Assembly (NCBI GenBank): GCA_027487835.1
Contig: JAIYCU010000028.1
Span: 22,930-86,929, forward strand
Source of the DNA: Bacteroidota bacterium
GTDB lineage: Bacteria > Bacteroidota > Bacteroidia > UKL13-3
Length of the DNA stretch: 64,000 bases
Direction: 5' to 3'
Part shown: positions 1 through 64,000 of the stretch, piece by piece
Layout: each line of letters opens with the position of its first letter
Numbering within the stretch: position 1 is the stretch's first letter
Program-made: the position numbers and the translations under genes
The notes under the pieces: generated by a model
The model's input: only the letters and a program-made list of their open reading frames with translations
Databases searched by the model: none
What the model was told of the DNA's origin: nothing

Positions 1-47
1 AAGAACAAGGAAATCAATTTAGATTTTAGAGTAAGCATCTGTCAATA

Positions 48-407
48 TTATTTTATTTTTTTCGAAAGGATATAAGCCACAGAAACACCAATGGCATAAG
101 CCAGAATATCAATCCAGAGAAAGCCATGGCCCAGCACCAATGCTCCCAATTTGGTGGCACGAATGGCTTGCAACCAGGATGACTGATACAATTGTGTTAT
201 CTCGATTACGCAGCAAATAAGCCATGCATATACGGCAATTTTATGCGAAGGATGCTGGCTAAAACAAGTACTAAGCAGAAAAAAAATCATCACTGCATAC
301 AAGGCATCACCCGTTTCTGCTGGTAAAAAGCTAAGCTTTCTAGAAAAAATGCCCAATAGAATGGTGATGAAGGTAGCAATTGCAAATTTCAGATGGGGTT
401 TAATCAT
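48..407 (-). CDS. small integral membrane protein (about 4 TM helices; DUF2809-like guess)
   Basis: 119-aa ORF with a hydrophobic helix pattern and no catalytic motifs. Confidence 0.5.
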   Translation of the reverse strand: MIKPHLKFAIATFITILLGIFSRKLSFLPAETGDALYAVMIFFLLSTCFSQHPSHKIAVYAWLICCVIEITQLYQSSWLQAIRATKLGALVLGHGFLWIDILAYAIGVSVAYILSKKIK

Positions 408-431
408 AGGTGTTTAGCAGCCTTAATTGAA

Positions 432-1112
432 TTATTTCTTTAAGTAAATATATAGGCCCACTTGCAAAAAATCTCTACCTGTTTCGTCATTAATTTTATA
501 ATCAAATTGGTGAAGGTATCCAAGCATCATTGCATAAGTAGAAGAAGGCCTGTACTGAAGGTTTGCTGAAATTCTATTGCGTTCAAAATAGGGTTCTCTA
601 TCTGTAAAAAATATTTCATTGCTTGCTGTTACAACAAACTGCTTTTGGCCATCCATCAACTTTCCGAAAGGATAAGAAACGGAAAGTCTATACCTAAACC
701 TATTGCGATAGCCATTACTGGTAAAGCGCATTTCTGAACGATAGCGTTGTTCAACCTTAAACTTTAAAACGGTTTGGTTCAATACAAGTTGAGGCCATAA
801 TCTAAATTCATCATTGTTTTTAGGCACTACAAAATTTCCCCCTTCGCGGTATGTTTGATAAGTACCCGCGCCAAGTCCTATGCTTAAACCTGGTGCAACT
901 TTGTATTGAAATCCAGCCTTGGCTTCATAATAATGGAACTGATGGTAGAAGCCTAAAGAACGCAATTGCGATTCGGCAAAAACGCTCAACTTTGGCGTGG
1001 TTTGGTAGGAAAGACTAAGTATGTTCCAAGTTCCTAAACCGCTGTATTGCGCGTTGAGTAACTTAAAACTTATAGAAATCAGAAACAGTAATCTTGATTT
1101 TTTTTGCATCAT
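432..1112 (-). CDS. DUF2490-like outer-membrane beta-barrel protein
   Basis: The internal start MMQKKSRLLFLISISF gives a signal peptide. Alternating beta-strand pattern with an aromatic C-terminus. The ORF-track start at 1163 would overlap the terminator hairpin, so 1112 is preferred. Confidence 0.55.
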   Translation of the reverse strand: MMQKKSRLLFLISISFKLLNAQYSGLGTWNILSLSYQTTPKLSVFAESQLRSLGFYHQFHYYEAKAGFQYKVAPGLSIGLGAGTYQTYREGGNFVVPKNNDEFRLWPQLVLNQTVLKFKVEQRYRSEMRFTSNGYRNRFRYRLSVSYPFGKLMDGQKQFVVTASNEIFFTDREPYFERNRISANLQYRPSSTYAMMLGYLHQFDYKINDETGRDFLQVGLYIYLKK

Positions 1113-1162
1113 AAAGTTTGATAGTAACAATTTATAATGTCCATTGTTCTTCTTCAATACCA

Positions 1163-1199
1163 AAAAGAGGCTGTTTCAATAATTGAAACAGCCTCTTTT
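1163..1199. terminator. rho-independent terminator hairpin (aaaagaggctgtttcaa / ttgaaacagcctctttt), bidirectional
   Basis: Perfect 17-bp inverted repeat. It is followed by a T-tract on the minus strand, directly downstream of the 1230..1673(-) gene. Confidence 0.75.
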
Positions 1200-1229
1200 A
1201 TTTGTATTGGTTTGAACCAAGAAAACTAT

Positions 1230-1673
1230 TTAGAAAAATTTTGACACATTGCCTAACAATCCACCAAGATCACCAGCATTACCACCAGCAAGGGAACCTA
1301 AAATGCCTTGCATACTAAAGCTATCATCGTTTGGATCATTGGTTTTCTTAGACAAGCTGTTCATTACAATTGGAAGTAAGTTGTTTACAATTCCTTCCGA
1401 CTTGCTAGGTTCAATTCCAAACTTACTTGAAATTAGGTTTGCCACATGACTACCCATGTTAGACATTTCCAATCCATTAGCACTTGCACCATTTGAAATT
1501 AAGCTAGTGATACCTTCTAAACTTCCACCACCAGCAAGGTACTTTAAATGATCCATGATTCCTTCTGCAGTGGTATTAATTACTGCATCATTGTTTTCAT
1601 TCGGGACGTCGCTGTTGTTAATGATGGCGTCTGAGGCGTTTTCTTTTACAAGATTAATCAGTTGTTCTAACAT
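1230..1673 (-). CDS. hypothetical Gly/Ser/Asn-rich protein
   Basis: 147-aa ORF followed by an intrinsic terminator. No recognisable domain. Confidence 0.5.
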   Translation of the reverse strand: MLEQLINLVKENASDAIINNSDVPNENNDAVINTTAEGIMDHLKYLAGGGSLEGITSLISNGASANGLEMSNMGSHVANLISSKFGIEPSKSEGIVNNLLPIVMNSLSKKTNDPNDDSFSMQGILGSLAGGNAGDLGGLLGNVSKFF

Positions 1674-1780
1674 ATTTTTTTTACTTTGATATTCTACATC
1701 TTCTAATTACCACCAAAGGGTACCCATAAAATGTAGGAATAATTTATTTATAAAGTAAATATAGAAATTAAAATGGTAAT

Positions 1781-4700
1781 TTATTGGCTTACCATAATTT
1801 TCTCAGTATAAATTTCAGAGCCAATTTTTATGTTCACAAAATATAAACCTGCAGGCATTTGATGTTTGTGATTAGTAAAAATTAATCCCCCCTTATTTGA
1901 CAAAGTAAACTCTTCCATTACCTGGCCCATTATATTAATTACAGTAACCTGGGCTGGAGCCTCTTTTTCAAGCGTATTAATTGATAAGGTAAAATTATCA
2001 TGCGAAGGATTTGGATAAATTTCCAAAACATTCATTGGCAATTTATCGGTTTCAACCATTTCTTCTAATTCCATGTTTTGGCCCGACTTATTTAAAGTGG
2101 TTGTTCCATTTAAAACAAATGTTTTAGCTGATCCTGTTCCGCAATTGTTAATGGCTTCCACTCTTAAGGTACCCGACCTAAATAAATTTCCAAATGTTAA
2201 AGATAGGGTATCTGTTGTGGTGGTAATTACATTTCCTAATGCAGTGCCAGAATGAGCGGTAACATTTGTAGCAGGAATAGTCCATTTATAAGAAATCAAC
2301 TCACTTCCATTTGTTACACTTGCCGTGTACCTAACCCTTGTATTTTTAATAGCGGCACCATTGCTTGTAACTTTATAAACTACTGCCTTGTCTGTTTTTA
2401 TAGGCACTCTAAATGTCGACGCAAACCCCGCGTTATTAAATGGCTTTACCGAAATGAAGCCAGAAGTAAATAATGAATCAAAAACAACACCTATGCTGGT
2501 AGCAGTTGAAGAAACCACTTTTAGACCCGTTATTCTTGCAGTATCGTAACCTGCAATGGCTGAATCTCCAATTCGAGAAATCCTTGAACCTTTTGGAAGA
2601 ATATATTGATAACCCAAGTTCCTAACAGGTGTTGCCTCAACGGTAAAATCAAATTCTGAGCTTATACCCGAATTTACTTTAATTGGGCAGGCATTAGTTA
2701 AAACTGGAATCGCACGAATCACAGCATTATTTGACAAATTAATGGTTGGCGATTGAGAAAGCACAAAGTTTTGATTATTTACAATTTTGGCTACCACAGT
2801 TCCTTCTCTCAATAACCCTGTGCCAGAAACCACACTTAATAGCATCCCTTCAGATAATCCAGCAGTGGTTGACACGGTAACAAAAGTGGCAATATTTGAT
2901 GCGCCAGGTGCTGAGGTATAAGCTTCAAACTTATTTTGAGGAACTATGTAAGCATTAAGCACCGACCCAGCCGAAACATTTGAAGTCATGTTGTTTTTAA
3001 GCCTAAACTGTGTAGCATTTACAATTGAGTCAACCGTGTTGGATACTCCAATTATTCCAGCGCCTGATTTTAATCTTATAATGTCTCCTACCTTCAAGCC
3101 CAAAGTGTTGGTAACATTTACAATTTTTCCATTTGAACCTACACCCACAGTTGAAGTCCATGACGGATTGCCAAGGTTATAATTAGGATTTGATATAAGA
3201 TAGTTTATTCTAAAACCAGGCAAGGTCTTCGAAATTCTTACAGAATCTCTTGGAGAAAAACTATTAGAAACTGAACTCTGGGCATTGCAATAAATATACT
3301 TTGGTTTAGCAATAGTAGAAACAAACTTAACAGGATCAGTAAACCTAACTGCTAAAGTTCTAGTACCTTGTCCTGAAACAATCAACACGCCTGTAGGTAC
3401 TGTCCAATTGTAATAATCTGCATTGGGAACATTGGCACAAGTTAGACTTAACGCAGTAGTTGAGCTTGCTGTCCCAATTTCAATTGAATCTTGATTGATT
3501 ACCAAAGGATTTAGGGAAATTGGAGAAATTGTCATTGCAAGTAGTTGCCCACCTTCTACTAACTCGCTTGTTGTAGCATAATGCGCTTGACTCACAAACA
3601 AAAACTTTCCTGAACCTAAAATATTCCTCATATCAATAACCCCTGAGGCTTCTTCTTCTTGAGTCAAAAAGTTAGTTCCTCCAATTCTAAATCTAGTAGA
3701 ATCATGTTCAGCAAGCTGCAACAATTGGTCGGTAACAATATTATAAACCCAAGTTTTACTTAGGTGGGCATTGTTGCCAGCATTTTCCTGAATTATAATC
3801 CTACCCAGCGTATCAATGACAATATTGTCCATCATTTTGATTCCTTCTGTTCCATCTAAAACGGCTGTGATGGTTCCACCAAATTCAGGATTTCTGATAT
3901 TTGTAAATCTAAGTCGATATAACCTGCTAGGATTGCTAAAGGTATTTGAAGTAACAAAATAAAAATCGGCAGGAGTTTTAGGATCCCAAGCACCATCTTC
4001 TGGTTGTAAAAATTTAGTTACGCCTTGGGCATTACTCACAAGCTCAATACCAGCACCTGTTGAATCTTTCACAATTCCTAAGTCAACCATAGTAAAATTA
4101 GTATTAGGCGCAGGGAAGCTTCCATTTAATTCTTGGCTAAGTCCTGTAACTTTTACGGCAAATAATTTTCCATTTGTTAAACCAGCCTTTTCAATGGCAG
4201 AACCAGAATCTATTTTGTTACCAGAATAAAAATAGACTTGGCCTCCCATTTCATTGTCTAGGCCAGCAACTATTGTTCTTTGCCCTCTTGAAGGACAAAC
4301 CACCACATTCTCCCAATTTAATTTACCCAAAAAAGGAAGTTCCACGGTAGTATCTGCATTATCTCCTGTTAATACATGTGCAAAGGCTCTTCCTTCAGCG
4401 CCATTTTCTTCTCCACTTAATAAAATTCTGTCTAGCGTACCAAAAGTACTAGAGGAATTATATAAGGCCGATATAACGGGTAAATCTGCTGAACTCAATT
4501 TGCCAAATCCCATTGGCATTGGACTAGCCGAATCATATAAATCATAGCTTTGGGTTGCGCTGTTCCAAAGCTTTACTTTTTGGATCAAATCTGAACCACT
4601 TTCTATAGTTAAATCTGATTTGTTGATTATCCACTTTGAAACAAAAGCACCTGTTGAGCCATGCGCCCTAGTAATTCCTTGTGCACTTCCTAGTTTGTGG

Positions 4701-7114
4701 TTCATTAATAAAGTGAAGGTGCCATTGTTGTTATCATAAGCCCCTAAACCATCTGGTATGCCGACCATTTTATATCCACCAATTGCCTCTCCAACAGTTA
4801 GCACAGAAGCCAAACTTACTTGAGCGTTGCTAGCAGTTACATAATTTGTTACCGCCAAATTTCTAGTAACTGTTATCGTATATATTTTCACAGTTACGCC
4901 ATCTTCTGCTGTTACTTTTACTTCAATAGTATTGCTTCCGACATTTAATAAAAGCATCCCAGAAATTGTTTCATTTTCTAAATTTCCATATGCACCACCA
5001 TTGATTCTAACTTGAATGGTTGCACTGTCTTGTGATAAAGTTGGTGTAACTTTAAATCCTTTAAAGGCATTAGGTACAGTGCAGGTATAGCTTTGGTTCG
5101 AACCTAAAAAATTAGGGGAAAGATTTAAGCTATTAGGCACTAAATTTACTAGGTTTGCATCATTAGAAAAAACCCTAGTGATGTTCAAAATATAGGTTCT
5201 GGTGCTAATTCCGTCTTCAGCAGTTACACGTAAATAAAAGGTATTTAAACCATTTATTAATGCAAAAGTATCAGAAGGTTCACCACTAACAATTGGGTCA
5301 AAACTGATATTATTTCTGCTAATCTCAATTAAGGCATTGGTGTCGGAAATGGTTGGGGTTATGAGAACACTAGTTGCCATTAGCTCAGCAGCATAAGTAG
5401 AAGTTAAGGGAGAAAAACTTGGAGAAATAGCTCCTGTATTTAGCGACAAGTTATTTAAATTGGCATTTGCAGAAGGAATAGCAAAGTAAGCTGCGTGATT
5501 GTTTTCAATGGTTTGAATTTCAGTATTTGAATAGATATGCGTAAACAAAAGCAACTCATTCAATTTACCCGTATAAAAAACTTGGCCATTCGCAGCCACT
5601 TGGTTGGCGCCAATGGCCAAACTGCTCACAGCGGTTCTTGTTCCTGTATTTAAAGTAGCATTTGCCTCCAATGCATTGCGTGATGCGAAAATATTCGCAG
5701 CACCATTGCTTGAGTTTCTAGTAAAGGAATGGATTTTTGAGGCGGCATTATTACAGATAACATTTCCTGCTGTAGAAACATCACCCAAACCAGCACCGCC
5801 ATTCCCAGCTGTAAATTTGTTGTTGTAAATTCCATAGGCAAAATCGCTCGTGGTTCCGTTTTGGGTAGCACCCAGCAAACCATTCATGTTATGCCATGAA
5901 GCAGCGGCACCACTAGAATTATTTACACTCGTTGCATTATAAACCACGGTTCCACTTAAGTTAGTATTGAAACTACTGGTAGTTATGGTGAGAAACTTAT
6001 TTCCAGAAAACTGAAGACTGGGTTTAAGGTTATTTAAAACAATATCTCCTGCGCTAATAGCAATTGGTTGATTGCTTGTATTTGCTTGAAAGGCATTTCT
6101 ATTGCTATTCCCACTTTGATCATACCAAATTGCCACAGTTGCTGTGGTACTGCCCGAAACCAAAGAATTTAACTCATTACTTGTTACAGGAGAAATAGCA
6201 GTATCATAAGTTCCCAAAACAGCAGAAATATTTGAATTAAGCGAAAAATCTTTTGTTACACTATCAGGATATACATCATAAAAATTACCACCAATGTTAA
6301 CTCTTAATAAGGGGCCAGTATAAGTGGATGAAAGTAACCTTAGCGCATAAGACCCTTGTGGGAGTGAAGTTTCTGGTAAGCCAACAAAATTTAAGGCATT
6401 TAATCTTACTACAGAGATTGAATAGATTTTGATGGTTGTTCCATTTTGCGCAGTTACCTTAACTTGTATGTTATTGGTACCATAATTAAGTGCCAAAGCA
6501 CTTGAAGGGTTTCCGCTATTTACGGTGGCATAAGCCCCATTGTTTACTCTAACCTCAATGCTTGCATTGGCTTGGGCCTTTGTGGGTGTAACCGTAATGC
6601 TGCCAGTTGAACTCACAACATTAGTAACATAACTTAGCGTATTTCTGCCAAAACTTGGAGCAAGTGCACCAGAACTTATGGTTAAAGTATTTAAATCTGC
6701 ATTGGCAGATTGTATTGTATAGCAGAATGAACCTCTGTTCATTAAAGTATCACCACCGTTGCTTGAACCCGTTAAAACAGTGCCGCCCCCGCCCGAGGCC
6801 GTGATTGTCCAGGTAGGTGTGTTGTCATTATTGGTTCCGTTTGTGCTTACCCAAAAAGTGAAGGGTCCATTGTTAGGAGCAGTACCTGAAGCTACATAAG
6901 TAGATGAAGTTGAGTTTGGACCCATGGTATGAACCACATTACCCGCTAAATTTCTAATTTCACAATAGGTTTCATCATAATAGCTTGATCCACTAAGAGA
7001 AATTGAGTAGGTAGTTGTACCGCATTGGGCAAAGGCAGTATTTCCTTGCCATTGGATTACAAAAAGAAAGGCAATAACTAAGCTTTTTAAGGTATTTTTC
7101 AAAGATGGTTTCAT
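1781..7114 (-). CDS. giant T9SS-secreted multidomain protein: signal peptide, 3 cadherin-like beta-sandwich domains, LamG/ConA-like lectin domain, beta-propeller phosphatase-like (PhoX/DUF839-like) module, Ig-like region, T9SS type-A C-terminal sorting domain
   Basis: N-terminal signal peptide. Cadherin-like beta-sandwich repeats (TLTISSGALAPSF..., LSLNTGAISPSFSP..., NLVPNSLNLSPNF...). LamG-like GKLNELLLF motif. About 430-aa module at aa 772-1200 paralogous to a module in the 7285..13998 gene. C-terminal YPNPSHDNFTLS...GLYFVNIKIG matches the T9SS type-A tail. Confidence 0.85.
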   Translation of the reverse strand: MKPSLKNTLKSLVIAFLFVIQWQGNTAFAQCGTTTYSISLSGSSYYDETYCEIRNLAGNVVHTMGPNSTSSTYVASGTAPNNGPFTFWVSTNGTNNDNTPTWTITASGGGGTVLTGSSNGGDTLMNRGSFCYTIQSANADLNTLTISSGALAPSFGRNTLSYVTNVVSSTGSITVTPTKAQANASIEVRVNNGAYATVNSGNPSSALALNYGTNNIQVKVTAQNGTTIKIYSISVVRLNALNFVGLPETSLPQGSYALRLLSSTYTGPLLRVNIGGNFYDVYPDSVTKDFSLNSNISAVLGTYDTAISPVTSNELNSLVSGSTTATVAIWYDQSGNSNRNAFQANTSNQPIAISAGDIVLNNLKPSLQFSGNKFLTITTSSFNTNLSGTVVYNATSVNNSSGAAASWHNMNGLLGATQNGTTSDFAYGIYNNKFTAGNGGAGLGDVSTAGNVICNNAASKIHSFTRNSSNGAANIFASRNALEANATLNTGTRTAVSSLAIGANQVAANGQVFYTGKLNELLLFTHIYSNTEIQTIENNHAAYFAIPSANANLNNLSLNTGAISPSFSPLTSTYAAELMATSVLITPTISDTNALIEISRNNISFDPIVSGEPSDTFALINGLNTFYLRVTAEDGISTRTYILNITRVFSNDANLVNLVPNSLNLSPNFLGSNQSYTCTVPNAFKGFKVTPTLSQDSATIQVRINGGAYGNLENETISGMLLLNVGSNTIEVKVTAEDGVTVKIYTITVTRNLAVTNYVTASNAQVSLASVLTVGEAIGGYKMVGIPDGLGAYDNNNGTFTLLMNHKLGSAQGITRAHGSTGAFVSKWIINKSDLTIESGSDLIQKVKLWNSATQSYDLYDSASPMPMGFGKLSSADLPVISALYNSSSTFGTLDRILLSGEENGAEGRAFAHVLTGDNADTTVELPFLGKLNWENVVVCPSRGQRTIVAGLDNEMGGQVYFYSGNKIDSGSAIEKAGLTNGKLFAVKVTGLSQELNGSFPAPNTNFTMVDLGIVKDSTGAGIELVSNAQGVTKFLQPEDGAWDPKTPADFYFVTSNTFSNPSRLYRLRFTNIRNPEFGGTITAVLDGTEGIKMMDNIVIDTLGRIIIQENAGNNAHLSKTWVYNIVTDQLLQLAEHDSTRFRIGGTNFLTQEEEASGVIDMRNILGSGKFLFVSQAHYATTSELVEGGQLLAMTISPISLNPLVINQDSIEIGTASSTTALSLTCANVPNADYYNWTVPTGVLIVSGQGTRTLAVRFTDPVKFVSTIAKPKYIYCNAQSSVSNSFSPRDSVRISKTLPGFRINYLISNPNYNLGNPSWTSTVGVGSNGKIVNVTNTLGLKVGDIIRLKSGAGIIGVSNTVDSIVNATQFRLKNNMTSNVSAGSVLNAYIVPQNKFEAYTSAPGASNIATFVTVSTTAGLSEGMLLSVVSGTGLLREGTVVAKIVNNQNFVLSQSPTINLSNNAVIRAIPVLTNACPIKVNSGISSEFDFTVEATPVRNLGYQYILPKGSRISRIGDSAIAGYDTARITGLKVVSSTATSIGVVFDSLFTSGFISVKPFNNAGFASTFRVPIKTDKAVVYKVTSNGAAIKNTRVRYTASVTNGSELISYKWTIPATNVTAHSGTALGNVITTTTDTLSLTFGNLFRSGTLRVEAINNCGTGSAKTFVLNGTTTLNKSGQNMELEEMVETDKLPMNVLEIYPNPSHDNFTLSINTLEKEAPAQVTVINIMGQVMEEFTLSNKGGLIFTNHKHQMPAGLYFVNIKIGSEIYTEKIMVSQ

Positions 7115-7239
7115 TTGCTTGGGTAGTGCTAAATAAATTGGTAAAAAGTGCTTCTAAAATAAAGTAGTAAAAATAGTTAATTTAAACCTAGAATAAGGAT
7201 TACTTTAATTATTAAACTATTAAGTTATTTCTAACAAAA

Positions 7240-7267
7240 AAGCCCGCCAACTTTCGTTGGCGGGCTT
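7240..7267. terminator. rho-independent terminator (agcccgccaac-tttc-gttggcgggct) flanked by A/T tracts
   Basis: 11-bp GC-rich stem with a 4-nt loop. T-tract on the minus strand, directly downstream of the 7285..13998(-) stop. Confidence 0.8.
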
Positions 7268-7284
7268 TAAAAAAATACTTAGAA

Positions 7285-10200
7285 TTAGTTATTTACAATA
7301 ATCTTAATTGTGTTCAAGGTTGAACCAATTCTTACTTGTACAAAATATAATCCTGGTGTTAGGTTATGGTTTATTTCGCCCAATACCACTCCGTTGTTAT
7401 TATCAAAAGTGTACTCATCAACCACTTGTCCCATCATGTTTAAAATTGAAACGTTAGCAGATGCTTCCTTTTCTTCAGCAATAACGGATACAGTAAAGTT
7501 AGTTTGATTTGGATTTGGATAAACTGTCAACTTGTTGATTGATAAATTTGTAATCTCGATTTCTTCTATCAATTCAATCTCTTTACCAGCTTTGTTTAAA
7601 GAAGTTGTTCCATTTAAAGTAAATGTTTTTGAAGTACCAGTTCCGCAACTGTTCATCGCTTCAACTCTCAAACTTCCAGATTTAAACAAGTTTCCAAACA
7701 TTAATGAAAGCGTGTCTGTGGTTGTAGTTACAACATTAGCTAGAGCAGAACCCGATAGTGGCGTTACATTTACCGCAGGAATTGTCCATCTGTAACCCGT
7801 TACTTCGCTACCATTGGTAACACTCGCTCTATACCTTACAGCGGTATTTTTGATTGCTGCACCTGTGCTAGTTACTTTGTAAATAGATGCTTTGTCATTT
7901 CTAACGCTAACTCCAAAACTTGCACCAGTTCCAGCATTGTTGTAAGGAAACACCCTAATTGTGCGTGTTGTTAAAGAATTATCAAATACAACTCCGATTG
8001 AATTTGATTTAGTAAATACATCTAATAGAGCTACAGTTGCAGTATCATAACCAACAATGGTAGAATCTCCAATTCTTGAAATTCTTGCTCCATTAGGTAA
8101 CATAAATCTATAACCAATATTGTTAACTGGAGTGGCAACCACTGAGTAATCAACCTCTGAAGTAAAACCAGTAGTTACACTAATTGGGCAAATATTAGTT
8201 AAAACTGGGGTTCCAGCTAAAACTGCATTATTGCTTAAATTTACAATTGGTGTTAATGAAAGTACAAATTTGGTTGAATCAATTATTTTAGAAACAACTG
8301 TACCTGCTTTTAAGGTTCCTGCTCCTGAAACTAAATTTACAGACATTCCTTCTGCTAATCCAGCTGTGCTTGTTACAGTAATAATATTTAAGGCATTGGT
8401 TGCACCTGGAGCAGAAATATACCTAGCAAATGTATTTTGAGGTACAATGAACGACTTCAAGGTAGCACCAGCAGAAATTCCAACCGTAACATTGTTTTTC
8501 AAACGGAATTGTGTTGTGTTCAAAATTGAATCTACTGTATTGTTTAAACCTGTGTTTCCAGTTCCAGCAGTAACCTTAACTAAGTATCCAACTTTTAATC
8601 CAGCTGTACTTGAAACGTTCACAATATTAGCTGAAGAACCAGCAGTTGCAGTTGACATCCATTCTCCTTTGGTTAAGCTCATGTTTGGATTTCCAATAAT
8701 GGCCGCAATGGTAAATAATGGTCTAGTTTTAGTAATTCTTACACTATCTATTTTTGATGAAATTCCTGAAAGTAATATTCTTGCTTGACAAGTAATTACT
8801 CTTGGCTTAGCAACTGGGCTAGAGAATTTAGCAGGATTAGTAAATCTGACAGTTAAGTTAGTAGTTCCTTGTCCTGAAACAATAACAACTCCAGCAGGAA
8901 CTGTCCATCTATAATCATCGGCATTTGGAACCGCAGCGGCAGTAACATTTACTAAACTGTTTGAATCGATTACACCAATTTCAATAGAATCTTGAACAAT
9001 GGCAACATTTCCAACTGATAATTCTGAAATGCTCATGGCAAGCAATTGACCACCTTCTACCAATTCAGTAGTAGTTGGGTAATGTGCTTGGTCTACAAAT
9101 AAAAACTTGCCTTTACCTAAAATATTGTGCATGTCAATGATACCAGATGCTTCTTCATCTTGGGTCAAGAATTTAGAACCACCTGTAAGGAATCTAGCAG
9201 TATCATGACTAGCAATTTGAATTAACCTATCGCTTTCAATATTGTACATCCAAGTTTTACCTAAATGTGCTTGGTTACCAACATCTTCTTGAATAAAGAT
9301 ATTTCCAAAGCTATCGATAGCCATATTATCCATCATTTTAGCACCTTCAGTTCCATCTAAAACTGCTGTGATGGTTCCACCATCTTCTGGTTTAGCAATT
9401 GATTTGAAAGATAATCTCCATAAACGGCTAGGGGTTGTGAACGAAGCAGTGGTTAAGAAATAAAAGTCATTTGTTTTTCTTGGGTTCCATGCACCATCTT
9501 CAGGGCGTAAGAATGCAGTAACAGCATTTGCCGCACTTCTGCTATCTAAACTAGCTCCTGTTGAATCACGAACAATTCCTAAATCAACCATGGTAAATGG
9601 TGTATTGGCAGCAGGAATGCTTGCAGTAACTTCTGTAGCTAAACCAGTAACTTTTACGCCAAACACTTTACCATTATTCAAACCTGCTTTGTCAATTTCA
9701 GTTCCAAGCTTGGTTTTTGTACCAATATAAAAATACACTTGTCCGCCTGTTACATCATCTAATCCTGCCACAATGGTTTTATTTCCTTTTGCTGGACTAG
9801 CCACTGCATTTTCCCATGAGTATTTACCTAAATATGGTAACTCATAACTTGTTCCAGCATTCGTACCTGTTAAAATATGCGCAAATGCTCTTCCTTCTAC
9901 ACCTGATTCTTCTCCACTTAAGAAAATGCGCTCTGCAGTTCCTGTGGTGCCATTTAAAAATGCAGTCACTGGAGGTAAATCAGCAGAACATAAACGACTA
10001 ATACCAGCAGGCATTGGCGAACCAGCATTATACGTATTAAATGTTTTTGCAATTGGATCCCACAATTTAACAGTTGTAATTAAATCAGAACCACTTACAA
10101 CTGATAAGTCAGACTTATTAATAACCCATTTTGATATAAAAGCACCTTTTGAACCATGTGCTCTAACAACTCCTAATGAATTGTTTATTTCATGGTTCAT

Positions 10201-13200
10201 CAATAAAGTAAAGGTACCATTGTTATTATCATATGCTCCTAAACCATCAGGTATACCTGCCATTTTGTATGAACCAATGCCGTCACCAACTGTTAAAATT
10301 GAAGTAATGCTTACATCGCTTCTACTTGTTGTAACATATGGTGTTTGAGAACTGTTTGGACCAGCACCCATTCTGAAAATACCTTCTTGTCTTGAATTTA
10401 ACAATTGAATACGTCTATCCGCAGTAATTAAAGTATCACGTACGTTATAAGGATTTGTTGAATGATGCGTTCCCATATATTCTGCAAATGCATCTTGTTC
10501 TGAACCAATAGCCACAAAAGTTGCAATACCTGTCGCTTTAATTGCTGTATCCAAATTTACTCTATTAGAAATATTAGCAGGGAATGGATAATTATCTCCA
10601 CCTAAAGGAGAACCAATAGACAATGGATTAGCCAAGAAGTTTAAAGTAACAATCTTGTACACACGTGAAGTGTCACCGTGCAAATATCCTCCCATTACCA
10701 ATGTATCAAGGATATTTCCTAAAGAATCTGTGATGGCTAAAGATTGAATTCTATTACCTATTGTTTTTGTAGTATCATAACTAAAGGCAGCACCTCCAAT
10801 TTGTGGGAACTGACCCGGTGTAGCGGCAGGTTTTGTTGCAGCAACACCATGCTCTAGGATTCTTTTTAAACCAGCAGCATTTGTTGTTACAATCACAAGT
10901 CCATTATTGAAACGTAAAGAGTTTTCAATGTCTAATTGAGAAATATCTCCGCGTGCTTTGCCAGCCGAAGGATTAGCCAAGGTATTTTCAAAAACTGTAT
11001 TCATGCCAACAGCATTTATATTTCCGATAGCAGAACGAATACCTCCCCCATTTTTAATTGAAACTTTTACCTGGTTATCATATTGTTTAGCATACCATAA
11101 GTTTGCATCTGCCGATAAGTTACCAAAGTTAGTTTCTTCTGTTCTTACAAAATTTCTTCTTCCTTCTAAAAACACATTCGACTTACCAAATTTATTGCCG
11201 TCTTTGTTATTAATAACAGATGCAATTGCAGAAGTTAAGGTTCTAACGTTTGCACCTTTGCTACCAGCAGTGAAACCAGCAGTATAAGTACCATATAAAG
11301 CAGTAACCATTGCAGTATCAGCAGCATAAGCTCCATTTATAGTTGAATCTAGAAAATTTGGAAGTAATACACCTAATGAGTCAAAATCACAGACAAAACG
11401 ACCCACGTATTTCCACTCAGCCGTTGTGTTTAAAATGGCCAATGGCTGGTTATCATTATTAACTGTCAAGATCGGATATCTATCAGCAACTGTTGTTCCA
11501 ACTCTAATTCTATCATTACCATCTGCGCATAATGAATGTGAACCACCTGCTATTATAATGTCTACACCTTTTAATAATGGGGCTAAAGCTTTCTCATTTG
11601 CCAATTGTTGTAAGTGACTCATCAAAATAATTTTGTTGATTCCCATTGCTCTTAATGAATCAATCACTGGTTGTAATACTGAGGCTAATGCCGGCATGTT
11701 ATCTGTACCACCATTAATTACTGTGGTAGCTCCTGGTGAAGAAATAGAGGCCAATACTTGTGTGGTTGCCCCTACAATTCCAATTCTCTCGCCATTAGTT
11801 TCAATTATCGCAGAAGGAGCAATCCCTTTCTTTTGGCTATTAGCAGTAATATTAACAGAAGTTTTAAAACTATCTACCACTAATCTTTGCGCAGTAGTTA
11901 AGTAGCTTAAGTTAGCATCTGCAGCAAAATTTAAATTTGCACTCAAGTATGGAAACTGAGCACCAATCCAACGCTTGTCTGCACCATTGCTTCTAATGTC
12001 TACCCCAATAATACTATTCACTTCAGAAGTTCCTAAATCAAACTCGTGGTTACCAAAAGCTGAACCTTGGAAACCCATTATATTCATCATAGCAATATCA
12101 GTTCTACCAATTGCTGGTCTTATAGCTTGTGTTCCTGCATAATAACTACTAGCAGTATTACGCAAAGGAGTTTGCATACTTGCATCTTCTCCTGCACTTA
12201 AAAACGGACTAGGAATAAAACAATCTCCAGAAGCTAATTTAACTGTGTTAGGATAAGTACCTTCCAAGGTGTCTAATACAGCGGCAAAGTTTGGCGCATC
12301 AATGGGTGCATCAAGTCCACTTTCCATATCTGAAGCATGTAAAACTTGTAATTGGAAAGCACTACGTGAATTCACTTGGAAAATAGCAACGGTTCCACTT
12401 ACCTCATTTGATAATAAGATTAAATCTTTTCCATTTGGACTTTCATTTCTAGGAACAAAAACAATTCCTTCTGGACCTAAATCACCACCTGAATTTAATC
12501 CTGGTGTTTGAGAAAAGTTACGTGTATTGATATATTGAACAAAATAAGGATTATTAGGATTAGTGATATTATAGACCATAATACCGCCAATTCTTTCTAA
12601 ACCAACAAATGCATAAGTACTGTCTAGTATTTTTCCAATAGTTACTGATTCTGGTTCAGGACCTTTATTATCACTTCTATCATCTAAGGCATTTGTATTA
12701 TGTCCAGCATTAAAGTTACTAGGGAACATAGCCAAAGTTCTTTGTTCAAAATCGTCTTTGCTATCCCAAACCAAAGCACCCGTTGTGCCATTCCAAATAG
12801 AAAATGAACGGGATCCAAACGTAAATATACTGTCAATCTTACCATCACTGTTAAAATCACCATAGCGGTTGGTAACATTTAATCTACCTAATGCTCCTAA
12901 AGCTCTCAATGCTGTTACATTGGAAACTCCTCCAAATTTAACGGTATCCAGCACATAGGAAGTAGCGCCAAGACGCACTTCTTCATTGTTTGCAGCACCC
13001 CAATCAGCTCTTGCATCCCCTTCATTAGCAGTTACTAAAAAAGTTTGATTTCCTACATTGTAGCTTGAAATCGCATCAGGTTGATACATTCCAAATACTG
13101 GCCAATTAGCTATAGCAGCTTGTGCCGTAGTATTATTTAAACTTCTATCCGATGGATCGAAACCATTTCCAGTTAAATTATAGTTTTTAAAACCTAATGG

Positions 13201-13998
13201 TAATAGGGAAGTAACGGTTGCCGAATTAATATTAACTACAGCGATTGCGTTGTTTTCTTGGCAAGTAACCCAAGCAGTTAAATTATCGTCAGAAACAGTG
13301 ATATATTCAGGTTCTAAATCTTCTGCAACAGTTGAGTTTCTTAAAAAACTACCTCCTGATTGAATTCTTCCTGTAATTTTTATTTTAGAATCAATTACAG
13401 CAGGAGAATTGAAAGCTGTAAAACCAGCAGTTTGAACATTCGCTTGCGTTAAACCTGCAAAACCACCAGAAACATTAATGATAGAAACTGAACCTTCTGG
13501 GTCGATGGTGTATCCATTGTTTGGTTCGCCTTCGTTAGCAACCAAAACTCTATTACCATTAGGCGTAAAAACAACATTATCAGCATTTGCACCAACTTTT
13601 ACTTTACTAATAAAGTTTCCATTGATGTCCATAAATACAATGCTACTTGCATTTGTTTTGCCATTTGAGTCCAAAATAGCAGCCGCAATAATTCCTTTTT
13701 TGTTGCAAGCAACAGAGGTAATGTCACTTCCATAAGGAGCCATTGAAATAGAACTAATTTGAACTGGGCTAGCAGGATTAGCTAAATTAACAATCCTCAA
13801 AGAATTGTCAGGACCGTTTGTAACAAACATCCTTTTAGAACTTGGATCGTAAGCTGAAATTTCAGCTACACCTCCGTCTTGGTTGTAAGTTCCTATGGAG
13901 TATCTTCCAAGGAATTGCGCATTGATTTGCGCGTTAACTTTTGTGCCTGCAATTGTTAAGAGCAAGACAAACAAAAATTTGTAAAAAGATTTATTCAT
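7285..13998 (-). CDS. giant T9SS-secreted multidomain phosphoesterase: choice-of-anchor-I-like beta-propeller, metallophosphoesterase/5'-nucleotidase (UshA-like, N and C domains), PhoX/DUF839-like beta-propeller module, Ig-like region, T9SS type-A C-terminal domain
   Basis: Signal peptide. N-terminal region aa ~25-545 has a choice-of-anchor I pattern. LQVLHASDMESG metallophosphatase start at about aa 548. 5'-nucleotidase C-domain motifs (FGNLSADANLWY, IKNGGGIRS). Module at aa 1230-1660 paralogous to the 1781..7114 protein. C-terminal LTVYPNPNQTNFTVS...GLYFVQVRIG T9SS tail. Confidence 0.85.
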   Translation of the reverse strand: MNKSFYKFLFVLLLTIAGTKVNAQINAQFLGRYSIGTYNQDGGVAEISAYDPSSKRMFVTNGPDNSLRIVNLANPASPVQISSISMAPYGSDITSVACNKKGIIAAAILDSNGKTNASSIVFMDINGNFISKVKVGANADNVVFTPNGNRVLVANEGEPNNGYTIDPEGSVSIINVSGGFAGLTQANVQTAGFTAFNSPAVIDSKIKITGRIQSGGSFLRNSTVAEDLEPEYITVSDDNLTAWVTCQENNAIAVVNINSATVTSLLPLGFKNYNLTGNGFDPSDRSLNNTTAQAAIANWPVFGMYQPDAISSYNVGNQTFLVTANEGDARADWGAANNEEVRLGATSYVLDTVKFGGVSNVTALRALGALGRLNVTNRYGDFNSDGKIDSIFTFGSRSFSIWNGTTGALVWDSKDDFEQRTLAMFPSNFNAGHNTNALDDRSDNKGPEPESVTIGKILDSTYAFVGLERIGGIMVYNITNPNNPYFVQYINTRNFSQTPGLNSGGDLGPEGIVFVPRNESPNGKDLILLSNEVSGTVAIFQVNSRSAFQLQVLHASDMESGLDAPIDAPNFAAVLDTLEGTYPNTVKLASGDCFIPSPFLSAGEDASMQTPLRNTASSYYAGTQAIRPAIGRTDIAMMNIMGFQGSAFGNHEFDLGTSEVNSIIGVDIRSNGADKRWIGAQFPYLSANLNFAADANLSYLTTAQRLVVDSFKTSVNITANSQKKGIAPSAIIETNGERIGIVGATTQVLASISSPGATTVINGGTDNMPALASVLQPVIDSLRAMGINKIILMSHLQQLANEKALAPLLKGVDIIIAGGSHSLCADGNDRIRVGTTVADRYPILTVNNDNQPLAILNTTAEWKYVGRFVCDFDSLGVLLPNFLDSTINGAYAADTAMVTALYGTYTAGFTAGSKGANVRTLTSAIASVINNKDGNKFGKSNVFLEGRRNFVRTEETNFGNLSADANLWYAKQYDNQVKVSIKNGGGIRSAIGNINAVGMNTVFENTLANPSAGKARGDISQLDIENSLRFNNGLVIVTTNAAGLKRILEHGVAATKPAATPGQFPQIGGAAFSYDTTKTIGNRIQSLAITDSLGNILDTLVMGGYLHGDTSRVYKIVTLNFLANPLSIGSPLGGDNYPFPANISNRVNLDTAIKATGIATFVAIGSEQDAFAEYMGTHHSTNPYNVRDTLITADRRIQLLNSRQEGIFRMGAGPNSSQTPYVTTSRSDVSITSILTVGDGIGSYKMAGIPDGLGAYDNNNGTFTLLMNHEINNSLGVVRAHGSKGAFISKWVINKSDLSVVSGSDLITTVKLWDPIAKTFNTYNAGSPMPAGISRLCSADLPPVTAFLNGTTGTAERIFLSGEESGVEGRAFAHILTGTNAGTSYELPYLGKYSWENAVASPAKGNKTIVAGLDDVTGGQVYFYIGTKTKLGTEIDKAGLNNGKVFGVKVTGLATEVTASIPAANTPFTMVDLGIVRDSTGASLDSRSAANAVTAFLRPEDGAWNPRKTNDFYFLTTASFTTPSRLWRLSFKSIAKPEDGGTITAVLDGTEGAKMMDNMAIDSFGNIFIQEDVGNQAHLGKTWMYNIESDRLIQIASHDTARFLTGGSKFLTQDEEASGIIDMHNILGKGKFLFVDQAHYPTTTELVEGGQLLAMSISELSVGNVAIVQDSIEIGVIDSNSLVNVTAAAVPNADDYRWTVPAGVVIVSGQGTTNLTVRFTNPAKFSSPVAKPRVITCQARILLSGISSKIDSVRITKTRPLFTIAAIIGNPNMSLTKGEWMSTATAGSSANIVNVSSTAGLKVGYLVKVTAGTGNTGLNNTVDSILNTTQFRLKNNVTVGISAGATLKSFIVPQNTFARYISAPGATNALNIITVTSTAGLAEGMSVNLVSGAGTLKAGTVVSKIIDSTKFVLSLTPIVNLSNNAVLAGTPVLTNICPISVTTGFTSEVDYSVVATPVNNIGYRFMLPNGARISRIGDSTIVGYDTATVALLDVFTKSNSIGVVFDNSLTTRTIRVFPYNNAGTGASFGVSVRNDKASIYKVTSTGAAIKNTAVRYRASVTNGSEVTGYRWTIPAVNVTPLSGSALANVVTTTTDTLSLMFGNLFKSGSLRVEAMNSCGTGTSKTFTLNGTTSLNKAGKEIELIEEIEITNLSINKLTVYPNPNQTNFTVSVIAEEKEASANVSILNMMGQVVDEYTFDNNNGVVLGEINHNLTPGLYFVQVRIGSTLNTIKIIVNN

Positions 13999-14117
13999 AA
14001 ATATGTAAAAATTTATGACCCAAATAAACCTAATGTGTGTTACTGAAAGTTCCCTTAAATATTAACTAAACAACATTTAAAAGTAAACAACAATTTCTTC
14101 ATATATAAATCTACTTT

Positions 14118-16424
<2,307 letters not shown>

Positions 16425-16489
16425 TCAAAGCTAAGGGCTATATTTGATTCATAAAAACGATAGTTTCAATAATAACATTGATAAAATAG

Positions 16490-17428
16490 ATGAACATTCA
16501 ACAGTTTAAATATGTGTTAGCCCTAGAAGAACATAAGCATTTTGAAGTTGCAGCCGAGCGAAGCCATATTACCCAATCTACCTTAAGTACCATGATTTCT
16601 AAATTTGAGGATGAATTGGGCATTAAGATTTTTGACCGCAAAAAGAAACCCGTACAGCTAACCAACGAAGGGGTTGTAATTGTGGAACAATTAAAAGTGA
16701 TTATCAATCAAATTGAGCAACTCAAGGAAATCACCAAAGAAGTAAAAGGAGAAATTACAGGCACCTTAAGCTTATCTGTTATACCCACCTTGGCCCCCTT
16801 TCTACTTCCCCTTTTTCTGCAAGATTTTGCCAGTAAGTTCCCAAACCTTAACATAAAAGTGCGCGAAGAGCCTACTTCTGAAATTGTACGTAAGTTAAAA
16901 TCGAGGGAGCTTGATATTGGCTTGCTTTCTATCCCTTTAAAAGACAAGGAAATTTTGGAAGTGAAATTGTTTGATGAACCCTTTTTATTTTTTGATGCCA
17001 AGGCCATTACGCCCAAAAATGTTTCGGCCAATAAAATAAAGGTAGAAAATTTATGCTTAATGGAGGAGGGCCATTGCTTAAGAACGCAAGTATTGCGCCT
17101 GTGCGAGGTAAATACCTTTCCCACCAATAACAAACTTAATTTTGAATACAAAGCAGGTTCTATTGATAGTTTGTTGCGCTTTGTAAAGGCTAATCAAGCC
17201 AGTACCCTCCTTCCCTTTTTGGCCACACAAGAATTTAACGCCCAAGAAAAAACACATTTAAGTGCCTTTAAAGCACCTATACCCTACCGCACCATCGGAC
17301 TCGTAGTGCACAGGCATTTTGTGAAAAAGAAATTATTAGAGGCCCTTCAGCAAGAAATCATTGTAAAGATTTCAAGGTTTCTGCAACCGCTAGATATCAA
17401 GGGAGAAATGTTACTCCCTGTAGAATAA
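16490..17428 (+). CDS. oxyR: LysR-family hydrogen-peroxide sensor/regulator OxyR
   Basis: LysR N-terminal HTH. Divergently adjacent to katG. Redox cysteine pair GHCLRTQVLRLCE has the same 9-residue spacing as E. coli OxyR C199/C208. Confidence 0.85.
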   Translation: MNIQQFKYVLALEEHKHFEVAAERSHITQSTLSTMISKFEDELGIKIFDRKKKPVQLTNEGVVIVEQLKVIINQIEQLKEITKEVKGEITGTLSLSVIPTLAPFLLPLFLQDFASKFPNLNIKVREEPTSEIVRKLKSRELDIGLLSIPLKDKEILEVKLFDEPFLFFDAKAITPKNVSANKIKVENLCLMEEGHCLRTQVLRLCEVNTFPTNNKLNFEYKAGSIDSLLRFVKANQASTLLPFLATQEFNAQEKTHLSAFKAPIPYRTIGLVVHRHFVKKKLLEALQQEIIVKISRFLQPLDIKGEMLLPVE

Positions 17429-17567
17429 GGTGCGTAAAAAACTAATAGGTTCAAACCGAAACCTGCGCCTTAAAACCCTAGCGCCAAAATTGATAGAAAG
17501 GTTTATGGGATATTAATGGTAAATTTAAAAAATTATTACTTGCTCTTAATAAACTTTCTAAACCTGA

Positions 17568-18137
17568 ATGATAATTTATATTAAATACATGGTGAGTTTG
17601 CGTTGCAAAATGATTGTGAAAACTGAACTAGAAAATCTAGGCCTTCATTATATTGACATAGACTTTGGCAATGTTGAAATTTTGGAAAACATAAACGATA
17701 CACAACGCCAAACCCTGCATAAAAACTTAATGACAAATGGATTAATGTTACTTAGCCAAGAAAAAAGTGATCTCATTGATACAATTAAAAGCATCATTTT
17801 AAAAATGATTCATTATGCAGAAAATGATGAGGTCTCGAAATTAAACTTCTCTAATTACTTAGAACAAACCCTTGGCCACCCCTATGCCTACCTCTCTACC
17901 GTTTTTGCCGAGGTAAAAGGCATTACCATCGAACAATATATCATTCTCAATAAAGTAGAACGGGTAAAAGAATTAATCATTTATAATGAATTGAGCTTTC
18001 TAGAAATTGCCAATAAGTTATATTATAAAAATATTTCTCACCTCACTGGGCAGTTTAAAAGAATTACAGGTCTTTCTCCTTCTTACTTTAAAAAACTGGC
18101 CCAGCAAAGAAAACGCATTTTGACTGGCGACCATTAA
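17568..18137 (+). CDS. AraC-family transcriptional regulator
   Basis: C-terminal AraC-type HTH (LEIANKLYYKNISHLTGQFKRITGLSPSYF). Confidence 0.7.
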   Translation: MIIYIKYMVSLRCKMIVKTELENLGLHYIDIDFGNVEILENINDTQRQTLHKNLMTNGLMLLSQEKSDLIDTIKSIILKMIHYAENDEVSKLNFSNYLEQTLGHPYAYLSTVFAEVKGITIEQYIILNKVERVKELIIYNELSFLEIANKLYYKNISHLTGQFKRITGLSPSYFKKLAQQRKRILTGDH

Positions 18138-18253
18138 AGGCGTCCCCTAATGTGAGATTCCTATAACATTATTCCTAATATGTGTAAGGCCTGATTTTTT
18201 AATTGCCTGCATCTTTGCTGCGTTATTAATCTATAACAATTTATCGCAACAAA

Positions 18254-18895
18254 ATGAAAACAATTAAATTCATAGCCTTCGCTGCATTATTAATGCTTAG
18301 CGGCTCAATTTTTGCCCAAGACGCTGCGCTCGATAACAGAGCAAAAGTGCTGTTTGGCCTTAAAGCCGGACTTAATTATTCTAATGTTTACAATTCGAAA
18401 ACAGATGCTTTTAGGGCCGACCCTAAATTTGGCTTGGCAGGGGGTGCTTTCTTGAGTATTCCTATTACCAAGTATTTTGGATTTCAGCCAGAAATTCTAG
18501 TTTCACAAAAAGGATTTGAAGGCGAAGGCACCTTATTAGGCAGCAAGTATAACTTTAAAAGAACTACTACCTATATTGATATTCCGCTTCAAATTACAGT
18601 TAAACCTTCCGAATTTATATCCATTTTGGCTGGTCCACAATTTTCTTACCTCATTAAGCAAAAAGATGTTTTTACCAATACCAGTGTAAGCTTTTCGCAA
18701 GAGCAAGAATTTAAAAACGAAAACATCCGCAAAAACATCCTTGGCTTTGTGGTGGGCATTAACCTTAACTTAAGGGGCGTAATTTTAGGCACCCGTTTGG
18801 GTTGGGACATTAGCAATAACCATGGCGATGGCTCTTTTACCACCCCACAGTATAAAAACACTTGGTTTCAAGCCACCCTTGGCTTTACCTTATAA
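18254..18895 (+). CDS. outer-membrane beta-barrel protein (OmpW/porin-like small OMP)
   Basis: Signal peptide MKTIKFIAFAALLMLSGSIFAQ. Amphipathic beta-strand pattern. C-terminal aromatic LGFTL. Confidence 0.7.
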   Translation: MKTIKFIAFAALLMLSGSIFAQDAALDNRAKVLFGLKAGLNYSNVYNSKTDAFRADPKFGLAGGAFLSIPITKYFGFQPEILVSQKGFEGEGTLLGSKYNFKRTTTYIDIPLQITVKPSEFISILAGPQFSYLIKQKDVFTNTSVSFSQEQEFKNENIRKNILGFVVGINLNLRGVILGTRLGWDISNNHGDGSFTTPQYKNTWFQATLGFTL

Positions 18896-19023
18896 GTTGC
18901 TTTAATACTTAAACAAAAAACTACTTCTCCTTACTTTATTTTTCAAGAATCAACTTTTTGGTAACAAGGCTTTTTGCAGGTTTAGGCATATGTTAAAGGC
19001 CATCCCATGAATGATTAAAAAAA

Positions 19024-19896
19024 CTATGATTCCAATTCAGGTTTTCGGCCAATGTTTACAATATAGCCAAAAGCTGCAGCCGTAAAAAACATCACAAGGC
19101 TATATATCGCAGGAGGAATGCTCATGGCACTGTTCCCAATTACAGAAAGCGCAATATAAATTGCCAATGTACCATTGTGAATTCCAATTTCCATGCCTAT
19201 TGAAATGGATTGTTTTTTTGCAAGTTGAAACAACCTAGGAATGTAAAAACCAATCATCATACTCAACACATTAAATACCAAAGTTACGGTTCCAACTTGT
19301 AGAAAAAATGAAACAACATTGTCTTTTTCCTTCAATAAAGCCACCAAAATGATGGCAACTAAAAACAAGGCAGATACTACTTTAATAGGTTTCTCTAATT
19401 TGCTAGTCAAGGATGGTTTTCTAGATTTCAAATACATACCTATGGCAACAGGCACAAGCACAATAAAAAATACTTCAATAATCTTTTTAAACTGCATGGG
19501 AATGGTTTGGTCTGAACCCATGAAATATATAAAGGAATAATTGATGATAAAAGGCAAGGTAAAAAGCGAGAGAAGGCTATTTGCGGCGGTAAGCGAAATA
19601 TTAAGCGCAACATCGCCTTTGGCCAAATAACTAAACAAATTGGCTGTAGGGCCGCCGGGCGATGCCGACAAAAGCATGAGGCCTACAGCAAATTCTGGAG
19701 AAAGGTTAAACAATTTTGCCAGAAAAAAACAAAGAATGGGCAACAATAACATTTGACAAAACAGGCCAATAAATATGGCCTTTGGATAAACAATCACCCG
19801 TTTAAAGTCGGCAATTGAAAGGGATATACCCAAGCCTAGCATAATAATACCGAGCGCCAAAGGCAATAAAATTAAGGTAATGTAATTCGATTCCAT
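19024..19896 (-). CDS. bile acid:sodium symporter (BASS/SBF) family transporter
   Basis: 290 aa polytopic membrane protein. The LLSASPGGP motif is typical of the SBF family. Confidence 0.75.
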   Translation of the reverse strand: MESNYITLILLPLALGIIMLGLGISLSIADFKRVIVYPKAIFIGLFCQMLLLPILCFFLAKLFNLSPEFAVGLMLLSASPGGPTANLFSYLAKGDVALNISLTAANSLLSLFTLPFIINYSFIYFMGSDQTIPMQFKKIIEVFFIVLVPVAIGMYLKSRKPSLTSKLEKPIKVVSALFLVAIILVALLKEKDNVVSFFLQVGTVTLVFNVLSMMIGFYIPRLFQLAKKQSISIGMEIGIHNGTLAIYIALSVIGNSAMSIPPAIYSLVMFFTAAAFGYIVNIGRKPELES

Positions 19897-19983
19897 TCGT
19901 TTGATAGTTGTTTATAAGTAGCTTATCCTATACAAACATATCAATTTTTACCATTCAAAAAACACCCCTAAATCTATACTAAT

Positions 19984-20556
19984 TTATTGTTTAAAGGGAA
20001 TATCTATGAAAGACCCATTTTGAAGGGTAAGGGTATTTGAATTAATAGCAGCCTGAAAACTAAAATTTCCTGAGATGGTATTTTTAAGGGTGTCATAATT
20101 AGTTATGTTTAACACCCCTTTATTAATTGCATCAGTGGCATAATGTTGTAAAGTTTCGTTGCTTACGAGTGATAGCACTGCATAATTATTATTATCTAAG
20201 ATAAATGTACCCGTATCAGAAACATTACTTATAAATAATGTAATCCTACCTGCCCTATTTGAAGTATCATCCGTAAACTTTCCAAAACTCATTAAACTTA
20301 ATTCATTGGAATTTATGCCGCCTCTGCTAGCAAAATAATCTACACCACCGACTGGAGAACCAGCGGTAGTTTTAGTTGAACTCGTACTTACCCAATCTTT
20401 TTTAACGGAACTACTTCCAACGATTACCTTTGCCATGAATCCAACAGTAGGTTCATTTACCACCTTAACGGGTGCAGTAATGGTTTGTTCTTTTTCTTTT
20501 TTACAAGCCCCCGTTACTAGAAGCAATAACGCAAGCGCGATAATCGTTTTTTTCAT
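19984..20556 (-). CDS. hypothetical lipoprotein
   Basis: Internal start MKKTIIALALLLLVTGACKK gives a lipobox. Placed downstream of conserved element A. Confidence 0.55.
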   Translation of the reverse strand: MKKTIIALALLLLVTGACKKEKEQTITAPVKVVNEPTVGFMAKVIVGSSSVKKDWVSTSSTKTTAGSPVGGVDYFASRGGINSNELSLMSFGKFTDDTSNRAGRITLFISNVSDTGTFILDNNNYAVLSLVSNETLQHYATDAINKGVLNITNYDTLKNTISGNFSFQAAINSNTLTLQNGSFIDIPFKQ

Positions 20557-20654
20557 TTTTTTGTTAATTTTAATGTACATTATACTAATTAGACACTATT
20601 ATTCTAAAAGGTTGCCTCCCCATAAATTATTCCTTTCTAACATCACTTGGCCGA

Positions 20655-20760
20655 TATTGTTTACCAAACAAACTTACCTAATCCTTTTCAATCAAAAAAT
20701 ACAACTTATTTAAAAGCCATGGCAGGTTATGTTAAATTAAAAATTAAGGTATGTTTGGCG
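20655..20760 (-). promoter_or_regulatory. conserved promoter-bearing intergenic element, copy A (core reads GGTATTTTTTGATTGAAAAGGATTAGGTAAGTTTG on the minus strand)
   Basis: Shares the acccaatccttttcaatcaaaaaatac core and the gccatggcaggtt block with copies at 26.4, 28.4, 31.9, 41.3 and 46.45 kb. Contains a Bacteroidetes -7 TAnnTTTG box, 60-140 nt upstream of a minus-strand start. Confidence 0.6.
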
Positions 20761-20791
20761 GCCACCAGGAAACGATGACTGTAGTGTTCAG

Positions 20792-21466
20792 TTATTCCTT
20801 TAACCTTTTTCCTTCCGAATTTATATAAAAATTTTCTCCATTTTTTTGTGCATAAATTTCTACATTATTCTCAACTACCAATAAATCGTAAAGGAATGGA
20901 ATTACTATGTCTCCGTTTTTATTTATTGCCCCATAAGTATTATTTTTTTTTACTATTGCCAATCCATTAAAAAAATTATCAGCACCATCAAATTGAATTG
21001 GAATTTTTACATTTCCTAAGGTGTCTATAAAACCATATTTGCCATTTTTAATTACAGCACAAAGGCCCTCTGTAAAACCTGTGTAATTTTCATCTACTCC
21101 AATCATAATTGTTGTTTTTGAAATATCACCATTTGCACCATACTCATCTTGTTTATATATTCTTGCACCAATAGAAATATTAGTATCTATTTCATAAATT
21201 AGTGGAATAATAATTTGGTTTTTATAATTTAAGAACCCTAACTTATCATTTTGGACCACCTTTATTAGATTATATCTTATATCACCTATTTTGTCATAAT
21301 TTGCTGGAATAATAACATTTTTGTTTTCGTTTAACAGCCCAATTTTATTTTGAACCAAAAATGGTATGTATCCACTTTCAAAAGCGGTTAATAAAATAGT
21401 GTCTTGAGCAGAAACATAAAAACTGTTCAATAAAACTATCAGAATTAACTGAATTTTTCTTTTCAT
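20792..21466 (-). CDS. WG-repeat (KWG) containing secreted protein
   Basis: Repeated KYGFID...G..IP..FD / YGAINKNGDIVIPFLYD WG repeats. Signal peptide from the internal Met MKRKIQLILIVLL. Confidence 0.7.
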   Translation of the reverse strand: MKRKIQLILIVLLNSFYVSAQDTILLTAFESGYIPFLVQNKIGLLNENKNVIIPANYDKIGDIRYNLIKVVQNDKLGFLNYKNQIIIPLIYEIDTNISIGARIYKQDEYGANGDISKTTIMIGVDENYTGFTEGLCAVIKNGKYGFIDTLGNVKIPIQFDGADNFFNGLAIVKKNNTYGAINKNGDIVIPFLYDLLVVENNVEIYAQKNGENFYINSEGKRLKE

Positions 21467-21468
21467 AT

Positions 21469-22062
21469 TTAATCTTTTACATACTGAGGCAGACGACAAA
21501 TTTCTAGTTGCAGACGCCATTTACTATATGGTTCATTTCTTAGAGGCGCCTGTAGAATAGTAATTAATAAAATAGTAGACTTTGTAATGCTATTCCTTAA
21601 ATCTTTGATGCCAGACATACTATTTAGTTGTATTTCTGCTAGTACGGTATTGCTTTTTACAAGCACACAATTATCACTACTATACCGTCTGCCATTTTCA
21701 ATGATGGATGCCGTATAATATGTTTGAGCTCCTGTATCTGTATCTAGAACCTGAGGTATAATTTGATCAATCAGACTCATAGAAATTGTATAGGATACAT
21801 CAGTGTTGAATTTAAAGACGCTCTTTTTTTGCTCTAATTTTTTAAATTCGGCATCACGTACTGCATAATAGATAGAGTCTTTATAAAAAATTATTGTTTC
21901 ATCATAGTTTTTCTCTAATACGGCTGGCTTAGGATCTGTCCAAGTATTAGTAGTGCTATCGTATTGACTTATCAAAGTTTTTGTTACCAGATATTTGCCT
22001 TGAGAAAAAGAATAGTTACATGTTAGTGTAATTAAAAAACAAAGAGCAATTATTTTTTTCAT
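21469..22062 (-). CDS. hypothetical secreted protein
   Basis: Signal peptide MKKIIALCFLITLTCNYSFSQ. No recognisable domain. Confidence 0.5.
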   Translation of the reverse strand: MKKIIALCFLITLTCNYSFSQGKYLVTKTLISQYDSTTNTWTDPKPAVLEKNYDETIIFYKDSIYYAVRDAEFKKLEQKKSVFKFNTDVSYTISMSLIDQIIPQVLDTDTGAQTYYTASIIENGRRYSSDNCVLVKSNTVLAEIQLNSMSGIKDLRNSITKSTILLITILQAPLRNEPYSKWRLQLEICRLPQYVKD

Positions 22063-22064
22063 CT

Positions 22065-23603
22065 TTAAAGTTTTTGAATTGTTCGTACTTCACTAATTGT
22101 TAGGGCTCTGTTGTAAAACCTAAATTCATCTAATGCACCATTAAAAGGAACTCCTGAATTTGGAAATTCAGACTTTCCTATTACAATATCATAACCTGGT
22201 GCACCATTCCACAGATTCGAATAATTGCTTGGAAAATTCCAAAGCTCAATTCCATCCAAATACATCTTTAATTGATTACCAGATTTTGAAACTGCATAAT
22301 GATGCCAAGTACCAATATTGTTATTTACTCCACTTGTATTACCACCACCGTTACTACCTATGTAGTAACCGAAATTATTATTGGTAGAACTTAAAAGGAT
22401 TGCATACGCAACATTGTATAAAGTTCCAGTATTACCACCTTTATAAATTATTGTTTGCCATGATGTACTTTTATTACCATCTGCAGTCCCTGTTCCATCA
22501 CCATTGTCTGCCAAACGTGAATCAAATCTTGCCCAAAATGTAATTGTATAATCAGTATAGCTTGATGAAATACCAGAAGATCCCGCTAATTTAATTGAAC
22601 CCGGAGAGTTTAATCCTCCAAATTTGTAAGCTGCGTTGGATGTGCCATTTCTATCATTTGTTAGCGTGGCACCATTAACTAAACCATTGTAATTTGCACT
22701 TACAGTATTATTAGCATTACCCGTGAAAGGTAAATTTATTAATAAACCATTTTGAATATTATCGTTTGCATTAGTTACAACCGGAAACGCAACATAACAT
22801 TCTCTACTAATAACTGCAGTTGGTAAAAATGAATAGGGTATCCAAAAAAATCCTTGGTCTTGGACACTGGCTCCCCATGAATTTTGTATTTTAAACGCAC
22901 TTCTATCATTGTCATATCCAACAATTGTTACTGCATGTCCACCTAAATTTTGACCAGAAAAAGAATTGTAAACAGTATTAGTTTGAAGATTTTCATAAGC
23001 ATTAATTGCAATAAAAACTGGATACCCAGCAAGCAAACAAGATTTAATTCTGTTTGTATTGTTCTTATCAACTAATTTCCAACTATGTAACTTGTTTTTT
23101 GCTGCGGCAGTAATTTGTGCAGATGTTGGTTGGGAGGAACAGTCTGGGTCTGAGTATGGCATTTCAGCCAAGGTACATACTCCTTTATTTTTAAGTATCG
23201 AAAAATTATCTAGGTATGAGGAACCACCATATTTGCAATTATTACCTTGTCTTATCTGATTGTATAAGAATGATGGACTGCATAATTGAGAATTATCATT
23301 ATAATTAGTTCCGTTATTTTTGTTCATAAAATAACTCATACCTGCATAGGCTGTAGAAAATGAACAACAAGAACCAATGCCTCCTTGGTTTCCTACCGGG
23401 GGCATATTTAAACTGAAACTATTTGGCATTGTGCCCATGTCAAAATCTGAAATATTATCAATCTGGTCTAATTCTTTATCGCTTGCTTGGACAAACCCAA
23501 AGCCCTCCAATTGCTTTTTTAATTGTTTTTCACAAGAGGTAAAACCTACAATAATTGTAGACATTAAAAGGAAAAAGAATGAAAATTTCTTTATTTTAAT
23601 CAT
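22065..23603 (-). CDS. papain-family (C1) cysteine peptidase lipoprotein with C-terminal LamG/concanavalin-like domain
   Basis: Lipobox GFTSC. Catalytic Cys context QGGIGSCCSFS, His in GGHAVTIVGYDND, Asn in IQNSWG. C-terminal LamG-like motif NGALDEFRFYNRALTISEV. Confidence 0.8.
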   Translation of the reverse strand: MIKIKKFSFFFLLMSTIIVGFTSCEKQLKKQLEGFGFVQASDKELDQIDNISDFDMGTMPNSFSLNMPPVGNQGGIGSCCSFSTAYAGMSYFMNKNNGTNYNDNSQLCSPSFLYNQIRQGNNCKYGGSSYLDNFSILKNKGVCTLAEMPYSDPDCSSQPTSAQITAAAKNKLHSWKLVDKNNTNRIKSCLLAGYPVFIAINAYENLQTNTVYNSFSGQNLGGHAVTIVGYDNDRSAFKIQNSWGASVQDQGFFWIPYSFLPTAVISRECYVAFPVVTNANDNIQNGLLINLPFTGNANNTVSANYNGLVNGATLTNDRNGTSNAAYKFGGLNSPGSIKLAGSSGISSSYTDYTITFWARFDSRLADNGDGTGTADGNKSTSWQTIIYKGGNTGTLYNVAYAILLSSTNNNFGYYIGSNGGGNTSGVNNNIGTWHHYAVSKSGNQLKMYLDGIELWNFPSNYSNLWNGAPGYDIVIGKSEFPNSGVPFNGALDEFRFYNRALTISEVRTIQKL

Positions 23604-23683
23604 GTTTATATACTTTAAATTTGATTGTTAGAGTCGTATTATTATAATTTTTGTTCAAAATATTTTTTATCCTTTTTAGTTAT

Positions 23684-24205
23684 TTAAAAAGTCCTACAAA
23701 TTGATATCCCAACTAAATCACCATAGCCCTCTATAGTGTTTTTCAAATAATGACCTCTTAAAACTAAATCTCCTAAAAATTCGAATTTTAAAGCGAAAGT
23801 ACCCTCTAAACCTTGTCCAATAGTGGCGCCATATCTATCAGTACCAATTAAAAAAACTCCAAAACCTCCGCCAACTGAAAATCCAAAGCTCATATCTTCA
23901 GTGTCTTTGCCACCAGAAGCAAATCCATAGCTATATTCTAATTGTGGTGTTGCCCTATAGTTTATAGATTTCTCCTTAGTTAAAGAATCACTATAAATAA
24001 AACCAGCTAATTGAACTCCTAAGGAAATAGAAGTTTTATCAAATTTAAGAAAATTATATCGTGGCAAAACGGCAAATCCATATTGTAAAACAGGAAGGTC
24101 TTTGCTATCTAAAACATCCATTCCTATGTCTACATAGAAAGCTTTTTGACCAAATGATACAAATAATGATAAAGTAAAAATGAATGAAAGGGCTAATTTT
24201 TTCAT
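23684..24205 (-). CDS. small outer-membrane beta-barrel protein (hypothetical)
   Basis: Signal peptide, Gly/aromatic-rich beta-strand pattern, C-terminal ICRTF. Confidence 0.5.
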   Translation of the reverse strand: MKKLALSFIFTLSLFVSFGQKAFYVDIGMDVLDSKDLPVLQYGFAVLPRYNFLKFDKTSISLGVQLAGFIYSDSLTKEKSINYRATPQLEYSYGFASGGKDTEDMSFGFSVGGGFGVFLIGTDRYGATIGQGLEGTFALKFEFLGDLVLRGHYLKNTIEGYGDLVGISICRTF

Positions 24206-24368
24206 CGTGAATTAGTGATTATAGGTAAATATTAATGCCTGCTTTTGAATTACTATTAGTTATTTTTTGATTTTTCCAACTGACAATATCATTATTTTCA
24301 TTTTCGAGATGTTTGTTTTTAGTTAAGTTTTAATTGTATAATGGAAGAAGAACAAATTAAAATATTAC

Positions 24369-25388
24369 TTATTCTTCAGATACAACCATTGTTAAGGCTT
24401 GAGAATTGGGGCACATAACTTTTTTTCCATTTTGTTGAGCTGGAATCCATTTGCCCGAACTTAGTTTTATAACCCTTATTAATTCTTCTGCTACCAGATT
24501 ATCTCCACTCACTATCTCAATACCTCCAATTGTGCCATCTGACATGACAATAAATTTTACAACAGCTTTATATACACCTTCGGGTTTCCCTAAACTTTTC
24601 AAAATATCTGAGTTAACATTTATTGAAAGAAACTTGGACCAATCTCCATCAAATATTGCCCTTGTTTCAACTGCATCAAATGTTTCTTCTGGATTATCTG
24701 ATTCTTCAGTTATAACATCCCCTCTGTTTCCGATAGGCGTCCCATTGTTGTTATTAGGATAAAAAGCAAAAGGAATTTCTAAACCTCCACGATATTCCTT
24801 TTTGTTGCTAATAATATTATAGCCTCTTTCCATCCAAGCTTCTACAACCGTATTAGAAGCATTTACATCAATTAGATTATCTATAAAATCAATTTTATGA
24901 CTTGGGCTTGGCAAAGGCTCACCTTGTTTTGTGAAAATATATTTAATACATTTTTCTTCATGCAATGGCTTTATGACCCTAGATTGTTTGAGTCCCTTAT
25001 CTTGTAAGGGTTCATCCAAATCCAAACTAATAGCTGTGCCGTCTTTATACTCTTGATAACCTGTTCTTACTCCTCCATAATATTCCCCTAACCATCCAAA
25101 ATTAATACCTGAAGATTTTGGTAATGATGAACCAATTTTTGGTTGTTCTAAAGCATTATGGAAAGTTACATTGCAAAGTACTGGTGCATAAATATAAGTG
25201 CCTTTTGTATTTTTAAAGTAAATGGTTACTTCGTATTGGTCATAGTTTACATTGTCTATTGTCACAGAATTATACCTTGTTGCAGCGTATCCAAGTAATA
25301 TTCCATTTTCATTTATGAGGATTTCACTTTGCCCATTTACAAAAGCAAACTGAAATACCAAAATTGTGATTAAAAAGAGATTTTTCAT
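24369..25388 (-). CDS. hypothetical secreted protein with TonB-C-terminal-like domain
   Basis: Signal peptide. C-terminal VKFIVMSDGTIGGIEIVSGDNLVAEELIRVIK...GKKV resembles a TonB_C fold. Confidence 0.45.
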   Translation of the reverse strand: MKNLFLITILVFQFAFVNGQSEILINENGILLGYAATRYNSVTIDNVNYDQYEVTIYFKNTKGTYIYAPVLCNVTFHNALEQPKIGSSLPKSSGINFGWLGEYYGGVRTGYQEYKDGTAISLDLDEPLQDKGLKQSRVIKPLHEEKCIKYIFTKQGEPLPSPSHKIDFIDNLIDVNASNTVVEAWMERGYNIISNKKEYRGGLEIPFAFYPNNNNGTPIGNRGDVITEESDNPEETFDAVETRAIFDGDWSKFLSINVNSDILKSLGKPEGVYKAVVKFIVMSDGTIGGIEIVSGDNLVAEELIRVIKLSSGKWIPAQQNGKKVMCPNSQALTMVVSEE

Positions 25389-25513
25389 TTTGTTAATTTT
25401 TCGAATCGCCTCTTTTTTAAAGCGATGCTTATTTCATCCATTTTTTAAAAATTGTTTTAAAAAACAAGATTAAATCAACTATCAATAAAAAAAAATACCT
25501 ACTTCTAGGTATT

Positions 25514-26293
25514 TTATAGGCAATTTTCATTTATAACTTTTGCTACCAAATCAATGGGGTTTTTGCAATTTGCTTTTATTAAAATGTTTTTTCGATGCGT
25601 ATTAACTGTATGAAGGCTTATGCTAAGTTCTTTGGCTATATATTTACTGTTTTTACCCTCTACTATGTATTTCAATATTTCTTTTTCTCTTTTTGTAAAA
25701 ATATCAACCGACTTAGTTAAATTTTGTGTAGTTTCAATATTGTAATATGAGGGTTCGTTGTCAAATCCTATAATAGAAAAACTAGGTTTTCCTTCTTTTT
25801 TTATATGTGTAATATCGGTATGTAGTACAAGATTTACATAATAATTACTTTCATCAAATTCTATAGGTAATATTTGATGAAGCAAACGGATATAACCATT
25901 ATTTTTGGTTTTAATTCTATAATCATGCTGGGATTTATAACAACCTCTTTTTGCTAAAGCCAAACTGTTAAAAAACTCTACTGTGTAGGTTTCATAGCTT
26001 AGAAAATAGGGTTTGTCCTCAGGATGTATCTGATCTAAAAAAAACAATGCATTTATTTCGCTAGGCTCATAACCCAATACATTTAAAACATTTGGACTTA
26101 CATGTTCGATTTCCATTTGTCGAAAATTAAAAAACATATTGTAATGTTTGCCTATATGAGAAAAATCCAATATTTTTTTATTGAGTTCAAATGATAATTC
26201 TATATTTTTTGTATTGGAAATATTTTCTGATGTAATAACGTTTTCCCAAACTTTTGAGGCAGACTGATATAATGACGTTTTTGATTTATCCAT
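25514..26293 (-). CDS. LuxR/GerE-family transcriptional regulator with N-terminal PAS-like domain
   Basis: C-terminal LuxR HTH (EKEILKYIVEGKNSKYIAKELSISLHTVNTHRKNI). Confidence 0.75.
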   Translation of the reverse strand: MDKSKTSLYQSASKVWENVITSENISNTKNIELSFELNKKILDFSHIGKHYNMFFNFRQMEIEHVSPNVLNVLGYEPSEINALFFLDQIHPEDKPYFLSYETYTVEFFNSLALAKRGCYKSQHDYRIKTKNNGYIRLLHQILPIEFDESNYYVNLVLHTDITHIKKEGKPSFSIIGFDNEPSYYNIETTQNLTKSVDIFTKREKEILKYIVEGKNSKYIAKELSISLHTVNTHRKNILIKANCKNPIDLVAKVINENCL

Positions 26294-26387
26294 AACGATT
26301 TGTATGATAACAAGGGGTAGAAAAAGATTTGTGTTTTGGACAAAAGATATTTCGAGTAGTCGTCGTTTAAAATTATCACCACCGATT

Positions 26388-26465
26388 TAACTCCCGCAAC
26401 TTAATCTCAATAATTAAACATTTTTGAAAGCGATTTCAGGTTCAGCTAAATTAAAACTTTAAGGC
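26388..26465 (-). promoter_or_regulatory. conserved intergenic element, copy B (short variant)
   Basis: Shares gcaacttaatctcaataattaaac and the ...tcaggtt...aaattaaaacttt blocks with copy C. Lacks the acccaatcc core. Confidence 0.45.
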
Positions 26466-26556
26466 TTTGAATCAAGTCATCTCGAAACGCTAACTATTGT
26501 GCGGAGGATGTTTATTACCCTTATATTATTGCACAATTTAATTACACTATTGTATC

Positions 26557-28239
26557 TCAATTATAATTTCCAGTACCAGTAGCTACAAGATTTGTTGAAC
26601 CTGTGGAAATATTTTTCATTGTTATTGTGAAGGAAAATGATTTTGCTCCAGTTTTTGTAATTGTACCTGAGGTAGATTGAGATACTCCACCAAAAAGCGT
26701 TGCGGCCCAAAGATTACAATTATCGCCATTACCATTTACATTAAAAGTTCCTGACGAAGCATTAGGCATATTGTAAATGATAAAATTTTGGGCACCTATG
26801 ATAAGTACATCTATTCCGGTACAACCTAATCCTGTTGCTGCAATTGATGAACAACTACCATTAATTGTTTGCCCGTTATATGTAAACTGGCCTGTTCCTT
26901 CAGTGCCTCCACCGCCACTTCCATGTGGGTTAGAGATAGATCCGTCACAAATTTTGTTTAAATTTCCTAAACTCGTTACCCCTGAAGGAAAGGAAGCATA
27001 TTCCTTTATGATTTTGTCACTAATAGGTTCGTTTTTATTTTCTTCTTTTAATGGAATTCTTAACGAGTGTATTTTTATACCTCCATCATAGGCTGTTGGG
27101 AAAGTAATTTTTTCACTTTCAAATCCTTTATTTTCAAAAATAGATATATATGCGCCGTAATCATTACTTCCAAAATTAGCAGTAATAAAAGGATAATTCC
27201 CAACAGCACAACCAGCTGCATAATTGTTTGCACCTAAACCAAGGTTAATACCAATCGAAGATCTAAGATAAATAGAGAATCCAGGAATAGATTTAACATA
27301 ATTATCTAGCCTTGCAAAATCTAATTCAACTTGTACTACGTAACCATAATCAGGAACATAGCTATTTGGCACATAGTTAGGCATACAAACATTTTTAGAA
27401 TAAGTTATCGTTGCTGTAGGCTCCATTTTACCTAACGCACAAAAACTAGTTTGGGACGGTAATACCATTGTAACATCTAAACCAGAAACAGTTGGATTTG
27501 CCGACTCTTCCCAAATTTTTGCAGCCTCATCATAAGCAAAAACTTTTCCACCATTTTGAGCTGCATTTGCATACTTTCCAGGGACTTGAACCTTTAAACT
27601 AACACTACCTGTATTAGGAAATACTCTAACTCCGTTTACACTATAATTAATTGCTACCCATCCATAAATAAATAACCAATTATCATTACCACCGCTTAAT
27701 CCAGTGAAATCTTGTCCAGGAAATGCTTTTCTATAAAATTCAAAATCATCTGGTTTGATATATCGAATACTAATATTTACATTTCCAGTAACGGGTGTTC
27801 CATTTTCGTATTTAAATCCTCCACTACTATTAAATGTCCAACCAGTGTCAGTAACTGTCCCGCCTGTGCTAGGAATTGTGCTAGTTTCTACCGCCTTTAA
27901 CAACATAACTTTATAGGAGGTGTCGGGATTTGTAAAATTAAATAAATTAAGGCTACCGGTAAAATAGCCATCTTTTTTAACTTCAAATCTATACTTTCCA
28001 TAAGTTTCTTTGGGAGTATTAAATGTTGCAGATCCGGTTGAATTGCTGTTTGCCGTGTTTGTCCCATCACTAATTTTAGCATTGATAATAGGTTGATTGT
28101 TTTCATCAACAACCATGATTTTATAATTCTTTTCTTTGTACTGAGGGGAGATAGTTGTAGTGCTGTTAATGTTATCTTTTTTACAAGAGTATGCGCTAAT
28201 TATAAAAAGTGCAAAAATTAATTGGGGTAGATTTTTCAT
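26557..28239 (-). CDS. hypothetical surface lipoprotein (560 aa, beta-rich)
   Basis: Lipobox IISAYSCKKD. Gly/Asn/Thr-rich beta-sandwich-like composition. Confidence 0.55.
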   Translation of the reverse strand: MKNLPQLIFALFIISAYSCKKDNINSTTTISPQYKEKNYKIMVVDENNQPIINAKISDGTNTANSNSTGSATFNTPKETYGKYRFEVKKDGYFTGSLNLFNFTNPDTSYKVMLLKAVETSTIPSTGGTVTDTGWTFNSSGGFKYENGTPVTGNVNISIRYIKPDDFEFYRKAFPGQDFTGLSGGNDNWLFIYGWVAINYSVNGVRVFPNTGSVSLKVQVPGKYANAAQNGGKVFAYDEAAKIWEESANPTVSGLDVTMVLPSQTSFCALGKMEPTATITYSKNVCMPNYVPNSYVPDYGYVVQVELDFARLDNYVKSIPGFSIYLRSSIGINLGLGANNYAAGCAVGNYPFITANFGSNDYGAYISIFENKGFESEKITFPTAYDGGIKIHSLRIPLKEENKNEPISDKIIKEYASFPSGVTSLGNLNKICDGSISNPHGSGGGGTEGTGQFTYNGQTINGSCSSIAATGLGCTGIDVLIIGAQNFIIYNMPNASSGTFNVNGNGDNCNLWAATLFGGVSQSTSGTITKTGAKSFSFTITMKNISTGSTNLVATGTGNYN

Positions 28240-28367
28240 TTTTTTATTTTATGGCTATTTATTTTTTCAATTTTAATTTTTAAAATTTCTTTTTTTGAGT
28301 TTCAATAATAAGAATTAACTATCAATTTAATGGTGGCACTTTTGAGAAATTGACACAACTATTTAAC

Positions 28368-28490
28368 ACCTGCAACTTCATTTCGATAATTAAACCAACA
28401 TACCCAATGCTTTCCAACCAAAAAATACCTTGAAGAAATATGACATTATTAAAAGCCATTGCAAGTTCTGTTACATTAAAACTTACTTAA
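28368..28490 (-). promoter_or_regulatory. conserved promoter-bearing intergenic element, copy C
   Basis: cctgcaacttcatttcgataattaaac...acatacccaatgc...caaaaaatacc...gccattgcaagttctgtt. Upstream of the 26557..28239(-) start. Confidence 0.6.
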
Positions 28491-29184
28491 GGTTAATTCT
28501 GTATCCAACATTTAAAGAAATTAAACCATCATTTATAAACGGATAGCCTTCTAGAAGCGCAAATGCAGTTCCACTATTGCCAGGGCCATTATTTGGATAT
28601 GGATTACCAGTAGATAAGCCGGGATACCCCTCAGGGAAAATAAACCGCTGGTAATAACTTCCCATTAATATTCCACCTAACATCGCTTCAGCAAATAAAT
28701 TACCTCTCCCAATTTTTAATCTGCTTCCAATTGCTAAGGTGCAACCCAACCCTTGGGATAGGTATTTTTCATTGAAAGAAGGATAATTGGTGAAGCTGAT
28801 AACAGAGGATTGTTTATCTAGATGATAGCCAATTCCAATTTCTACATAAACCCCAGCCTTAGACTTTTTTATAGTACCCAATAAATATCTTGTCAAAACA
28901 CCTTCAAAAATTAAATACAAGTCAGGCTTTTTAGTAATATAATAATTGGACGCTGAATAATCGTAATATTGATTATTATAAAGTAGGGTTTTAAGTCCAA
29001 TCGCTGATTTCTCATTTTTTGCAAATTCATATTTTAAACTTCCTCCATAATTATTATTACCATCCTTTAAGGTGATTGCTGCGCTAAGAAATTGTTGCTT
29101 TATTTTCGAAGCGTCGCTATTTTGTGCATTTACACCGAAAGTGAAATGGATTATTGCGATAAACAAGGGTATTATTTTTTTCAT
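28483..29184 (-). CDS. hypothetical secreted/outer-membrane protein
   Basis: Signal peptide MKKIIPLFIAIIHFTFGVNAQ. 4-nt overlap with the upstream desaturase gene suggests an operon. Confidence 0.55.
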   Translation of the reverse strand: MKKIIPLFIAIIHFTFGVNAQNSDASKIKQQFLSAAITLKDGNNNYGGSLKYEFAKNEKSAIGLKTLLYNNQYYDYSASNYYITKKPDLYLIFEGVLTRYLLGTIKKSKAGVYVEIGIGYHLDKQSSVISFTNYPSFNEKYLSQGLGCTLAIGSRLKIGRGNLFAEAMLGGILMGSYYQRFIFPEGYPGLSTGNPYPNNGPGNSGTAFALLEGYPFINDGLISLNVGYRINLK

Positions 29185-30275
29185 CTTTGACTTGCGGCCC
29201 CGCCAAGCTCCTTTAGCCTGAGCAAATGTGATTTCACTGCTGATGCCAAGCTTGGTTGCTGTATGTAGGGAAACCCATACTTTTTAGAAGTGGCCTCCAC
29301 AATTTTTGAGATTTTGGGATAATGGATATGGCAAATATTTGGAAACAAATGGTGTTCAACCTGAAAATTTAAACCCCCAACATAACAATTCAACCACTTA
29401 TTCTTGGGTGCAAAATTGGCGGTGGTCATTAATTGGTGAACAGCCCATTCATTTTCTGCATTTTTATCATCATTAATAGTGGGTTGAGCAACACCTTCAA
29501 CAATATGAGCCAGTTGAAATACAAGCGCAAGAATAAAGCCTGCAACCAAGTGCATACATACAAATGCAATAAGAACCTGGTACCAGAGTAAATCTGTATA
29601 CATTATTGGCAAGGCAATTACAATAAATAGGTAAACCAATTTAACAATTATCATTAAGGAAAACTCCCAAATAGGTTTACCCAAATGTTGTTTCATTATG
29701 CCTGAACGATAATATCCTATCAATTGGGGTAAATCTCCAAAAAGCAAGGTGAAAGTCATTAAGGTATATAAAGGAAAGGTATATAAATGTTGGTATTTAT
29801 GAATAGGCTTTAAAGGCGTGTGTTCGGAAAATCGCATAATCCACCTTGTTTGTATGTCTTCATCTAATCCGTCTAAATTGGTATAGGCATGGTGAAAAAT
29901 ATTGTGCTGAATTTTCCAGTTAAACACATTGTTGCCAATTATATACATACTCCAACCCATTATTTTATTTACCCATTTGTGCTTGGAATAGGCGTTATGT
30001 AAAGCATCATGTGATACATTCATACCAATGCCGGCAGAACCTAAGCCAGTTAAAATAAACATTAAAAATGCCCACCAAAAAGAAAGGTTGAAATATAAAA
30101 CTGCTATAAATGGCAAAACAAACAAAGCAAAAACCAATACAGTTTTTAATGCCATCTTGTAATTCCCTTTGGGTGATACCCCATTGTCCTTAAAATAGGC
30201 GTTGACATTTTTTCTTAACTCTTTTGCAAAAAGTTTCTGACTTTCCATATCACTTTGAAATTTAACCAGCTTCAT
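29181..30275 (-). CDS. membrane fatty-acid desaturase (three His-box family)
   Basis: Histidine boxes HDALHN, HNIFHHAYTN and QVEHHLFP, plus multiple TM helices. Confidence 0.85.
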   Translation of the reverse strand: MKLVKFQSDMESQKLFAKELRKNVNAYFKDNGVSPKGNYKMALKTVLVFALFVLPFIAVLYFNLSFWWAFLMFILTGLGSAGIGMNVSHDALHNAYSKHKWVNKIMGWSMYIIGNNVFNWKIQHNIFHHAYTNLDGLDEDIQTRWIMRFSEHTPLKPIHKYQHLYTFPLYTLMTFTLLFGDLPQLIGYYRSGIMKQHLGKPIWEFSLMIIVKLVYLFIVIALPIMYTDLLWYQVLIAFVCMHLVAGFILALVFQLAHIVEGVAQPTINDDKNAENEWAVHQLMTTANFAPKNKWLNCYVGGLNFQVEHHLFPNICHIHYPKISKIVEATSKKYGFPYIQQPSLASAVKSHLLRLKELGGAASQR

Positions 30276-30303
30276 AATTTAATCCAATGAAAAAGTTTCT
30301 TTG

Positions 30304-30606
30304 CTATTCTATTTTTTCAACCTCAATCCAGCCTTCATTTTCATGCAGCATAAAACAGACAATTGCGTCTTTTGCTGAACCCCTACATTCCTTTATCTTC
30401 TTAAAAGTTACGGATACAGTAGCGCCCTCAGAAAAGGAGGATACTTTTTCGAGATTACAAACTTGATAGTCTTTGCCATCTAAACGCAAATAGGTCCCGG
30501 TGCAGTCACGCTCAACGGTTACGGTTAGATTTCTTTCCTTTTTGCAACTAGGAAAATATGCTATCAAAACAAGAAGGATTAAAAATAGTAAGTTTCTTTT
30601 ATTCAT
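30304..30606 (-). CDS. small hypothetical lipoprotein
   Basis: Internal start MNKRNLLFLILLVLIAYFPSCKKE gives a lipobox. Confidence 0.5.
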   Translation of the reverse strand: MNKRNLLFLILLVLIAYFPSCKKERNLTVTVERDCTGTYLRLDGKDYQVCNLEKVSSFSEGATVSVTFKKIKECRGSAKDAIVCFMLHENEGWIEVEKIE

Positions 30607-30849
30607 TTTGGCTATGTCTTTTGTGATTTGCAAATTAGTCTAAAGCTAAAACGGTTCAAAGTTATTTTTAGTTGTATGCTTGTTTAAAAGCAAAAAAGCC
30701 ATGCAAAAGGAGTTGAACTCCCCTCACACGGCCTTTAAGCATCTATTTATGAATGGAAAACTAGTCTTCTAGAGCCATAGGCAGTGTCCTCCCCTATTTT
30801 TCAAGTACAAGGATAAAAATCTTATTTATTTTGAGAGGTAGAATTAATT

Positions 30850-31800
30850 CTATTGTGGGGTCGTTAAAAATTCATGTATATCCTTTGTCCATTCGTTTTT
30901 ATATTTTTTCAAGTAGTTTTCGTGTCCAGCCTCCTGATAAATTTTCAATTTCTTCTGTCCTCCTAAATTTTTAAATATCTGGTTAATTTCTTCTCTGCTT
31001 ACTTTCTCATCTTTTGCTCCAGATAGTAAAAGTGTAGGGCAATTTATTTTCTTAGCGTAAACTGTTGGATTGTGTCCAAATGCCCAAAATCCATTTTGTA
31101 GTCCACCCCAAAAAACCAAAAGTCCTGCCATTGGAAATGTTGGTGCGTTCATTGTTTTAAACCTTGCACAAACTATCTTATACATAGAGCCAAATGGACA
31201 TTCAATGATTATTCCTTTGGGTTCAATGTGATAATCACTGATAGCTTTCATTGTGGCAACAGAACCCATAGAAGTTCCAAATAGGTAAATGTTTTGTTCT
31301 CCTTTATCAGTCAAGTAGTCATAACACGTTTTAACTTGTTCGGCTTCTAAAAATCCGATTGTAGTTTGGTTGCCTTCTGAACCGCCTGAGCCCATAAAGT
31401 CAACAAGAAAAGTGTTGTAACCAAGTCCAAGAATAATATCTGACTTGTCTAGCATTGAAGATTTGTTGCCTCCAAAACCATGAAAAAGAATTACTGTCCC
31501 TTTTGCGTTTTCTTTCTTAATACTCCAGCATTCAATCTCTTTATTACTTTTTAGTTTGATTGTTTCAAAGTCGCTTGAAGGAACAGTTGAGTTTTCAGAT
31601 CTTGGATTACTTACACCAAAAATTATAGTTTTTATTTTTTGTCCTGTTGATAGTTTTTTAGGGTCCTTTGTTTTTTCAACTTTACTATCATCAAAGTGAG
31701 TAAACTTGAACGAATGAAAAATTGCAACAAGGTTCATCAAAACGAAAATTGTCGTAAAAGTCCAAAGACTTCGTTTAATCCATTTTCTCTTATGCTTCAA
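30850..31800 (-). CDS. alpha/beta-hydrolase fold protein (S9/dienelactone-hydrolase-like)
   Basis: N-terminal TM anchor. HGFGGN oxyanion region. Nucleophile elbow GTSMGS. Confidence 0.75.
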   Translation of the reverse strand: MKHKRKWIKRSLWTFTTIFVLMNLVAIFHSFKFTHFDDSKVEKTKDPKKLSTGQKIKTIIFGVSNPRSENSTVPSSDFETIKLKSNKEIECWSIKKENAKGTVILFHGFGGNKSSMLDKSDIILGLGYNTFLVDFMGSGGSEGNQTTIGFLEAEQVKTCYDYLTDKGEQNIYLFGTSMGSVATMKAISDYHIEPKGIIIECPFGSMYKIVCARFKTMNAPTFPMAGLLVFWGGLQNGFWAFGHNPTVYAKKINCPTLLLSGAKDEKVSREEINQIFKNLGGQKKLKIYQEAGHENYLKKYKNEWTKDIHEFLTTPQ

Positions 31801-31844
31801 GTTTTATTTTTTAGGTGTCTGCCTTTTAGGTTTGCCACTAGCGT

Positions 31845-31930
31845 TTTAATCCCAGCAACTTCCTCTTTTATCTACAAACAAACATACCCAATCCTTTTCA
31901 TTCAAAAAATACCTGTAAGTGGATATGGTT
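31845..31930 (-). promoter_or_regulatory. conserved promoter-bearing intergenic element, copy D
   Basis: cccagcaacttcctctttt...caaacatacccaatccttttcattcaaaaaatacc, 50-130 nt upstream of the hydrolase start. Confidence 0.6.
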
Positions 31931-32394
31931 TCCTTTTCAAAATTTTGCTTTATTGATAGACTTACCTCTTTTGCTCTGATTACTTTTTTGCATGGCCAAA
32001 AAAGTAACCAAAAAAGCATCCCAGCCGCACCCTACCGTTCCGGTTTGTATGATTTGTTTTCATTCAAATATTATAATACCTAATTGTGGGTATAAGAAAA
32101 ATGCCGAGAAGAATAGCGTTTGAAACAAGTAAACCTAGATTTCAATTTAATACGCGCGTTCCATCTCTTGTATCACCCCATAAAAAAATGGCGCAATTAG
32201 CTTTTCATTTTGCCGACTTAGGCAGGTGCCTTTGGCTTTGGTAAAAACCTAAGCGAATAAGCACGCCAAAATTGCGTTTAGGTTAAGGCAACCTTTTTTG
32301 AAAGTTCAGCAATTGGTTTGCATTTAGTTTATTCTAAATCAAAAGGAACTTATTTTTCACAAAGTCATTTGGTACATTTTTTACTTTCAACATT

Positions 32395-33150
32395 TTAAAA
32401 AGGCAAGTTTACAGATTGACACCAAAAACGAATCTGATTAATTACATTTTCATTTATTAAAACGGCAGCATTACATTCACCATTACTTCTTGAATGGATT
32501 CCGATAGCCTGAAAACCGTCTTCTGTTTTTATCCAAATGGGCGAACCACTGTTTCGTTCTTCCGTAAACATATCATAATTAATGTATGACCCTTTGTTTT
32601 CAACACTGTTCGTACTATCAGTCCAAATTTCAAAAAAGTCTTTATCCCCTGGCGAACCTGTAATATTCACAGGGGTAGGTATGTTTTGCATTAATCCAAT
32701 CGCATTTAAAGAATAACAGCCACCAATTTTTTTATACAAAGTGGAATCTGGAAGAATAACTATTGAATAGTCTCTATTTATTTTCCAATTTATCCAATAA
32801 CCTGATTTGTAAAATTTGTTTATTCCTTTAACTAAACTAATCGTATCTGATGCCAAATAGGTTGCTGAATCAATTGAACCAAAATAAAGTTTTACGGTAT
32901 TAACAGAACCTGTGGGGTACCAAGCAAAATTATGACCAGCAGTAAGCAAAACTCTTGGATGTATTAAAAATCCGGTTCCCCAACGTGATGTTTTTCCTCT
33001 TGTCATTTCCATATAACAAGTGTATGAATTGGGCAAATTCGGTCCTGTGATTCTTTGTCTCTTAGATGAATCTAAAACGCAACTAACCTGTGATCTTACA
33101 CTGTGTAAAAATGCAAAAAACATGATTAAGTATAAAACTAGCGTTTTCAT
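32395..33150 (-). CDS. trypsin-like (S1-family) serine peptidase, secreted, with atypical motifs
   Basis: Signal peptide. LLTAGHNF in place of TAGHC. NSGSPIW in place of GDSGGP. Confidence 0.55.
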   Translation of the reverse strand: MKTLVLYLIMFFAFLHSVRSQVSCVLDSSKRQRITGPNLPNSYTCYMEMTRGKTSRWGTGFLIHPRVLLTAGHNFAWYPTGSVNTVKLYFGSIDSATYLASDTISLVKGINKFYKSGYWINWKINRDYSIVILPDSTLYKKIGGCYSLNAIGLMQNIPTPVNITGSPGDKDFFEIWTDSTNSVENKGSYINYDMFTEERNSGSPIWIKTEDGFQAIGIHSRSNGECNAAVLINENVINQIRFWCQSVNLPF

Positions 33151-33407
33151 AAATAAGAATTTAGTATTTCTTGATTGTTTCTAAGGGTTTTAATGTAGTC
33201 AAAGTTAAAGATTTTCTCATATTGTTAATAGAAATTCTATTTCCAAAATCAATGAGGAAATATATAACATGTTCAATAATCTAAGTGGTTTTACAAAGTT
33301 CTTTCAATTGCTTAAGGTGAATAACCATTGTTAAATCAACCTCAATTTATTATTTCTCATTAGTTTTAAATTATAGAAATTATTAACTAATGTAATTTGG
33401 TTTAAAG

Positions 33408-34781
33408 TTATTTGCCAATTTTTGTAGTAACGATTACTTGTAATCGATTATAATTTGGGCCTTCAAATTGACTATTAGAAAAATCCATTAAAGTGTATTG
33501 AATAGTAAGTCTATCCAAAATCAAGGCAAATGAAAGAGAATAATACCCGAAAGGTTTATTTGCAACCTTTAATGTTTCATAAAATTTCTTTGTACCATGA
33601 ACTAAACTTGCTGAACCCCGTATTGAAAACCCAAAAAATTTATCATCAGTGTTATTTACACGACTACCATTATCCCCAAATACTTGAAAAGGAACTAAAA
33701 TGCTTGGATTAATTTGGAAAACATTATTAATTAATAAATCATTTTCCGCAATATATCGGCCAGCAATTGGGGCATCAAGTCCAATATAATTAGCCAATTC
33801 CGTTGTAAATGAAATCTCAGTTAGGCTTTTTGAAATGTTATAGGAGATTAATGGATATCTTAGTCCTATCGAAAATTCCCCTCCACCGCTCACCGTTTTG
33901 TATAAAGTAGAACGAACCATATTTGAAGAGTCTATTTGATTTAGTTTTTCTAACAGTTGAGCGGAATCTAAACTGCTCCTTGTTGCTTCATCTAAACTTT
34001 CAGGTGTTATACGTGAAAGCATTGTATTTACAGATATTTGAATTGGGCCGCTGTAACCAGTAAATAAGTTACTTTTTATAGACCCAACAGAATCCCAACC
34101 TTCAATATTTACATTAGAAAGGAAATTGTTCTTTCTACTTTGCTGATAATACATCATAGATGTAGCAGAATTGCGACTGGGTAAAAATTTTAATTTCGGA
34201 TATTCAGAATATCTATTCCAAATGCTTCTAGACATTCTGTCGTGCTCAATCTGACAACTAGTGTATGCAATCTCGATTACTCGCTTAATTCTATCTTCCT
34301 TAACCTCATCATTTGATAACATTATTTCATCATACATTTTCAACTTTCTTCGATTGATTATTTTTTGAACAGAATCATTAACTATATTATTCAATTTCAG
34401 TCTCTTGCCATAATTCTCACGGTCAACCATACCTACTTGTTGAAACTGTTGTATTTGAGTTAAATCTGGGTGTAAATAAAAGATAATACGGTATAAAAGT
34501 TCCACATTTATAGCTTGTATAGAACTACCCACTTCTACCAAAGTATGTTTCATAATAAAACCAATAGTAGTGTCAATTGAGACTTTATAATAATAATCGG
34601 AAGAGTCTATTACAGTTACATTTGTTCCAACTTTTAACTTTCCAATTATATTATCCGGAGATGGAAATGTAAAAGAAGGTTTGGAATAAAGATATATTTC
34701 TTCAAAATCAACAACTTTTTGTTGACCAAATGATGAGATTGTCAAGAGCAGCAGCAATTGTATTAACAGTAGCTTTTTCAT
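33408..34781 (-). CDS. hypothetical secreted protein with N-terminal SH3b-like domain
   Basis: Signal peptide. YLYSKPS...GKLKVGTNVTVIDSSDYYYKVSIDTTIGFIMK is an SH3b-like pattern. Confidence 0.5.
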   Translation of the reverse strand: MKKLLLIQLLLLLTISSFGQQKVVDFEEIYLYSKPSFTFPSPDNIIGKLKVGTNVTVIDSSDYYYKVSIDTTIGFIMKHTLVEVGSSIQAINVELLYRIIFYLHPDLTQIQQFQQVGMVDRENYGKRLKLNNIVNDSVQKIINRRKLKMYDEIMLSNDEVKEDRIKRVIEIAYTSCQIEHDRMSRSIWNRYSEYPKLKFLPSRNSATSMMYYQQSRKNNFLSNVNIEGWDSVGSIKSNLFTGYSGPIQISVNTMLSRITPESLDEATRSSLDSAQLLEKLNQIDSSNMVRSTLYKTVSGGGEFSIGLRYPLISYNISKSLTEISFTTELANYIGLDAPIAGRYIAENDLLINNVFQINPSILVPFQVFGDNGSRVNNTDDKFFGFSIRGSASLVHGTKKFYETLKVANKPFGYYSLSFALILDRLTIQYTLMDFSNSQFEGPNYNRLQVIVTTKIGK

Positions 34782-35541
34782 TTAAGTTAGTTTTTATAGG
34801 TCAACGAATTTAATAAATTTTACACTTTGTTTTTTACTTTACATAAATTTAACCTGTATATTTAATAGACTTAAATTCAGCCAGCCCAATATTTAATTTA
34901 TTTACATAAATGTAAATTTCGGAAAGATACTATTAGGTTCTTACGTTCTTATTGCCGGTATGTTTTTAATTAATGTTAAGCTAACTTTTTTGTATACTTC
35001 GGTTTGTCTTTCATAAACAAGTCAGCCTTTTATTTTTCAAAAAGTTCAAATATAAACCTCATTCTGTTAGCATAAATTGTAAACGGCTTCGGTCTGCAGG
35101 CTAGGTCAAAAACTCTTTCTAATTCGTTTTAACCTTTTACTAATGCTGGAGGTATAGTCAAATGGTCGTAAAGGTCAGTAAGTGAATTAATAAGAAATTT
35201 TAATATTGCATCCAATACTTTTTAAGCTTTTGCAACAATTGCTTGTATTTATTTAACAATATGGTATAAGTATTGGGCTACACAAACAAATGCGCCTCTT
35301 GGCAATAACGCAACTGCTTTGGTAAAAAACCATAACAAATGGGCCTGCCATATTTCTCTGGTGGGTAGAATAATATAAGCTTCCTGTAAACAATTGGCTA
35401 AATGCAATATCTTGGGTTCAGTTTGATCCAACTCAAATTTTGCATACTTAAAAGCGGGTAAGTTTAAGACGTGCTTTTGGAAGAGAAAAGCGCAGAAGTA
35501 TTATAATAAGAAAAAATATAATATTGGAATTTTATAATGCC

Positions 35542-36726
35542 TTAAAATCTTGAAAACAGGGCTCTTAGAAAACATATAAAAGTATTATTAGTTAGTGATA
35601 AAATAAAAAGTCCAATAGCAAACACTGGAGTCAACCAAACTAAGAAACGAATAATGTTTAAATAGCTTTTTTGCTTACTGTGTAGATTATTAATTTTGGT
35701 AAATGTTGTTGTGAAATCATCACCAAGAATTCCAATTTTCTTATCATCAACAGAGTTTTCAAATCTATCAATATCATCTTTCACAAAGTCTATTGCAGAA
35801 AATTGATTACGCAGAAGAACTTCAAGTAAAACACTAAAAACAAATGCACTTAAAACCAAGGCGAAATTGAAATAGATTTTTTCGCCAGTAAGGTCAAATT
35901 GTCCAATTATTAATAAAAAAGCTGCTGGTATTGCCACAAGTTTTGTTTGTGCATCATTAATTACTGCTTGGATTTTTTTGCTGTATTCAATTATCTCCTT
36001 GTCAATTTCTGATTTAAATTTTTGATAAGAATACTTTTCTAAATATAAACTGTGGCTTTTATGGTAATTTAATGTAAGGTCTGAGAAGTTGGTAACCAAA
36101 AAATTGAATCTGTTTTTAGGTTCAATTATTTTTGATAGTGAAGCTATCAATTCATTTGTAAAAATAATTCGTCTCTCCTCCCTATCTGCTGAATCTTGAA
36201 TATGGCTAATTAAACTGTCTAGTTCTTTTATTTCAATTAAATCTTTGGCTGAATAATCCGTAGTTAGTATTAATTGCTTTGCTTGAAAAAAAACAATTTC
36301 ATTGCCCTTTTGATAATCTGAAATACTTCTTAAAAAAGAAATAAGTTTTGTAAATGCTGTATAATTTTGGATTTGAACTGGTTGAACTTGTTGGGTTGAA
36401 ACGTAATTCAGTGAGTTTACAAAGTATTTATTTTGAATATTAGATTGAGATGAGAAATTTATTAAATCTTCGAATGATTCAAAATACTTTTCATCTCCAA
36501 GTTGGTTGGAATATAGTCTTACTTTAATTCTATCGTTAATTGCAATTTGGTCAACTAGTTTATTTCGATTTAGAACAATTACAAAATTCTCAATGCAATT
36601 TGCGGCTGACAAACTTTTTAGTTTTTCTATTTCATCAAGATTAGGCACAAAAAAGCCGACTATTTCATTTCCTGAAATAGTAACTTCTTCAAGTCTTTGT
36701 CTTATCTGAATAAAATCGTTAAGCAT
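35542..36726 (-). CDS. hypothetical protein with C-terminal 3-TM region (candidate membrane effector; partner of the NdpA-like gene)
   Basis: 394 aa. The soluble N-terminal ~270 aa is charged and helical. TM helices are LVAIPAAFLLIIGQF, FALVLSAFVFSVLLEVLL and FLVWLTPVFAIGLFILSL. A 3-nt gap separates it from the upstream gene. Confidence 0.6.
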   Translation of the reverse strand: MLNDFIQIRQRLEEVTISGNEIVGFFVPNLDEIEKLKSLSAANCIENFVIVLNRNKLVDQIAINDRIKVRLYSNQLGDEKYFESFEDLINFSSQSNIQNKYFVNSLNYVSTQQVQPVQIQNYTAFTKLISFLRSISDYQKGNEIVFFQAKQLILTTDYSAKDLIEIKELDSLISHIQDSADREERRIIFTNELIASLSKIIEPKNRFNFLVTNFSDLTLNYHKSHSLYLEKYSYQKFKSEIDKEIIEYSKKIQAVINDAQTKLVAIPAAFLLIIGQFDLTGEKIYFNFALVLSAFVFSVLLEVLLRNQFSAIDFVKDDIDRFENSVDDKKIGILGDDFTTTFTKINNLHSKQKSYLNIIRFLVWLTPVFAIGLFILSLTNNTFICFLRALFSRF

Positions 36727-36729
36727 TGA

Positions 36730-37524
36730 TTATTCGGGGTCTTCTTCATTCGCAAATTGTCTTCTTAAATCATCAGGCAAATTAGTTATTCGTAATTCAT
36801 TTGTCTGTTGGTTGTAAAAAATACTTTCATTTACTAAGCCACTATCAAATTCAATTGTTAGTTTTTTGCTTCGATAAACGTAAAATTTCAAAGTCTTTAG
36901 TGTTTTATTGTGGCCTTTAATAAGAGAGCTTACTCTATAATCTTCACTCGCTGCAAATTCTTGAAACATGTCAGGCTCATCAGCACTTATCATTGATGAT
37001 ATGTGATGCAATGAAATATCCTCTTTTCTTCTAGTTTGAGCATAGCAATAATTCAGAACTTGATTTCTTAAATTTTCTTCTTCTTGAGTATCTAATTCTA
37101 GTTGTGGCAAATAATCGAGAAAAGCTCTTTTTAAGGATTCTGATGATTCTTTTGCAGATGTTTGGTCTGTACATCCAATAAATCTTTTAAAATAATTAGA
37201 AACATCTTTTCTTCCTCTTGCGAATGACAAATACGTTTCTTCATTATTGTCCCAACGAGTAACATTAACTGAATTGGCAACATCTAATTTGTCAATATCA
37301 AGACTGAATATTTCTTCAATACTCAAATTGTCATTTATATTGTATTGCTTTTTGTTGTTCAGCATTACAGTCATTACAAATTCTTCATTTTGTAGTGTAT
37401 AATGAGCAAAAACTACATAACCTCCTGTGGCTTGCGGAACTGCATTAATTACACCCAATAAATGATTCATTGCAGAAGCTGTGAAATCTAAAAACTGCTG
37501 TTCAACAAAGTAGTTTCTTAACAT
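36730..37524 (-). CDS. nucleoid-associated protein NdpA/YejK (NA37) family homolog
   Basis: [34 protein letters not shown] aligns with NdpA [34 protein letters not shown] aligns with YLTFLKGR. C-terminal [13 protein letters not shown] aligns with TIKGTPPNLRDQL. Confidence 0.6.
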   Translation of the reverse strand: [264 protein letters not shown]

Positions 37525-37736
37525 TGTTTGAAAAGGAAAAGTTACTGCATTCGGGTCAAAGATTCCATAGTTTGGATTTGACTTTTTGTAATAAACTTGC
37601 TTTATGTTTGTTACAAATTCTGTTTCTCTTTCACCGACTGGAAGTAGGTTTTCACGTAATGTTATTGTTGCATTACCTTGTGATTCTTTGTCCAGCCTGT
37701 GAACTATTATTGAGTGTAATTCTATATTATAAATTT

Positions 37737-38081
37737 TTACAATTCCCCTTTAAAAGCCTTGTCCAATAAACTTGGAATTAGTTTGGTTAATTCCTGTTCG
37801 GTTTGTTTGTGATGTTCTTTAACTGCATTTGTTTTATTGAGTAGTTCAACAAATTCTCTTTGCAATTCAATTGAAGGAACTGGAACTAATATTTTCATCA
37901 ACTTGTCTAAGCCCAATGTTTTGTTTCTTCCTATCACAATAATTTTTCCGTCAGTGAAAGTCCGCTGTTCAAGTATTAAATCGTCTGACCATTGGCTATC
38001 ATACAGCTTGGGCAACACTTCCTTTCGGCAAGTGTCCGCTTCGCTATCGTGATTGTCAATATGTATAGTTTTATCACTCAT
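37737..38081 (-). pseudogene. chimeric relic ORF: HsdR N-terminal domain fused to HsdS C-terminal conserved tail (type I R-M remnant)
   Basis: N-terminal SEADTCRKEVLPKLYDSQWSDDLILEQRTFTDGKIIVIGR matches HsdR_N (SEAxTRxxLIDPxLxxxGW...). C-terminal PVPSIELQREFVELLNKT...LIPSLLDKAFKGEL is the canonical HsdS C-terminus. Confidence 0.55.
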
Positions 38082-38145
38082 TTACTCGTCATAATATAGT
38101 TTGTCAAAATACCTTTTTTCTCGATGTATTGGCTCGGCTTTTTAA

Positions 38146-41100
38146 TTAAGTTGGTTGTTCATCCTCTATATTAATTTTTAGTACTATTGCAAATTGAGCA
38201 AAACTTGATGATAGGTTAGTTTTAGTTATGTTCCTATTTTTGTGATTTCTGAATTCATCTTCAACTTCTGCTGGTTCAAAATGTTCACCTAAGATAGTGG
38301 CTAAATAAATTGAAGTTAATTTGTCAAAATCATTAGTTGGCTTTTGGAAATTCAAATTAATTGTAGTTTTTAGTTTGTGAATTTTTGAGATTTCACTCTT
38401 TGGTATAGATGGAATCAAAATCTTACTCAAAGCCCATGAAGTAACTCGTTGCAAATTATAATCACCCGATTTAATCCATAATTTTGTCAAGTATATAACA
38501 TATTGTATCCTTAAACTATCTGGGAAAATATTTACTTCTCCTGACCAAGCAACACTCCAGCATATTGAGAAATGACAATGGGCATCATTTGTTTTGAGTA
38601 AGTCATACATAATTTTGAATATTTCCTCTGAAACTGAAATTTCTGAAATTCCTATTTCAAGTGGTCGAAATGATAAACCATACGCAAAGTTCATCATGCC
38701 TAATGCTGCTATACATTTATTTTCATTCGTTTCGCTTTTTAATGATAAAAGAATTTCATTTGGAATTGAAGATATATTTTCTGAATTCGCCAAGTCAGTA
38801 TAGAAAATGTCTGCTAAAGTTGACCCTAATGGGGACGAATATTTATCATCATATTTTCCAAAAAAACATTCTTTAACTCTTTTTCTAAATGCATTTCCAA
38901 ATTTATTTTTAAGAATAATATCTGTGTTTCCTCTTCCAAGGATTGTATAGATGTTTTTCGCATACCATTCAATTGCAGTGCCTAATAAGTCTGGACTAAT
39001 TTGAATTTCATTTGCAAGGCAGCTACCTAAAAGGGAGGGCGCAAGTTTATCTTCCTTTAGTTGTTCCTTTTTTTCTTTAGTGGCAATAATTTTTGATTCA
39101 GAAATTAAATATTCAATTAAGTCTTTTGTATCCCTTTCTAAAAGAACAGCAGCCAATGGTATTACCTCTTTCCAATTTTCATTATTTACATTTGGCTTAA
39201 TAATATCCACAACTTTACTTTCAATATCTGATAATGGAATAAACTTTTTTACTATCGCTTTCGCTGTCAAATACTCTTGGAAACTTAAATGCAAAAATTC
39301 ATATACCGCAGTTATGTTACCTGAATCAAGTTGTTTATGACCTGTCATTATTAGTAAGCTGCTTCTTGATTCAACCCTTTTTATAAATTCAGTGGGATTA
39401 ACATTTGTATAGCCTAAAATTTCTGGCATTTGTTTACGTGCATCAATGAGACAACCATTAAGTTCTTCTGAAGTAATCGTTTGTTGACCATTTTTAGTCA
39501 TCCAATATGCTACAAAAGCAAGTTGGGGTTCTGCTTCTTCAATGTCAAGAATTTCATGTCCTTCAACATTCCATGTCACTAAGAGAAGCTTAATCATTTC
39601 TTGATATAAAACACTTCTTTTAGTTGGAAGATACCCTGCCCATCTTTTAACAAAAAGTAGAGTAGTTAAGAGAAGTGGATTCTCGGCTAATACTACTATT
39701 CTATTGTCCTTTATAATTAAATCACTTAGCTTATTTGCTTCTTTAATTGTGTTTTCTGAGTCGTCTATAATTGCTTTGTGCCATTTTAAACACAGCTCTT
39801 CAATTTCCTCACCAATCAAATTTGAAACTGTATAGTTCTCACAATAAGTTGCTAATGAACCAGCTACAACTCTAAATCCCGCCTCTCGTGATGTTACTAT
39901 AATATTAATTGTAGGGTATGTTGCAATAAAGGTTCTCAGTTGGTTTACAAAGGCAATTCTATTCTTGTCTTCTGCAATTTCATCCAATCCGTCAATTAGT
40001 AACAACGCATTACCATTTTGCAATGACTTTGAAACTAAAATTGAAAAATCATCAGCGCAAGAATGAATTTCTGCTCTAGCAGGTATTCCGTTAATAATAT
40101 CAGTAATACTTAAAGTAACATTGTCCCCAAGTTCTCTACACCTTAAAAAAATTGGAAACCAATCTTTGTCAGGAAGTTTGTCATTTATTTGTATACGCCT
40201 TTCAGGGAAAGCATATGCAATTGCTATACGCTTAATAAGAGTTGATTTTCCGCCACCTGGCTTTGCAAGTATTGCAAGTTTTGATTTCTTTTCTAGGATT
40301 TCACCTATACCTTCTCTCGGTTTATCATCAAAATCAAATTCATCATTTATCCTTATTTGCAGTTTTTTACTCAAATGAAGAGGGACAAAAATATTTTCCA
40401 GCTTTACTTTAACCGAACCAGCTTCTTTATCAGTAGGTAATCCTTCAAATTGGATTTCACCTAATTCATTTTCTAAATACTTGAAATATTTTTCGCCTGT
40501 CTCTTTTAAGTTTCGTTTGGCTACTTTGGTTGTTTCCTCTTTGTTTAATAGGGTTAGTCCATCAAATAAATTTTTAATGTTATTGTCTATTAAAATTATC
40601 TCTTCTGCTAAATCTTTAATAAGAGGCTTTCCTTCCGCATGAACTAAAGCAACATGAGATGGTTTTTGTCCGTGCGAATCTGAATAATAAATTGCCCAAA
40701 CCCAACCTTTATCGTAAGCCAATAAATCGGCATAATCAAGCATATATAGCCCTGATATTAAATTAGATGAAGATGAAATTGCCTTCTCTATTGAGACTAA
40801 AACTCTTCCACGAATCAACTCCTCTACAATTTTTTCTGGCTTAATTAAAATTACTCTTTTATTGTCGGCTTCATTTTCTTGTTCAATTGCAGTTTCCTTA
40901 AAACCTGAAAGAGATATAAAATATCCTACAATGCTAATGCCTTTTGCCCCTTTTTCTTTTTTGCTTTTTCTTTTTTCGACATCAATAGCACCAACAAATT
41001 TGTTTATGTCCGCGCCACCTATTTTTTCTGAGTGAGCTTTACACTCAGCAATAGCTATTTTTTGTTCCGTTCTGTGATTTGAACTCAAATCTAATTCTCT

Positions 41101-41232
41101 GCCTGATTTGTGAATATTAAGCCTTGGTTCATCATATCCCAAAGTATGGAAAAGGTCAGACATCAATCGTCCAAAAAGATCACCTTTTTTGTTTGAATCA
41201 ATTTCTAAAATTTCAATGTTTCTAAGTTTCAT
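38146..41232 (-). CDS. NLR-like antiphage STAND protein: N-terminal Mrr-like PD-(D/E)xK nuclease, central NACHT NTPase, C-terminal helical-repeat sensor (bNACHT/Avs-like)
   Basis: N-terminal ELDL...AIAECK PD-(D/E)xK motif. Walker A AKPGGGKSTL. NACHT Walker B LLLIDGLDEI. NACHT-specific IIVTSRE. About 500-aa helical repeat C-terminus. Confidence 0.8.
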   Translation of the reverse strand: MKLRNIEILEIDSNKKGDLFGRLMSDLFHTLGYDEPRLNIHKSGRELDLSSNHRTEQKIAIAECKAHSEKIGGADINKFVGAIDVEKRKSKKEKGAKGISIVGYFISLSGFKETAIEQENEADNKRVILIKPEKIVEELIRGRVLVSIEKAISSSSNLISGLYMLDYADLLAYDKGWVWAIYYSDSHGQKPSHVALVHAEGKPLIKDLAEEIILIDNNIKNLFDGLTLLNKEETTKVAKRNLKETGEKYFKYLENELGEIQFEGLPTDKEAGSVKVKLENIFVPLHLSKKLQIRINDEFDFDDKPREGIGEILEKKSKLAILAKPGGGKSTLIKRIAIAYAFPERRIQINDKLPDKDWFPIFLRCRELGDNVTLSITDIINGIPARAEIHSCADDFSILVSKSLQNGNALLLIDGLDEIAEDKNRIAFVNQLRTFIATYPTINIIVTSREAGFRVVAGSLATYCENYTVSNLIGEEIEELCLKWHKAIIDDSENTIKEANKLSDLIIKDNRIVVLAENPLLLTTLLFVKRWAGYLPTKRSVLYQEMIKLLLVTWNVEGHEILDIEEAEPQLAFVAYWMTKNGQQTITSEELNGCLIDARKQMPEILGYTNVNPTEFIKRVESRSSLLIMTGHKQLDSGNITAVYEFLHLSFQEYLTAKAIVKKFIPLSDIESKVVDIIKPNVNNENWKEVIPLAAVLLERDTKDLIEYLISESKIIATKEKKEQLKEDKLAPSLLGSCLANEIQISPDLLGTAIEWYAKNIYTILGRGNTDIILKNKFGNAFRKRVKECFFGKYDDKYSSPLGSTLADIFYTDLANSENISSIPNEILLSLKSETNENKCIAALGMMNFAYGLSFRPLEIGISEISVSEEIFKIMYDLLKTNDAHCHFSICWSVAWSGEVNIFPDSLRIQYVIYLTKLWIKSGDYNLQRVTSWALSKILIPSIPKSEISKIHKLKTTINLNFQKPTNDFDKLTSIYLATILGEHFEPAEVEDEFRNHKNRNITKTNLSSSFAQFAIVLKINIEDEQPT

Positions 41233-41261
41233 TAATCTTTTGTTTTTAAAAAGTTATTTTG

Positions 41262-41490
41262 AAGCTGTAATGCCGCAAATTTGTTTTCCATCAACTAATT
41301 TAATACATGCAACTCCAACTTATTTAACAAACTTACCCAATCCTTTACAAACAAAAAATACCCAAAAGTGGGTATATGAAAATATTCTAAATGAATAATG
41401 ACACATTGCACATAAAGTATTAATAACTTAAAACGAAAGATTCAATACACATTTCTACAAACCATTGCAGGTTCCGTTCAACTAGAATTT
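41262..41490 (-). promoter_or_regulatory. conserved promoter-bearing intergenic element, copy E, containing perfect palindrome ATACCCAAAAGTGGGTAT (41358..41375)
   Basis: gcaactccaacttatttaacaaacttacccaatcctttacaaacaaaaaatacccaaaagtgggtat...aaccattgcaggttccgtt, upstream of the NACHT gene start. Confidence 0.65.
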
Positions 41491-41586
41491 ATCTCATTAT
41501 GTTAATTGTTTCTATTGGCATTCGATGGTTTTCAATCCATGGCTTGGCTTGGGGTCAAAATGAAATGCTTGCTGTTGTAGGCAGTG

Positions 41587-42063
41587 TTAAAGAGAAAACA
41601 CCAAAGGAATTACAATTGAAAAAATAAAAAGAATGTAATAAAATATATTTTCCCAAATTTTAAATAGAGAAATTAAAAAGTAGCTTATTTTATATTTACG
41701 TCTCATGTTTGGCTTAACTATTGTAATAAGGGGTCCATGTAAACTTAAAATATCTTTTTCATTAGATTTTATTAAATATTTCTCGAATAATTCGATTGTT
41801 TCTTGTAAATAAATATATCCAGTTAAAATTATTATGTGGAGAGTAAAAAATGTTATCACAATGCTTAATAGTAAAAGCTGAATTTGATTTAATTCAAAGC
41901 CTTTAGTTATTGAAAATCCAAAAGCCGAATTCCATAAAATTACAAACCAATACTTTAAATTTGTTAAATACTCGTATCTTTTTGTTCTAAGTTCAATAGT
42001 ATTGTTGAAATTTAAAAGCAGAAAGTCTCTTTTAAATTTTATATCTTCTGGCTTAAAGGACAT
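41587..42063 (-). CDS. small polytopic membrane protein (hypothetical)
   Basis: 158 aa with 3-4 predicted TM helices. Sits between the NACHT and RloC-like genes. Confidence 0.5.
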   Translation of the reverse strand: MSFKPEDIKFKRDFLLLNFNNTIELRTKRYEYLTNLKYWFVILWNSAFGFSITKGFELNQIQLLLLSIVITFFTLHIIILTGYIYLQETIELFEKYLIKSNEKDILSLHGPLITIVKPNMRRKYKISYFLISLFKIWENIFYYILFIFSIVIPLVFSL

Positions 42064-42440
42064 ACTTTGTTTTTTGCTTTAAAATTTGGGTATATAGAAT
42101 AACATTGTCATAATTTCAGAGTGTGAAAAACCTCATCAAACTTTTTAGTGTAAAAATATCAAAAAATGAATGATTAGGCAAGTATCTTGGTAGTTAAATT
42201 TGCATCAGCAAAACAATTATGGATAACATCAAAGTTAGTAATATCGATCAGATGGAGCTTTGTTGTAATTCTGGAGATACCTTTACACTTCTTCCATTTT
42301 TTTGTTTCTGGATAGACTCATATTTCACTCCAAAGCTTTTTACAAAGCCTATTAAAGTTTTGCCAGTTTGTTGGTTTTCTTAATGATTTTGAAATTTCCA
42401 TTATTAAATGCGAGGTGTCCCTAAAGGTTATAGCTTAACA

Positions 42441-42556
42441 ATTCGGAGGTTTGCGATGGCGGGGATTATTAGCACTAAACTTCATTCGGAGAACTGAATT
42501 TCCACCTTGCACAAAAGTGTCTGCGATGCACGGAACCCCGCCTATTGCAAATGTGC
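42441..42556. other. GC-rich structured element E2: 15-bp long-range stem (tttgcgatGGCGGGG ... CCCCGCCtattgcaa) enclosing about 70 nt, 3' of the RloC-like gene
   Basis: Local GC far above surroundings. Homologous (about 65-70% identity) to element E1 at 45075..45205. Stem base pairs covary with E1 (C:G vs T:A, G:C vs C:G). Shared inner motif GTGTCTGnGAnGCACnGAACC. Confidence 0.6.
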
Positions 42557-42604
42557 TGCTACAAGTTGGGCTTTTGTCTGTCTGAATATATGTTGTTTCA
42601 AATG

Positions 42605-44995
42605 TCATAATTGAACTTCAATTAAGTTAAGAGTGTCTTGTATTAGGTTGTCCAATTCAGGTTCAGTAATAGTATTAGGGTTAATACCTAACATTGTGTA
42701 ATCTGGAGTTGGGTCACCATGATGTGGTTTCCAGGAAACTCCATTAATTAAATGAAGTGTAGATATTATTGTTGTCCTGTTTGCATTGTCCCTAAATACA
42801 ACTGGCAATGTATCTAAAAATGTAATTAATCTTCCAAATGTTTGTATTCCTGTCATAGTTCGAACTTCCTTGTAGAATTTGAACCGTAAATGTGCTTCAA
42901 GAACATTTCTCAACCAACCTAAAACAGTGTCTTTAATTGCATGGTTTGGGTTACTTCTAAAAGCCTCCAATGCTTCAATATGTTTAAAGTATTCAATTTT
43001 TACCAATTCTTCTAAATCACATAGTTCAAGTTTAGATGCTTTGGCTACGAAATCTTCCTTTATACGAAGTGTGCATTTTAAGGTTGCTCCAATGTCTTTG
43101 CCTATTTCATGAAGAAAATATTCATTGTGGCTTAAAACAACCACCTGCTTTAGTTGTTGAAATAATGTTCTAATAATTCCAATTGTATAGGTTCTTCTAT
43201 TAGTATCTAAACTTGATAAAGGGTCATCAAAAATTAAAATTTTATCTTGGCGGTTTGGATCAATGTCAAGTTTGGATAAAAAGAACGCTAAAGCAATTGT
43301 GCTTTTATCTCCCTCGCTCAAACATTCCTTGGCATTAAATGGTTGATTTGGGACAAATGATATGTCCTTGCCGTCTATTGTCAATTTGTAAGCGATTTTG
43401 CTTTGTGTTGCTCTTCCTGCTGGAGCAACATGAACAACATCCTCTATTCTAAAAAGTGTCTTGAAAACATTGCCCAAATAATGGTTGATACGTGTCTGGT
43501 AGCTATTGAAAAAAGTTGCTGCTGTGGTTTGCTGTTGTTGCGATAAAGCTGTGTATGCTGTTTCTAAACCTCTAAGTGTTTGTTTCTCGGCAGACAATTG
43601 AGTGCAAAGCGTAACAATGGGAGTTTCATATCTCTTTTTAATTCTTTTTAGTCTATCAACCGCAAGCTGTGCATTTGCAGCAGTCTGAATACCTGCACGA
43701 AAAGTTGTAATTGCAGCATTGTAAGTTGTAATGCTTTGATTGTAGCTTTCAATGTTTGTGTTAATGGTCTGTCCAGAAGACAGAAAAACAGTAGCGGTGG
43801 CGGTAGCCACCGCTACTGTAGGATTTTGTATTTTTTGTTGGAGTGAATCAATTAACCTTTGAAACTCTGCTCTTAAAACAGTTTCGTCCGCAATGATGTT
43901 AAAAATTGGTGGATGAACTGTATTTGGCAAGTGCGTAGCCCATAACGTTACTCTCCCTGTATTTGTCTGATTGATATTGTTTATCGCTTGTATGGCAGCG
44001 TCCAAATTGAAGTTTTGAAGCGAAGTCAAATGTGATTGTAGTCGTAGAACTAAAGCGTTAAAGTCAGCATTAAATTTAGTGATATAGGCGTTTAGAATTT
44101 CAACATTGCCATCAATAGTCTGCATACAAAATGGACAAGAAATTGTGGGTTCATTTGCTGCTTGTTTTCTCTCCACATATGCAAATCCTCTTTGCAGCCA
44201 ATTTTCAGGTCCGTCAAGTCCGTTGTCTGTCAAGTCTTGACAATGATTTGAAAACAAAGTTTCCAAAGCTGCATTTTGAATTGCTTGTGATGTTGTCTGT
44301 AAGTCTGTGATAAGAGAAGTGAAATCAATACCCGATATTATTCGGGTGAGAGCAGTAAGTTGTTGTAATGTTTGAATTATTGTGTTTGCATTCGCACTCG
44401 CTAATGCAGCCTCCGCCGCTGTAATTTGTTGGTCAATTCCGCTAGATTGTGTTACAGGAATAGCAAGAAATGAAGTAATTAAGTCAGCGGTCAAACTGTT
44501 TCCCACTTGCTGAATTAATTGTTGTTCAATATTTGTTATTGATTGTTTTGATATGACTTTAGCAGCTTTGTTTTGTTCAATTTGATTTTGAATTGCAATT
44601 CCTTGTGCACCGATAACAAATTGATGAAGTTGCTTTTTATGTTCATCATTAAAGTCAAACCCTGAATAGATATTGTCGTTGACAAAATGAATGTCAAAAA
44701 TCTCAATATTATCAAAAGGAGTTGTCCAACCAGCAGCCCTTAAGGTGTGAAATGTATTCGGTGTCCCTGTTTGAGTTATTTGTGCTGCTTGTGCTGCTAT
44801 ATGGTTTGTAGAAATTCTACTTCTAACGATTTCAGGTTTGTTGGTTGTCAAGGAACGAAACACTGAAGTTAGTGTGGTTTTACCACCTCCATTGTTGCCA
44901 TAAATTAAGGTCAGCTTTTGAAAATTAATCTGTCCAGCAGCAGTGTAGTTGCGGAATTTTCCAATGGAAGTAAGTCGTTCAACTTTGTTTATCAT
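42605..44995 (-). CDS. RloC/PrrC-like anticodon-nuclease-type ABC ATPase (AAA_13-like): split ABC head with long coiled-coil insert, CxxC zinc-hook, C-terminal HEPN-like domain
   Basis: Walker A GNNGGGKTT at the N-terminus. About 450-aa Gln/Ala-rich coiled-coil with SCPFC. ABC signature LSEGDKSTIALAFFL, Walker B ILIFDDP, H-loop VLSHN. C-terminal roughly 190 aa carry an Rx5H match to the HEPN Rx4-6H motif (LRNVLEAH). Confidence 0.7.
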   Translation of the reverse strand: MINKVERLTSIGKFRNYTAAGQINFQKLTLIYGNNGGGKTTLTSVFRSLTTNKPEIVRSRISTNHIAAQAAQITQTGTPNTFHTLRAAGWTTPFDNIEIFDIHFVNDNIYSGFDFNDEHKKQLHQFVIGAQGIAIQNQIEQNKAAKVISKQSITNIEQQLIQQVGNSLTADLITSFLAIPVTQSSGIDQQITAAEAALASANANTIIQTLQQLTALTRIISGIDFTSLITDLQTTSQAIQNAALETLFSNHCQDLTDNGLDGPENWLQRGFAYVERKQAANEPTISCPFCMQTIDGNVEILNAYITKFNADFNALVLRLQSHLTSLQNFNLDAAIQAINNINQTNTGRVTLWATHLPNTVHPPIFNIIADETVLRAEFQRLIDSLQQKIQNPTVAVATATATVFLSSGQTINTNIESYNQSITTYNAAITTFRAGIQTAANAQLAVDRLKRIKKRYETPIVTLCTQLSAEKQTLRGLETAYTALSQQQQTTAATFFNSYQTRINHYLGNVFKTLFRIEDVVHVAPAGRATQSKIAYKLTIDGKDISFVPNQPFNAKECLSEGDKSTIALAFFLSKLDIDPNRQDKILIFDDPLSSLDTNRRTYTIGIIRTLFQQLKQVVVLSHNEYFLHEIGKDIGATLKCTLRIKEDFVAKASKLELCDLEELVKIEYFKHIEALEAFRSNPNHAIKDTVLGWLRNVLEAHLRFKFYKEVRTMTGIQTFGRLITFLDTLPVVFRDNANRTTIISTLHLINGVSWKPHHGDPTPDYTMLGINPNTITEPELDNLIQDTLNLIEVQL

Positions 44996-45074
44996 GCTTG
45001 AAAGGTGTTCTTGTCAATTGTTTGTATTATGCAGTCAGCTTCATGTTAGCACGGTCGTCATAGCCTTGCTGGTA

Positions 45075-45205
45075 AAGTTTTCGGGCTTGGCGAAGGTGGC
45101 GATTTTCACCACAAATGTTGATGCGGAGAACCAAACTTTGATTAACCTCAAATGTGTCTGTGAAGCACTGAACCGCCACTTTTGCCAAACCCGTGTTATG
45201 TGCAG
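45075..45205. other. GC-rich structured element E1 (homolog of E2): long-range stem ttggcgaaGGTGGCG ... CGCCACttttgccaa, between the SIR2 and RloC-like genes
   Basis: Direct-orientation homolog of E2. 15-bp stem with two G·T wobbles. Compensatory changes relative to E2. Covers the spurious 62-aa ORF 45027..45215. Confidence 0.6.
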
Positions 45206-45211
45206 TATTTT

Positions 45212-46393
45212 TCACTTTATAAATTCAGATTTTTCAAGATTTGGATAAGTCTCAATGAATTCCTCAAACGTGCCTTTAAAGGTTTCAAGTTGACCAATTT
45301 GCTTTTGGGAGAAAATTTGATTTACTTTTTCCCAATGAGCATCTGATGATGTTGGGTCTACTACTTTGATTATAGGTTTATTTCTATTCCAATTTAAAGC
45401 ATGTTGTAATAAATTTAAAAATGCTAGGTCTGATTGAGGAAATGAATATCCGATTATAATAATTTCTTGTGCTTCAATTAGTGATTTGAATGTTCCATCC
45501 CAAAGTTCTTTAGCTGTAGAATTTTCGTTCTTACCTAAAATTGGGGCAACTAAATCATGTTCAAGTTTTGCTCCACAAATGCCACATTTAAATCGGTCAA
45601 ATAAATTTCTTATTTCTTCTGTACTATGTTTGTCATCGTAATACATTGAGTAACTATTCACAATTTTGTAGTTATGGATAGTCTTACAGTTTGGACATTT
45701 AAACCAATCAAACGACCCATGTAATTTAATCAATTCATGGTGTTTACTGTAAGTCCATTTATATTGTTCATTACGGATTAAATGAGCTCCGTCACTAAAT
45801 GTATAGATTGGTACTATATAATGTGGCACAACATTAAAATTGCTTTCTACGCCAACTACACCCCAGATGTGGTCAAAATATTCGTCATCAAGTTTACAGT
45901 CATAGTTAAATGATATAGTACTTAATACCGGTATGTTATTGTCGTTAATTGTTTTGAACCATAGTCTATCAAAGAAATTTTTGTATAATTCTTTTGAGTT
46001 GTCTAAAAAAATTGTGTTATCAATGAATTTAGAAGTTTTGTTGTCAATGGCAGAAAAGATAATTTTTGTAAGCGTTTTAAATACTTTAGTTAAAGTGTCT
46101 TGGTTCAGAAGATAATTGTCAACATGAATTATAGAATTGTTTCGTATAAAATAATCAAGTTGTCCCAAGAGATTTTCATAATCAATCCACTCTTTTTCCA
46201 AGTCTTTTCCTTGCAATTCCAAAACAATTGATTTTACTATTGTAAATACTTCCTTAAAATGACTTGATTTACATTCCTTGATAAATTCAATTATAGATGT
46301 TGGAAGCTGATTAAGAGTTGGAATTCCATAAGCAAAAGAAGCTCCTGCCCCGAAGACACAAGCTGTTCTCTTTATATTTTTATGGTCTGTCAT
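45212..46393 (-). CDS. SIR2-like (SIR2_2/DSR-type) defense-associated protein with C-terminal Cys-rich zinc-ribbon
   Basis: N-terminal ACVFGAGASFAYGIP matches the SIR2_2 hallmark (hFhGAGhS..GhP). C-terminal CPNCK...CGICG. Defense-island context. Confidence 0.65.
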   Translation of the reverse strand: MTDHKNIKRTACVFGAGASFAYGIPTLNQLPTSIIEFIKECKSSHFKEVFTIVKSIVLELQGKDLEKEWIDYENLLGQLDYFIRNNSIIHVDNYLLNQDTLTKVFKTLTKIIFSAIDNKTSKFIDNTIFLDNSKELYKNFFDRLWFKTINDNNIPVLSTISFNYDCKLDDEYFDHIWGVVGVESNFNVVPHYIVPIYTFSDGAHLIRNEQYKWTYSKHHELIKLHGSFDWFKCPNCKTIHNYKIVNSYSMYYDDKHSTEEIRNLFDRFKCGICGAKLEHDLVAPILGKNENSTAKELWDGTFKSLIEAQEIIIIGYSFPQSDLAFLNLLQHALNWNRNKPIIKVVDPTSSDAHWEKVNQIFSQKQIGQLETFKGTFEEFIETYPNLEKSEFIK

Positions 46394-46417
46394 TTAATAT
46401 TGCAAATAACTTGATTA

Positions 46418-46500
46418 TAAACGCACTAATGCACCCAATATCAAACAAACATACCCAATCCTTTTTAATCAAAAAATACCCAAAAGTGGGTATATTTAAA
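46418..46500 (-). promoter_or_regulatory. conserved promoter-bearing intergenic element, copy F, containing palindrome ATACCCAAAAGTGGGTAT (46476..46493)
   Basis: caaacatacccaatcctttttaatcaaaaaatacccaaaagtgggtat is near-identical to copy E. On the coding strand it carries the TTTTTTG / TATGTTTG (-33/-7-like) boxes just upstream of the SIR2 gene. Confidence 0.65.
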
Positions 46501-46510
46501 ATAGTCTATT

Positions 46511-47002
46511 TTAAGATTCCTTATTTATAATCTCTGAGTAATTGCTGTTAGCAAGAGCTAACTTTTTTGATTTAACTAAATTTTTTAGGTCTTTGAGGGA
46601 ATAGCCAGATGTTTTTTGGAAATGAGGTAAATCCGTAAATTTCCAATCACCTCCCCACTCCCATCCATACCTTTTACAAATGGTTACTACTTCAAACCAA
46701 TCCGCTCTTCCATCTTTATCAAAATCTACATTGGTTTCCCAACTAGCATTATCAAATTTACTATTGCCTTTATTATCAACTAATAAAACGATATCAAATG
46801 CTAATCCGTAATTATGATAACTCTGGACGCTTTTAGCATTTGTAACTTTTTTGCCTGGCTTGGTTCTGCCAATCGCATACAGCTCATCTTGTTCTTTAAA
46901 CGTTCTTAAGGCGTATGAAAATCTACAAATGGCTCTTCCAGGTAAAGCTTGGTAAATTTCACTATACATTTCAATTACTTCTTTTCTAAGCAATGGGTGC
47001 AT
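46511..47002 (-). CDS. peptidase M15 family (L-Ala-D-Glu / D-Ala-D-Ala peptidase, endolysin-like)
   Basis: SVQSYHNYGLAFDIV and DWFEVVTICKRYGWEWGGDW...DLPHFQ match the zinc-binding H/D/H architecture of M15/VanY-like cell-wall peptidases. Confidence 0.75.
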   Translation of the reverse strand: MHPLLRKEVIEMYSEIYQALPGRAICRFSYALRTFKEQDELYAIGRTKPGKKVTNAKSVQSYHNYGLAFDIVLLVDNKGNSKFDNASWETNVDFDKDGRADWFEVVTICKRYGWEWGGDWKFTDLPHFQKTSGYSLKDLKNLVKSKKLALANSNYSEIINKES

Positions 47003-47100
47003 TAATTTAATGCGTTCTAAGGTAATTTTATCCTTAATGGCTGATAATAGGTTTAATGGTTTTACAATTTATATTTTCATTTTTTAGATTTCCAAAAAAT

Positions 47101-47128
47101 AGCACTGCACAAAATTTTGTGCAGTGCT
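47101..47128. promoter_or_regulatory. perfect 28-bp palindrome AGCACTGCACAAAATTTTGTGCAGTGCT flanked by A6/T6 tracts, in divergent intergenic region
   Basis: Exact inverted repeat with no mismatches. Lies between the divergently oriented M15 peptidase start (47002) and the 47184(+) gene. Confidence 0.5.
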
Positions 47129-47183
47129 ATTTTTTGTTTTCAAGAATTTTTGTTAAATAATGTAGGCTTAAATTTTTTAAAAC

Positions 47184-47918
47184 ATGAAAGTATTAAAAGA
47201 TGGTGCCATGACGCGCCAAGCAGCAAACTTCTATTCCCTTATTGAGATGGCTACCAATTTGGGCACAGAATTTAAACCTATTAAAGAGCAATTGAAACTC
47301 GACAAGTTAAATGCTCTACACAGCAATGTGATTAAAGCCATTGATGATTGGACGCAAGCGGAGAACGCCTTACAACGGGCTACTTCTTTAAGAAAAGACA
47401 CATTTGACAAACTCAATTCCTTTGTTACTTTAATCCATCGAGAGGTTAAAATAGCAGGTATTGATGGCGAGGTAAAGGGGGACATCGAATTAACCCTAAA
47501 GCAGATTCGTGGCAATAAAAGAGTAACTAAAAGTAAAGAAGATAAGCCAATTGAAAACAGCGCTGTTGCCAAAACAAGTTACAAAAATGCTTCTATGGAA
47601 AAGAAGCTAGATATATTTGCCAAACTAGTTGACATTTTAAGTGTTACACCAGAGTATGATAGCAGCTATGCAGATTTAAAAGTGCAGGCCTTAAAAGACA
47701 AGGTAGTTGAATTAAACACTTTACAACAAAATTATCTTTCCGCAATACTAACTCTTCAAGATGCCCGCTCCAAACGTGATATAATTTTAGACGACCCTGC
47801 CACTGGCATGATTAGGGTAGGTCAACTTTTAAAAGAATTTCTCAGAATTTACTACAAAGATTCCAAGACCCAACTCAAAACCATTAGTGCTATTAAGTTG
47901 ACCAAACGTACAAATTAA
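47184..47918 (+). CDS. hypothetical protein (244 aa, charged/helical)
   Basis: ORF only. No recognisable motif. Confidence 0.45.
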   Translation: MKVLKDGAMTRQAANFYSLIEMATNLGTEFKPIKEQLKLDKLNALHSNVIKAIDDWTQAENALQRATSLRKDTFDKLNSFVTLIHREVKIAGIDGEVKGDIELTLKQIRGNKRVTKSKEDKPIENSAVAKTSYKNASMEKKLDIFAKLVDILSVTPEYDSSYADLKVQALKDKVVELNTLQQNYLSAILTLQDARSKRDIILDDPATGMIRVGQLLKEFLRIYYKDSKTQLKTISAIKLTKRTN

Positions 47919-48054
47919 TTAGTTCTAACATTTTATTATAGTAGGGATAAGTGGGAAAATAATGGCTTCCTACTTATCCCTTTTTTTGGCACGATCCCAA
48001 AAAGTGTTTTGATAATCTGATAAATGTTTTAACTTCCCCGACAAATATTATGGC

Positions 48055-48285
48055 CTATCCGACAAAGGTTTTGACCTCCCCGTTAAGTGCTTTTGCCTCC
48101 CTGACAAATGTTTTTACTTGCCCGACAAATGTTTTGACCTCCCCGATAAGTGCTTTTGCCTCCCCGACAAATGTTTTTACTCGCCCGATAAATACTTTTG
48201 CCTCCCCGACAAATGTTTTTACTCGCCCGACAAATGTTTTGACCTCCCCGACAAAAGTTTTTGCCTCCCCGTTACTTCTGAAAAC
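48055..48285. repeat. minisatellite: about 11 tandem copies of a 21-bp unit (consensus CCCGACAAATGTTTTGACCTC with TTTTACTCG / TTTGCCTC variants)
   Basis: Direct tandem repeats visible by eye. Both overlapping ORFs (48050..48415+, 48055..48309-) only translate the repeat into heptad-like repeats. Confidence 0.85.
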
Positions 48286-48514
48286 CTTGACTAAGTATCC
48301 AAATTCCAATGCATCAGTAAATCCGTTTTATCTGATAAACATATTTTTCATGCGCCACTTGAATGAGGCCATAAACAATATTTCTATAAAAAAACAAATA
48401 CAAGACCATAATTAATATGACTTAATCCTATAAGTAGGATTTACCTTTATCAATAGGTAGATTTTTCTTTTATAGTATCTCTTAAGTATTTACGATTGTA
48501 TAAAAAATTAAACC

Positions 48515-49189
48515 ATGGTAAATACATTAAAACCAAACGAGAAAAAATACTTGTTGATTCATGCAAAATTTGAATCGCTAAAAACTACTGAAGAAGGATT
48601 ACACAACATTCAATGGGAGTGTTTGTATAAGGGTTTATTGGCAGAAGAAATATTAATTCAATATGAGCAACTTAAAAACAAATACGATATAATTATTATT
48701 GATAGGTATTTACCTGTTATGGATACGCTAAATTTTTTAATTAAATATAGAGAGCTAGATCCCATAACACCAGTACTGGTTATAGCGCATGGATTTAATT
48801 TTGAAGACTACCATCAAATTAAATTAATGTCAAACACTTACTATGGACCAAAAGAAATATCTATGCTAAAACTTAGTCTTCAAAATTTTCATAAAAATGA
48901 AATCTTAGACCTAGAGCACTCCCTTATAAAACATTGGGTAGAATTAACAAACACCTATTCGCTAGTGACTTTTGAGGGGGCAATTGAAAAAATTAAAATA
49001 ACAACTTTCGAACAAAACTTATTGAATTTAATTGGAAAAGGTTTAAGCAATAAAGAATTAGCTAAACAATTAAAGGCGAGTATGTCTCATGTTCATCATA
49101 CAAAAAGCAAACTCACCAAAACATTTGGCCTATCACATAACCGCTTGCTACTTGCCTATGGTGTTATTTATAATTACATTGAAATTTAA
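48515..49189 (+). CDS. LuxR/GerE-family regulator with N-terminal receiver-like domain
   Basis: C-terminal HTH NLIGKGLSNKELAKQLKASMSHVHHTKSKL. N-terminal alpha/beta receiver-like region. Confidence 0.65.
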   Translation: MVNTLKPNEKKYLLIHAKFESLKTTEEGLHNIQWECLYKGLLAEEILIQYEQLKNKYDIIIIDRYLPVMDTLNFLIKYRELDPITPVLVIAHGFNFEDYHQIKLMSNTYYGPKEISMLKLSLQNFHKNEILDLEHSLIKHWVELTNTYSLVTFEGAIEKIKITTFEQNLLNLIGKGLSNKELAKQLKASMSHVHHTKSKLTKTFGLSHNRLLLAYGVIYNYIEI

Positions 49190-49337
49190 AAAAACTTACA
49201 GATTCCAAATTCTCTGATAAAATCTTCCAGTAGCAATGAGCTACTAATTAATTTAAAGAAAGAGTCGATGCAATATTGACCTTTTTTTTGTGCATAGGAG
49301 TGTATAGAAGCTCAGTGCCCTAAGACTTTACCAACCC

Positions 49338-50948
49338 TTAATACTTAATTACCTTCACCACCTTTGCCGCGGCAAAAGCATCTTGAACCTTGAGAAAGTA
49401 ACAACCATTGTGGAGGTGGTTTAAATCAATGGCATTGTCTTGGGCTGAAAGCAAACCCGCTGCCACCTTATTGCCATTGCTCTGAAACAATTCATAGGAA
49501 ATTTCTGTGGCAGGCCAATTTTCAAAGGTAAGTTGAACCTTGCCACTGGTAGGATTTGGATATAGGTTGAAGTTAGGCTGCACACCTTCTCCCTCGTTCC
49601 CAATTTTAGCCAGGTATTGTGCATACATATACCCACAATCCAAAGTTTTATTGCCCACTTCTATTTTAAAGTTAAAAGAACTGCTTACATACAAGTTGTT
49701 CCATTGGTCTTCGAATATCCATACCGCATATGGCACATTTGGAAAGAGATAAGAATCGATTTCTTTTCCATTTTGTGCTTCATAGCTTACCCGGCAAAGG
49801 CCATAATAGTGATGGTACTCTAGGCTAATGGAATCCCATATATCTGTTAGCCTACCATACACCACAGGGTTATCCTCTGAATTTGTCATAATCTTAGTCA
49901 TGTAAAATTCAGTGGTATCCCTTCTATATCTTGGGGTGGGTTTTATCCAGCTTACCTTTCCTTGGCTGTTTAATTTTGAAACAAAGTAAGCGTAGCTTGA
50001 AAAATTATACAGCAGACTGTCATTTAAGAAAGTTTCACCTTCTGAGGAGCCTAATAAATAGGCGTCTCCCTTTGTATCAAAACATAAATCATGCACATAA
50101 TTAAAATCTTTACCACTTAAAATACTGGTGTATTGAGATTGCCCATTTGCCTGCAATTTGAGGATAGAAAAATCTATGCCCCCTTTGGTAATAAAGGTAT
50201 CTCCCTCCCAAGTAAGTGCTTCTTGAAATTGCCCAAAGGCAAATAAATCGCCGGTAGGCGTAACTTTTATTTTAGGACAAAAAACCATCCCTTGCAAGGT
50301 GCGCACCCAAAGCAATTGGCCCTGTGTATTAAATTTTGAAATAAAAAATTTAGACCCACCTGTTTTAGCACCATACAAAACCGTATCCCCTATGGACAAA
50401 GGATACTCAAAAGAGCCGGCTAAATAGCAGTTAGAAGAATCATCCAATAAAACTTGATAGGCATAATTGCCGCTAGCACCCCCAATTGCTTTTGCCCATT
50501 GCGCTTTGCCATTGGCACTATATTTTGTTAGAAAAATATCTGTAGCGCCACCATTGGCAGTTAGGGTTATGTTATCAAAAGAAAGGGAATTGTAAAAAAA
50601 GCCAGTTATAAAAAGTTCTCCTTGTGCATTGGCGCAAATACCCTGACTTTGCAGCGCAGCGCCATAGCTGTTAGAGGAAGTTGCCGCCCACACCAATTGC
50701 CCTTTGGTATCATACTTTGCAGCAAAAACATTTTCTAGGCCATTTGAAGACAAGCTTACCCCATCAATCGTTTTCCAAAGCTGGTGGTAAACACCCCCAG
50801 CATAACTATTGCCGGCCTTATCTACATAAAAAGAACCTGATTGAGCACCCCAAGTTTGTTTTAGCCAACTGGTTTGTTGCGCTTTTACCACTTTTGAGGC
50901 AACAAAGGCAAGGTGCAAAAAAAACAAAAAATGAGCAGCTGTTTTCAT
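49338..50948 (-). CDS. T9SS-secreted beta-propeller (SBBP-repeat-like) protein with type-A C-terminal sorting domain
   Basis: Signal peptide. Repeated G..Y..G...D..GN.YV.G blades. C-terminal LYPNPTSGKVQL...GCYFLKV T9SS tail. Confidence 0.75.
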   Translation of the reverse strand: MKTAAHFLFFLHLAFVASKVVKAQQTSWLKQTWGAQSGSFYVDKAGNSYAGGVYHQLWKTIDGVSLSSNGLENVFAAKYDTKGQLVWAATSSNSYGAALQSQGICANAQGELFITGFFYNSLSFDNITLTANGGATDIFLTKYSANGKAQWAKAIGGASGNYAYQVLLDDSSNCYLAGSFEYPLSIGDTVLYGAKTGGSKFFISKFNTQGQLLWVRTLQGMVFCPKIKVTPTGDLFAFGQFQEALTWEGDTFITKGGIDFSILKLQANGQSQYTSILSGKDFNYVHDLCFDTKGDAYLLGSSEGETFLNDSLLYNFSSYAYFVSKLNSQGKVSWIKPTPRYRRDTTEFYMTKIMTNSEDNPVVYGRLTDIWDSISLEYHHYYGLCRVSYEAQNGKEIDSYLFPNVPYAVWIFEDQWNNLYVSSSFNFKIEVGNKTLDCGYMYAQYLAKIGNEGEGVQPNFNLYPNPTSGKVQLTFENWPATEISYELFQSNGNKVAAGLLSAQDNAIDLNHLHNGCYFLKVQDAFAAAKVVKVIKY

Positions 50949-51006
50949 AACTATAACAGATGAATTATCTACTCAAGGATACGATAAATTTTTAAGAGAA
51001 ACTTTT

Positions 51007-51645
51007 TTATAGCTTAAACCCAAGTCGGATAGAAAACTCTAAGGGAAAAAAGGATGGCTTTGAAAAGAGTAATTTGACAGCCTCTTCCTTGCTAAGATCA
51101 CTGCTTGTTACTTGGAAGAGATTGTAGTAGGAATATCCATAATTAAATTGCAGAATAGTTTTTTTCTCTTTTTTAAAAAACAATTGATGTCCAAGCCCTA
51201 TGCCTGTACCGATATATTTCCCTTTAAATTTTTCTGTACTCATCATACCAAAGAGAAATCCTTCTCTTGTATCGGTATAATCTATGCTGCCACCCATTAA
51301 ATTTCCATACCCATACGTTTCAAACCTTGGGTGAAGAACAAAATGGTAACGGTATTCGGCGCTAAAACGGCTACCATTCAAGGTTAATTCATAATCTGTA
51401 TTAAAAAGAGTTTCGCCTTTTCTTTTAAGGTAGTAAGCTGTAAACCCAGCTAGGATGACATGCCTATCAGAAAACCGATAAGCCAATTGAGGGTTAAATT
51501 TATAGAATAATGAGATAGGTTGATTCACATAAAGCCATATCCCATTTTTTTGAAGCGTATCGGTTTTAGCAAGGTCTTGACTGTTGGCACCTATGCTAAA
51601 ACAAAGCATAACCAAGAGGAGTGAAATGCAATTTTTGTGTTTCAT
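51007..51645 (-). CDS. outer-membrane beta-barrel protein (hypothetical)
   Basis: Signal peptide from the internal Met MKHKNCISLLLVMLCFSIGANSQ. Beta-strand pattern. C-terminal RLGFKL. Confidence 0.55.
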   Translation of the reverse strand: MKHKNCISLLLVMLCFSIGANSQDLAKTDTLQKNGIWLYVNQPISLFYKFNPQLAYRFSDRHVILAGFTAYYLKRKGETLFNTDYELTLNGSRFSAEYRYHFVLHPRFETYGYGNLMGGSIDYTDTREGFLFGMMSTEKFKGKYIGTGIGLGHQLFFKKEKKTILQFNYGYSYYNLFQVTSSDLSKEEAVKLLFSKPSFFPLEFSIRLGFKL

Positions 51646-51690
51646 AAACAAATGAATTAAATAGGGTAAAATAAAAATCAATATAAACTA

Positions 51691-52251
51691 TCAATTAAAA
51701 ACATAGCCAAACCTTAGTTTTAAATCAATGGGTGTACCAGGGCCCCCTAAATAAAAATCACCTTCATAAGAAAAACTTCTATTGCCACTTAAAATGCCTA
51801 CATTTAAGCCTATAGTGGGTTGGAAGAAATAGTTCTTTTCTTTATCCAAAAAAATATTCCAACCAAAGCCAGACCCAAACGAATAATAAGATTCTAAATC
51901 GTAATTCTTCCCGGGTCCATATTGACCAATGGCTAGTCTGCCATAATAAAACCGTTGAGATTTTGGCTTGCTTTTATGAAAGGTTTGTAACTCTAAGGCC
52001 ACTTGAGGGCCAATACAAAGACTACTATTGAAATAGCTAGCACTTAAAAAGAGGGTTAACTGTTTTGTTTTATAACCCAAATAAATAGTAGGCTTAGTAA
52101 TCCATGTTAAAGGTTGCCTCACCATTAGCGTAAAATGGTTTTTAGGAATAGAATTTTGGGCTTGGGGGATAGTATCTTGCGCTGCACTACTATGAGCATA
52201 TAAGATGCTTAACAACAAACATAAAAGCTTAAAAAAATTAGACTTCATCAT
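51691..52251 (-). CDS. outer-membrane beta-barrel protein (hypothetical)
   Basis: Signal peptide MMKSNFFKLLCLLLSILYAHSSAAQ. C-terminal RFGYVFN. Confidence 0.55.
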   Translation of the reverse strand: MMKSNFFKLLCLLLSILYAHSSAAQDTIPQAQNSIPKNHFTLMVRQPLTWITKPTIYLGYKTKQLTLFLSASYFNSSLCIGPQVALELQTFHKSKPKSQRFYYGRLAIGQYGPGKNYDLESYYSFGSGFGWNIFLDKEKNYFFQPTIGLNVGILSGNRSFSYEGDFYLGGPGTPIDLKLRFGYVFN

Positions 52252-52285
52252 AGGTTTTAGTATTTTTATGATACGAACTTAATTA

Positions 52286-52324
52286 GAAATACAAGTTACA
52301 AAAACAAGTTAAAACTTGTATTTC
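52286..52324. promoter_or_regulatory. 12-bp inverted repeat GAAATACAAGTT / AACTTGTATTTC with a third ACAAGTT copy in the loop
   Basis: Perfect arms. Lies in the divergent intergenic region between the 52251(-) and 52393(+) starts. Confidence 0.4.
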
Positions 52325-52392
52325 TTACTGCATAAAACTGTAACAGTAAATCATAAAAAAAATCAATTTCCAAAATTTAACTAACTTGCCTT

Positions 52393-52695
52393 TTGAAAAT
52401 GGATCCTAAATCACCTAACACACAAGCAGGATTTTTGCAATCTATTAACCTAATGCTTTTAGGTGGATTATTGCTTTTGGCGGTAATTGTGGCCGCAAAC
52501 AAGCTTCTCATCCACTATTTATACGCCAATTCACCCTTTCCTAATAATTGGTTAGGCAATTTAGCCAAAACAGAAAGTAAAACTTTTAGCATAGTATCAA
52601 GTATAGAACTATACCTTACTTGGTTTGCCTTGTGTTTATCGTTATTGGGGATGATAAGTGTGATTATAAAACTGGTTAAAACCTGGCAAGACTAA
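52393..52695 (+). CDS. small membrane protein (hypothetical)
   Basis: 100 aa with 2-3 TM helices. Sits immediately upstream of rsmE. Confidence 0.45.
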   Translation: MKMDPKSPNTQAGFLQSINLMLLGGLLLLAVIVAANKLLIHYLYANSPFPNNWLGNLAKTESKTFSIVSSIELYLTWFALCLSLLGMISVIIKLVKTWQD

Positions 52696-52699
52696 GCGC

Positions 52700-53416
52700 A
52701 TGCAATACTTTTTTTATGAAAATTTAGAAGGCAGTGCGTTTGCCTTTGGCGAAGAAGAATCTAAACATTGCATTAAGGTATTGCGGCACAAACGCGGCGA
52801 TACCTTACAATTGATTGATGGCAAAGGCAATTGGGCCGAAGCCCTGATTGAGGAAGAACACCCCAAGCATTGCAGCGGTAAGATTACCAAACGCGTGCAC
52901 CATGCCCCTACCATGCCCTACCATTTTACCTTGAGCATAGCGCCCACCAAACAACATGAACGCATGGATTGGTTGGTAGAGAAAGCCGTGGAGATGGGGG
53001 TGCATTGCATTCAGTTTATACAATGCAAAAACAGCGAAAGGCCCAAAATAAACCTAGAACGTTTGCATAAAATTGCCATTAGCGCCCTCAAACAAAGCAA
53101 GCAGTTTTATTTACCTACTTTTAAACCCTTGGTGCCATTAGAAACTGCCTTGTCAACTGCCACGCAAGACCTAAAACTAATTGCCTATTGCTTGAGTGCG
53201 CAAGACCAAAGCCTTTATGCCTATTTGCAACAAAGGCCTAGCCATATTCATCTGTTGGTGGGACCCGAAGGGGATTTTACCCCTGCAGAAGTGGCACTTG
53301 CCCTTGAAAATGGTTTTAATACCTGTAGCTTAGGTCCGCATATTTTAAGAACCGAAACTGCTGCTTTGTATGCCCTTGCAGCAAGCGCTGCGGTATTGGG
53401 TCAAACCAAACCTTAG
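52700..53416 (+). CDS. rsmE: 16S rRNA (uracil1498-N3)-methyltransferase RsmE
   Basis: N-terminal PUA-like region (HCIKVLRHKRGDTLQLIDGKGNWAEALIEE). C-terminal SPOUT fold with LLVGPEGDFTPAEV. Confidence 0.8.
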   Translation: MQYFFYENLEGSAFAFGEEESKHCIKVLRHKRGDTLQLIDGKGNWAEALIEEEHPKHCSGKITKRVHHAPTMPYHFTLSIAPTKQHERMDWLVEKAVEMGVHCIQFIQCKNSERPKINLERLHKIAISALKQSKQFYLPTFKPLVPLETALSTATQDLKLIAYCLSAQDQSLYAYLQQRPSHIHLLVGPEGDFTPAEVALALENGFNTCSLGPHILRTETAALYALAASAAVLGQTKP

Positions 53417-53419
53417 CTA

Positions 53420-54646
53420 CTAGTGCGCCAAGTACTTTTTAAACCGCTTAATGGCTTTTTTAAATGTGCTTGTGCTAATGGTATTGTTATAAATTTCATT
53501 GCCTTTTGTAAAGCGTAAATCGGTGGCCACAATTCCAATTCTTTTTATACCATTTAGGGTATTTGTGTCGGCGGGAGGCAACACAATGGTATTCTCATAC
53601 ACTTTATACACTTGGGTGGTCTTTGGCAAGTATTCAAACATTTTATCATTGATATAAATGCCTGCCCTGTTTTGCGCCATGGCAGGATATACAATGAGGT
53701 TATGGTGTATGCTCACTTGCAAGCCAAAACATTCTATGGCATTGCCATAGCTATAAAAGATTTTATTATAGGCCACCTCTGCTTGGCAAGGTTGCCCAAT
53801 GATAATGCCACTCATTTGGTTAGGAATCCTTGCATAACTATCATACGAAATCACATTATGGGCTACCCAAACACCTTTAGCAGCCGCAACCTGTATGGCA
53901 TCCCAGCCGCTGCTATCTATGCTGTTTTGATAAATGGCTACGCCAATAATGGCATGTGGCAAAACTGAAACCGTATCTTTAAGGCCCTTGCAAGGTAGGT
54001 TCAACCCGAACCCATTATTATAAAAACTATTGCCAATATACATTCCTTCATTGCCTACATGATGGATATAGTTATGGTGTATTTGAATATCATATAAAAC
54101 AAACTGTTTAAACCTTGGCAAGTCTTTGCAAACAGGGTCGGTTTTAATAGAAATTCCTGAAGAACCAATATAAGAAATCTCTACGCCACAGATTTCTATA
54201 TTGCTGCTAAAATCATTAAAGCTAATGGCATTGCCTTTTGGCAGTTGTGTAATGGTAATGCCATAGGCCTTTTTGCGTTTGCTAATGCCTTGTAGTTTTA
54301 GGTATCGCACCCCAGCGAATGCGAGTCCGTAAAAACCATCTACTGGTTTGGTAATGATAACAGGCCCTTGCCAATTGCAAATGACAATGGGGTGCAGGGA
54401 ATCGCCTTGTAGATTTTCAAACTTCATGGGTGCACGGGTACCTGCAAGGATGGCCAAGGTATCGCCCGCTCCTGCATGTAAATAAAGTGCATTAAACACT
54501 TCATGGGCACTGCCCACTGGGAGGCTGTCTACTTGGCGTATCCAATCTATATGGGGTTTTATGAGAAAGGTTTTGGCTTCTGTTTGAACCCAAGCAAGGA
54601 TGCCCAAACTTAGGCCGAATAAAAATTGCTTTGATAATAGTGGCAT
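53420..54646 (-). CDS. right-handed parallel beta-helix (pectin-lyase-fold) secreted protein
   Basis: Signal peptide. Repeated N/H-rich beta-helix rungs (IHHNYIHHVGNEGMYIGNS, IHHNLIVYP). Confidence 0.6.
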   Translation of the reverse strand: MPLLSKQFLFGLSLGILAWVQTEAKTFLIKPHIDWIRQVDSLPVGSAHEVFNALYLHAGAGDTLAILAGTRAPMKFENLQGDSLHPIVICNWQGPVIITKPVDGFYGLAFAGVRYLKLQGISKRKKAYGITITQLPKGNAISFNDFSSNIEICGVEISYIGSSGISIKTDPVCKDLPRFKQFVLYDIQIHHNYIHHVGNEGMYIGNSFYNNGFGLNLPCKGLKDTVSVLPHAIIGVAIYQNSIDSSGWDAIQVAAAKGVWVAHNVISYDSYARIPNQMSGIIIGQPCQAEVAYNKIFYSYGNAIECFGLQVSIHHNLIVYPAMAQNRAGIYINDKMFEYLPKTTQVYKVYENTIVLPPADTNTLNGIKRIGIVATDLRFTKGNEIYNNTISTSTFKKAIKRFKKYLAH

Positions 54647-54654
54647 CGTTCTAC

Positions 54655-55506
54655 TTAAAACGCAAAGAGTAGTCCGACCGAAATACCAATATTATCAAAC
54701 GGCAAGCCAACAGATAGCGATTGATTGGGCGCATCATTGCTAATGGGTTGAGAAGAATCAACTACATACTTATCTTCATATATTGTTTTTCGAGCCCTTG
54801 CGCTTAAGGAGTTAATGGCATCATTGCCATCAATGGTATATTTTACTACTTCAGCTTGACTAGGTTCATACCGTACCGATTGCAAATTACATTCTCCAAA
54901 AAAACTGAGTTGCTTAGACACTTGGTATTCCAAACCAATACCTGCCTGATAGCCAAATGCGAGTCCACCACTCACTTTATTTTCTCTATAGATGGACTTA
55001 TTATTGGCGTTAATAGTTGAAACATCCGTTTGTATGATGGTATAGTTACCTAAACCAAATACCAACCCAAATTTGGCATAAGGGCTTAGCTTTTCAAAGG
55101 GATAATGTACTAAAAAAGTTGGGCTTATAAATGCCATGCGGGTGGTATAACTATTCTCAACCAAGGAATTTCCATAATTGACTATTTCTTGTTTGTTAAA
55201 AATAGTGGAGGTAGCACCGCGTAAATAGTTTACGCCAAGCTCTAGGCCGATAGTTTTATTTAAGCGATAGCCAAAGGCCAATCCGCCTTGCAAGCCACTG
55301 GCCCATTTAATTTGGGTTCTATCGTAGGTATATTTGATGCTACCAGACCCATTATCTACCATGGTATAATTAAAGCCAATATTCCCATTAATGGCAAACT
55401 GATAGCCAGTAGAAACCTTTAGGTAACCTTTCTGTGCATGGGTATTTGTGAGGGCGATAAGAAAAAAGAAAAGTAAAAGGCTAGGTTTAAAGAAATTAAT
55501 TTTCAT
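54655..55506 (-). CDS. outer-membrane beta-barrel (porin-like) protein
   Basis: Signal peptide. Alternating beta pattern. C-terminal LLFAF. Confidence 0.6.
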   Translation of the reverse strand: MKINFFKPSLLLFFFLIALTNTHAQKGYLKVSTGYQFAINGNIGFNYTMVDNGSGSIKYTYDRTQIKWASGLQGGLAFGYRLNKTIGLELGVNYLRGATSTIFNKQEIVNYGNSLVENSYTTRMAFISPTFLVHYPFEKLSPYAKFGLVFGLGNYTIIQTDVSTINANNKSIYRENKVSGGLAFGYQAGIGLEYQVSKQLSFFGECNLQSVRYEPSQAEVVKYTIDGNDAINSLSARARKTIYEDKYVVDSSQPISNDAPNQSLSVGLPFDNIGISVGLLFAF

Positions 55507-55576
55507 GCTATTGATAAATTATTAGGATTACAAGGTAAAGAATTTTACGTACACATTTGGATGCTTTTTTAAAAAA

Positions 55577-56425
55577 ATGTATGTTGCTGCAATGCAAAAA
55601 GTCATTTCTTGCTTCATGGGAATTTTCTTGCCCTTTCTCTTGTTTGCGGTGAACCCACCCAAGGCAAGTTTAGGATTTTTACCCAAAGAAAGTAAAGAAT
55701 TCTTACCCAAGTACAAATTCATTTCTAGCTTTACCGCAGATAGCCGTGCCCACCGATTAAGCTTTGCGAGAAACTCAGACCAAAACAGTTATACCGCCTC
55801 CATGGGTGGGAGCTTTGCCTTGCTTAACCATCGCTTGGGCCAAATACCATTGCAATGGAGTGCATCGGGCTCAACTTGGTTAACCTTGCAAAGAACCAAA
55901 GGTTCAGGAGGTGTGGTAAACAATGATTTTTTTGCAGATATTTGGGTAGATGCGGCTTTAACCAGCCATTGGTATTTGCGTTTTGGAACAGGGCATAGTT
56001 CGCAACATTTATCAGACGATGCCATATTATTGGGTTTGCCTTTTAGTAATTATGCCAAAGATTATCATTTTGTGGGCGCAATTTTTAAAAAGAAAAAACT
56101 TCAAGCCTATTCTTTGGCTTATTTTAATTATAATTTTAAAACACAAGGCGACATTTCTAGAAAGTGGTTGTTTCAGGCAGGTTTTGAACATGCCCCTTTG
56201 CGCATTAAAGACAATGTTTTTGGGTATTATGCCTTAGACATTAAATGCAGGGAAGAATTACGGTTTGAACCCACCGTGAATATGCAAATAGGATGCAAGG
56301 TAATAGATGAGGAAGGTGCTGCGTTCAGGATTGCCTTGGATCAAACCATAGGAAAAGAAGAACGTGGTAGTTTTATGTATCAAACTCGTAATTTTGCGCG
56401 ACTAGCCCTTTATTTCGACTTTTAA
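55577..56425 (+). CDS. hypothetical protein (possible outer-membrane associated)
   Basis: ORF with hydrophobic N-terminus and C-terminal LALYFDF. Confidence 0.45.
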   Translation: MYVAAMQKVISCFMGIFLPFLLFAVNPPKASLGFLPKESKEFLPKYKFISSFTADSRAHRLSFARNSDQNSYTASMGGSFALLNHRLGQIPLQWSASGSTWLTLQRTKGSGGVVNNDFFADIWVDAALTSHWYLRFGTGHSSQHLSDDAILLGLPFSNYAKDYHFVGAIFKKKKLQAYSLAYFNYNFKTQGDISRKWLFQAGFEHAPLRIKDNVFGYYALDIKCREELRFEPTVNMQIGCKVIDEEGAAFRIALDQTIGKEERGSFMYQTRNFARLALYFDF

Positions 56426-56427
56426 TT

Positions 56428-57309
56428 ATGCGTAGTGTTCAAACCCTTATATTATTTCTTACTACCTTACTAGCACAAGGTGTGTTGGCACAAGACAGCC
56501 TAAGTACGCCTAAGTTTAGTAATCGCCAAAAAATAATTATGGGCAGTTTAGTACTGCAACAAGCAGGCAGTATGTATTTAGAATACAAATGGTGGTGGGA
56601 GCATAACTACCATGATTTTCACCATGAAAATGATGGGGGCTTAAATAATTACAGTTTAGGAATAGATAAAGTAGGCCATTTTTATACTTCTTATATGTAT
56701 AGCAACCTATTATATGAGTTAATGAAATGGGGCAAATTCTCAGAAAAGAGCAGCGAATGGGTGAGTGTTGCCCTTCCCTTTGCCTGGGCATTAAGTATAG
56801 AAGTTGGGGATGGCTTTTCTAAATTTGCATTTAGTAGTCAGGATTTACTAGCAAACTCAATGGGCATTGCCTATGCCTTGGCCCAAAGAAAAGTGGATGT
56901 TTTACAAAAGTTCAAATTCAAATACAGCTATTACCCTTCGCCATATTTTAGAGAAAGGGATATGAAAGGCTGGTCATTGGTTTCTGATTACGACGGACAC
57001 ATTTATTGGTTAACGGCAGATGTGCACGGACTCTTGCCCAAAAGGTTTAAGCCGTATTGGCCAAAATACCTAAACTTGGGTGCGGGTTATGGCATACAAA
57101 ACTTTAGACCTTTAGATCCTTTTACAGATGGGCCCATGTTATTGCGGAAGTTTCATATTGGCTTTGATTATAACTTAGCTAAAATAAAGGTAAGCAAACC
57201 CGGTTGGCAAGCCTTATTAAAAATGGCAGATCATTATCACTTACCTGCACCCGGATTTTCGAAAGTTGGCGGGGATAACTGGCGGTTTAAGGCATTATTG
57301 TTGCAGTAA
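56428..57309 (+). CDS. secreted hypothetical protein (DUF2279-like periplasmic protein)
   Basis: Signal peptide MRSVQTLILFLTTLLAQGVLAQ. DKVGHF motif. A 2-nt gap to the upstream gene suggests an operon. Confidence 0.45.
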   Translation: MRSVQTLILFLTTLLAQGVLAQDSLSTPKFSNRQKIIMGSLVLQQAGSMYLEYKWWWEHNYHDFHHENDGGLNNYSLGIDKVGHFYTSYMYSNLLYELMKWGKFSEKSSEWVSVALPFAWALSIEVGDGFSKFAFSSQDLLANSMGIAYALAQRKVDVLQKFKFKYSYYPSPYFRERDMKGWSLVSDYDGHIYWLTADVHGLLPKRFKPYWPKYLNLGAGYGIQNFRPLDPFTDGPMLLRKFHIGFDYNLAKIKVSKPGWQALLKMADHYHLPAPGFSKVGGDNWRFKALLLQ

Positions 57310-57588
57310 GGCCTTGATTTAAGGGCTTACTATAAATAGTCGCACCTAAAAAGCCACTTACATAGAAATTTTATCCTCTAAAATAAGCAAGCAATTCCCA
57401 TTTTGGGGTTAATAGCTGCCTTTTTCCCTTTTTAATACACACATTGCGACAATTAATACAGCAACTCAAATAAATTTATATCTATTGGTATAAAATTTAA
57501 GGCAATTAAACATTTTAGTTGAAGACTTAATGGGATAAAAAATAGCTTCACATATTATTAATGTAGTCCGTTCTACCTAAATTAATCT

Positions 57589-60500
57589 ATGAAACACGTT
57601 TACAAGCAAATGAAATTCGTATTAGGTTTATCCTTATTCGCATTATTCTGTTTAGTTGGAATCAATGCCAATGGGCAAACTGCCTCTGTCACCTTGGGAA
57701 GCAACCCCGCGTGTCTGGGAGTAAGCAATGCAATTGAAATTACCTATTCTGGGTTAAGCACAGGTGATGAATATGCCGTGAAATGGGGAGCCACAACGGT
57801 AGGTACTATTACCGCGCCGCATTCAGGATCAGGCACTGTTAACCTAAACACCAATAGTTTAGTTTCAACTTCCCCAACTGGGTTCGAGTTTGAAAATCAA
57901 ACAACACCTGGCATTGATGCTACAGCAAGTTTTACCTTAAATGACTTGCCAGCTGCACCTGGTTTTGATTCAGATTATTCTGGAATTTATGACGGGACCT
58001 TTCATACGGGAGTGGTAACAGTTAATGTAGGAGAATCAGTGGTTTGGTATACCGCTTCTAGCGGTGGTAGTGAAACCGATGGTTTAAAAGCAGCAGGAAC
58101 TGCTACTTTTTATGCAGCGGCAAAAATAGATGCAACAGGTTGTTTTAGTAGTTCAAGAACTTCTGCGGATGTTGCAATAGGTGCAAAAACATTAACGGTA
58201 AATGTAACAGCACAAAATAAAGAATATGATGGAAACGATGCTGCAGCCTTAAGTTCAGCTTCATTTTCAGGCGCACTTGGCGGTGATGATGTAAACATCG
58301 GTGGAACAGTAACCGCTAACTTTAATGATAAAACAGTTGATAATGGCAAAGCAGTATCTTTATCTGGTGTTTATACCAAATCTGGCACAGATGCTGGAAA
58401 TTACAGCATTACCCAACCAAGTGGCTTAACGGCTGATATCACTCCAAAAGAATTAACGGTAAATGTTTCAGTTAGTGATAAAGAATATGACGGCAATGAT
58501 GTGGCAACCTTAGGTTCTGCTTCATTTATTGGGGTTGTAGGCGCAGATGATGTAAACATAGGTGGAACAGTAACGGCTAACTTTAATAATAAAACAGTTT
58601 CTTTTGGCAAACCAGTTTCTTTTAATGGTACTTATACAAAATCTGGTACAGATGCTGGTAACTATTACATTACGCAACCTAGTGGTGCTATAGCTAATGT
58701 TAATTACAAGGCATTAACGGTTAATGTATCTGCAAATAACAAAGAATATGATGGAAATGATGTTGCAACTTTAAGTTCGGCATCATTTGTTGGCGTTATA
58801 GGTGGCGATGATGTAACACTTGGTGGAACAGTTACGGCTAACTTTCTTGATAAAACAGTTGATAATGGCAAAGCAGTTGACTTAAATGGTGCTTATACTA
58901 AATCTGGAACAGATGCTGGAAATTACAACCTTACACAACCGAGTGGGTTAACGGCTGATATTACTCCAAAAGAATTAACGGTAAATGTTACCGCTAATAA
59001 TAAAGAATACGATGGAAATGATGGCGCAACTTTAGGTTCTGCTTCTTTTGTTGGTGTTGTAGGTGGTGATGATGTTACAATTGGGGGAACAGTTACTGCT
59101 AACTTTAATAACAAAACGGTTAATAATGGCAAGGCAGTTTCTTTATCTGGTGTTTATACCAAATCTGGAACTGATGCAGATAATTACAGCATAACTCAAC
59201 CAACAGGCTTAACTGCTAATGTTACCGCCAAAGAATTAACAGTAAGTGTAACCGCTAATAGCAAAGAATATGATGGCAATGATGGCGCAACTTTAGGTTC
59301 TGCTTCTTTTGTTGGCGTTGTAGGTGGTGATGATGTTACAATTGGGGGGACAGTAACTGCTAACTTTAATAACAAAACAGTTAATAATGGCAAGGCAGTT
59401 TCTTTATCTGGATTTTATACCAAATCTGGAACTGATGCTGGAAATTACAGCATTACCCAACCAACAGGTTTAACAGCAAATGTTACCGCCAAAGAATTAA
59501 CAGTAAGTGTTACTGCTAATAACAAAGAATATGATGGCAATGATGTGGCAACTTTAAGTTCAGCCTCTTTTGTTGGCGTTGTGGGCGGTGATGATGTTAC
59601 AATTGGTGGAACAGTGACGGCTAACTTTAATAACAAAACGGTTAATAATGGCAAGGCAGTTTCTTTATCTGGAGTTTATACCAAATCTGGTGCAGATGCT
59701 GGAAATTACAGCATTACCCAACCAAGTGGTTTAACCGCAAATGTTACAGCTAAAAATTTAAACATAAGTGTTACGGCCCAAAACAAAATATTTGATGGAA
59801 ACGATGAAGCTACTTTAAATTCAGCAAGCTTCAGTAATTTGATTTCTGGAGATGATGTAACCCTTGGTGGCACCGTAACTGCTAATTTTAACAATATTAA
59901 TGTTGGTAATACAAAGCCTGTTTCTCTTACAGGAACTTATACAAAATCAGGACCTGATGCTGGTAATTATAACTTAATTCAGCCAAGTGGTTTAACAGCA
60001 AACATTACACACCAACCAATAACTATTACGGCCCTTAACCAAGCTAAATGCCAAGGTACAGGCGTTACTTTAAATGGAACAGAGTTTAGCATTTCAGGTA
60101 TTATTTCTCCTGATGAAGTAACTTCGGTTACCTTAACTACGAGTGGTGCATCAAGCGGAGCGGCTGCAAGTTCTACGCAATATGCCATTGTTCCAAGTGC
60201 TGCTGTAGGTTCAGGATTATCTAATTATAGTATCAGTTATGTAAATGGTGGATTCTTAGTAAGATCTAATCCTACTGCTAGTTTCTCATTTAATGACAAT
60301 ACACAATGCTTTGTTGGACATGGGTTCAACCTAAGCAATACTTCTTCTAATGGAAGCACAACTGGTTCTGGCACAATTAACGCTTGGAGCTGGACCGCAA
60401 CAGGTTCTAGCAATGCAGCCTTTACAGGTGTTGGTCCACATGGCCCATTAACCTATGCTAGTCATGGCGATTATACTATTAACTTAAGCGTTACTGACCA

Positions 60501-63500
60501 ACATGGTTGTACCAATAGCACTAACTTTACTAATAATGTAAGGGTTTACCAACACCCAACCGCTTCTTTTACTACAGCTGAAACCAGCGGTACTGCAAAC
60601 AATGATTATAATATTTGTACTGGAGCAACCGTAACTTTTAATGGTTCTGGTTCTAGCTTTGGTTTTGGCGCAAGCAGTTTACTTTACCAATGGAGAAAAG
60701 ACAATGTTGACCAAGTTGGGTCAGGCGCAACTTCTTCAATCTATACTCCAGCTGTAAACGCAGTGAGCAACCCAGATGCCATTACTTACACTTTAAGAGT
60801 AACTGACAACAATGGTTGTACAAGCAATGCTTTTGCAACAGAGCCTTCTCAAGTAATAAATGTTTATCCTTTTGCTAACCCAAGTTTAACAACTCCTGAT
60901 ATGGGCGCTCAAGGTTCTTATGGAACAACTTCTTTAAATGGAAATGGTGGTCAATTAATTTGTAATGGAGCCGCTATTTTTAGTGGATCAGCAACTATTC
61001 CTTCAGGTTCTGTAGTATCATATATATTTAACTACGGAGATGGAAGTTTATTAGAAGCGGTTACTGACCCAAGTTTAATGAAGCATACCTTCCCTACTGT
61101 AACAAATGTGCCATGGGGAACCCCAGGAGAGCCAAATGTGAGGTATAGCATTCAAATGACTGCGGTTACAAACCAAGGTTGTTCTACTAGCACAACTATT
61201 TCAAGAGATATTAAGACAGGCCCTGATGCAAGTGTTGGCTTAACAGATGCCGCCACTCAAAACTTGACTGGCAATAGCTTTGAGTTTTTATTTGGCAATG
61301 TTGATAGACATCCATCTTATAAAATAACCAACTTATGGGATTTTGGAGATGGCACTACCACTACCGCCTCTTATTTAAACATCACGCCAAAAATTTATAC
61401 GGCAGCAGGAAACTATCGCGCCCATTTGATCATTTACACCAATACAGGTTGTACAGATACTGCGCATTATGATGTAACTGTAACGCCAGCAGCCGCAGCA
61501 TCTTTTAGCGTAACGCCTAATAGCTGTGCAAACAGAAATGTTGCATTTAACAGTGGAGCGAGTGTAGGTGCAATTTCTTATGCATGGAATTTTGGAGATG
61601 GAAATACTTCTACCCTAGCCAATCCAACACATACTTATGCTGCAGATGGCAGTTTTACTGCAACTTTAACCATTAATGGCGGTGTATCAACTACCAACCA
61701 AAGTGTTACGGTAATTACCAACCCAATTGCAGGAACAATTAGTTCAAATCTAAATTCTTGCACCAATGAATATACATTTAGCAGCAATGCCACAGGTTCA
61801 AACCTTAGCTATGCATGGAGCCTTGCAGGCGGATCAGGCGCTGCTTCTACCACTTCAAGCATCCAAAGAAGTTACAGCACAAGTGCAACAGCTACCGTTG
61901 ATTTAACGGTAACAGCAAATGGCGCTTGTTCTACATTGGTAAGTCAATTATCATTTACACCAGAAGTTGCCATACCAGGCCCAGATGCTGGTGTTTCTGC
62001 AACATTGGTTAGTGCTTGTTCTACCTCAGTAACCATAACTAATTCATCAGTTAATGCAGATACTTACGAGGTAAAAGTTGATGCGGGTGCGTATGCATCG
62101 CAAACTACATTTCCATATAATATAGACTATTTAACGCCAGGGGTACATACAATTTATCTTAAAGCAAGTGCCTCAGGTTTGTGTCCAGATGAAACATCAG
62201 TGAATGTTACCATCGCGCCTGCACTTGCAGGATTTGATGCAACACCTCCAGCTTGTGGCAAAACAATAAGTTTTACAAATACATCGAGCATTAGTTATGG
62301 CACAGCAACCTATAATTGGAATTTTAATTCAGGCGAAGGAACCTCAACCAGCACCAACCCAGATTTTACCTTTGCAACAGGAGGAAGTAAACCTGTTACT
62401 TTGACTGTAACAACAGTATCTGGATGTACAATTGGCGTTACGGGTGGCGTAAATGTGAGTACATTAGTTGGACCAACTGCAAGCTATAGCCATTCTGCAG
62501 CAACAGGATGTGGAAATGGAAAACAGTTTACGAATACCACAATTGGTTCAGGATTAACTTTCAATTGGAATTTTGGAGATAATACCAATACCAACGTAGA
62601 AAACCCTATTAAATATTTTGCAAGTAGCGGCAATCACCAAGTTATCTTAACTGTATCTGACGGGGTTTGTTCGAACAGCAGCACCCAAACTATTAGCATT
62701 TCACCTTTTAGCGGCAATGCAGCCTCTTTTGAAGAAGGAAACGGTAGTTATACGCAAGCTTTAAGTGGAAATAATTTCTACTTTGAGAATACCACTACCC
62801 ATACTGCAAATGGCGGTTGGACCCCTAGCTACTCATGGAATTTTGGCGATGCAACCACTAGCACCAACACCCATGTATTTAATAAAACATATGCGGCAGC
62901 AGGAACTTATACCATCACACTAACAGCCACATCAAGTTTAGGTTGTTCAACAACTTTCACTAGAAACGTTACAATTACTGCTTCAAATACTGCAAATTTC
63001 AGTTATACGCCTAATGCCTGTGGAAGTTTAGATATTGCTTTCAACAGTTCAGCCTCTATTGGTGCAACTGCTTACAGCTGGAATTTTGGAGATGGAAACT
63101 CATCTACCTTGGCAAACCCAACACATACTTATGCGGCTGCAGGTACTTATGCAGTAATATTGACCATCAATGGAAGTGTGGTTTCTACACCTCAGTCGGT
63201 TATTGTAACAACTGCTCCTACTGGAGTATCAATTACACCTGCTTCAAATGCTTGTACCTCTACCTATTCTTATACCGCAGCGGCTACAGGAAGCAACTTA
63301 ACTTACCATTGGAGTTTTACGAATGTAGATGGAGGTTCGCTTTCAAGTACTTCGGCGGTGGTTAACAAAAGTTATACTGCATCGGGTACAGAAAATGCAA
63401 CGCTAACAGTATCTTCTGGTGCTTGCTCTACTTCGGTTACATTAAGTGGCTATTCAGTTTCGGTAGCAGGGGCATTAGTGACTGCTAACTTAACAGTATC

Positions 63501-64000
63501 GGCTGCAGATGCATGTTCAGGTGTTAGAACCTTAAACAATACGGGCAGCACTGCAGTTTCTTATCAAGTTAGGATAGATAATGGATCATTTACAAATCAA
63601 ACTACCTTCCCTTACGACATTACTGGACTAAGCGCTGGTCAGCATAGGATTGCTTTAAAATCAATTAATGGCAGTTGCGAAGATATTGATGAAGATACAA
63701 TTGAGGTTGGAAGTGTAACAGCAGGATTTACCCCAACACCAAGTACTTGTAACAAAAGTGTATCTTTCTTAAACACTACTGTTGCTTCTTATGGTGCACC
63801 AACTTATGCTTGGACCTTTACAGGAGCAAGCCCAAGTAGCAGTACAAGTACCAACCCTAGCACTACTTATACAAGTTCTGGCATCAACAGTGCAAGCTTA
63901 GTGGCAACCTTAAGTAATGGATGTTCTTCAACAAGTACTAATGCAACCATTAATGTTTCAAGTGGTACTGGCCCAGTGCCATCGTTTTCAAGTAGTTTCA
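57589..64000 (+). CDS. giant surface adhesin (partial, runs off the window): signal peptide, 7 tandem about 87-aa MBG/YDG-type repeats, then more than 10 PKD-like domains with a 1.4-kb higher-order duplication
   Basis: Translated manually in frame 1 from ATG 57589 (alternative ATG 57610) with no stop before 64000. Repeats KELTVNV.A.NKEYDGND.ATL.SASF.GV.GGDDV.IGGTVTANFN.KTV.NGKAVSLSG.YTKSGTDAGNY.ITQP.GLTA. PKD signatures WNFGDG..S...NPTH.Y. Confidence 0.85.
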   Translation, partial: MKHVYKQMKFVLGLSLFALFCLVGINANGQTASVTLGSNPACLGVSNAIEITYSGLSTGDEYAVKWGATTVGTITAPHSGSGTVNLNTNSLVSTSPTGFEFENQTTPGIDATASFTLNDLPAAPGFDSDYSGIYDGTFHTGVVTVNVGESVVWYTASSGGSETDGLKAAGTATFYAAAKIDATGCFSSSRTSADVAIGAKTLTVNVTAQNKEYDGNDAAALSSASFSGALGGDDVNIGGTVTANFNDKTVDNGKAVSLSGVYTKSGTDAGNYSITQPSGLTADITPKELTVNVSVSDKEYDGNDVATLGSASFIGVVGADDVNIGGTVTANFNNKTVSFGKPVSFNGTYTKSGTDAGNYYITQPSGAIANVNYKALTVNVSANNKEYDGNDVATLSSASFVGVIGGDDVTLGGTVTANFLDKTVDNGKAVDLNGAYTKSGTDAGNYNLTQPSGLTADITPKELTVNVTANNKEYDGNDGATLGSASFVGVVGGDDVTIGGTVTANFNNKTVNNGKAVSLSGVYTKSGTDADNYSITQPTGLTANVTAKELTVSVTANSKEYDGNDGATLGSASFVGVVGGDDVTIGGTVTANFNNKTVNNGKAVSLSGFYTKSGTDAGNYSITQPTGLTANVTAKELTVSVTANNKEYDGNDVATLSSASFVGVVGGDDVTIGGTVTANFNNKTVNNGKAVSLSGVYTKSGADAGNYSITQPSGLTANVTAKNLNISVTAQNKIFDGNDEATLNSASFSNLISGDDVTLGGTVTANFNNINVGNTKPVSLTGTYTKSGPDAGNYNLIQPSGLTANITHQPITITALNQAKCQGTGVTLNGTEFSISGIISPDEVTSVTLTTSGASSGAAASSTQYAIVPSAAVGSGLSNYSISYVNGGFLVRSNPTASFSFNDNTQCFVGHGFNLSNTSSNGSTTGSGTINAWSWTATGSSNAAFTGVGPHGPLTYASHGDYTINLSVTDQHGCTNSTNFTNNVRVYQHPTASFTTAETSGTANNDYNICTGATVTFNGSGSSFGFGASSLLYQWRKDNVDQVGSGATSSIYTPAVNAVSNPDAITYTLRVTDNNGCTSNAFATEPSQVINVYPFANPSLTTPDMGAQGSYGTTSLNGNGGQLICNGAAIFSGSATIPSGSVVSYIFNYGDGSLLEAVTDPSLMKHTFPTVTNVPWGTPGEPNVRYSIQMTAVTNQGCSTSTTISRDIKTGPDASVGLTDAATQNLTGNSFEFLFGNVDRHPSYKITNLWDFGDGTTTTASYLNITPKIYTAAGNYRAHLIIYTNTGCTDTAHYDVTVTPAAAASFSVTPNSCANRNVAFNSGASVGAISYAWNFGDGNTSTLANPTHTYAADGSFTATLTINGGVSTTNQSVTVITNPIAGTISSNLNSCTNEYTFSSNATGSNLSYAWSLAGGSGAASTTSSIQRSYSTSATATVDLTVTANGACSTLVSQLSFTPEVAIPGPDAGVSATLVSACSTSVTITNSSVNADTYEVKVDAGAYASQTTFPYNIDYLTPGVHTIYLKASASGLCPDETSVNVTIAPALAGFDATPPACGKTISFTNTSSISYGTATYNWNFNSGEGTSTSTNPDFTFATGGSKPVTLTVTTVSGCTIGVTGGVNVSTLVGPTASYSHSAATGCGNGKQFTNTTIGSGLTFNWNFGDNTNTNVENPIKYFASSGNHQVILTVSDGVCSNSSTQTISISPFSGNAASFEEGNGSYTQALSGNNFYFENTTTHTANGGWTPSYSWNFGDATTSTNTHVFNKTYAAAGTYTITLTATSSLGCSTTFTRNVTITASNTANFSYTPNACGSLDIAFNSSASIGATAYSWNFGDGNSSTLANPTHTYAAAGTYAVILTINGSVVSTPQSVIVTTAPTGVSITPASNACTSTYSYTAAATGSNLTYHWSFTNVDGGSLSSTSAVVNKSYTASGTENATLTVSSGACSTSVTLSGYSVSVAGALVTANLTVSAADACSGVRTLNNTGSTAVSYQVRIDNGSFTNQTTFPYDITGLSAGQHRIALKSINGSCEDIDEDTIEVGSVTAGFTPTPSTCNKSVSFLNTTVASYGAPTYAWTFTGASPSSSTSTNPSTTYTSSGINSASLVATLSNGCSSTSTNATINVSSGTGPVPSFSSSF

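Follow-up and report, generated by a model that had tools for sequence, protein, structure and literature searches.

Old tandem duplication of a PhoX-like propeller cassette in two giant T9SS cargo genes, with a diverged propeller in one copy

In an uncultured Bacteroidota bacterium from freshwater, two adjacent genes encode giant T9SS cargo proteins, here termed P1 and P2. Both go back to a cassette of 1020 aa that was duplicated in tandem long ago and consists of a PhoX-like propeller, an Ig-like stalk and a type-A C-terminal sorting domain (CTD). As best explanation of the pair, with a probability of about 0.6, we propose that the two genes are transcribed separately, that P2 acts as a phosphate-releasing multi-enzyme at the cell surface and that P1 has become a remodelled binder or an altered enzyme.

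Domain anatomy of the gene pair

Both open reading frames are found on the minus strand of the window (the whole analysed stretch of 64,000 nucleotides), exactly where the first-pass annotation had placed them.

1781..7114, minus strand: P1 gene, T9SS cargo of 1777 aa (ORF, translation, Pfam)
7239..7268, minus strand: intrinsic-terminator-like hairpin, 13-bp stem with 8 GC pairs and a T-run (terminator scan and sequence)
7285..13998, minus strand: P2 gene, T9SS cargo of 2237 aa (ORF, translation, Pfam and NCBIfam)

The hairpin begins 17 nt past the P2 stop codon and is located between P2 and P1, hence the two genes would represent two transcription units. P2 consists of a signal peptide, a choice-of-anchor I propeller, a 5'-nucleotidase, a PhoX-like propeller, a stalk and the CTD (Pfam/NCBIfam series: choice_anch_I, 5'-nucleotidase, PhoX-like, two PKD_6, Por_Secre_tail). 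In P1 a signal peptide is followed by an N-terminal domain of unknown family, a Cadherin-like domain, a ConA/GH54-like domain, two further Cadherin-like domains, a diverged PhoX-like propeller, stalk and CTD (Pfam series: three Cadherin-like, PhoX-like, two PKD_6, Por_Secre_tail).

The shared cassette and the age of the duplication

BLASTP yields one colinear match running from about aa 767 of P1 and about aa 1237 of P2 up to both C-termini. Global alignment of this common region comprises 1023 columns with 1020 aligned residues, is almost gap-free and shows 60% amino-acid identity, a likeness far exceeding chance. Giant T9SS paralogues with a C-terminal half of roughly 1000 aa in common, as the first-pass annotation had described them, are thus confirmed. 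Its proposal that tandem duplication was accompanied by N-terminal domain shuffling agrees with the trees and with further head types on relatives. In this respect the pair is an instructive but fairly ordinary example of domain shuffling.

At the nucleotide level P1 and P2 are 66.2% identical over 2778 nt with local maxima of 70-77%, and the longest exact word common to both is 18 nt. Moreover, the P1 orthologues of different MAGs group in one clade and the P2 orthologues in another, and nothing points to homogenisation. Because of this low identity, the short longest word and the separate clades, the duplication is old, and the suggested recombination between the copies is not borne out. All domains are under purifying selection (dN/dS 0.05-0.23 across every domain).

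It is highly improbable that a single repeat-rich gene was misassembled into the pair, as the first-pass annotation itself had considered, or that the pair is a recent duplication with ongoing recombination or gene conversion. The copies are indeed adjacent and colinear with a start-to-start distance of ~5500 nt, and several MAG contigs end inside P1/P2-type genes. Against this stand the 66% nucleotide identity, the 18-nt word and the separate clades, as well as two intact ORFs with their own signal peptides and a terminator in between. An artefact is ruled out, since the same intact pair recurs in unchanged gene order in an independent MAG contig (L002).

Fold and family of the PhoX-like propeller

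9004..10326, minus strand: P2 PhoX-like six-bladed propeller, aa 1225-1665 (PF05787, AF2, Foldseek, residue table)
3515..4831, minus strand: P1 PhoX-like propeller, aa 762-1200 (PF05787 26.3 bits; substitution analysis)

Both modules score marginally above the PF05787 cut-off of 24 bits, P2 with 25.0 and P1 with 26.3 bits. The AF2 model of the P2 propeller is of high confidence (pLDDT 91.2, pTM 0.92), and its best Foldseek matches in the PDB are PhoX 3ZWU/4A9V (E about 1e-17, TM 0.68-0.70), followed by generic propellers with E 5.6e-7 or weaker. The model and the profile scores support a PhoX/DUF839-type propeller fold for the shared module, in line with the first-pass assignment. The module belongs to a family of more than 5600 members which typically combine a signal peptide, PF05787 and a T9SS tail. 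Comparison with a Cytophagales family annotated as "PhoX + cytochrome c peroxidase" by hhalign gives a probability of 99.9 (E 9e-36), a clear homology. Across these two PhoX-like families 34 residues are conserved, all of which are retained in P2 (34/34). In the model each of the six blades bears them where strand A begins or strand B ends, so that they would lie on one face.

PhoX of Pseudomonas fluorescens (PF05787/COG3211) likewise is a six-bladed propeller and the best structural match. In our propeller, conserved acidic residues, Asn and His form a ring together with a single Cys, in accord with the Fe3+/Ca2+ thiolate site of PhoX, in which the Cys thiolate serves as Fe3+ ligand (PMC4223295); these residues are putative metal ligands. 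However, identity in the structural alignment is only about 11%, and PhoX entries in the PDB were not reached from the propeller by sequence or profile searches. Moreover, PhoX is a free-standing enzyme of ~580 aa whereas the module described here (441 aa) is embedded in proteins of 1777-2237 aa. Canonical PhoX is exported by Tat together with its iron cofactor (PMC4223295), while P1 and P2 carry a Sec-type signal peptide and a T9SS CTD.

Within Bacteroidota, the PhoX-like lipoprotein Fjoh_2478 of Flavobacterium johnsoniae represents a PF05787 protein outside the classical PhoX clades (Lidbury et al. 2020, PMC8115612). It is displayed on the cell surface and strongly induced on phosphate depletion, the pair Fjoh_2478/2477 is induced by phosphate starvation, and 9/10 PhoX active-site residues are reported to be conserved (PMC8115612). 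The pairing of Fjoh_2478 with MauG-like Fjoh_2477 resembles the gene pairing in the Cytophagales family mentioned above (alignment A3), with which Fjoh_2478 is equated here by annotation and gene context alone. This type of family is ~26% identical to the P1/P2 propeller. In contrast to P1 and P2, Fjoh_2478 is a lipoprotein of ~480 aa and not a T9SS cargo, and a MauG-like partner is absent from our window. A further PhoX-fold protein is Psip1 of marine picocyanobacteria, an Fe/Ca-dependent phosphatase with negligible sequence identity to PhoX, which demonstrates that genuine phosphatases of high affinity exist among divergent propellers of the PhoX fold (PMC11098088). Compared by description, Psip1 reportedly has no conserved-domain match, whereas our propeller family touches PF05787 (PMC11098088).

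The N-terminal heads of P2

13930..13998, minus strand: P2 Sec-type signal peptide (MNKSFYKFLFVLLLTIAGTKVNA; from translation)
12376..13878, minus strand: P2 choice-of-anchor I domain, aa 41-541 (PF22494, E 1.4e-136)
10354..12366, minus strand: P2 5'-nucleotidase/metallophosphoesterase module, aa 545-1215 (phmmer against PDB, PF02872, motifs)

No twin-arginine motif is seen in the translated P2 signal peptide. The choice-of-anchor I domain is also recovered by NF038117 (517 bits, cut-off 300). The 5'-nucleotidase module aligns with ecto-5'-nucleotidase/UshA proteins over metallophosphatase and 5_nucleotid_C regions (phmmer against PDB: Thermus thermophilus 2Z1A, E 8e-29; human CD73, E about 1e-26). 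Both heads are as first annotated. It exhibits the motifs LHASDME, GD, GNHEF, SHL, GGSH and NGGGIR, kept in 5 orthologues; the last five of these motifs are shared with the UshA family. Differences are a first metallophosphatase motif that reads DxE (LHASDME) instead of DxH in 5/5 orthologues, insertions of ~50 aa, and the location of the module in a T9SS protein, where it is joined to a propeller on either side.

With the canonical PhoX-like site retained next to the 5'-nucleotidase and the choice-of-anchor I propeller, P2 would most likely be a cell-surface multi-enzyme freeing phosphate from nucleotides and other phosphomonoesters.

The P1 propeller is diverged at its putative site

At family-invariant positions the P1 propeller carries the substitutions E46K, R111K, C113S, G158D, D191N, R274Q, T293S, D348N and D390E. 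Five of these (E46K, C113S, D191N, R274Q, T293S) are fixed in 3/3 P1 orthologues, whereas the same positions are invariant in 43/43 other family members and also in the second PhoX-like family, which is 26% identical. C113S removes the single conserved Cys of the propeller, and the K.S or Q variants of P1 were seen in 0/120 database matches.

According to the first-pass annotation both proteins would bear equivalent active PhoX-type phosphatases and differ only in their targeting or accessory heads. This is consistent with both modules exceeding the PF05787 cut-off, with 28-29/34 cross-family conserved residues kept in P1 and with very strong purifying selection on its propeller (dN/dS 0.054-0.069). 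Nevertheless we regard it as rather unlikely, given the five fixed substitutions, the absence of the P1 variants from the database matches and the role of the Cys as Fe3+ ligand in PhoX (PMC4223295); from PhoX, too, the P1 copy differs by lacking the conserved Cys and four more conserved residues. Because the five substitutions hit residues invariant in 43 members and in a second family, P1 appears to be functionally diverged and not P2's enzyme on another head.

In our preferred reading P1 would have retained the fold with a remodelled central site, which no longer has the conserved Cys, one Arg and two of the acidic residues but has gained a Lys, and would have acquired cadherin-like and ConA/GH54-like sandwiches. 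Its new function would most likely be that of a particle or polymer binder, or of an enzyme with altered metal or substrate preference, and P1 would not simply duplicate the phosphatase of P2.

The N-terminal heads of P1

6695..7027, minus strand: P1 N-terminal domain of unknown family, aa 30-140 (following the Sec signal peptide, aa 1-29)
6404..6688, minus strand: P1 Cadherin-like domain 1, aa 143-237 (PF12733, best stretch 143-237)
5480..6403, minus strand: P1 middle domain, aa 238-545 (candidate for a rare ConA-like/GH54-like beta-sandwich)
4850..5479, minus strand: P1 Cadherin-like domains 2 and 3, aa 546-755 (PF12733)

For the N-terminal domain (aa 30-140) there is no Pfam match; it is 79% identical in an orthologue (L007) with a dN/dS of about 0.09. 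The three cadherin-like domains noticed initially correspond to 3 stretches of PF12733. The middle domain, initially called LamG, has no direct Pfam match, and this label holds indirectly at most: 16 homologues were found, and among 13 homologues Pfam detects Laminin_G_3 in 3/13 and ArabFuran-catal, the GH54 catalytic sandwich, in 2/13, while the domain profile matches CBM40 4c1w with E 0.008. The AF2 model is poor (pLDDT 50.8). A ConA/GH54-like sandwich is thus a candidate with indirect support.

Stalk, sorting domain and export

7549..9003, minus strand: P2 stalk, aa 1666-2150 (PF19408 twice; internal repeat z about 9)
2045..3514, minus strand: P1 stalk, aa 1201-1690 (colinear with the P2 stalk)
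7288..7524, minus strand: P2 T9SS type-A C-terminal sorting domain, aa 2159-2237 (PF18962 and TIGR04183)
1784..2020, minus strand: P1 T9SS type-A C-terminal sorting domain, aa 1699-1777 (PF18962 and TIGR04183)

The P2 stalk consists of a PKD_6-like domain, two tandem repeats of ~70 aa, an Ig-like domain and a second PKD_6-like domain. Both CTDs are of type A, as annotated at first, and the CTD profile matches the T9SS CTD chains 8glj_D and 8glk_D. Sec signal, functional heads, Ig/PKD-like spacers and a TIGR04183 domain are likewise features of other multi-domain cargo proteins with a type-A CTD in Bacteroidota. In contrast to T9SS cargo in general, the complete 500-aa stalk is rare: among 1.84 billion representatives about 5 clusters contain it, all from freshwater Bacteroidota MAGs of one lineage in which at least four head types are fused to it, and three phosphohydrolase-type modules per chain are seen only there. 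P1 and P2 are predicted to be displayed at the surface; P2 would be exported by Sec, fold in the periplasm, pass the T9SS and be kept off the cell by its stalk.

Phosphate context

Neither an E. coli-type Pho box (E. coli consensus) nor pho/pst genes were found in the 64-kb window, and the pair is neighboured by KatG and a LysR regulator. The related loci all derive from pond or lake MAGs, and phosphorus is commonly limiting in such habitats. The pair may have a role in phosphorus scavenging.

Alternatively, P1 and P2 might mainly be giant surface adhesins or structural proteins whose propellers bind or perform non-phosphoester chemistry (e.g. lactonase-, lyase- or phytase-type). In their dimensions and domain architecture they are similar to T9SS adhesins (cadherin-like and PKD-like domains, FN3 in relatives), and the same stalk bears beta-helix heads devoid of any phosphatase-like domain. 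Second-tier Foldseek matches are paraoxonases, Drp35 lactonase and lyases, no Pho-regulon context was seen in the window, and PF05787 is heterogeneous and known to include possible non-PhoX paralogues (PMC12594817). However, PhoX is the top structural match with an E-value ten orders of magnitude better than the next, P2 joins the propeller to a bona fide 5'-nucleotidase family module with conserved motifs, and the ring comprises ~20 invariant polar residues including the Cys, typical of a catalytic multi-metal site. The related Flavobacterium protein, moreover, responds to phosphate starvation (PMC8115612). We consider the adhesin alternative improbable and favour the proposed phosphate-releasing multi-enzyme for P2.

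Antisense open reading frames of 97 aa (4254..4547) and 140 aa (9926..10348) had been described as mirroring each other owing to high nucleotide identity. The correspondence is partial, and at 66.2% the identity is not high; these frames are mechanical by-products.

P1 and P2 share a colinear C-terminal half

The first-pass annotation had reported two adjacent ORFs, 1781..7114 (P1) and 7285..13998 (P2), with a common C-terminal half in the same domain order. Both ORFs are real and located at these positions on the minus strand. The common half is recovered as a single colinear BLASTP match, which runs from about aa 767 of P1 and about aa 1237 of P2 through both C-termini. In a global alignment this part shows 60% aa identity with 1020 of 1023 columns aligned. 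As an observation, the earlier description is confirmed. The domain organization is as follows.

P2, 7285..13998, minus strand, 2237 aa:
aa 41-541, choice-of-anchor I domain (PF22494, E 1e-136, 456.6 bits, cut-off 32; NF038117, 517 bits, cut-off 300)
aa ~545-1215 (window 10354-12366, minus strand), 5'-nucleotidase module (PF02872, E 3e-18)
aa 1225-1665, PhoX-like propeller
~485 aa, stalk with a PKD_6-like domain at each end and two ~70-aa tandem repeats in the middle
C-terminus, after the stalk, T9SS type-A sorting domain (CTD)

P1, 1781..7114, minus strand, 1777 aa:
110 aa after the signal peptide, N-terminal domain with no family match
Cadherin-like domain, 308-aa middle domain (aa 238-545), two Cadherin-like domains
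propeller, stalk and CTD as in P2

The internal stalk repeat reaches z ~9 in both proteins when direct local alignment is compared to shuffles, and is undetected by BLAST self-comparison. Both CTDs are well supported by TIGR04183 (P1 45.7 bits, P2 45.5 bits, cut-off 23) and by the Pfam family PF18962 (38.7 and 41.1 bits, cut-off 27). Moreover, the stalk and CTD profile matches the T9SS CTD chains 8glj_D and 8glk_D in the PDB. The hydrophobic N-termini, read from the translations, represent putative Sec signal peptides ending in AFA (P1) and VNA (P2), each followed by Q. A twin-arginine motif is absent from both N-termini, which carry Sec-type signals combined with a T9SS CTD instead.

Another CTD-bearing ORF, for a likely secreted protein, is found in the window at 49338..50948 (minus strand, 536 aa, T9SS sorting tail, no further Pfam domain). 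It suggests that T9SS is in use in the source genome.

The duplication is old and the cassette is reused

The distribution of the stalk was surveyed by scanning one genome per species. It is present in 21 loci, mostly Bacteroidota MAGs, with ponds and lakes as stated habitats. The complete stalk is rare, as an exhaustive profile search returned only ~5 clusters among 1.84 billion representatives. Its pieces (PKD_6-like units, repeat unit, CTD) are found in thousands of proteins. Three stalk contigs belong to bins labelled as other phyla, probably due to mis-binning.

Locus L002 (E1_MAG_00012) shows the gene order LysR, KatG, 2228-aa gene, 1792-aa gene and DUF937 gene, and is 82.6% identical to the window at the nucleotide level across 12.4 kb. 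A misassembly of one repeat-rich gene is ruled out by this intact pair, whose order matches the window.

In neighbour-joining trees of propeller and stalk, the P1 orthologues (window, L002, L007) form one clade which is sister to the P2-type clade (window, L002, L003, L004, L005). The duplication therefore predates the split between these genomes, and no homogenisation has occurred between the tandem copies. Recombination between the copies had been considered plausible, partly owing to antisense ORFs mirroring each other. These ORFs correspond only in part and are mechanical by-products (97 aa at 4254..4547 versus 140 aa at 9926..10348, plus strand). The shared-part DNA is 66.2% identical over 2778 nt, the longest exact common word is 18 nt, the top local stretches reach 70-77% identity and the clades are separate. 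Hence the recombination claim is rejected. The earlier interpretation is supported in part. Every domain shows dN/dS of 0.05-0.23, i.e. purifying selection. We consider the anatomy and evolution of P1 and P2 established with high confidence.

Within the trees, P1 of the window lies outside the pair of L002 and L007. Between window and L002, dS of P2 (7285-13998 versus 5054-11740) is 0.38-0.70 and thus far below the values of the adjacent P1 (1.0-1.9; 1781-7114 versus 11863-17241) and KatG (1.1). This may reflect codon-usage constraint on P2 or its later exchange between lineages.

Over evolutionary time the cassette has recombined with heads repeatedly.

Head types in front of the shared cassette or its stalk
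Choice-of-anchor I + 5'-nucleotidase: P2, L002-L004
Choice-of-anchor I + 5'-nucleotidase + two propellers in tandem: L015, 2704 aa
FN3 + EPTP/NHL-type repeats + Cadherin-like: L005
Cadherin-like + middle domain: P1 head
Beta-helix heads followed by the stalk alone: ~1070-1097 aa proteins, L008-L020; P0128

In L015 (3599-11710) the PhoX-like propellers are located at aa 1240-1669 and 1694-2129, both with canonical residues. Its contig was assigned to the cyanobacterium 'Vulcanococcus limneticus' by binning and is probably a mis-binned Bacteroidota contig; other contigs are labelled 'Chitinophaga pinensis' and 'Methylacidiphilales'. Stalk and CTD follow another head in L008-L014, L016-L020 and L001 (10001-12580), with Beta_helix_4 in P0128. 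These MAGs carry 2-3 stalk-bearing genes each. Several MAG contigs end within such genes, so short-read assemblies seem to break at the shared cassette.

The shared propeller is a remote relative of PhoX

The propeller family comprises >5600 matches, the top ones being 58-67% identical. A usual member has 500-715 aa and consists of signal peptide, PF05787 and T9SS tail, most with a precomputed PF05787 match. To our knowledge, PF05787/DUF839 proteins are mostly uncharacterised. A phosphatase-like nature of the module had been proposed from the sequence, and profile search agrees, with marginal PF05787 scores of 25.0 bits for P2 and 26.3 bits for the P1 module (gathering cut-off 24).

The structure of the P2 propeller alone was predicted by AlphaFold (AF2) from 37 sequences with pLDDT 91.2 and pTM 0.92. 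Foldseek places PhoX of P. fluorescens on top of the PDB matches (3zwu_A, E 8.8e-18, TMq 0.68; 4a9v, TMq 0.70), followed by generic six-bladed propellers at E 5.6e-7 or weaker. The kinship is remote, since PhoX is never reached when the PDB is searched by phmmer or by profile with the module, with the family profile or with the profile of a bridging family. Classical PhoX was not found by tblastn against plasmids either, which yielded Bacteroidota PhoX-like genes and one Methylobacterium homologue only.

The bridging family (A3) stems from Bacteroidota, is annotated 'alkaline phosphatase PhoX' and always adjoins a cytochrome c peroxidase gene. Aligned by hhalign, it matches the window family with a probability of 99.9, E 9e-36 and 26% identity, so that both families are clearly homologous by profile comparison. 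The same gene pairing is known from Fjoh_2478/Fjoh_2477 of Flavobacterium johnsoniae. The PhoX-like protein Fjoh_2478 resides at the cell surface, ranks among the exoproteins induced most strongly by phosphate starvation and retains 9 of 10 PhoX active-site residues (PMC8115612).

On Cytophagales plasmids (L023 1171-2613, L024 1261-2739, L025 265-1725) a 480-492-aa PhoX-like gene is in each case followed by a cytochrome c peroxidase gene. One of these PhoX-like genes is annotated only as 'hypothetical protein'.

Across the window family and A3, 34 columns are conserved. Twenty of them are polar: D27, E46, C113, S114, E140, E172, N173, D191, Q196, R274, E276, D277, R301, D333, N334, E347, D348, D375, E392 and H415. 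In each of the six blades, according to the secondary structure of the model, the conserved residues sit where the first strand begins or where the second one ends. Propeller enzymes including PhoX have their active site on one face around the central channel. Based on their positions, the 34 residues would likewise lie on one face around this channel.

In PhoX, two Fe3+ and three Ca2+ are bound along with an oxo group, and a Cys thiolate serves as an unusual ligand; the enzyme is exported by Tat in a folded and iron-loaded state (PMC4223295). The conserved ring including C113 presumably corresponds to the PhoX metal ligands. P1 and P2 differ from classical PhoX in export, having a Sec-type signal and a T9SS CTD. 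As they lack the Tat export of classical PhoX and their metal ligands are putative, 'PhoX-like' is the defensible label. Psip1 phosphatases of the PhoX fold have been described recently (PMC11098088). A phosphatase function is predicted with moderate confidence.

The active site is probably remodelled in P1

All 34 conserved residues are kept in the propellers of the P2 clade, of L005, of L006 and in both propellers of L015. All three P1 orthologues (window, L002, L007) exhibit E46K, C113S, D191N, R274Q and T293S at positions conserved across families (family residue first, P1 residue second). Moreover, R111K, G158D and D390E affect positions invariant within the own family only. D348N is restricted to the P1 copy of the window. 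The K.S and Q variants are absent from the best 120 database matches. At the same time dN/dS in the propeller (0.054-0.069) is lower than in any other domain of P1. Fixed substitutions under such constraint point to a conserved new function and not to decay. The two propellers are not equivalent, in view of the five P1 substitutions at cross-family positions.

The heads of P2 and P1

The 5'-nucleotidase module of P2 matches T. thermophilus 2Z1A in three aligned segments (phmmer against PDB, E 8e-29) and CD73 as well. Like 5'-nucleotidase, UshA and CD73 it combines metallophosphatase motifs with 5_nucleotid_C. The motifs LHASDME, GD, GNHEF, SHL, GGSH and NGGGIR are kept in five orthologues. However, the first metallophosphatase motif, normally DxH in this family, reads DxE (LHASDME) in all five. 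This hints at a changed set of metal ligands in the subfamily linked to choice-of-anchor I. A literature search for choice-of-anchor I domains returned no function.

The Cadherin-like stretches of P1 (PF12733, three copies) score 117.4 bits. A LamG domain had been assigned to P1 as well, but the middle domain itself shows no Pfam match even at E 5. It has 16 homologues among 5.8 billion proteins. Laminin_G_3 is matched in 3 of 13 of these and the catalytic sandwich of GH54 arabinofuranosidase in 2 of 13. With its C-terminal 125 positions, the middle-domain profile has a weak match to the sialidase lectin domain CBM40 (4c1w, E 0.008). The AlphaFold (AF2) model is too poor for a fold search (pLDDT 50.8). 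Considering the missing match of its own, the few homologue matches, the weak CBM40 similarity and the unusable model, a ConA-like sandwich is a reasonable but unproven label.

Proposed mechanism and significance

P1 and P2 would leave the cytoplasm via Sec and acquire their fold in the periplasm. Recognition of the type-A CTD by the T9SS would then lead to surface attachment or release, with the stalk keeping the heads at a distance from the cell. P2 would unite a nucleotide-specific binuclear phosphoesterase, a broad PhoX-type monoesterase and the choice-of-anchor I propeller, and is plausibly a one-chain device which frees phosphate from nucleotides as well as from other esters. In P1, binding-type sandwiches would be joined to a propeller that has lost the Cys, two carboxylates and the Arg from its metal site and has acquired a Lys. 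The task of P1 may be to hold phosphorylated or anionic polymers without turning them over, or to run another reaction; our confidence in its exact role is low.

With a probability of about one in four, the cassette is a portable surface-display chassis of one freshwater Bacteroidota lineage, the multi-metal phosphatase site of P1 turned into a non-catalytic or re-specified binder after duplication, and P1 and P2 act as a pair that captures and hydrolyses organic phosphorus in particulate or polymeric form. P1 would capture via its Cadherin-like and ConA-like domains and the 'dead' propeller, P2 would be a three-part phosphohydrolase. If so, P1 would be the first pseudo-PhoX described, or else an enzyme of the PhoX fold whose metal site has no cysteine.

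All building blocks are from known families, and domain shuffling is commonplace among T9SS cargo. New are the lineage-restricted stalk cassette, the phosphohydrolase fusions of three parts (four in L015) and a conserved PhoX-like paralogue with a putatively remodelled active site. The canonical and the putatively remodelled propeller are neighbours, each under strong purifying selection, and constitute a natural experiment, whose comparison could reveal essential Fe/Ca-site residues and other capacities of the fold. P2 exemplifies three phosphohydrolase-type modules in a single secreted chain, and the rare 500-aa stalk is reused by one lineage to display various heads. Bacteroidota of fresh and marine waters play a major part in recycling organic phosphorus. 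Current views are not overturned, but phosphatase gene counts from metagenomes need a refined reading, since PF05787 matches include diverged copies like P1.

Transcription signals and neighbourhood

A strong hairpin with T-run is located 17 nt past the P2 stop codon:

7268..7239, minus strand, 13-bp stem followed by a T-run

Together with the 125-nt upstream region of P1's own, it suggests that P1 and P2 are probably separate transcription units. The octamer TAGGTTTA occurs upstream of both P1 (7181-7188) and P2 (14030-14037) on the minus strand, and we take it to resemble the Bacteroidota -7 promoter element TAnnTTTG. A sigma-70 promoter scan performed no better than shuffles. A check for Pho-box-like motifs had been suggested. 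No E. coli-type Pho box is present near P1 or P2, which is weak evidence because the Bacteroidota consensus is not established; the window contains one match, at 45619, versus 4.4 expected by chance. Among the 34 window ORFs scanned no pho/pst genes were found, and neither the Rfam nor the tRNA scan of the window gave a match.

P2 is preceded by KatG and a divergent LysR-type regulator, P1 is followed by DUF937 and DUF2490 genes:

16490-17428, plus strand, LysR-family (OxyR-like) regulator
14118-16400, minus strand, KatG-type catalase-peroxidase directly upstream of P2
1233-1676, minus strand, DUF937 gene, 105 nt downstream of P1 with no obvious terminator between
1163-1199, strong hairpin after the DUF937 gene
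432-1163, minus strand, DUF2490 gene

A functional link of the MauG-PhoX type between KatG and P2 was considered and rejected, as the adjacency is confined to the closest MAG (L002) and not found in L003, L004 and L015. The order P1-DUF937-DUF2490 is kept in L007, and L002 has an extra 229-aa ORF between P1 and DUF937.

Further away, 35542-46393 (minus strand) is a possible defence island, with several flanking ORFs without Pfam match:

36730-37524, minus strand, NA37 nucleoid-associated protein
38146-41232, minus strand, 1028-aa Mrr_cat nuclease and NACHT NTPase
42605-44995, minus strand, 796-aa AAA_13/SMC-like ATPase

Finally, 22065-23603 (minus strand) encodes a likely secreted 512-aa papain-family peptidase C1 fused to Laminin_G_3.

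Follow-up and report, generated by a model that had tools for sequence, protein, structure and literature searches.

Similar upstream sequences that stand before unrelated genes of one genome have been described as putative mobile promoters (Matus-Garcia, Nijveen and van Passel 2012; PMC3575422), with a threshold of 80% identity or higher over 50 nt or longer in front of unrelated genes. Three other known systems come close to the family described below. Correia repeat-enclosed elements, which are MITEs of Neisseria, are intergenic, measure ~105-155 nt, contain an inner promoter and occur in full and internally deleted forms. The attC sites of integron cassette arrays (Vibrio VCRs; CALIN) are ~120-nt repeats between same-strand genes in a region variable among relatives. 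Phage morons are transcriptionally autonomous promoter-gene-terminator units slipped between existing genes.

The window analyzed here, a 64-kb stretch of a Bacteroidota chromosome, carries a family of intergenic elements (M elements) that partly resembles each of these systems. As with putative mobile promoters, similar sequences precede unrelated genes in one genome, several pairs of copies reach the identity and length given above, and neither a known mobile element nor an Rfam family is attached to them; unlike putative mobile promoters, M copies lie in a single hypervariable island in one orientation, are found at shuffled junctions in sister genomes, and add a preceding putative terminator, a 3'-flank box and a leader box to the putative promoter. 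Size, intergenic position, an inner putative promoter and the coexistence of full and internally deleted forms recall Correia elements, but the M family lacks significant terminal inverted repeats and a TA duplication, and its copies are few, clustered and in one orientation. With attC arrays the family shares repeats of ~120 nt between same-strand genes, variability among relatives and, in some copies, AAC and GTT boxes close to either end, whereas M elements have no hairpin, an unconserved GTT, units of several genes and no IntI, break at positions other than the R'-like box, and carry their own putative promoter and terminator. The moron-like arrangement of units differs in its chromosomal rather than prophage setting and in that the promoter region is a repeat common to the units.

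We confirmed a repeat family of six copies, A-F, all on the minus strand between 20.6 and 46.5 kb of the window (Table 1), in agreement with the positions, the shared orientation and the placement upstream of start codons given in a preliminary description. A scan with the 31-mer core matched A, D, E and F at no more than 3 mismatches, versus 0 matches in 100 shuffles, and module profile searches of the 64 kb found the M2 core in A, C, D, E and F (E-value ~1e-9), the M1 box in A, B, C and E, and the M3 box in B, C, D and E, with nothing comparable outside the copies. Including two additional weak copies, G upstream of the SBF gene and the degenerate D' at ~32.05 kb, the family is restricted to 19.9-46.5 kb, forming a ~27-kb cluster of single orientation, with no copies in the remaining 37 kb of the window. 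Copies are 2.0-9.4 kb apart with several genes between them, and 44-163 nt separate the first base of the -7 box from the start codon. Judged by sequence comparison, the family is a true repeat with conservation far above what a promoter consensus alone gives, as had been proposed.

Table 1. Positions of the M copies and associated features in the window, with module boundaries, -7 boxes and neighboring genes.
Feature	Coordinates	Strand	Modules and structure	-7 box	Neighboring genes
Copy A	20632..20750	minus	M1 20742-20704; M2 20702-20665; degenerate M3 ~20650-20632	TAAGTTTG, 20676-20669	upstream of DUF6252 lipoprotein gene 19984-20580
Copy B	26375..26467	minus	M1 26457-26418 nearly abutting M3 26403-26383; terminator/promoter core M2 missing, ~48-nt gap relative to C		downstream LuxR-PAS gene 25514-26293
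Copy C, complete	28355..28485	minus	M1 28482-28443; M2 28428-28391; M3 28380-28359	TATGTTGG, 28402-28395 (one mismatch)	M1 immediately 3' of stop codon of gene 28483-29184; downstream 560-aa gene 26557-28239
Copy D	31838..31930	minus	weak hairpin, then M2 31912-31875, then M3 31862-31842; without M1	TATGTTTG, 31886-31879	downstream alpha/beta hydrolase gene; start ATG 31737 (Logan contigs) versus TTG 31800 (ORF listing)
M0, alternative left flank of D	31931..32003	minus	hairpin and T-run		
D', degenerate extra copy	32015..32094	minus	hairpin and M2-like sequence; seen by eye only, not recovered by nhmmer		
Copy E, complete	41293..41492	minus	M1 41487-41449; ~70-nt insertion; terminator-like hairpin 41375-41358 with T6, before M2; M2 41361-41324; M3 41316-41297	TAAGTTTG, 41335-41328	upstream of NACHT-Mrr gene 38146-41232
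Copy F	46415..46495	minus	terminator-like hairpin 46493-46476 with T6; M2 46479-46442; degenerate M3	TATGTTTG, 46453-46446	between M15 peptidase gene 46511-47002 and SIR2 gene 45212-46393
Copy G	19929..19979	minus	T-run and M2-like promoter sequence; spacer unlike M2 core	TATGTTTG, 19940-19933	SBF transporter gene

The build of the family is modular and mosaic, not uniform, and the earlier statement that all six copies share three blocks proved wrong. All three modules occur together only in C and E, with M1 and M2 of E separated by the ~70-nt insertion; the M2 promoter core is wholly missing from B, M1 is missing from D and F, and M3 is merely degenerate in A and F. Partial copies end at module borders. 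Measured against the putative mobile promoter threshold, the pairs E-F (89% over 65 nt), D-F (88% over 52 nt), D-E (84% over 50 nt) and B-C (80% over 50 nt) attain it, while pairs with A reach only 36-41 nt, and the downstream coding sequences are non-paralogous, as the mobile-promoter definition asks.

The copies lie in a low-GC island of single-orientation accessory and anti-phage/defense genes that is hypervariable between close relatives. The downstream genes are those listed earlier, namely DUF6252, LuxR-PAS, 560-aa CarboxypepD_reg-like, alpha/beta hydrolase, NACHT-Mrr and SIR2 genes, and are mutually unrelated; regulator genes in or beside the island comprise the LuxR-PAS gene and a response-regulator-like gene at 48515-49189. 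R2-type hairpin elements also occur within the island, and a 60%-identical homolog of the 560-aa gene, which C and B flank in the window, has an attC-like, strongly folding palindrome on both sides in another organism.

The layout of M2, TTTG-16 nt-TAnnTTTG, is that of the Bacteroidota sigma-A (sigma-ABfr) consensus, which comprises a -7 TAnnTTTG and an upstream TTTG (PMC7366714, PMC7641319). An exact TAnnTTTG is present in A, D, E, F and G and in all four sister-genome copies; C has one mismatch. The earlier proposal of a sequence that fits a sigma-A promoter is supported, except for B, which has no core at all. Among copies, the two free positions of the -7 box vary and account for most differences in M2, and a single change, in C, affects the six fixed positions. 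TTTTTTG is invariant, placing the first T of TTTG ~20 nt before the TA of the -7 box (about -32/-33), although this match carries little weight because, as PMC7366714 notes, no -33 motif emerged in Flavobacterium johnsoniae. The same -7 box lies 31-57 nt before the start codons of katG, lysR, SBF and a 109-aa gene in the window; a sigma-70 promoter scan is uninformative for this phylum. We regard M2 as a putative sigma-A type promoter pointing at the downstream gene, and the terminator-like hairpins that precede it in E and F, which are eroded in other copies, as putative intrinsic terminators. TGGGTAT occurs three times in both E and F, as an inverted pair in the hairpin and as a direct copy overlapping the -7 box.

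Unlike that of copy G and of ordinary promoters in the window, the M2 spacer (GAAAAGGATTGGGTA) is as conserved as the -7 box. A plain promoter explains neither this spacer nor the M1 and M3 boxes, which suggests a further bound factor or another function, and the conservation of the spacer makes a shared operator or co-regulation possible. By eye only, M1 resembles an ECF-type promoter, GAACCT-N17-TGT.

In the sister genomes GCA_027488905.1 and GCA_027487655.1 the family adjoins SBF and occupies junctions in a changed gene order. Copy G is orthologous in both and is there preceded by an M1 box. In both sisters a 101-aa gene beside SBF has M2 and M3 ahead of it and M1 immediately behind it; its ortholog in the window (30304-30633) has neither box and follows an additional hydrolase gene. 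The DUF6252 gene is on the opposite side of SBF in the sister locus L071, and in the sisters the M0 sequence flanks a 71-aa Fer4_19 gene on its 3' side. The preliminary description had proposed to distinguish a variable repeat from a syntenic regulon by comparing relatives; by this measure, copies at non-orthologous junctions favor the variable repeat over the syntenic regulon. Homology breaks at the T-run that opens M2 (GGTRTTTTTTGA), immediately behind M3, or at the stop codon that closely precedes M1; in C as well as in the sister copies, M1 follows directly on a stop codon. Between the orthologous copies D and L071a, M2 differs at 2/39 nt and the flanking M0 is ~78% identical, which points to constraint on M2. 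Five sequencing runs of the strain assembled into contigs with 100% identity, and none of the copies changes orientation among them.

No M element is present in a 20.5-kb sister locus by the M15 peptidase gene (L079), in a more distant SBF relative of 91% amino acid identity (L078), or in the contexts of homologs of the 560-aa gene at no more than 64% identity (L064-L070, L085-L088). Searches for the M2 core returned 27 single hits in GTDB species genomes, all to the 19-nt seed only and thus chance matches, 0 hits in viral contigs, no match in plasmids and phages, and, in JGI metagenomes, 0 hits with a strict pattern and 31 chance hits with a loose one; these collection negatives are weak evidence, as the sister M2 (TATATTTG) would escape the 19-mer and not even the source genome was recovered.

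An RNAalifold consensus of the M elements contains 0 pairs, single-stranded DNA folds of A-E are no better than those of shuffles (z -0.9 to +0.9), and no M element is among the most stable intergenic folds; only the terminator-like hairpins of E and F fold. Complementarity between M1 and M3 is likewise at chance level (fraction of shuffles with a duplex at least as stable, 0.06-0.54), and conservation runs past the complementary boxes on both sides. At the gathering score, Rfam matched nothing in the window, and up to an E-value of 5 it matched nothing relevant within 19.8-47.2 kb. No recombinase domain was found in ~43 scanned window proteins, which include no integrase, transposase or invertase, nor did the gene tables of L071, L074 and L079 show a tyrosine or serine recombinase over 62 kb of sister sequence. 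No flanking direct repeat that would mark a target-site duplication is visible around the copies. The absence of structure, the chance-level complementarity and the lack of an integrase or transposase leave attC, REP, MITE and inverton readings unsupported. The MITE or REP-like nature suggested previously accordingly finds no support, given no significant terminal inverted repeats, hairpin or target duplications and the clustering of copies in one island and one orientation; REP/BIME/REPIN elements were rejected for want of a short palindromic hairpin unit.

If genes were inserted serially in one orientation by an integron-like or other site-specific system with these elements as its attachment sites, the R''-like box (xxxxAAC) would lie in M1 and the R'-like box (GTTAAAT) in M3; ATTTAAC in M1 and GTTAAAT in M3 indeed fit RYYYAAC and GTTRRRY in some copies, B and C show one compensatory difference beside the boxes, and the hypervariable single-orientation array, the position of M1 right after stop codons, the palindromes around the 560-aa homolog and the R2-type hairpins are all in keeping with such a system. 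The boxes vary among copies: AAC, which A, C, E and the M1 boxes of the sisters have, is AGC in B, and GTT, present in A (degenerate M3), B and C, is ATT in D, E and the M3 boxes of both sisters. Copies also lie several genes apart. We consider this reading improbable and dropped it on the folds, the duplex comparison with shuffles, the RNAalifold result, the missing recombinase and the breakpoints away from the R'-like box. Less probable still is a Correia-like MITE in which M1 and M3 are inverted ends, M2 is an internal outward promoter and B is an internally deleted form. Its appeal lies in the ~125-nt intergenic unit, the partial inverted symmetry of M1 and M3 (TTTAACA-nAA-CCTGCAA versus TTGCAGG-TGTTAAA), the short form B and long form E, which parallel those of Correia elements, and the promoters that Correia elements are known to carry (cited in PMC3575422); but the symmetry is at chance level and internal to conserved sequence rather than terminal, partial copies are cut at module borders, the sequence covered has copies only in the island and next to SBF, all in one orientation and within 27 kb of the window, with none in the rest of the window or in L079, no transposase is encoded among the window proteins, and the plasmid, phage, viral and JGI metagenome collections gave no match. 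That M1 and M3 are inverted repeats for a master invertase, as in Bacteroides capsule loci, we hold to be very improbable indeed: C and E do have a putative promoter between two boxes of partial complementarity, and surface or accessory genes lie behind several copies, yet the repeats are imperfect (3-nt bulge), one box is missing from A, D and F, the boxes of B are only ~30 nt apart, no invertase is encoded in the window, and the orientation is fixed across all five runs. On these grounds we dropped both the MITE and the inverton readings.

A regulon signature is an unlikely alternative but the one we weigh most seriously; here a regulator binding the M2 spacer, and possibly M1 and M3, would keep the copies alike and co-regulate (silence or induce) the island genes. 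This reading overlaps with the one we prefer and differs from it in what keeps the copies similar. The spacer as conserved as the -7 box, the threefold TGGGTAT in E and F, the greater conservation of M2 than of its flanks between orthologous copies, and the LuxR-PAS and response-regulator-like genes all speak for it, but the downstream genes are functionally incoherent, the element precedes other genes in the sisters, one 'member' has an ortholog in the window without the element, and no regulator is linked to the element.

At roughly an even chance, we read the family as a reused ~125-nt intergenic promoter module of a hypervariable island that fits the definition of a putative mobile promoter. 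The best reading is lineage-specific promoter reuse, with the elements being neither a folded recombination site nor a classical miniature transposon. On the coding strand, the module would run from M1, in the 3' flank of the upstream gene, through the terminator hairpin and T-run to the M2 promoter and the M3 leader box, and its copies would have been placed at several joints of the single-orientation accessory/defense island, where it probably ends transcription of the preceding gene and starts that of the following one. From this placement at gene joints, unrelated and probably horizontally acquired genes would get the same ready-made transcription signal, and the island may have been rebuilt by shuffling promoter-leader-gene(s)-terminator units. 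Breakpoints at the T-run, after M3 and before M1 make recombination at short shared sequences, rather than transposition or hairpin-dependent site-specific recombination, the most likely means of spread; we infer this mechanism, and any co-regulation, from sequence patterns. Against the module stands copy B, which occupies the same position without the promoter core, and against its being mobile stands the clustering in one island with a single orientation, a pattern that free mobility would not require.

There is a slight chance that M elements and R2 hairpins mark where the pieces of a gene-capture array meet, one that is integron-like but integrase-less and sits in a Bacteroidota chromosome. 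Incoming genes would slot in right after a portable terminator-promoter unit and be insulated and expressed at once; if true, the element would be a junction site that brings its own promoter and needs no attC hairpin. For the promoter module that we prefer, the window and the two sister genomes offer a rare side-by-side view of the breakpoints of promoter-gene-terminator shuffling, and the 39-nt M2 core offers this uncultured lineage a candidate compact promoter. Should the promoter be active, unrelated newly acquired genes, among them NACHT, SIR2 and other defense genes, would get a working and possibly co-regulated signal through the copying of one intergenic module.

A window search with the 31-nt core named in the preliminary description returned four minus-strand sites with at most three mismatches, and no match in 100 shuffles. 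A repeat finder independently grouped a 62-nt block in five copies (family D5) and a 53-nt block in four (family D7), and alignment of six intergenic regions (copies A to F, lying ahead of the DUF6252, LuxR-PAS, 560-aa, alpha/beta hydrolase, NACHT-Mrr and SIR2 genes, respectively) yielded three separable boxes, M1 (GTTTTAATTTAACAGAACCTGCAATGGCTTTTAA), M2 (GTATTTTTTGATTGAAAAGGATTGGGTATGTTTGTTTG) and M3 (GAAGTTGCAGGTGTTAAAT), in coding-strand order. Profile matches to M1 (A, B, C and E) and M2 (A, C, D, E and F) have E-values of about 1e-9, and those to M3 (B, C, D and E) of 1e-3 to 1e-2; the three profiles found no comparable match in the rest of the 64 kb. The originally proposed family of at least six elements is real, yet mosaic. 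Its three blocks, thought common to all copies, occur together in C and E only: the promoter core is missing from copy B and M1 from D and F, and M3 is degenerate in A and F. Copy E carries about 70 nt of inserted sequence. With a broader M2 profile, a weaker seventh copy, G, was recovered ahead of the SBF transporter gene, and a degenerate copy, D', was found by eye.

Coordinates of repeat copies, related sites and neighbouring features (window positions unless a locus is named)
Feature	Position	Strand	Remark
31-nt core	20669-20699	minus	
31-nt core	31879-31909	minus	
31-nt core	41328-41358	minus	
31-nt core	46446-46476	minus	
Copy G	19979-19929		
Copy D'	~32094-32015		
M0-hairpin-M2-M3 unit	sister locus 9403-9490		
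M1	sister locus 9880-9919		
G-type M2	sister locus		
101-aa gene ortholog	30310-30687		
Shared intergenic block	20590-20631		ahead of DUF6252 gene
Shared intergenic block	L071:14520-14575, 17708-17760		after T9SS-tail genes
DNA-methylase-like tail	34782-35541		remnant within 760-nt gap
HsdS (type I)	37737-38081		remnant, C-terminal fragment
NA37 gene	36730-37524, upstream 37525-37736		remnant, frameshift-split
338-aa gene pieces	35231-35497, 32184-32238		
SIR2	45212-46393		hotspot cargo
PDC-S06 ATPase	42605-44995		hotspot cargo
NACHT-Mrr	38146-41232		hotspot cargo
DS1_2-like (weak)	35542-36726		hotspot cargo
MORC-like HATPase_c_3, DUF4365, complete type I restriction system	L079:10602-20513		hotspot cargo, GCA_027487655.1
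R2a	45078-45196	minus	
R2b	~42440-42560	minus	
Partial R2	L079:15641-15744		between DUF4365 and HsdR genes, sister defence island
Ten 21-nt tandem repeats	47998-48312		inside 121-aa ORF 48050-48415
Seven 261-nt tandem repeats	58184-60049		inside very large gene at right end of window; probably Ig-like adhesin domains

M2 is laid out as TTTG, 16 nt and TAnnTTTG. [quoted passage not shown] That the core embeds these motifs had been noted before, and the -7 box is indeed exact in A, D, E and F, as in G and all four sister-genome copies; its two free positions vary among copies (TG, AG, TA), its six fixed positions are altered once, in C, and it is absent from B. The reading as a promoter-donating repeat is right in part: the repeat has a sigma-A-like, putative promoter, copy B excepted. 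The same box lies 31-57 nt ahead of the start codon of ordinary window genes (katG, lysR, SBF, a 109-aa gene and a trypsin-like gene) and 60-163 nt ahead of it in the M2 copies, where M3 and the leader account for the longer distance. Copies E and F have a perfect 7-bp hairpin with T6 behind it, within which M2 starts and which a terminator scan classed as terminator-like; D has an eroded form of the hairpin, and A and C lack it. The spacer GAAAAGGATTGGGTA is conserved as strongly as the -7 box, a degree of conservation for which the promoter consensus does not account. The stretch between the LuxR-PAS gene and M1 of copy B spans 26294-26417, and no TAnnTTTG box is recognisable within 250 nt of that gene; its transcription may come by read-through from the 560-aa gene or, alternatively, from a GAACCT-N17-TGT sequence within M1, similar to an ECF-type promoter by eye only.

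Integron attC sites were suspected at first because of ATTTAAC in M1, GTTAAAT in M3 and the same-strand array. Single-stranded DNA folds of A to E were no better than shuffles (z -0.9 to +0.9), and the good score of F alone reflects its terminator hairpin. The best M1:M3 duplex was equalled or beaten by 6-54% of shuffles, RNAalifold predicted no pairs across the six copies, and no M element ranked with the island's most stable intergenic folds. These results lend no support to REPs, a hairpin-dependent class, or to attC sites, whose GTT and AAC boxes vary here (ATT replaces GTT in D and E and in the two sister copies; AGC replaces AAC in B). The complementary boxes sit inside conserved sequence rather than at its ends and no flanking duplication was seen around the elements, so that a MITE with terminal repeats is no better supported, and the MITE- or REP-like option raised earlier finds no support. 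Invertons lack support from the structure tests; in addition, five assemblies built for the same strain from separate sequencing runs do not differ over the elements (100% identity).

Pattern scans of public collections gave chance matches only. These are weak negatives: the scans did not return the source genome itself, and the sister M2 variant would escape the pattern. A protein-based search found SBF orthologs (95-96% protein identity) in GCA_027488905.1 (L071) and GCA_027487655.1 (L074), both of which contain the repeat family. In the sister locus, a unit of M0 (the left flank of copy D), hairpin, M2 and M3 precedes a 101-aa lipoprotein gene, M1 starts directly after the stop codon of that gene, and a G-type M2 lies ahead of SBF. 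In the window, the ortholog of the 101-aa gene (88% DNA identity) lacks both boxes and follows an extra hydrolase gene with its terminator. The sister unit corresponds by position to window copy D, its ortholog; the two differ at 2 of 39 M2 positions and are about 78% identical in the M0 flank. The DUF6252 gene is immediately upstream of SBF in the window versus 7 kb downstream in L071. As to whether copies are syntenic or variable, the sister genomes have them at joints between genes in a different order, which favours a variable repeat. Homology between the genomes breaks at GGGTGTTTTTTGA, the T-run opening M2, immediately past M3, and at the stop codon ahead of M1. No element was found in L078, a more distant SBF relative (91% identity), or in L079, the sister island adjoining the M15 peptidase gene, likewise a same-strand run with other defence genes (MORC-like ATPase, DUF4365, type I restriction system). 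Within the sequence read, the family is confined to a narrow clade, clustered, in one orientation, and at joints of shuffled gene units. A short intergenic block, AATAATTTATGRGG..GAGGCAWCCTTTT..AATAATGTCTAATTAG, is also shared between the window and L071.

Every gene from 19.0 to 47.0 kb is on the minus strand, and G+C is 30-34% across 20-42 kb versus 36-41% in most other parts of the window. The island genes are a mixture without common function: DUF6252, WG-repeat protein, C1 peptidase, LuxR-PAS regulator, 560-aa protein, fatty-acid desaturase, alpha/beta hydrolase, trypsin-like protein, SH3 protein, frameshifted NA37 gene, HsdS fragment, NACHT-Mrr protein, PDC-S06/AAA_13 ATPase and SIR2 protein. 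Scans of about 43 window proteins revealed no domain of a recombinase or transposase, and the window has no tRNA or Rfam match. Of a 338-aa gene intact in L071, the window keeps two pieces about 3 kb apart, with the SH3 and trypsin-like genes between them. The cwlK-like M15 peptidase gene has a defence-gene hotspot downstream of it, with cargo that differs in two close relatives.

The PDC-S06/AAA_13 gene has a copy of a second repeat family, R2 (about 115 nt), on either side. R2a, between the SIR2 and AAA_13 genes, has a strong RNA fold (-47 kcal/mol, z -5.6), and R2b is diverged (z -0.7), with its outer stems preserved and compensatory differences in them; R2 has no match in Rfam and may be either an attC-like site in decay or a structured RNA belonging to the defence locus. 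A homolog of the 560-aa gene with 60% identity, on contig JAHZTJ010445591.1 of GCA_020051655.1 (L085), is bracketed on both sides by a roughly 135-nt imperfect palindrome (1-140 and 1955-2100) with ACACAAC...GTTGTGA ends, attC-like by its ssDNA fold energy of -22 to -24 kcal/mol; the palindrome's 5'-terminal 17 nt, AAAATACTGCACAYAAC, are found again where R2a starts (45211-45195). In an unrelated organism with a 59% homolog of the 560-aa gene, that organism's own CTAGCGCAGAGATG-type repeats form a dense array (L066:2800-3900) adjoining a Y1 (IS200/RAYT-like) transposase gene.

The data are most simply explained by the copying of a single intergenic region, made up of 3'-flank box, terminator, sigma-A promoter (its spacer conserved) and leader box, into several joints within a hypervariable island. 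From these sequence features we infer promoter and terminator activity of the module, each copy ending transcription of the preceding gene and starting that of the following one, as well as the copying mechanism: promoter-gene-terminator units would be swapped by recombination at short shared sequences, as the homology breakpoints suggest. The same breakpoints do not point to a hairpin-specific recombinase or to transposition. A junction recombination site has a low probability; what speaks for it is that a homolog of the 560-aa gene, which lies between C and B in the window, is bracketed by attC-like palindromes in another organism. The main rival, a regulon in which the copies share an operator, is possible and compatible with reuse; the conserved spacer, M1 and M3 are putative binding sites. 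Putative mobile promoters are operationally defined by 80% identity or more across a minimum of 50 nt ahead of unrelated genes (PMC3575422), and the upstream regions of several copy pairs fall within this definition. The family is a genuine, lineage-specific reused promoter module, and a new example of an already known kind of phenomenon.

Follow-up and report, generated by a model that had tools for sequence, protein, structure and literature searches.

A composite, partly decayed cluster of defence-type genes in an uncultured Bacteroidota genome, with two probable integron-type cassettes

In a 64-kb stretch of DNA from an uncultured Bacteroidota genome (hereafter the window), ORF calls and translations delimit an 11.5-kb cluster of eight ORFs, all on the minus strand, at 35542-36726, 36730-37524, 37737-38081, 38146-41232, 41587-42063, 42605-44995, 45212-46393 and 46511-47002. 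A first-pass annotation had given the position and strand of every one of these ORFs exactly, and counted the genes as seven instead of eight. Its domain calls agree throughout with our profile searches (NA37, HsdS/HsdR, Mrr_cat with NACHT, AAA_13/PDC-S06/PrrC, SIR2 and M15), and the gene-poor gap it reported at 34782-35541 contains a single 60-aa TTG ORF and nothing else. As it had also stated, no integrase is found in the window, here by tBLASTN; the window holds no tRNA or Rfam RNA either.

The leftmost two genes resemble the experimentally validated system DS-1 (DefensePredictor, PMC13092281), which is the same as type II PANGU with its genes Pag2A/Pag2B (bioRxiv 10.64898/2026.04.06.716658). 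The YejK/NA37 nucleoid-associated protein gene (36730-37734, minus strand), similar to Pag2A and to the first gene of DS-1, is full length and lacks a canonical start codon: the open frame extends to 37734, but no ATG, GTG or TTG occurs before 37524, leaving the N-terminal 70 codons without a start. In the nearest full-length homologue (P0131, 54% identity) the initial Met aligns with an ATA codon at 37725-37723. The protein matches Pfam NA37 (1.5e-52, 179 bits against a cut-off of 24.6) and YejK (3.5e-56), and also NCBIfam DS1_1 (2.1e-29), where its 103 bits stay below the equivalog cut-off of 330. Its membrane partner (394 aa, 35542-36726, minus strand), similar to Pag2B and to the second gene of DS-1 and a predicted effector, starts 3 nt past the NA37 stop, in the gene order of the DS1 models. 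It matches NCBIfam DS1_2_antiphage over residues 82-371 (290 residues; 6.2e-19, 68 bits against a curated cut-off of 315) and phrog_5023 (4.4e-37), and has C-terminal hydrophobic segments at residues 263-307 and 355-387. A YejK-like gene and an adjacent transmembrane partner thus lie in one operon, as in DS-1 and type II PANGU, and both match the corresponding NCBIfam model; neither score comes near its equivalog cut-off, so we take the pair for a distant relative of these systems. It also differs from them in the ATA start and in its host, type II PANGU being reported in Bacteroidota from sporadic cases only (bioRxiv 10.64898/2026.04.06.716658). In the published model, phage degradation of host DNA makes the YejK-like protein leave the nucleoid and activate the membrane partner, whereby infection is aborted. 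The pair would form the first module of the cluster, its nucleoid sensor activating the membrane partner during phage attack. With ATA where homologues have ATG, however, the sensor gene is not an intact, translatable one, and it seems to be either weakly translated or newly dead.

Upstream lies a 114-aa ORF (37737-38081, minus strand) that joins the N-terminus of HsdR in frame to the C-terminus of HsdS. Residues 13-58 match positions 2-48 of EcoAI-family HsdR (E 5e-6), and 36 type I S-subunit models align by their C-terminal end to residues ~50-114 (best 4.5e-11). Neither HsdM nor an intact HsdR or HsdS was found anywhere in the window; this second module would be what a deletion left of a type I R-M operon. 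The third module (38146-41232, minus strand) encodes a 1028-aa Mrr-like REase–NACHT STAND protein, with Mrr_cat at residues 19-137 (4.2e-6, 27 bits against a cut-off of 21) and NACHT at residues 322-487 (7.3e-10, 39 bits against 26.7). The motifs D48...E63-x-K65, Walker A GGGKST and Walker B LLIDGLDE at 411 are present, and the NTPase stands between an N-terminal effector and a C-terminal region, the arrangement of bacterial NACHT proteins. The architecture is that of bNACHT25, a validated Mrr-REase–NACHT precedent (Kibby et al., bioRxiv 10.1101/2022.07.19.500537), except that the C-terminal ~540 aa have neither an assigned domain nor recognised repeats. Searches found no sequence relative in the PDB and, among PADLOC and NCBIfam defence NACHT models, no match beyond the domain level (EruA, 3e-6). 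The long C-terminal region may sense infection, leading to oligomerisation and DNA cutting.

A copy of a host intergenic repeat (family D2; 41326-41390, minus strand) precedes the NACHT gene and consists of a terminator-like hairpin (41375-41358) followed by a Bacteroidetes-type promoter-like TTTG...TAnnTTTG. The window holds five minus-strand copies, at 20667, 28392, 31875, 41326 and 46444. The copy at 46444-46495 has a hairpin (46493-46476), a T-run and a TATGTTTG box, and it lies directly upstream of the SIR2 and RloC-like genes described below; from its sequence we read the repeat as a putative promoter. Two further ORFs are neighbours without demonstrated defence roles. The hydrophobic ORF of 158 aa (41587-42063, minus strand) has no match in Pfam, PADLOC, NCBIfam or PHROG and found only itself among 5.8 billion proteins, and it may not be a real gene. 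At the right end, the 163-aa product of 46511-47002 (minus strand) is an M15 (LAS-type) peptidase (Peptidase_M15_4, 9.3e-17) with the motifs H63-x6-D70 and H127; it matches endolysin PHROGs at 5.9e-26 to 2.3e-23 and nothing in PADLOC.

The SIR2-like protein (393 aa, 45212-46393, minus strand) matches the PADLOC SIR2 models at 4.8e-12 and 5.7e-11 and carries GAGAS at 15, NYD at 163, HG at 225 and a CPNC/CGIC zinc ribbon. An AlphaFold model (pLDDT 73, pTM 0.78) confirms the SIR2 fold, its best match being the SIR2 of E. coli SIR2-HerA (Foldseek E 9.5e-12, TM 0.53). The protein resembles that subunit of SIR2-HerA (Nezha) and the SIR2 domains of ThsA and DSR2 in fold, size and GAGxS/NxD/HG motifs, but sequence identity is 14-17% and it stands without HerA, SLOG or another partner; HerA was found neither in the window nor adjoining the SIR2 homologues. 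The family is very rare: a search of 5.8 billion proteins yielded 10 relatives. We predict an NADase, which would act by NAD+ depletion. The RloC-like ABC ATPase (796 aa, 42605-44995, minus strand) has an ABC head split by a coiled coil with a CxxC zinc hook, as in RloC and PrrC, and a predicted C-terminal HEPN-like domain with R-x5-H. Its motifs are Walker A at 33, CPFC at 287, DDP (Walker B) at 590, LSHN at 621 and RNVLEAH at 696. Besides Pfam AAA_13 (3.1e-44, 152 bits) it matches PADLOC PDC-S06, a single-gene candidate system only, at 5.3e-70 (235 bits), LmuB at 4e-17 (61 bits) and PrrC at 4.4e-8 over residues 543-712; unlike RloC and PrrC it thus fits the PDC-S06 profile best. JGI annotates its homologues as 'wobble nucleotide-excising tRNase', and we infer that the HEPN-like C-terminus might cleave tRNA in the anticodon loop.

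Each of these two genes is followed on the minus strand by a ~139-nt element resembling an attC site, a feature legible in the sequence that the first-pass annotation had missed, and with it a mobility mechanism. Site A (45065-45203), at the 3' end of the SIR2 gene unit, has R'' GCACATAAC at 45203-45195 and an R' mutated to TTT at 45076-45074; site B (42428-42563), at the 3' end of the RloC-like unit, has R' GTTAAGC at 42439-42433 and a decayed R'' core. Against our covariance model of the element (R1) site A scores 143 bits (E 3e-43) and site B 93.9 bits (E 1e-26), and these are the only copies in the window. The two are 74% identical with compensatory changes in the stem, and a phage contig (L084) carries a copy that matches site A at 96% identity over 113 nt. 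The left junction of the SIR2 cassette, G|TTATTTGCAAT (46399-46410, minus strand), precedes the SIR2 ATG by 15 nt. Its motif GTTAnnnGCAAT/G is identical to the 3' end of the attC family, and the six bases past GTT are the reverse complement of the R'' flank of site A at five of six positions (GCAAAT vs GCACAT). The first cassette accordingly runs from 46409 to 45077 and the second from 45075 to 42439. With a spacing of 2,637 nt on the same strand and no recombinase in 64 kb, the pair has the form of a CALIN, an attC cluster lacking an integrase, for which two or more attC sites on one strand and within 4 kb of each other are expected.

The family as a whole shows an invariant TAACA...C-GTT(A/G), with TAAC in 43-45 and GTT in 42-45 of 45 copies, i.e. 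an imperfect palindrome with inverse AAC and GTT cores as in attC. Its 17-bp stem is 94% paired, against ~40% with partners slid, and all 17 pairs covary. Where ORFs and sites alternate in arrays, the 6 nt that follow GTT in one site and the 6 nt that precede AAC in the next are reverse complements in 14 of 26 consecutive pairs, compared with 7.7% of other pairs (resampling p<1e-4); a cassette start complementary to its own R'', with crossover at G|TT, is likewise seen for the RloC-like cassette elsewhere, which reads GTTACCGG...CCGGTAAC. RloC-like homologues of 74-92% identity share these DNA boundaries in unrelated contexts, for example on a chromosome, within conjugative elements or next to type I R-M. 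In four such contexts nucleotide homology begins exactly at GTTACCGGCAAGG; in three it stops at CCGGTAAC and a hairpin follows, while the fourth (L153) has a decayed 3' core. Many of the contigs with RloC-like homologues are ~2.6 kb long, which is the length of the cassette. An IntI/Xer-like tyrosine recombinase adjoins the ORF-to-site arrays in five metagenome loci. In L166, L173 and L277 the two diverge, the canonical integron layout, and in L239 and L247 both point the same way. Two of the array recombinases pass the XerA/integron-integrase model. Against the integron integrase TIGR02249 the array recombinases score 178-223 bits, under the cut-off of 265, and the match is split in two, so that they may lack the IntI-specific insertion.

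The layout is in these respects that of integron cassettes and CALINs, which include defence cassettes (bioRxiv 10.1101/2024.07.02.601719 and 10.1101/2024.07.02.601686) and occur in phages (PMC9892861): an ORF is followed by a palindromic site, the arrays are oriented alike, and recombinases adjoin them elsewhere. It departs from integrons in the 139-nt length and partly conserved interior of the sites, their occurrence in Bacteroidota-type metagenomes and the phages of these, the low-scoring recombinases, the reversed ORFs in phages and the mutated cores in the window. We consider it likely that the SIR2 and RloC-like genes are separate integron-type cassettes forming a two-cassette array. 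In composition, too, the RloC-like cassette stands apart, with a GC of 0.35-0.39, compared with 0.27-0.33 for its neighbours. As fourth and fifth modules they would stand in tandem and be driven from the host-type promoter repeat. As core bases of both sites have mutated, the cassettes in the window are probably frozen in place.

Two other readings of the same DNA were weighed. The ~139-nt elements could instead be structured RNAs or regulatory units that move as cassettes, such as terminator/promoter elements resembling the PeSLs of T4-type phages or a phage-mimicked RNA antitoxin. The covarying stem, the partial sequence conservation of the interior (GTTCTCCGCATC) and the position between small genes in phage genomes fit this. 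A frame is open in both copies in the window, yet at 74% nucleotide identity the amino-acid identity is only ~35%, which argues for a non-coding element. The complementarity between a 3' flank and the next 5' flank is a prediction of recombination at G|TT, not of an RNA, and recombination likewise predicts the precise gene-plus-site units in unrelated contexts; tyrosine recombinases adjoin the arrays and no Rfam family matches site A, so that we regard an RNA or regulatory element as quite unlikely. The SIR2 and ATPase genes might also form one two-gene system, Lamassu-like (LmuA-Sir2 with LmuB) or analogous to SIR2-HerA, in which the ATPase senses and activates the SIR2 NADase. They are adjacent and co-oriented, the ATPase has the weak LmuB match, and the nearest structural relative of the SIR2 protein works with an ATPase partner. 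But a full attC-like site separates the genes, each has cassette boundaries of its own, and their homologues never occur together in any homologous locus: RloC-like homologues (79-92% identity) have no SIR2 neighbour in six independent contexts, and SIR2 homologues lack such an ATPase neighbour. With the single-gene candidate profile at nearly four times the bits of LmuB, and no LmuB–LmuA co-occurrence, the genes do not fit Lamassu, and a two-gene system of either kind appears very doubtful.

Under the favoured cassette reading, the region as a whole is probably an anti-phage gene cluster, assembled from independent modules and in part decayed. Four of these (DS-1/PANGU-II, Mrr-NACHT, RloC-like PDC-S06 and SIR2) match known or candidate defence families within 11.5 kb, in line with the clustering of unrelated defence-type genes within ~10 kb that marks defence islands. 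The catalytic motifs of the cluster are intact; any anti-phage phenotype of the cluster is, like the activities, predicted. The first-pass annotation had tied each gene to phage defence or mobile DNA, which stands for these four and for the M15 gene as phage-derived, though not as defence, and fails for the orphan ORF. It was right in calling the cluster partly decayed, given the HsdR'-'HsdS fusion scar, the change of the NA37 start from ATG to ATA and the mutated attC cores.

The first-pass annotation had placed the cluster between ordinary secreted-protein genes, where its insertion as an island would be putative: no island-free relative was found among the nearest genomes (71-74% amino-acid identity on the neighbouring desaturase), which showed no synteny and no neighbouring genes in common, or in metagenomes scanned with the protein of the left flank, which gave no match. 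The right-hand neighbour (47184-47918) has no Pfam family and one weak NCBIfam match, to the PQLLE family (E 1.7e-4), below the cut-off. The cluster could be what is left of a prophage or conjugative element after degradation, and not a chromosomal defence hotspot: one end carries an endolysin-like gene, phrog_5023 ties the NA37 partner to prophage relatives, homologues of the RloC-like and SIR2 genes are often in conjugative or mobilisable elements, and site A is nearly identical to its phage-contig copy. The window, however, lacks structural phage genes and tra/mob genes as well as an integrase and tRNA, the host-type repeat is found within the cluster and beyond it, and the GC of the cluster is near that of its flanks, hence we find such an origin unlikely.

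Overall the cluster belongs to known kinds, and its twist is that defence-type genes sit in what are probably integron-type cassettes, whose sites also occur in phage genomes. The arrays on phage contigs carry methyltransferase, Mom and RNA-ligase genes, with the ORFs oriented opposite to the sites, unlike classical cassettes. Tentatively, we speculate that Bacteroidota of freshwater and soil may have one integron-type cassette pool in common with their phages, defined by one attC family of ~139 nt and by IntI/Xer-like recombinases, from which hosts stock defence and phages counter-defence. If so, the host cargo would be the SIR2 NADase and the RloC-like anticodon nuclease predicted here, and the phage cargo orphan methyltransferases, Mom and an RNA ligase, which might reseal nicked tRNA; the same recombination system would then shuffle both sides of the arms race. 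Many of the contigs with RloC-like homologues are ~2.6 kb long, which is the length of the cassette.

Eight consecutive ORFs run along the minus strand from 35542 to 47002, exactly at the coordinates given by the first-pass annotation, and the gene-poor gap of 760 nt to their left holds no ORF of more than 60 aa. The reading of the cluster as a decayed defence island was largely right, although two of the eight genes are without any defence link. As a defence island the cluster is ordinary: all its modules fall into described or candidate families, and several are decaying. The GC content is 0.27-0.33 over most of the cluster as against 0.353 for the whole window, while the segment at 42.5-45 kb shows a higher GC content (0.35-0.39) and an opposite GC skew. 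The window searches returned no integrase, in agreement with the annotation, and no integrase remnants, and there was no tRNA and no Rfam RNA at gathering score in the window. What the analysis adds is that the SIR2 and RloC-like genes each sit in an integron-type cassette of their own, together a cluster of attC sites lacking integrase (CALIN) with mutated cores, and that their attC-like site family is common to the window and to phages. The source population is uncultured, and the only hits to exact-protein look-ups are near-identical contigs of two sequencing runs.

The sites are a pair of ~139-nt direct repeats, 74% identical, on both sides of the RloC-like gene; site A lies at 45065-45203 and site B at 42428-42563, both on the minus strand. 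Each closes a long stem, with compensatory substitutions present. Two other readings of the repeats were rejected: as small protein genes they would share only ~35% amino acid identity at this level of nucleotide identity, and as known RNAs they give no Rfam match even at E≤10 and no tRNA. The R' core box of site A is TTT and not GTT, and the R'' box of site B is CTTGTAGC and not CCGGTAAC, hence both crossover cores are mutated. Further attC-like hairpins were not found after the 158-aa ORF, after the membrane protein partner of the NA37 gene, or between the Mrr-NACHT gene and the type I R-M scar.

The RloC-like ATPase (42605-44995, minus strand) belongs to the AAA_13 ABC ATPases; it has a CPFC zinc hook and, in its C-terminus, an RNVLEAH motif. 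Its top match is the PADLOC candidate system PDC-S06 (5e-70), those to LmuB and PrrC being much weaker. Homologues from Niastella, Chlorobiales, Flavobacterium, Petrimonas and other hosts are 74-92% identical and always 796-797 aa long; no close relatives were found in IMG/VR. In four unrelated contexts the nucleotide homology to this region opens exactly at GTTACCGGCAAGG, ~80 nt 5' of the ATG, and in three of these contexts it stops at CCGGTAAC, after which comes a hairpin site, the two ends being mutually reverse-complementary; the fourth context (contig L153) has a decayed 3' core. Among the contexts are a chromosome, conjugative elements and a place next to an intact type I R-M system. Cassette 2, comprising the RloC-like gene and site B, spans 45075-42439 on the minus strand, and many contigs carrying a homologue are 2.5-2.75 kb long, which is the length of the cassette (2,637 nt). 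Logan contigs of the window's own sequence break within site A. Within the coding sequence we also observed a perfect 14-bp inverted repeat with a 4-nt loop (43788-43819), encoding ...VAVATATATV....

The SIR2 protein (45212-46393, minus strand) carries the sirtuin motifs GAGxS, NxD and HG together with a zinc ribbon. The best match to its AlphaFold model (pLDDT 73) is the SIR2 subunit of SIR2-HerA (E 9.5e-12), followed by ThsA, DSR2 and sirtuins, and the protein collection holds only ten relatives. The gene starts 15 nt downstream of G|TTATTTGCAAT (46410-46399), which agrees with the reverse-complemented R'' flank of site A itself at five of the six variable positions, and cassette 1 (the SIR2 gene and site A) spans 46409-45077 on the minus strand. 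A single system made up of SIR2 and the ATPase was considered, the two genes being neighbours here; it was rejected on their distribution and on the cassette boundaries, and no SIR2 neighbour of the RloC-like homologues was seen in the contexts examined. The closest chromosomal SIR2 homologue (L161, 8001-9300; 71% identity) is frameshifted near its C-terminus, so another member of this rare family is decaying. A further homologue (L159, 5312-9161; 63% identity) follows an HNH_2 gene at a distance of 10 nt and adjoins GmrSD and a DNA methylase on a mobilisable element with a relaxase and a coupling protein; this arrangement could be a different partnering for this SIR2 family.

Pattern scans located the element in some 20 contigs of IMG/VR and at least 120 contigs from metagenomes, and a phage copy (contig L084) is 96% identical to site A; BLASTN gave no match in cultured phage genomes. 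A covariance model built from 19 copies revealed same-strand arrays with sites spaced 0.4-3 kb apart. Across 46 copies the motif TAACA...C-GTT(A/G) is nearly invariant, and the 17-bp stem is 94% paired with double substitutions at every pair, against ~40% pairing in slid controls; it should be noted that the stem alignment was fitted to the model, which inflates the pairing somewhat, but the gap to the controls is large. When the six bases behind the GTT of one site are compared with the six that precede AAC in the following site, they are reverse-complementary in 14 of 26 consecutive pairs, perfectly so in nine of the 14, whereas the rate is 7.7% for other pairs and 5/45 for a site's own two flanks (resampling p<1e-4). 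Complementarity of this kind is the hallmark of integron-like circular cassettes that recombine at G|TT. Many metagenome contigs (L165, L218, L193 and others, and L283/L284) start or stop ~150 nt or less from an attC-like site, hence the site family acts as an assembly-breaking repeat with many contexts per sample.

In metagenome loci with the site, a tyrosine recombinase adjoins arrays of ORFs each followed by a site. The recombinase and the array are divergent in L166, L173 and L277, which is the layout of canonical integrons, and in the latter two the nearest detected site is 86-120 nt from the start of the recombinase gene; L239 and L247 have a longer recombinase, which reads in the direction of the array. 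These recombinases are 35-62% identical among themselves and ~30% identical to an IntI1 sequence. They score 183-225 bits against the NCBIfam 'XerA/integron integrase' model (cut-off 220) and 178-223 bits against TIGR02249 'integron integrase' (cut-off 265). As the TIGR02249 match falls in two stretches, the IntI-specific insertion is not evident. On account of these scores and the split match we speak of attC-like sites and of IntI/Xer-like recombinases, and do not regard the latter as proven IntI.

Terminase (3e-130), tail sheath and primase mark the IMG/VR loci as genuine phages. Single genes flanked by sites encode DnaB, two N6/N4 methyltransferases, two Mom proteins and an RNA ligase, and the site-separated genes lie at 3850-11084 in L118, 3632-5515 in L127, 6890-9475 in L143 and 9441-10533 in L117. 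Unlike in the bacterial arrays (L166, L193) and in the window, the phage ORFs are opposed to the site orientation. Phage CALINs are already on record, among them methyltransferase cassettes of a Polaribacter phage (PMC9892861).

The locus gives a base-pair-level view of the arrival of two defence genes as attC-bounded cassettes, in a phylum with few reported integrons; for Bacteroidetes proper, one complete integron is listed in the IntegronFinder 2.0 paper. In phage genomes this site family is also the organiser of anti-restriction and tRNA-repair genes. If recombination activity is confirmed, the idea of integrons as defence biobanks would extend past Proteobacteria, the site would be a simple sequence tag for mining metagenomes for new defence and counter-defence cassettes, and host and phage would offer a natural case of module exchange via one site-specific system.

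Among the remaining modules, the NA37 gene (36730-37524, minus strand) encodes a YejK/NA37 nucleoid-associated protein (Pfam 1.5e-52) that also matches NCBIfam DS1_1 'nucleoid-associated anti-phage protein' (2e-29). Its partner, 3 nt downstream (35542-36726), matches DS1_2 (6e-19) and phrog_5023 (4e-37) and has hydrophobic segments at its C-terminus. The pair is the counterpart of DefensePredictor's DS-1 and of type II PANGU (Pag2A/Pag2B), a system shown to act by abortive infection once the NAP senses phage-induced genome degradation. The profile matches of the NA37 gene begin ~70 residues into the family, which suggested a truncated gene, but the frame is open for another 70 codons upstream and we rejected this reading. 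No ATG, GTG or TTG occurs in these extra codons. In a full HMMER search the extended translation has 1033 relatives, typically of 327-335 aa, and the Met of the closest full-length one (54% identity) aligns to an ATA codon at 37725-37723. From the open frame and this alignment, the gene is full-length and undecayed with its start changed from ATG to ATA, and has either a weak non-canonical start or a very recent inactivation. This ATA-start sensor and the rare SIR2 family are small testable leads.

The type I R-M scar (37737-38081, minus strand) is an HsdR/HsdS chimera in which residues 13-58 match the first ~48 residues of an EcoAI-type HsdR and residues ~50-114 the last ~60 of HsdS; it is an in-frame deletion remnant of a type I R-M operon. 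The NACHT protein (38146-41232, minus strand) has an Mrr_cat domain (D48...E63-x-K65), then NACHT with Walker A and B, the layout of the validated bNACHT25; its C-terminal ~540 residues are unassigned. No useful PDB sequence relatives were found for the NACHT, SIR2 and ATPase proteins. Judging by homology, the proteins of the cluster would deplete NAD+, cleave tRNA, cut DNA in the case of the NACHT protein and attack the membrane in that of the NA37 partner. The 158-aa ORF (41587-42063, minus strand) had also been tied to defence, which finds no support: it has no profile match and no relative among 5.8 billion proteins, and this orphan may not be a gene. The LAS-type M15 peptidase (46511-47002, minus strand) matches phage endolysin families.

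A host repeat of 36-52 nt occurs in five minus-strand copies, ~90% identical to each other, upstream of five different genes. Two copies stand directly upstream of the NACHT gene (41326-41377) and of the cassette array (46444-46495), and three lie outside the cluster (20667-20702, 28392-28429 and 31875-31913), which argues for transcriptional integration of the cluster into the host. The repeat consists of a 7-bp GC-poor terminator hairpin with a T-run and a TTTG...TAnnTTTG box, presumably a Bacteroidetes-type promoter, and may be a mobile promoter/terminator unit. A sigma-70 scan did not rise above shuffles, the sigma-70 model being uninformative for Bacteroidota.

Regarding the borders, a genome contig scan seeded with the adjacent desaturase returned 80 loci, none sharing any neighbour gene with the window; these genomes are the nearest by that desaturase, at no more than 74% amino acid identity. 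For the left-flank protein, the metagenome collection yielded no relatives. Far to the left (1781-13998) are two very large minus-strand ORFs of 1777 and 2237 aa, and at the other end no closed ORF of at least 120 aa is listed after 57309 (57309-64000), where a long ORF probably continues past the window end. The gene next on the right (47184-47918) encodes an unannotated protein whose sole NCBIfam match is weak and below cut-off. The divergent intergenic region between it and the M15 gene contains a perfect, spacer-free 44-nt palindrome (47093-47136, 22+22 nt) with only spurious Rfam matches to miRNA hairpins. Between 47918 and a LuxR-like gene at 48515 there are ~12 tandem copies of a 21-nt repeat (48022-48271; super-period 63 nt, matches 73-84%), and a 121-aa ORF there (48050-48415) probably reflects nothing but these repeats.

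Follow-up and report, generated by a model that had tools for sequence, protein, structure and literature searches.

A minus-strand gene pair in a 64,000-nucleotide stretch of Bacteroidota DNA (the window) is probably a divergent Bacteroidota member of an anti-phage family that combines a nucleoid-associated protein (NAP) sensor with a membrane effector. This is the family of DS-1 and, judged by its architecture, the pair would be a type II PANGU system. Gene A (36730..37725, minus strand, 331 codons) encodes a full-length NA37/YejK-like nucleoid-associated protein, a putative PagA/DS-1A-type sensor. Gene B (35542..36726, minus strand) starts 3 nt past the gene A stop codon and encodes a 394-amino-acid DS1_2/Pag2B-like membrane effector candidate. 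An initial annotation had guessed that the two genes are an abortive infection (Abi)-type defense pair, made of an NA37 DNA-binding module and a membrane effector. That guess is well supported, because the partner protein in the validated DS-1 system is a homologue of B, the two genes are strictly conserved as a unit, and related pairs lie in defense neighborhoods. The same annotation knew of no defense system built on an NA37 module. However, two have already been described, DS-1 (PMC13092281) and type II PANGU (bioRxiv 10.64898/2026.04.06.716658).

Gene A encodes a full-length NA37 protein

Gene A was originally modeled as a 264-amino-acid open reading frame (ORF) (36730..37524, minus strand) that runs from the first in-frame ATG, which is Met68 of gene A. 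This ORF and the 394-amino-acid ORF of gene B are both present where they had been placed, on the minus strand, in the same frame and 3 nt apart. However, the 264-amino-acid ORF is not a complete gene. Its frame is open for 72 further codons on the 5' side, and it is the tail of a 331-codon gene with a mutated start codon. The NA37 similarity claimed for its product is real (Pfam NA37, E 1.5e-52), but it covers profile positions 66 to 325 of 325 and not the whole length; positions 1 to 65 are missing. We tested the full-length protein with a 336-codon reading (36730..37740, minus strand) that contains the 331-codon gene A. It matched Pfam NA37 (PF04245) over the entire profile (positions 1 to 325 of 325) with 224.5 bits, which passes the gathering threshold (cutoff, 24.6). 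Homologues of gene A are 330 to 337 amino acids long. The closest are 98% identical, have 331 amino acids, and begin MELHSIIVHRLDK.

Gene A resembles the housekeeping nucleoid-associated protein YejK/NdpA. It aligned end to end with the solved YejK structure (PDB 9be2, 9be2_A) over residues 2 to 325 (E 2e-48) and keeps the basic GR..K loop region, in which LTFLKGRVGRKVADFFMDF is the aligned counterpart. Against the YejK equivalog model (NCBIfam NF001557) it scored 232.7 bits, below the curated cutoff of 341 bits. Its score against the DS-1 sensor model DS1_1 (NF053868) was 115.4 bits (E 2.9e-33, profile positions 65 to 330 of 369), below the equivalog cutoff of 330 bits. Unlike YejK/NdpA, gene A is always paired with B, has a patchy distribution, and sits in defense islands.

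Gene B is homologous to the DS-1 partner protein by sequence

DS-1 is a YejK-domain two-gene system validated by DeWeirdt et al. (bioRxiv Jan 2025; Science 2026, PMC13092281). It is DefensePredictor system D390 and consists of the Escherichia coli proteins WP_000355468.1 and WP_000150292.1 (PMC13092281). Its phage protection has been replicated, the E. coli system being the only one tested in the literature, and it was protective when cloned as two genes alone. NCBIfam has models for both DS-1 proteins (NF053868 and NF053869).

B matched NF053869 (DS1_2) with 68.4 bits (E 6.2e-19), and the alignment extended over B residues 82 to 371 and profile positions 34 to 335 of 337. This is below the equivalog cutoff of 315 bits, which the published DS-1B (WP_000150292.1) exceeds with 375 bits. 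DS1_2 was the sole NCBIfam match of B and of five other members of its family (six proteins), with E values of 1e-13 to 7e-21 over almost the whole model. A hidden Markov model (HMM) of the B family, built from 144 representatives, matched DS-1B with 94 bits (E 5.5e-31, HMM positions 59 to 383 of 396 to DS-1B residues 53 to 383 of 399). Therefore, the homology is clear despite the DS1_2 score below the cutoff. Pairwise comparisons of B with DS-1B gave a probability of 91.7% with hhalign and, with BLASTP, 25% identity over 96 amino acids (E 1e-7). By these alignments, B and DS-1B are distant homologues whose significant similarity extends nearly from end to end. The B family has 1286 cluster representatives.

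B has two predicted parts. Residues 1 to 262 (35941..36726, minus strand) are predicted to be cytoplasmic, with an alpha/beta domain (1 to 160) and helices (169 to 263) in the AF2 secondary structure, and are a candidate NAP-binding domain. Residues 263 to 387 (35566..35940, minus strand) have three hydrophobic helices by hydropathy. The Kyte-Doolittle segments (263 to 281, 283 to 307, and 355 to 387) lie within long AF2 helices (265 to 276, 284 to 325, and 336 to 393; model pLDDT 86.7), and this coincidence bears out the C-terminal three-helix hydrophobic bundle that the initial annotation had described. The most conserved motif of the family, INDAQTKLVAIPAAF, is just ahead of these helices, and the invariant residues of the family are Q260, K262, P267, A269, N287, F297, L300, Q308, Q352, L356, and W364. 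The soluble N-terminal part (1 to 260) has a net charge of -5, compared with a median of -11 across the family, in which 99% of the members are negative. SLATT or another named family of effectors with two or three transmembrane helices had been suggested for B, but Pfam found no family at an E value of <0.1 and PADLOC (2023) no family match. Foldseek with the B model gave no match in PDB or BFVD at an E value of ≤1e-3, and the B profile had no match among PDB sequences.

Comparison with DS-1 and type II PANGU

In both DS-1 and the window, the NA37 gene comes first and is followed by a partner of ~400 amino acids, after a gap of 2 nt in DS-1 and 3 nt here. DS-1B and B also share a QTK-x-x-x-IP-[AG]-A motif that opens the hydrophobic C-terminal region (QTKALTIPGA in DS-1B). 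However, there are differences. Both proteins are far under their equivalog cutoffs (115 versus 330 bits for A; 68 versus 315 bits for B). Gene A does not have the Cys-rich 41-amino-acid N-terminal extension of DS-1A and, with 233 bits on the YejK model, is nearer to that housekeeping protein than to DS1_1. Hydrophobicity in the C-terminal segments is higher in B than in DS-1B, and the host here is a member of the Bacteroidota. The relationship is very distant.

Type II PANGU consists of the NAP sensor Pag2A and the transmembrane effector Pag2B (Li et al., bioRxiv 10.64898/2026.04.06.716658). Both proteins are required and neither is toxic alone, Pag2A departs from the nucleoid upon T4 infection, Pag2A binds the Pag2B N-domain with a KD of 19 nM, and the two cloned genes protect alone (bioRxiv 10.64898/2026.04.06.716658). 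Type II (Cluster 2) is found across phyla, and PANGU representation in the Bacteroidota is sporadic (bioRxiv 10.64898/2026.04.06.716658). PANGU systems were defined by a YejK-like NAP in an operon with a partner, at a gap of under 40 bp (bioRxiv 10.64898/2026.04.06.716658). Here, a YejK-like NAP and its partner are separated by 3 nt, hydropathy and AF2 helices give the partner a C-terminal transmembrane domain, and an Mrr+NACHT protein, a restriction-modification (R-M) relic, a PDC-S06 protein, and a SIR2 protein are all within 10 kb. The pair matches type II by architecture, Pag2A and Pag2B being compared by description only. The resemblance lies in the tight bicistron of a YejK-like NAP and a partner, in a partner with a negative N-terminal cytoplasmic part and a C-terminal transmembrane domain, and in the linkage to R-M and other defense genes. 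In contrast to the acidic DNA-mimic (DMK) domain of Pag2B, the N-terminal part of B is weakly acidic (net -5), and its AF2 model is an alpha/beta domain plus helices with no obvious DNA-like rod. The sensor gene here also differs in having no ATG. The evidence against the assignment is the scores below the cutoffs, the greater closeness of A to YejK, its missing N-terminal extension, and the mild acidity of B. Because of that mild acidity, a DNA-mimic feature is no more than a candidate for B.

The two genes are linked throughout the family and lie near defense genes

The initial annotation had proposed looking for the pair in other genomes. In 28 of 30 related loci, a same-strand NA37 gene was directly upstream of B; the other two loci were cut by contig ends (28 of 28 testable loci). 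Identities of A and of B rise and fall together (Spearman 0.66, p 0.001). Among named relatives, Niabella and Segetibacter are the closest.

A second proposal, to look for defense genes around related pairs, also had a positive outcome. Type I R-M genes were the commonest neighbor (in the window and in loci L001, L003, L013, L017, L020, and L034). Other pairs were near an Mrr nuclease and a HEPN protein (L005) or near CBASS, TIR, and GmrSD genes (L010). Decayed copies of the family were frequent (L009, L013, L015, and L030), which a costly Abi system would lead one to expect.

The pair is beside a type I R-M relic in a defense island

The initial annotation was right that there is a type I R-M relic beside the pair. 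It is a 114-amino-acid ORF (37737..38081, minus strand) in which an HsdR N terminus is fused to an HsdS C terminus. Residues 13 to 58 match the EcoAI-type HsdR N terminus, and residues 53 to 114 are the HsdS C terminus (PADLOC Specificity_I). The relic is 51% identical to the HsdS C terminus of L003 and 90% identical to the hsdS fragment of L001. Its N terminus has no similarity to the HsdR of L003 and comes from a different HsdR family, recognized only by the EcoAI-type model. An intact arrangement is found in L003, with the order hsdR-hsdM-hsdS-NA37-B. The relic is what is left of a type I R-M operon whose 3' end once held the A-B pair.

A cassette of ~2.4 kb (35538..37932, minus strand), with the last ~190 nt of hsdS followed by A and B, is common to the window and L001, in contexts that are otherwise unrelated. 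The DNA similarity begins within the conserved 3' region of hsdS and stops 4 nt past the B stop codon, and the flanking genes differ. The rest of the island (38146..46393) includes an Mrr_cat+NACHT STAND protein (38146..41232), a PDC-S06-type AAA_13 ATPase (42605..44995), and a SIR2-like protein (45212..46393), all on the minus strand. Downstream of the pair are nondefense genes (SH3-like, trypsin-like, hydrolase, and desaturase). There was no compositional step or terminator at the putative island edge on this side, and the 760-nt gap 3' of B had no remnants of the genes that follow B elsewhere. There was no tRNA in the window, and Rfam had no matches at 30 to 48 kb. A sigma-70 promoter/terminator scan, which is unsuited to the Bacteroidota, gave nothing above shuffles.

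Proposed mechanism

A likely mechanism is abortive infection triggered by release of the NAP from degraded host DNA. The evidence from this locus consists of homology, the architecture, the strict linkage of the two genes, their co-divergence, and the defense-island context. DNA binding, NAP relocalization, NAP-effector binding, and the need for both genes are taken from the literature on relatives. Protein A, as a YejK-like NA37 dimer, would cover chromosomal DNA without sequence specificity. When a phage degrades the host chromosome, A would be freed and could bind B at its acidic N-terminal part in the cytoplasm. We infer that the C-terminal membrane helices of B would then turn toxic, probably by oligomerization and membrane permeabilization or depolarization. 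The infected cell would halt ahead of completion of the phage cycle. If so, a Bacteroidota clade with many members also follows a recently described anti-phage principle, in which a nucleoid protein is the sentinel of genome integrity. Type I R-M operons are frequent companions of the pair, and no new kind of system is revealed.

Alternative roles and the state of the window copy

The recurrence of type I R-M genes as neighbors raises the question of whether the pair stands alone. It might instead be a guard module with a functional tie to type I R-M, like that of PrrC in the prr locus. In L003, L013, L017, and L020 the pair is at the 3' end of type I R-M operons or inside them, between hsdS and hsdR, which is reminiscent of the Abi effector PrrC within the type I R-M locus EcoprrI. 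hsdS fragments are still attached to the pair in the window, L001, and L034, and the boundary of the common cassette is inside the conserved 3' region of hsdS. However, PrrC has no sequence relationship to the pair, and the R-M linkage is not obligatory: ~18 of 25 loci have no adjacent type I R-M gene, and some pairs follow an Mrr nuclease or nothing recognizable. Furthermore, E. coli DS-1 and type II PANGU protect as two genes alone, and the window retains the pair despite deletion of its R-M operon. We consider a guard role unlikely. A more elaborate version, which we regard as a long shot, is that the Bacteroidota clade forms a variant of its own. Its NAP/transmembrane cassette would be mobile, would recombine into hsdS at the conserved 3' end, and would be a PrrC-like backup Abi layer for type I R-M. 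B would also be a CorA-like oligomeric channel, with cytoplasmic alpha/beta domains gated by the freed NAP. Such a channel, if real, would account for the killing by type II effectors, which the PANGU authors left open. It is very improbable that the pair has a housekeeping role, with the NAP and its membrane partner tethering or organizing the chromosome at the membrane and no part in immunity. Gene A does have a better score with the YejK model than with DS1_1, and many NA37 genes are in operons without known defense links (bioRxiv 10.64898/2026.04.06.716658). Even so, the distribution is patchy, near-identical cassettes occur in unrelated contexts, pairs are embedded in defense islands, pseudogenized copies are frequent, and B is homologous to a protein of a demonstrated anti-phage system. 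An anti-phage sensor-effector pair remains our preferred reading of the family.

Within that reading, the window copy may be weakened or dead. The codon at 37725..37723 (37723..37725, minus strand), the ancestral start position of gene A, is ATA in the window and ATG in its closest relatives. L001 and L034 have ATG in an otherwise near-identical context, and two independent assemblies (L031 and L032) share the ATA. Of the 22 family loci compared, all but the window have a canonical start codon at the N terminus or upstream of it. There is no in-frame ATG, GTG, or TTG between the upstream stop codon and Met68 (37524). These comparisons indicate that the ancestral start is an ATG, mutated to ATA in this strain. 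Initiation at ATA is ~0.1 to 1% of that at ATG in E. coli. With ATA in place of ATG, full-length A is probably made at a very low level or absent, and because both genes are required in the characterized relatives, this copy probably either has reduced function, as a hypomorph, or was inactivated recently. The stronger proposal, somewhat short of an even chance, is that it is a nonfunctional remnant in which loss of the ATG silenced the sensor, decaying alongside the deleted type I R-M operon. The ATA is in three assemblies of the lineage, translation from Met68 would cost NA37 profile positions 1 to 65, the adjacent R-M operon is already down to the 114-amino-acid fusion ORF, and other family copies have frameshifts or insertions (L009, L013, L015, and L030). 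Loss of A would also be neutral to viability, because the characterized relatives need both genes and single genes are not toxic. Against this proposal, neither A nor B has a further lesion. Gene B is intact, being full length and 93% identical to P0066. Its pN/pS is 0.16 versus close relatives, and that of A is 0.05 versus ATG-bearing relatives. The 67 codons 5' of Met68 have 4 synonymous and 1 to 2 nonsynonymous changes, one being the start codon itself. Because of the low pN/pS of A and the absence of a second lesion, gene A could still be expressed. The relic ORF stops 11 nt upstream of the ATA, and weak initiation at this near-cognate codon after termination of the relic ORF could be the route. 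As a sensor gene whose start codon changed in nature, this copy could also serve to test dosage dependence. Public gene callers likewise annotate gene A with 264 amino acids, and this call in public assemblies is an artefact of the ATG-to-ATA change.

Gene A is an NA37 gene with a mutated start codon

The two ORFs of the initial annotation were found as described, one of 264 aa (36730..37524) and one of 394 aa (35542..36726), both on the minus strand, 3 nt apart and in the same frame. We refer to the genes as A and B, with B directly downstream of A. The 264-aa product had been described as an NdpA/YejK-like protein aligned over its length. Pfam upheld the NA37 assignment (E 1.5e-52), but the match covered only profile positions 66-325. 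A further 72 open codons lie in frame upstream and encode an N-terminus typical of NA37 (…IELHSIIVHRLDKESQ…). When they were added, the match extended over profile positions 1-325 of 325 and scored 224.5 bits. Homologues of A are 330-337 aa long, and the closest (98% identical) has the N-terminus MELHSIIVHRLDK. In a DNA alignment with two relatives, loci L001 and L034 from other genomes, the window has ATA at 37725..37723, whereas both relatives have ATG. Therefore, what had been read as a 264-aa protein is the end of a gene of 331 codons (36730..37725, minus strand) whose start codon is mutated.

This ATA is not an assembly error, because L031 and L032, two more independent assemblies of the window's locus, also have it. 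Of the 22 family loci examined, only the window had no canonical start, either at the A N-terminus or upstream of it. Apart from the start codon, gene A showed no damage. Its pN/pS was 0.05 overall, and the first 67 codons had 4 synonymous versus 1-2 non-synonymous changes, one of the latter being the start codon itself. On these substitution patterns, the remainder of the gene looks to be under selection. Separately, residues 228-291, in the C-terminal part of A, had weak sequence similarity (E 0.004) to a 108-aa PDB chain annotated "Anti-CRISPR protein" (23aa_A), which could be due to chance.

B is a remote homologue of the DS-1 partner protein

Gene B is full length and its product is 93% identical to the nearest relative. 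It had no family match in Pfam or PADLOC-2023. The three C-terminal transmembrane helices reported for it were recovered by hydropathy as hydrophobic segments (263-281, 283-307, and 355-387), which lie inside long helices of a confident AF2 model (46 family sequences, pLDDT 86.7). In this model, an alpha/beta domain (1-160) is followed by helices (169-263) and then by the long helices holding the hydrophobic segments. Conservation in the family peaks just before and within the hydrophobic region (motif INDAQTKLVAIPAAF, plus N287, Q308, Q352, and W364). The soluble part has a median net charge of -11 and is negative in 99% of family members, although the window protein reaches only -5.

In NCBIfam, A weakly matched "DS1_1 nucleoid-associated anti-phage protein" and B matched "DS1_2 anti-phage protein," both below the equivalog cut-off. 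DS1_2 was the sole match for B and for five other members of its family that we tested. These models come from DS-1 of DefensePredictor, a validated two-gene Escherichia coli system (DeWeirdt et al., bioRxiv 2025; Science 2026, PMC13092281). In DS-1, an NA37 protein of 391 aa comes first, and the second protein (WP_000150292.1, 404 aa; here DS-1B) starts 2 nt later, compared with a 3-nt gap between A and B. We took the DS-1B sequence from the supplement of PMC13092281 and compared it directly. On the DS1_2 model (NF053869), DS-1B itself exceeded the cut-off with 375 bits. It matched B by BLASTP (E 1e-7), the B-family profile by hhalign (91.7% probability), and an HMM of 144 B-family representatives almost end to end (94 bits, E 5.5e-31). 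Together with the DS1_2-only matches, these sequence comparisons show that B is distantly homologous to the second protein of the validated DS-1 system. The suspicion that the pair functions in defence was borne out. Its novelty was not, because this type of system has been on record since 2025, with experimental validation, and NCBIfam already has models for it. The window pair is a divergent addition to an already described system type. Its local interest lies in the Bacteroidota clade of the system, the repeated attachment of the pair to type I R-M operons, and a naturally occurring mutation in the start codon of the sensor gene.

The pair is conserved and often adjoins defence genes

The B family comprised 1286 cluster representatives at E <= 1e-3. 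An NA37 gene was directly upstream of the B relative, on the same strand, in 28 of 30 fetched loci; the other two end at contig ends. This linkage persists in B relatives with identities as low as approximately 28% (Elizabethkingia, Riemerella, Parabacteroides, Pedobacter, and Sphingobacterium), and the identities of A and B to the window proteins are correlated (Spearman 0.66, p 0.001).

Defence genes often adjoin the pair. A complete type I R-M operon is directly upstream of it in L003, type I R-M genes are upstream in L013 and L017, and hsdS fragments are beside it in the window, L001, and L034. In a Bacteroidia MAG (L020:6056-15937), a type I R-M operon holds NA37-B and two small ORFs between its hsdM-hsdS and hsdR genes, a placement resembling that of prrC in the prr locus. 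Other neighbours are an Mrr-type nuclease and HEPN (L005) and CBASS, TIR/SEFIR, and GmrSD (L010).

Frameshifted or insertion-broken copies of the system occur in L009, L013, L015, and L030. An insertion of approximately 1.3 kb interrupts B in Niabella (L013:8989-12521), where the NA37 gene is frameshifted too, and one of approximately 0.8 kb interrupts B in Riemerella anatipestifer RCAD0997 (L030:7776-10942). Both are natural inactivations of the system. Just downstream of B, a conserved 77-aa ORF (MKNLLTLHEAVAVVLLS…KLK) is present in L003 (11186-11419), L010 (12441-12674), L004, and L011, and a 423-aa ORF begins 3 nt after B in L010 and L011. Both ORFs are absent from the window.

Proposed mechanism and state of the window copy

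In PANGU systems, nucleoid-associated proteins (NAPs) resembling YejK bind the chromosome, are set free once phage nucleases degrade it, and next attach to their cognate effector at an acidic "DNA-mimic" domain (Li et al., bioRxiv 10.64898/2026.04.06.716658). Type II pairs the NAP Pag2A with Pag2B, a protein with a DNA-mimic domain at its N-terminus and a transmembrane domain at its C-terminus. Pag2A binds the Pag2B N-domain with a KD of 19 nM and departs from the nucleoid upon T4 infection; both genes are needed, and each alone is non-toxic (bioRxiv 10.64898/2026.04.06.716658). We liken A-B to type II by architecture.

The PANGU/DS-1 scheme is the best-supported reading for A-B. Accordingly worded for this pair, A would coat DNA, chromosome degradation caused by phage would release it, and the released A would bind the cytoplasmic part of B. 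We infer that the membrane domain of B might then arrest or kill the cell. Our own analysis of the pair established homology, gene linkage, and context; DNA binding by A, its relocalisation, and NAP-effector binding are carried over by analogy from characterised relatives.

Given the ATA start, the window strain is predicted to make full-length A in small amounts or not at all. Because the characterised relatives need both genes, the copy in the window probably is a hypomorph or has recently been inactivated. It carries no second lesion, so there may be residual expression.

Surroundings of the pair in the window

The type I R-M relic noted beside the pair is a 114-aa ORF (37737..38081, minus strand) upstream of A, in which an EcoAI-type HsdR N-terminus is fused to an HsdS C-terminus. 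A deletion inside an hsdR…hsdS-A-B operon would yield exactly this fusion. The window and L001 have in common a cassette of approximately 2.4 kb, from within the conserved hsdS 3' end to 4 nt past the B stop codon, with unrelated flanks on both sides.

Downstream of B, a 760-nt gap (34782..35541) precedes non-defence genes. Its ORFs of at least 60 aa are limited to one 60-aa TTG ORF, and it had no Rfam match, terminator-like site, or similarity to genes following B at other loci. Neither a tRNA nor an Rfam family marked an island edge here, and the same held for terminator-like sites and GC steps. G+C is 0.28-0.34 across approximately 20000..49000 versus 0.37-0.42 in the flanks; this low-GC stretch extends far beyond the defence genes, so the limits of the island do not follow from composition.

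Immediately upstream of the relic, a 1028-aa protein (38146..41232, minus strand) with an N-terminal Mrr_cat nuclease domain and a NACHT STAND NTPase weakly matched the antiphage EruA model and has the appearance of an Avs/STAND-type candidate for single-gene defence. An AAA_13 ATPase (42605..44995, minus strand; PADLOC candidate system PDC-S06, 235 bits) adjoins a SIR2-like protein (45212..46393, minus strand; Aga_SIR2 E 4.8e-12), and the two may form a two-gene defence unit.
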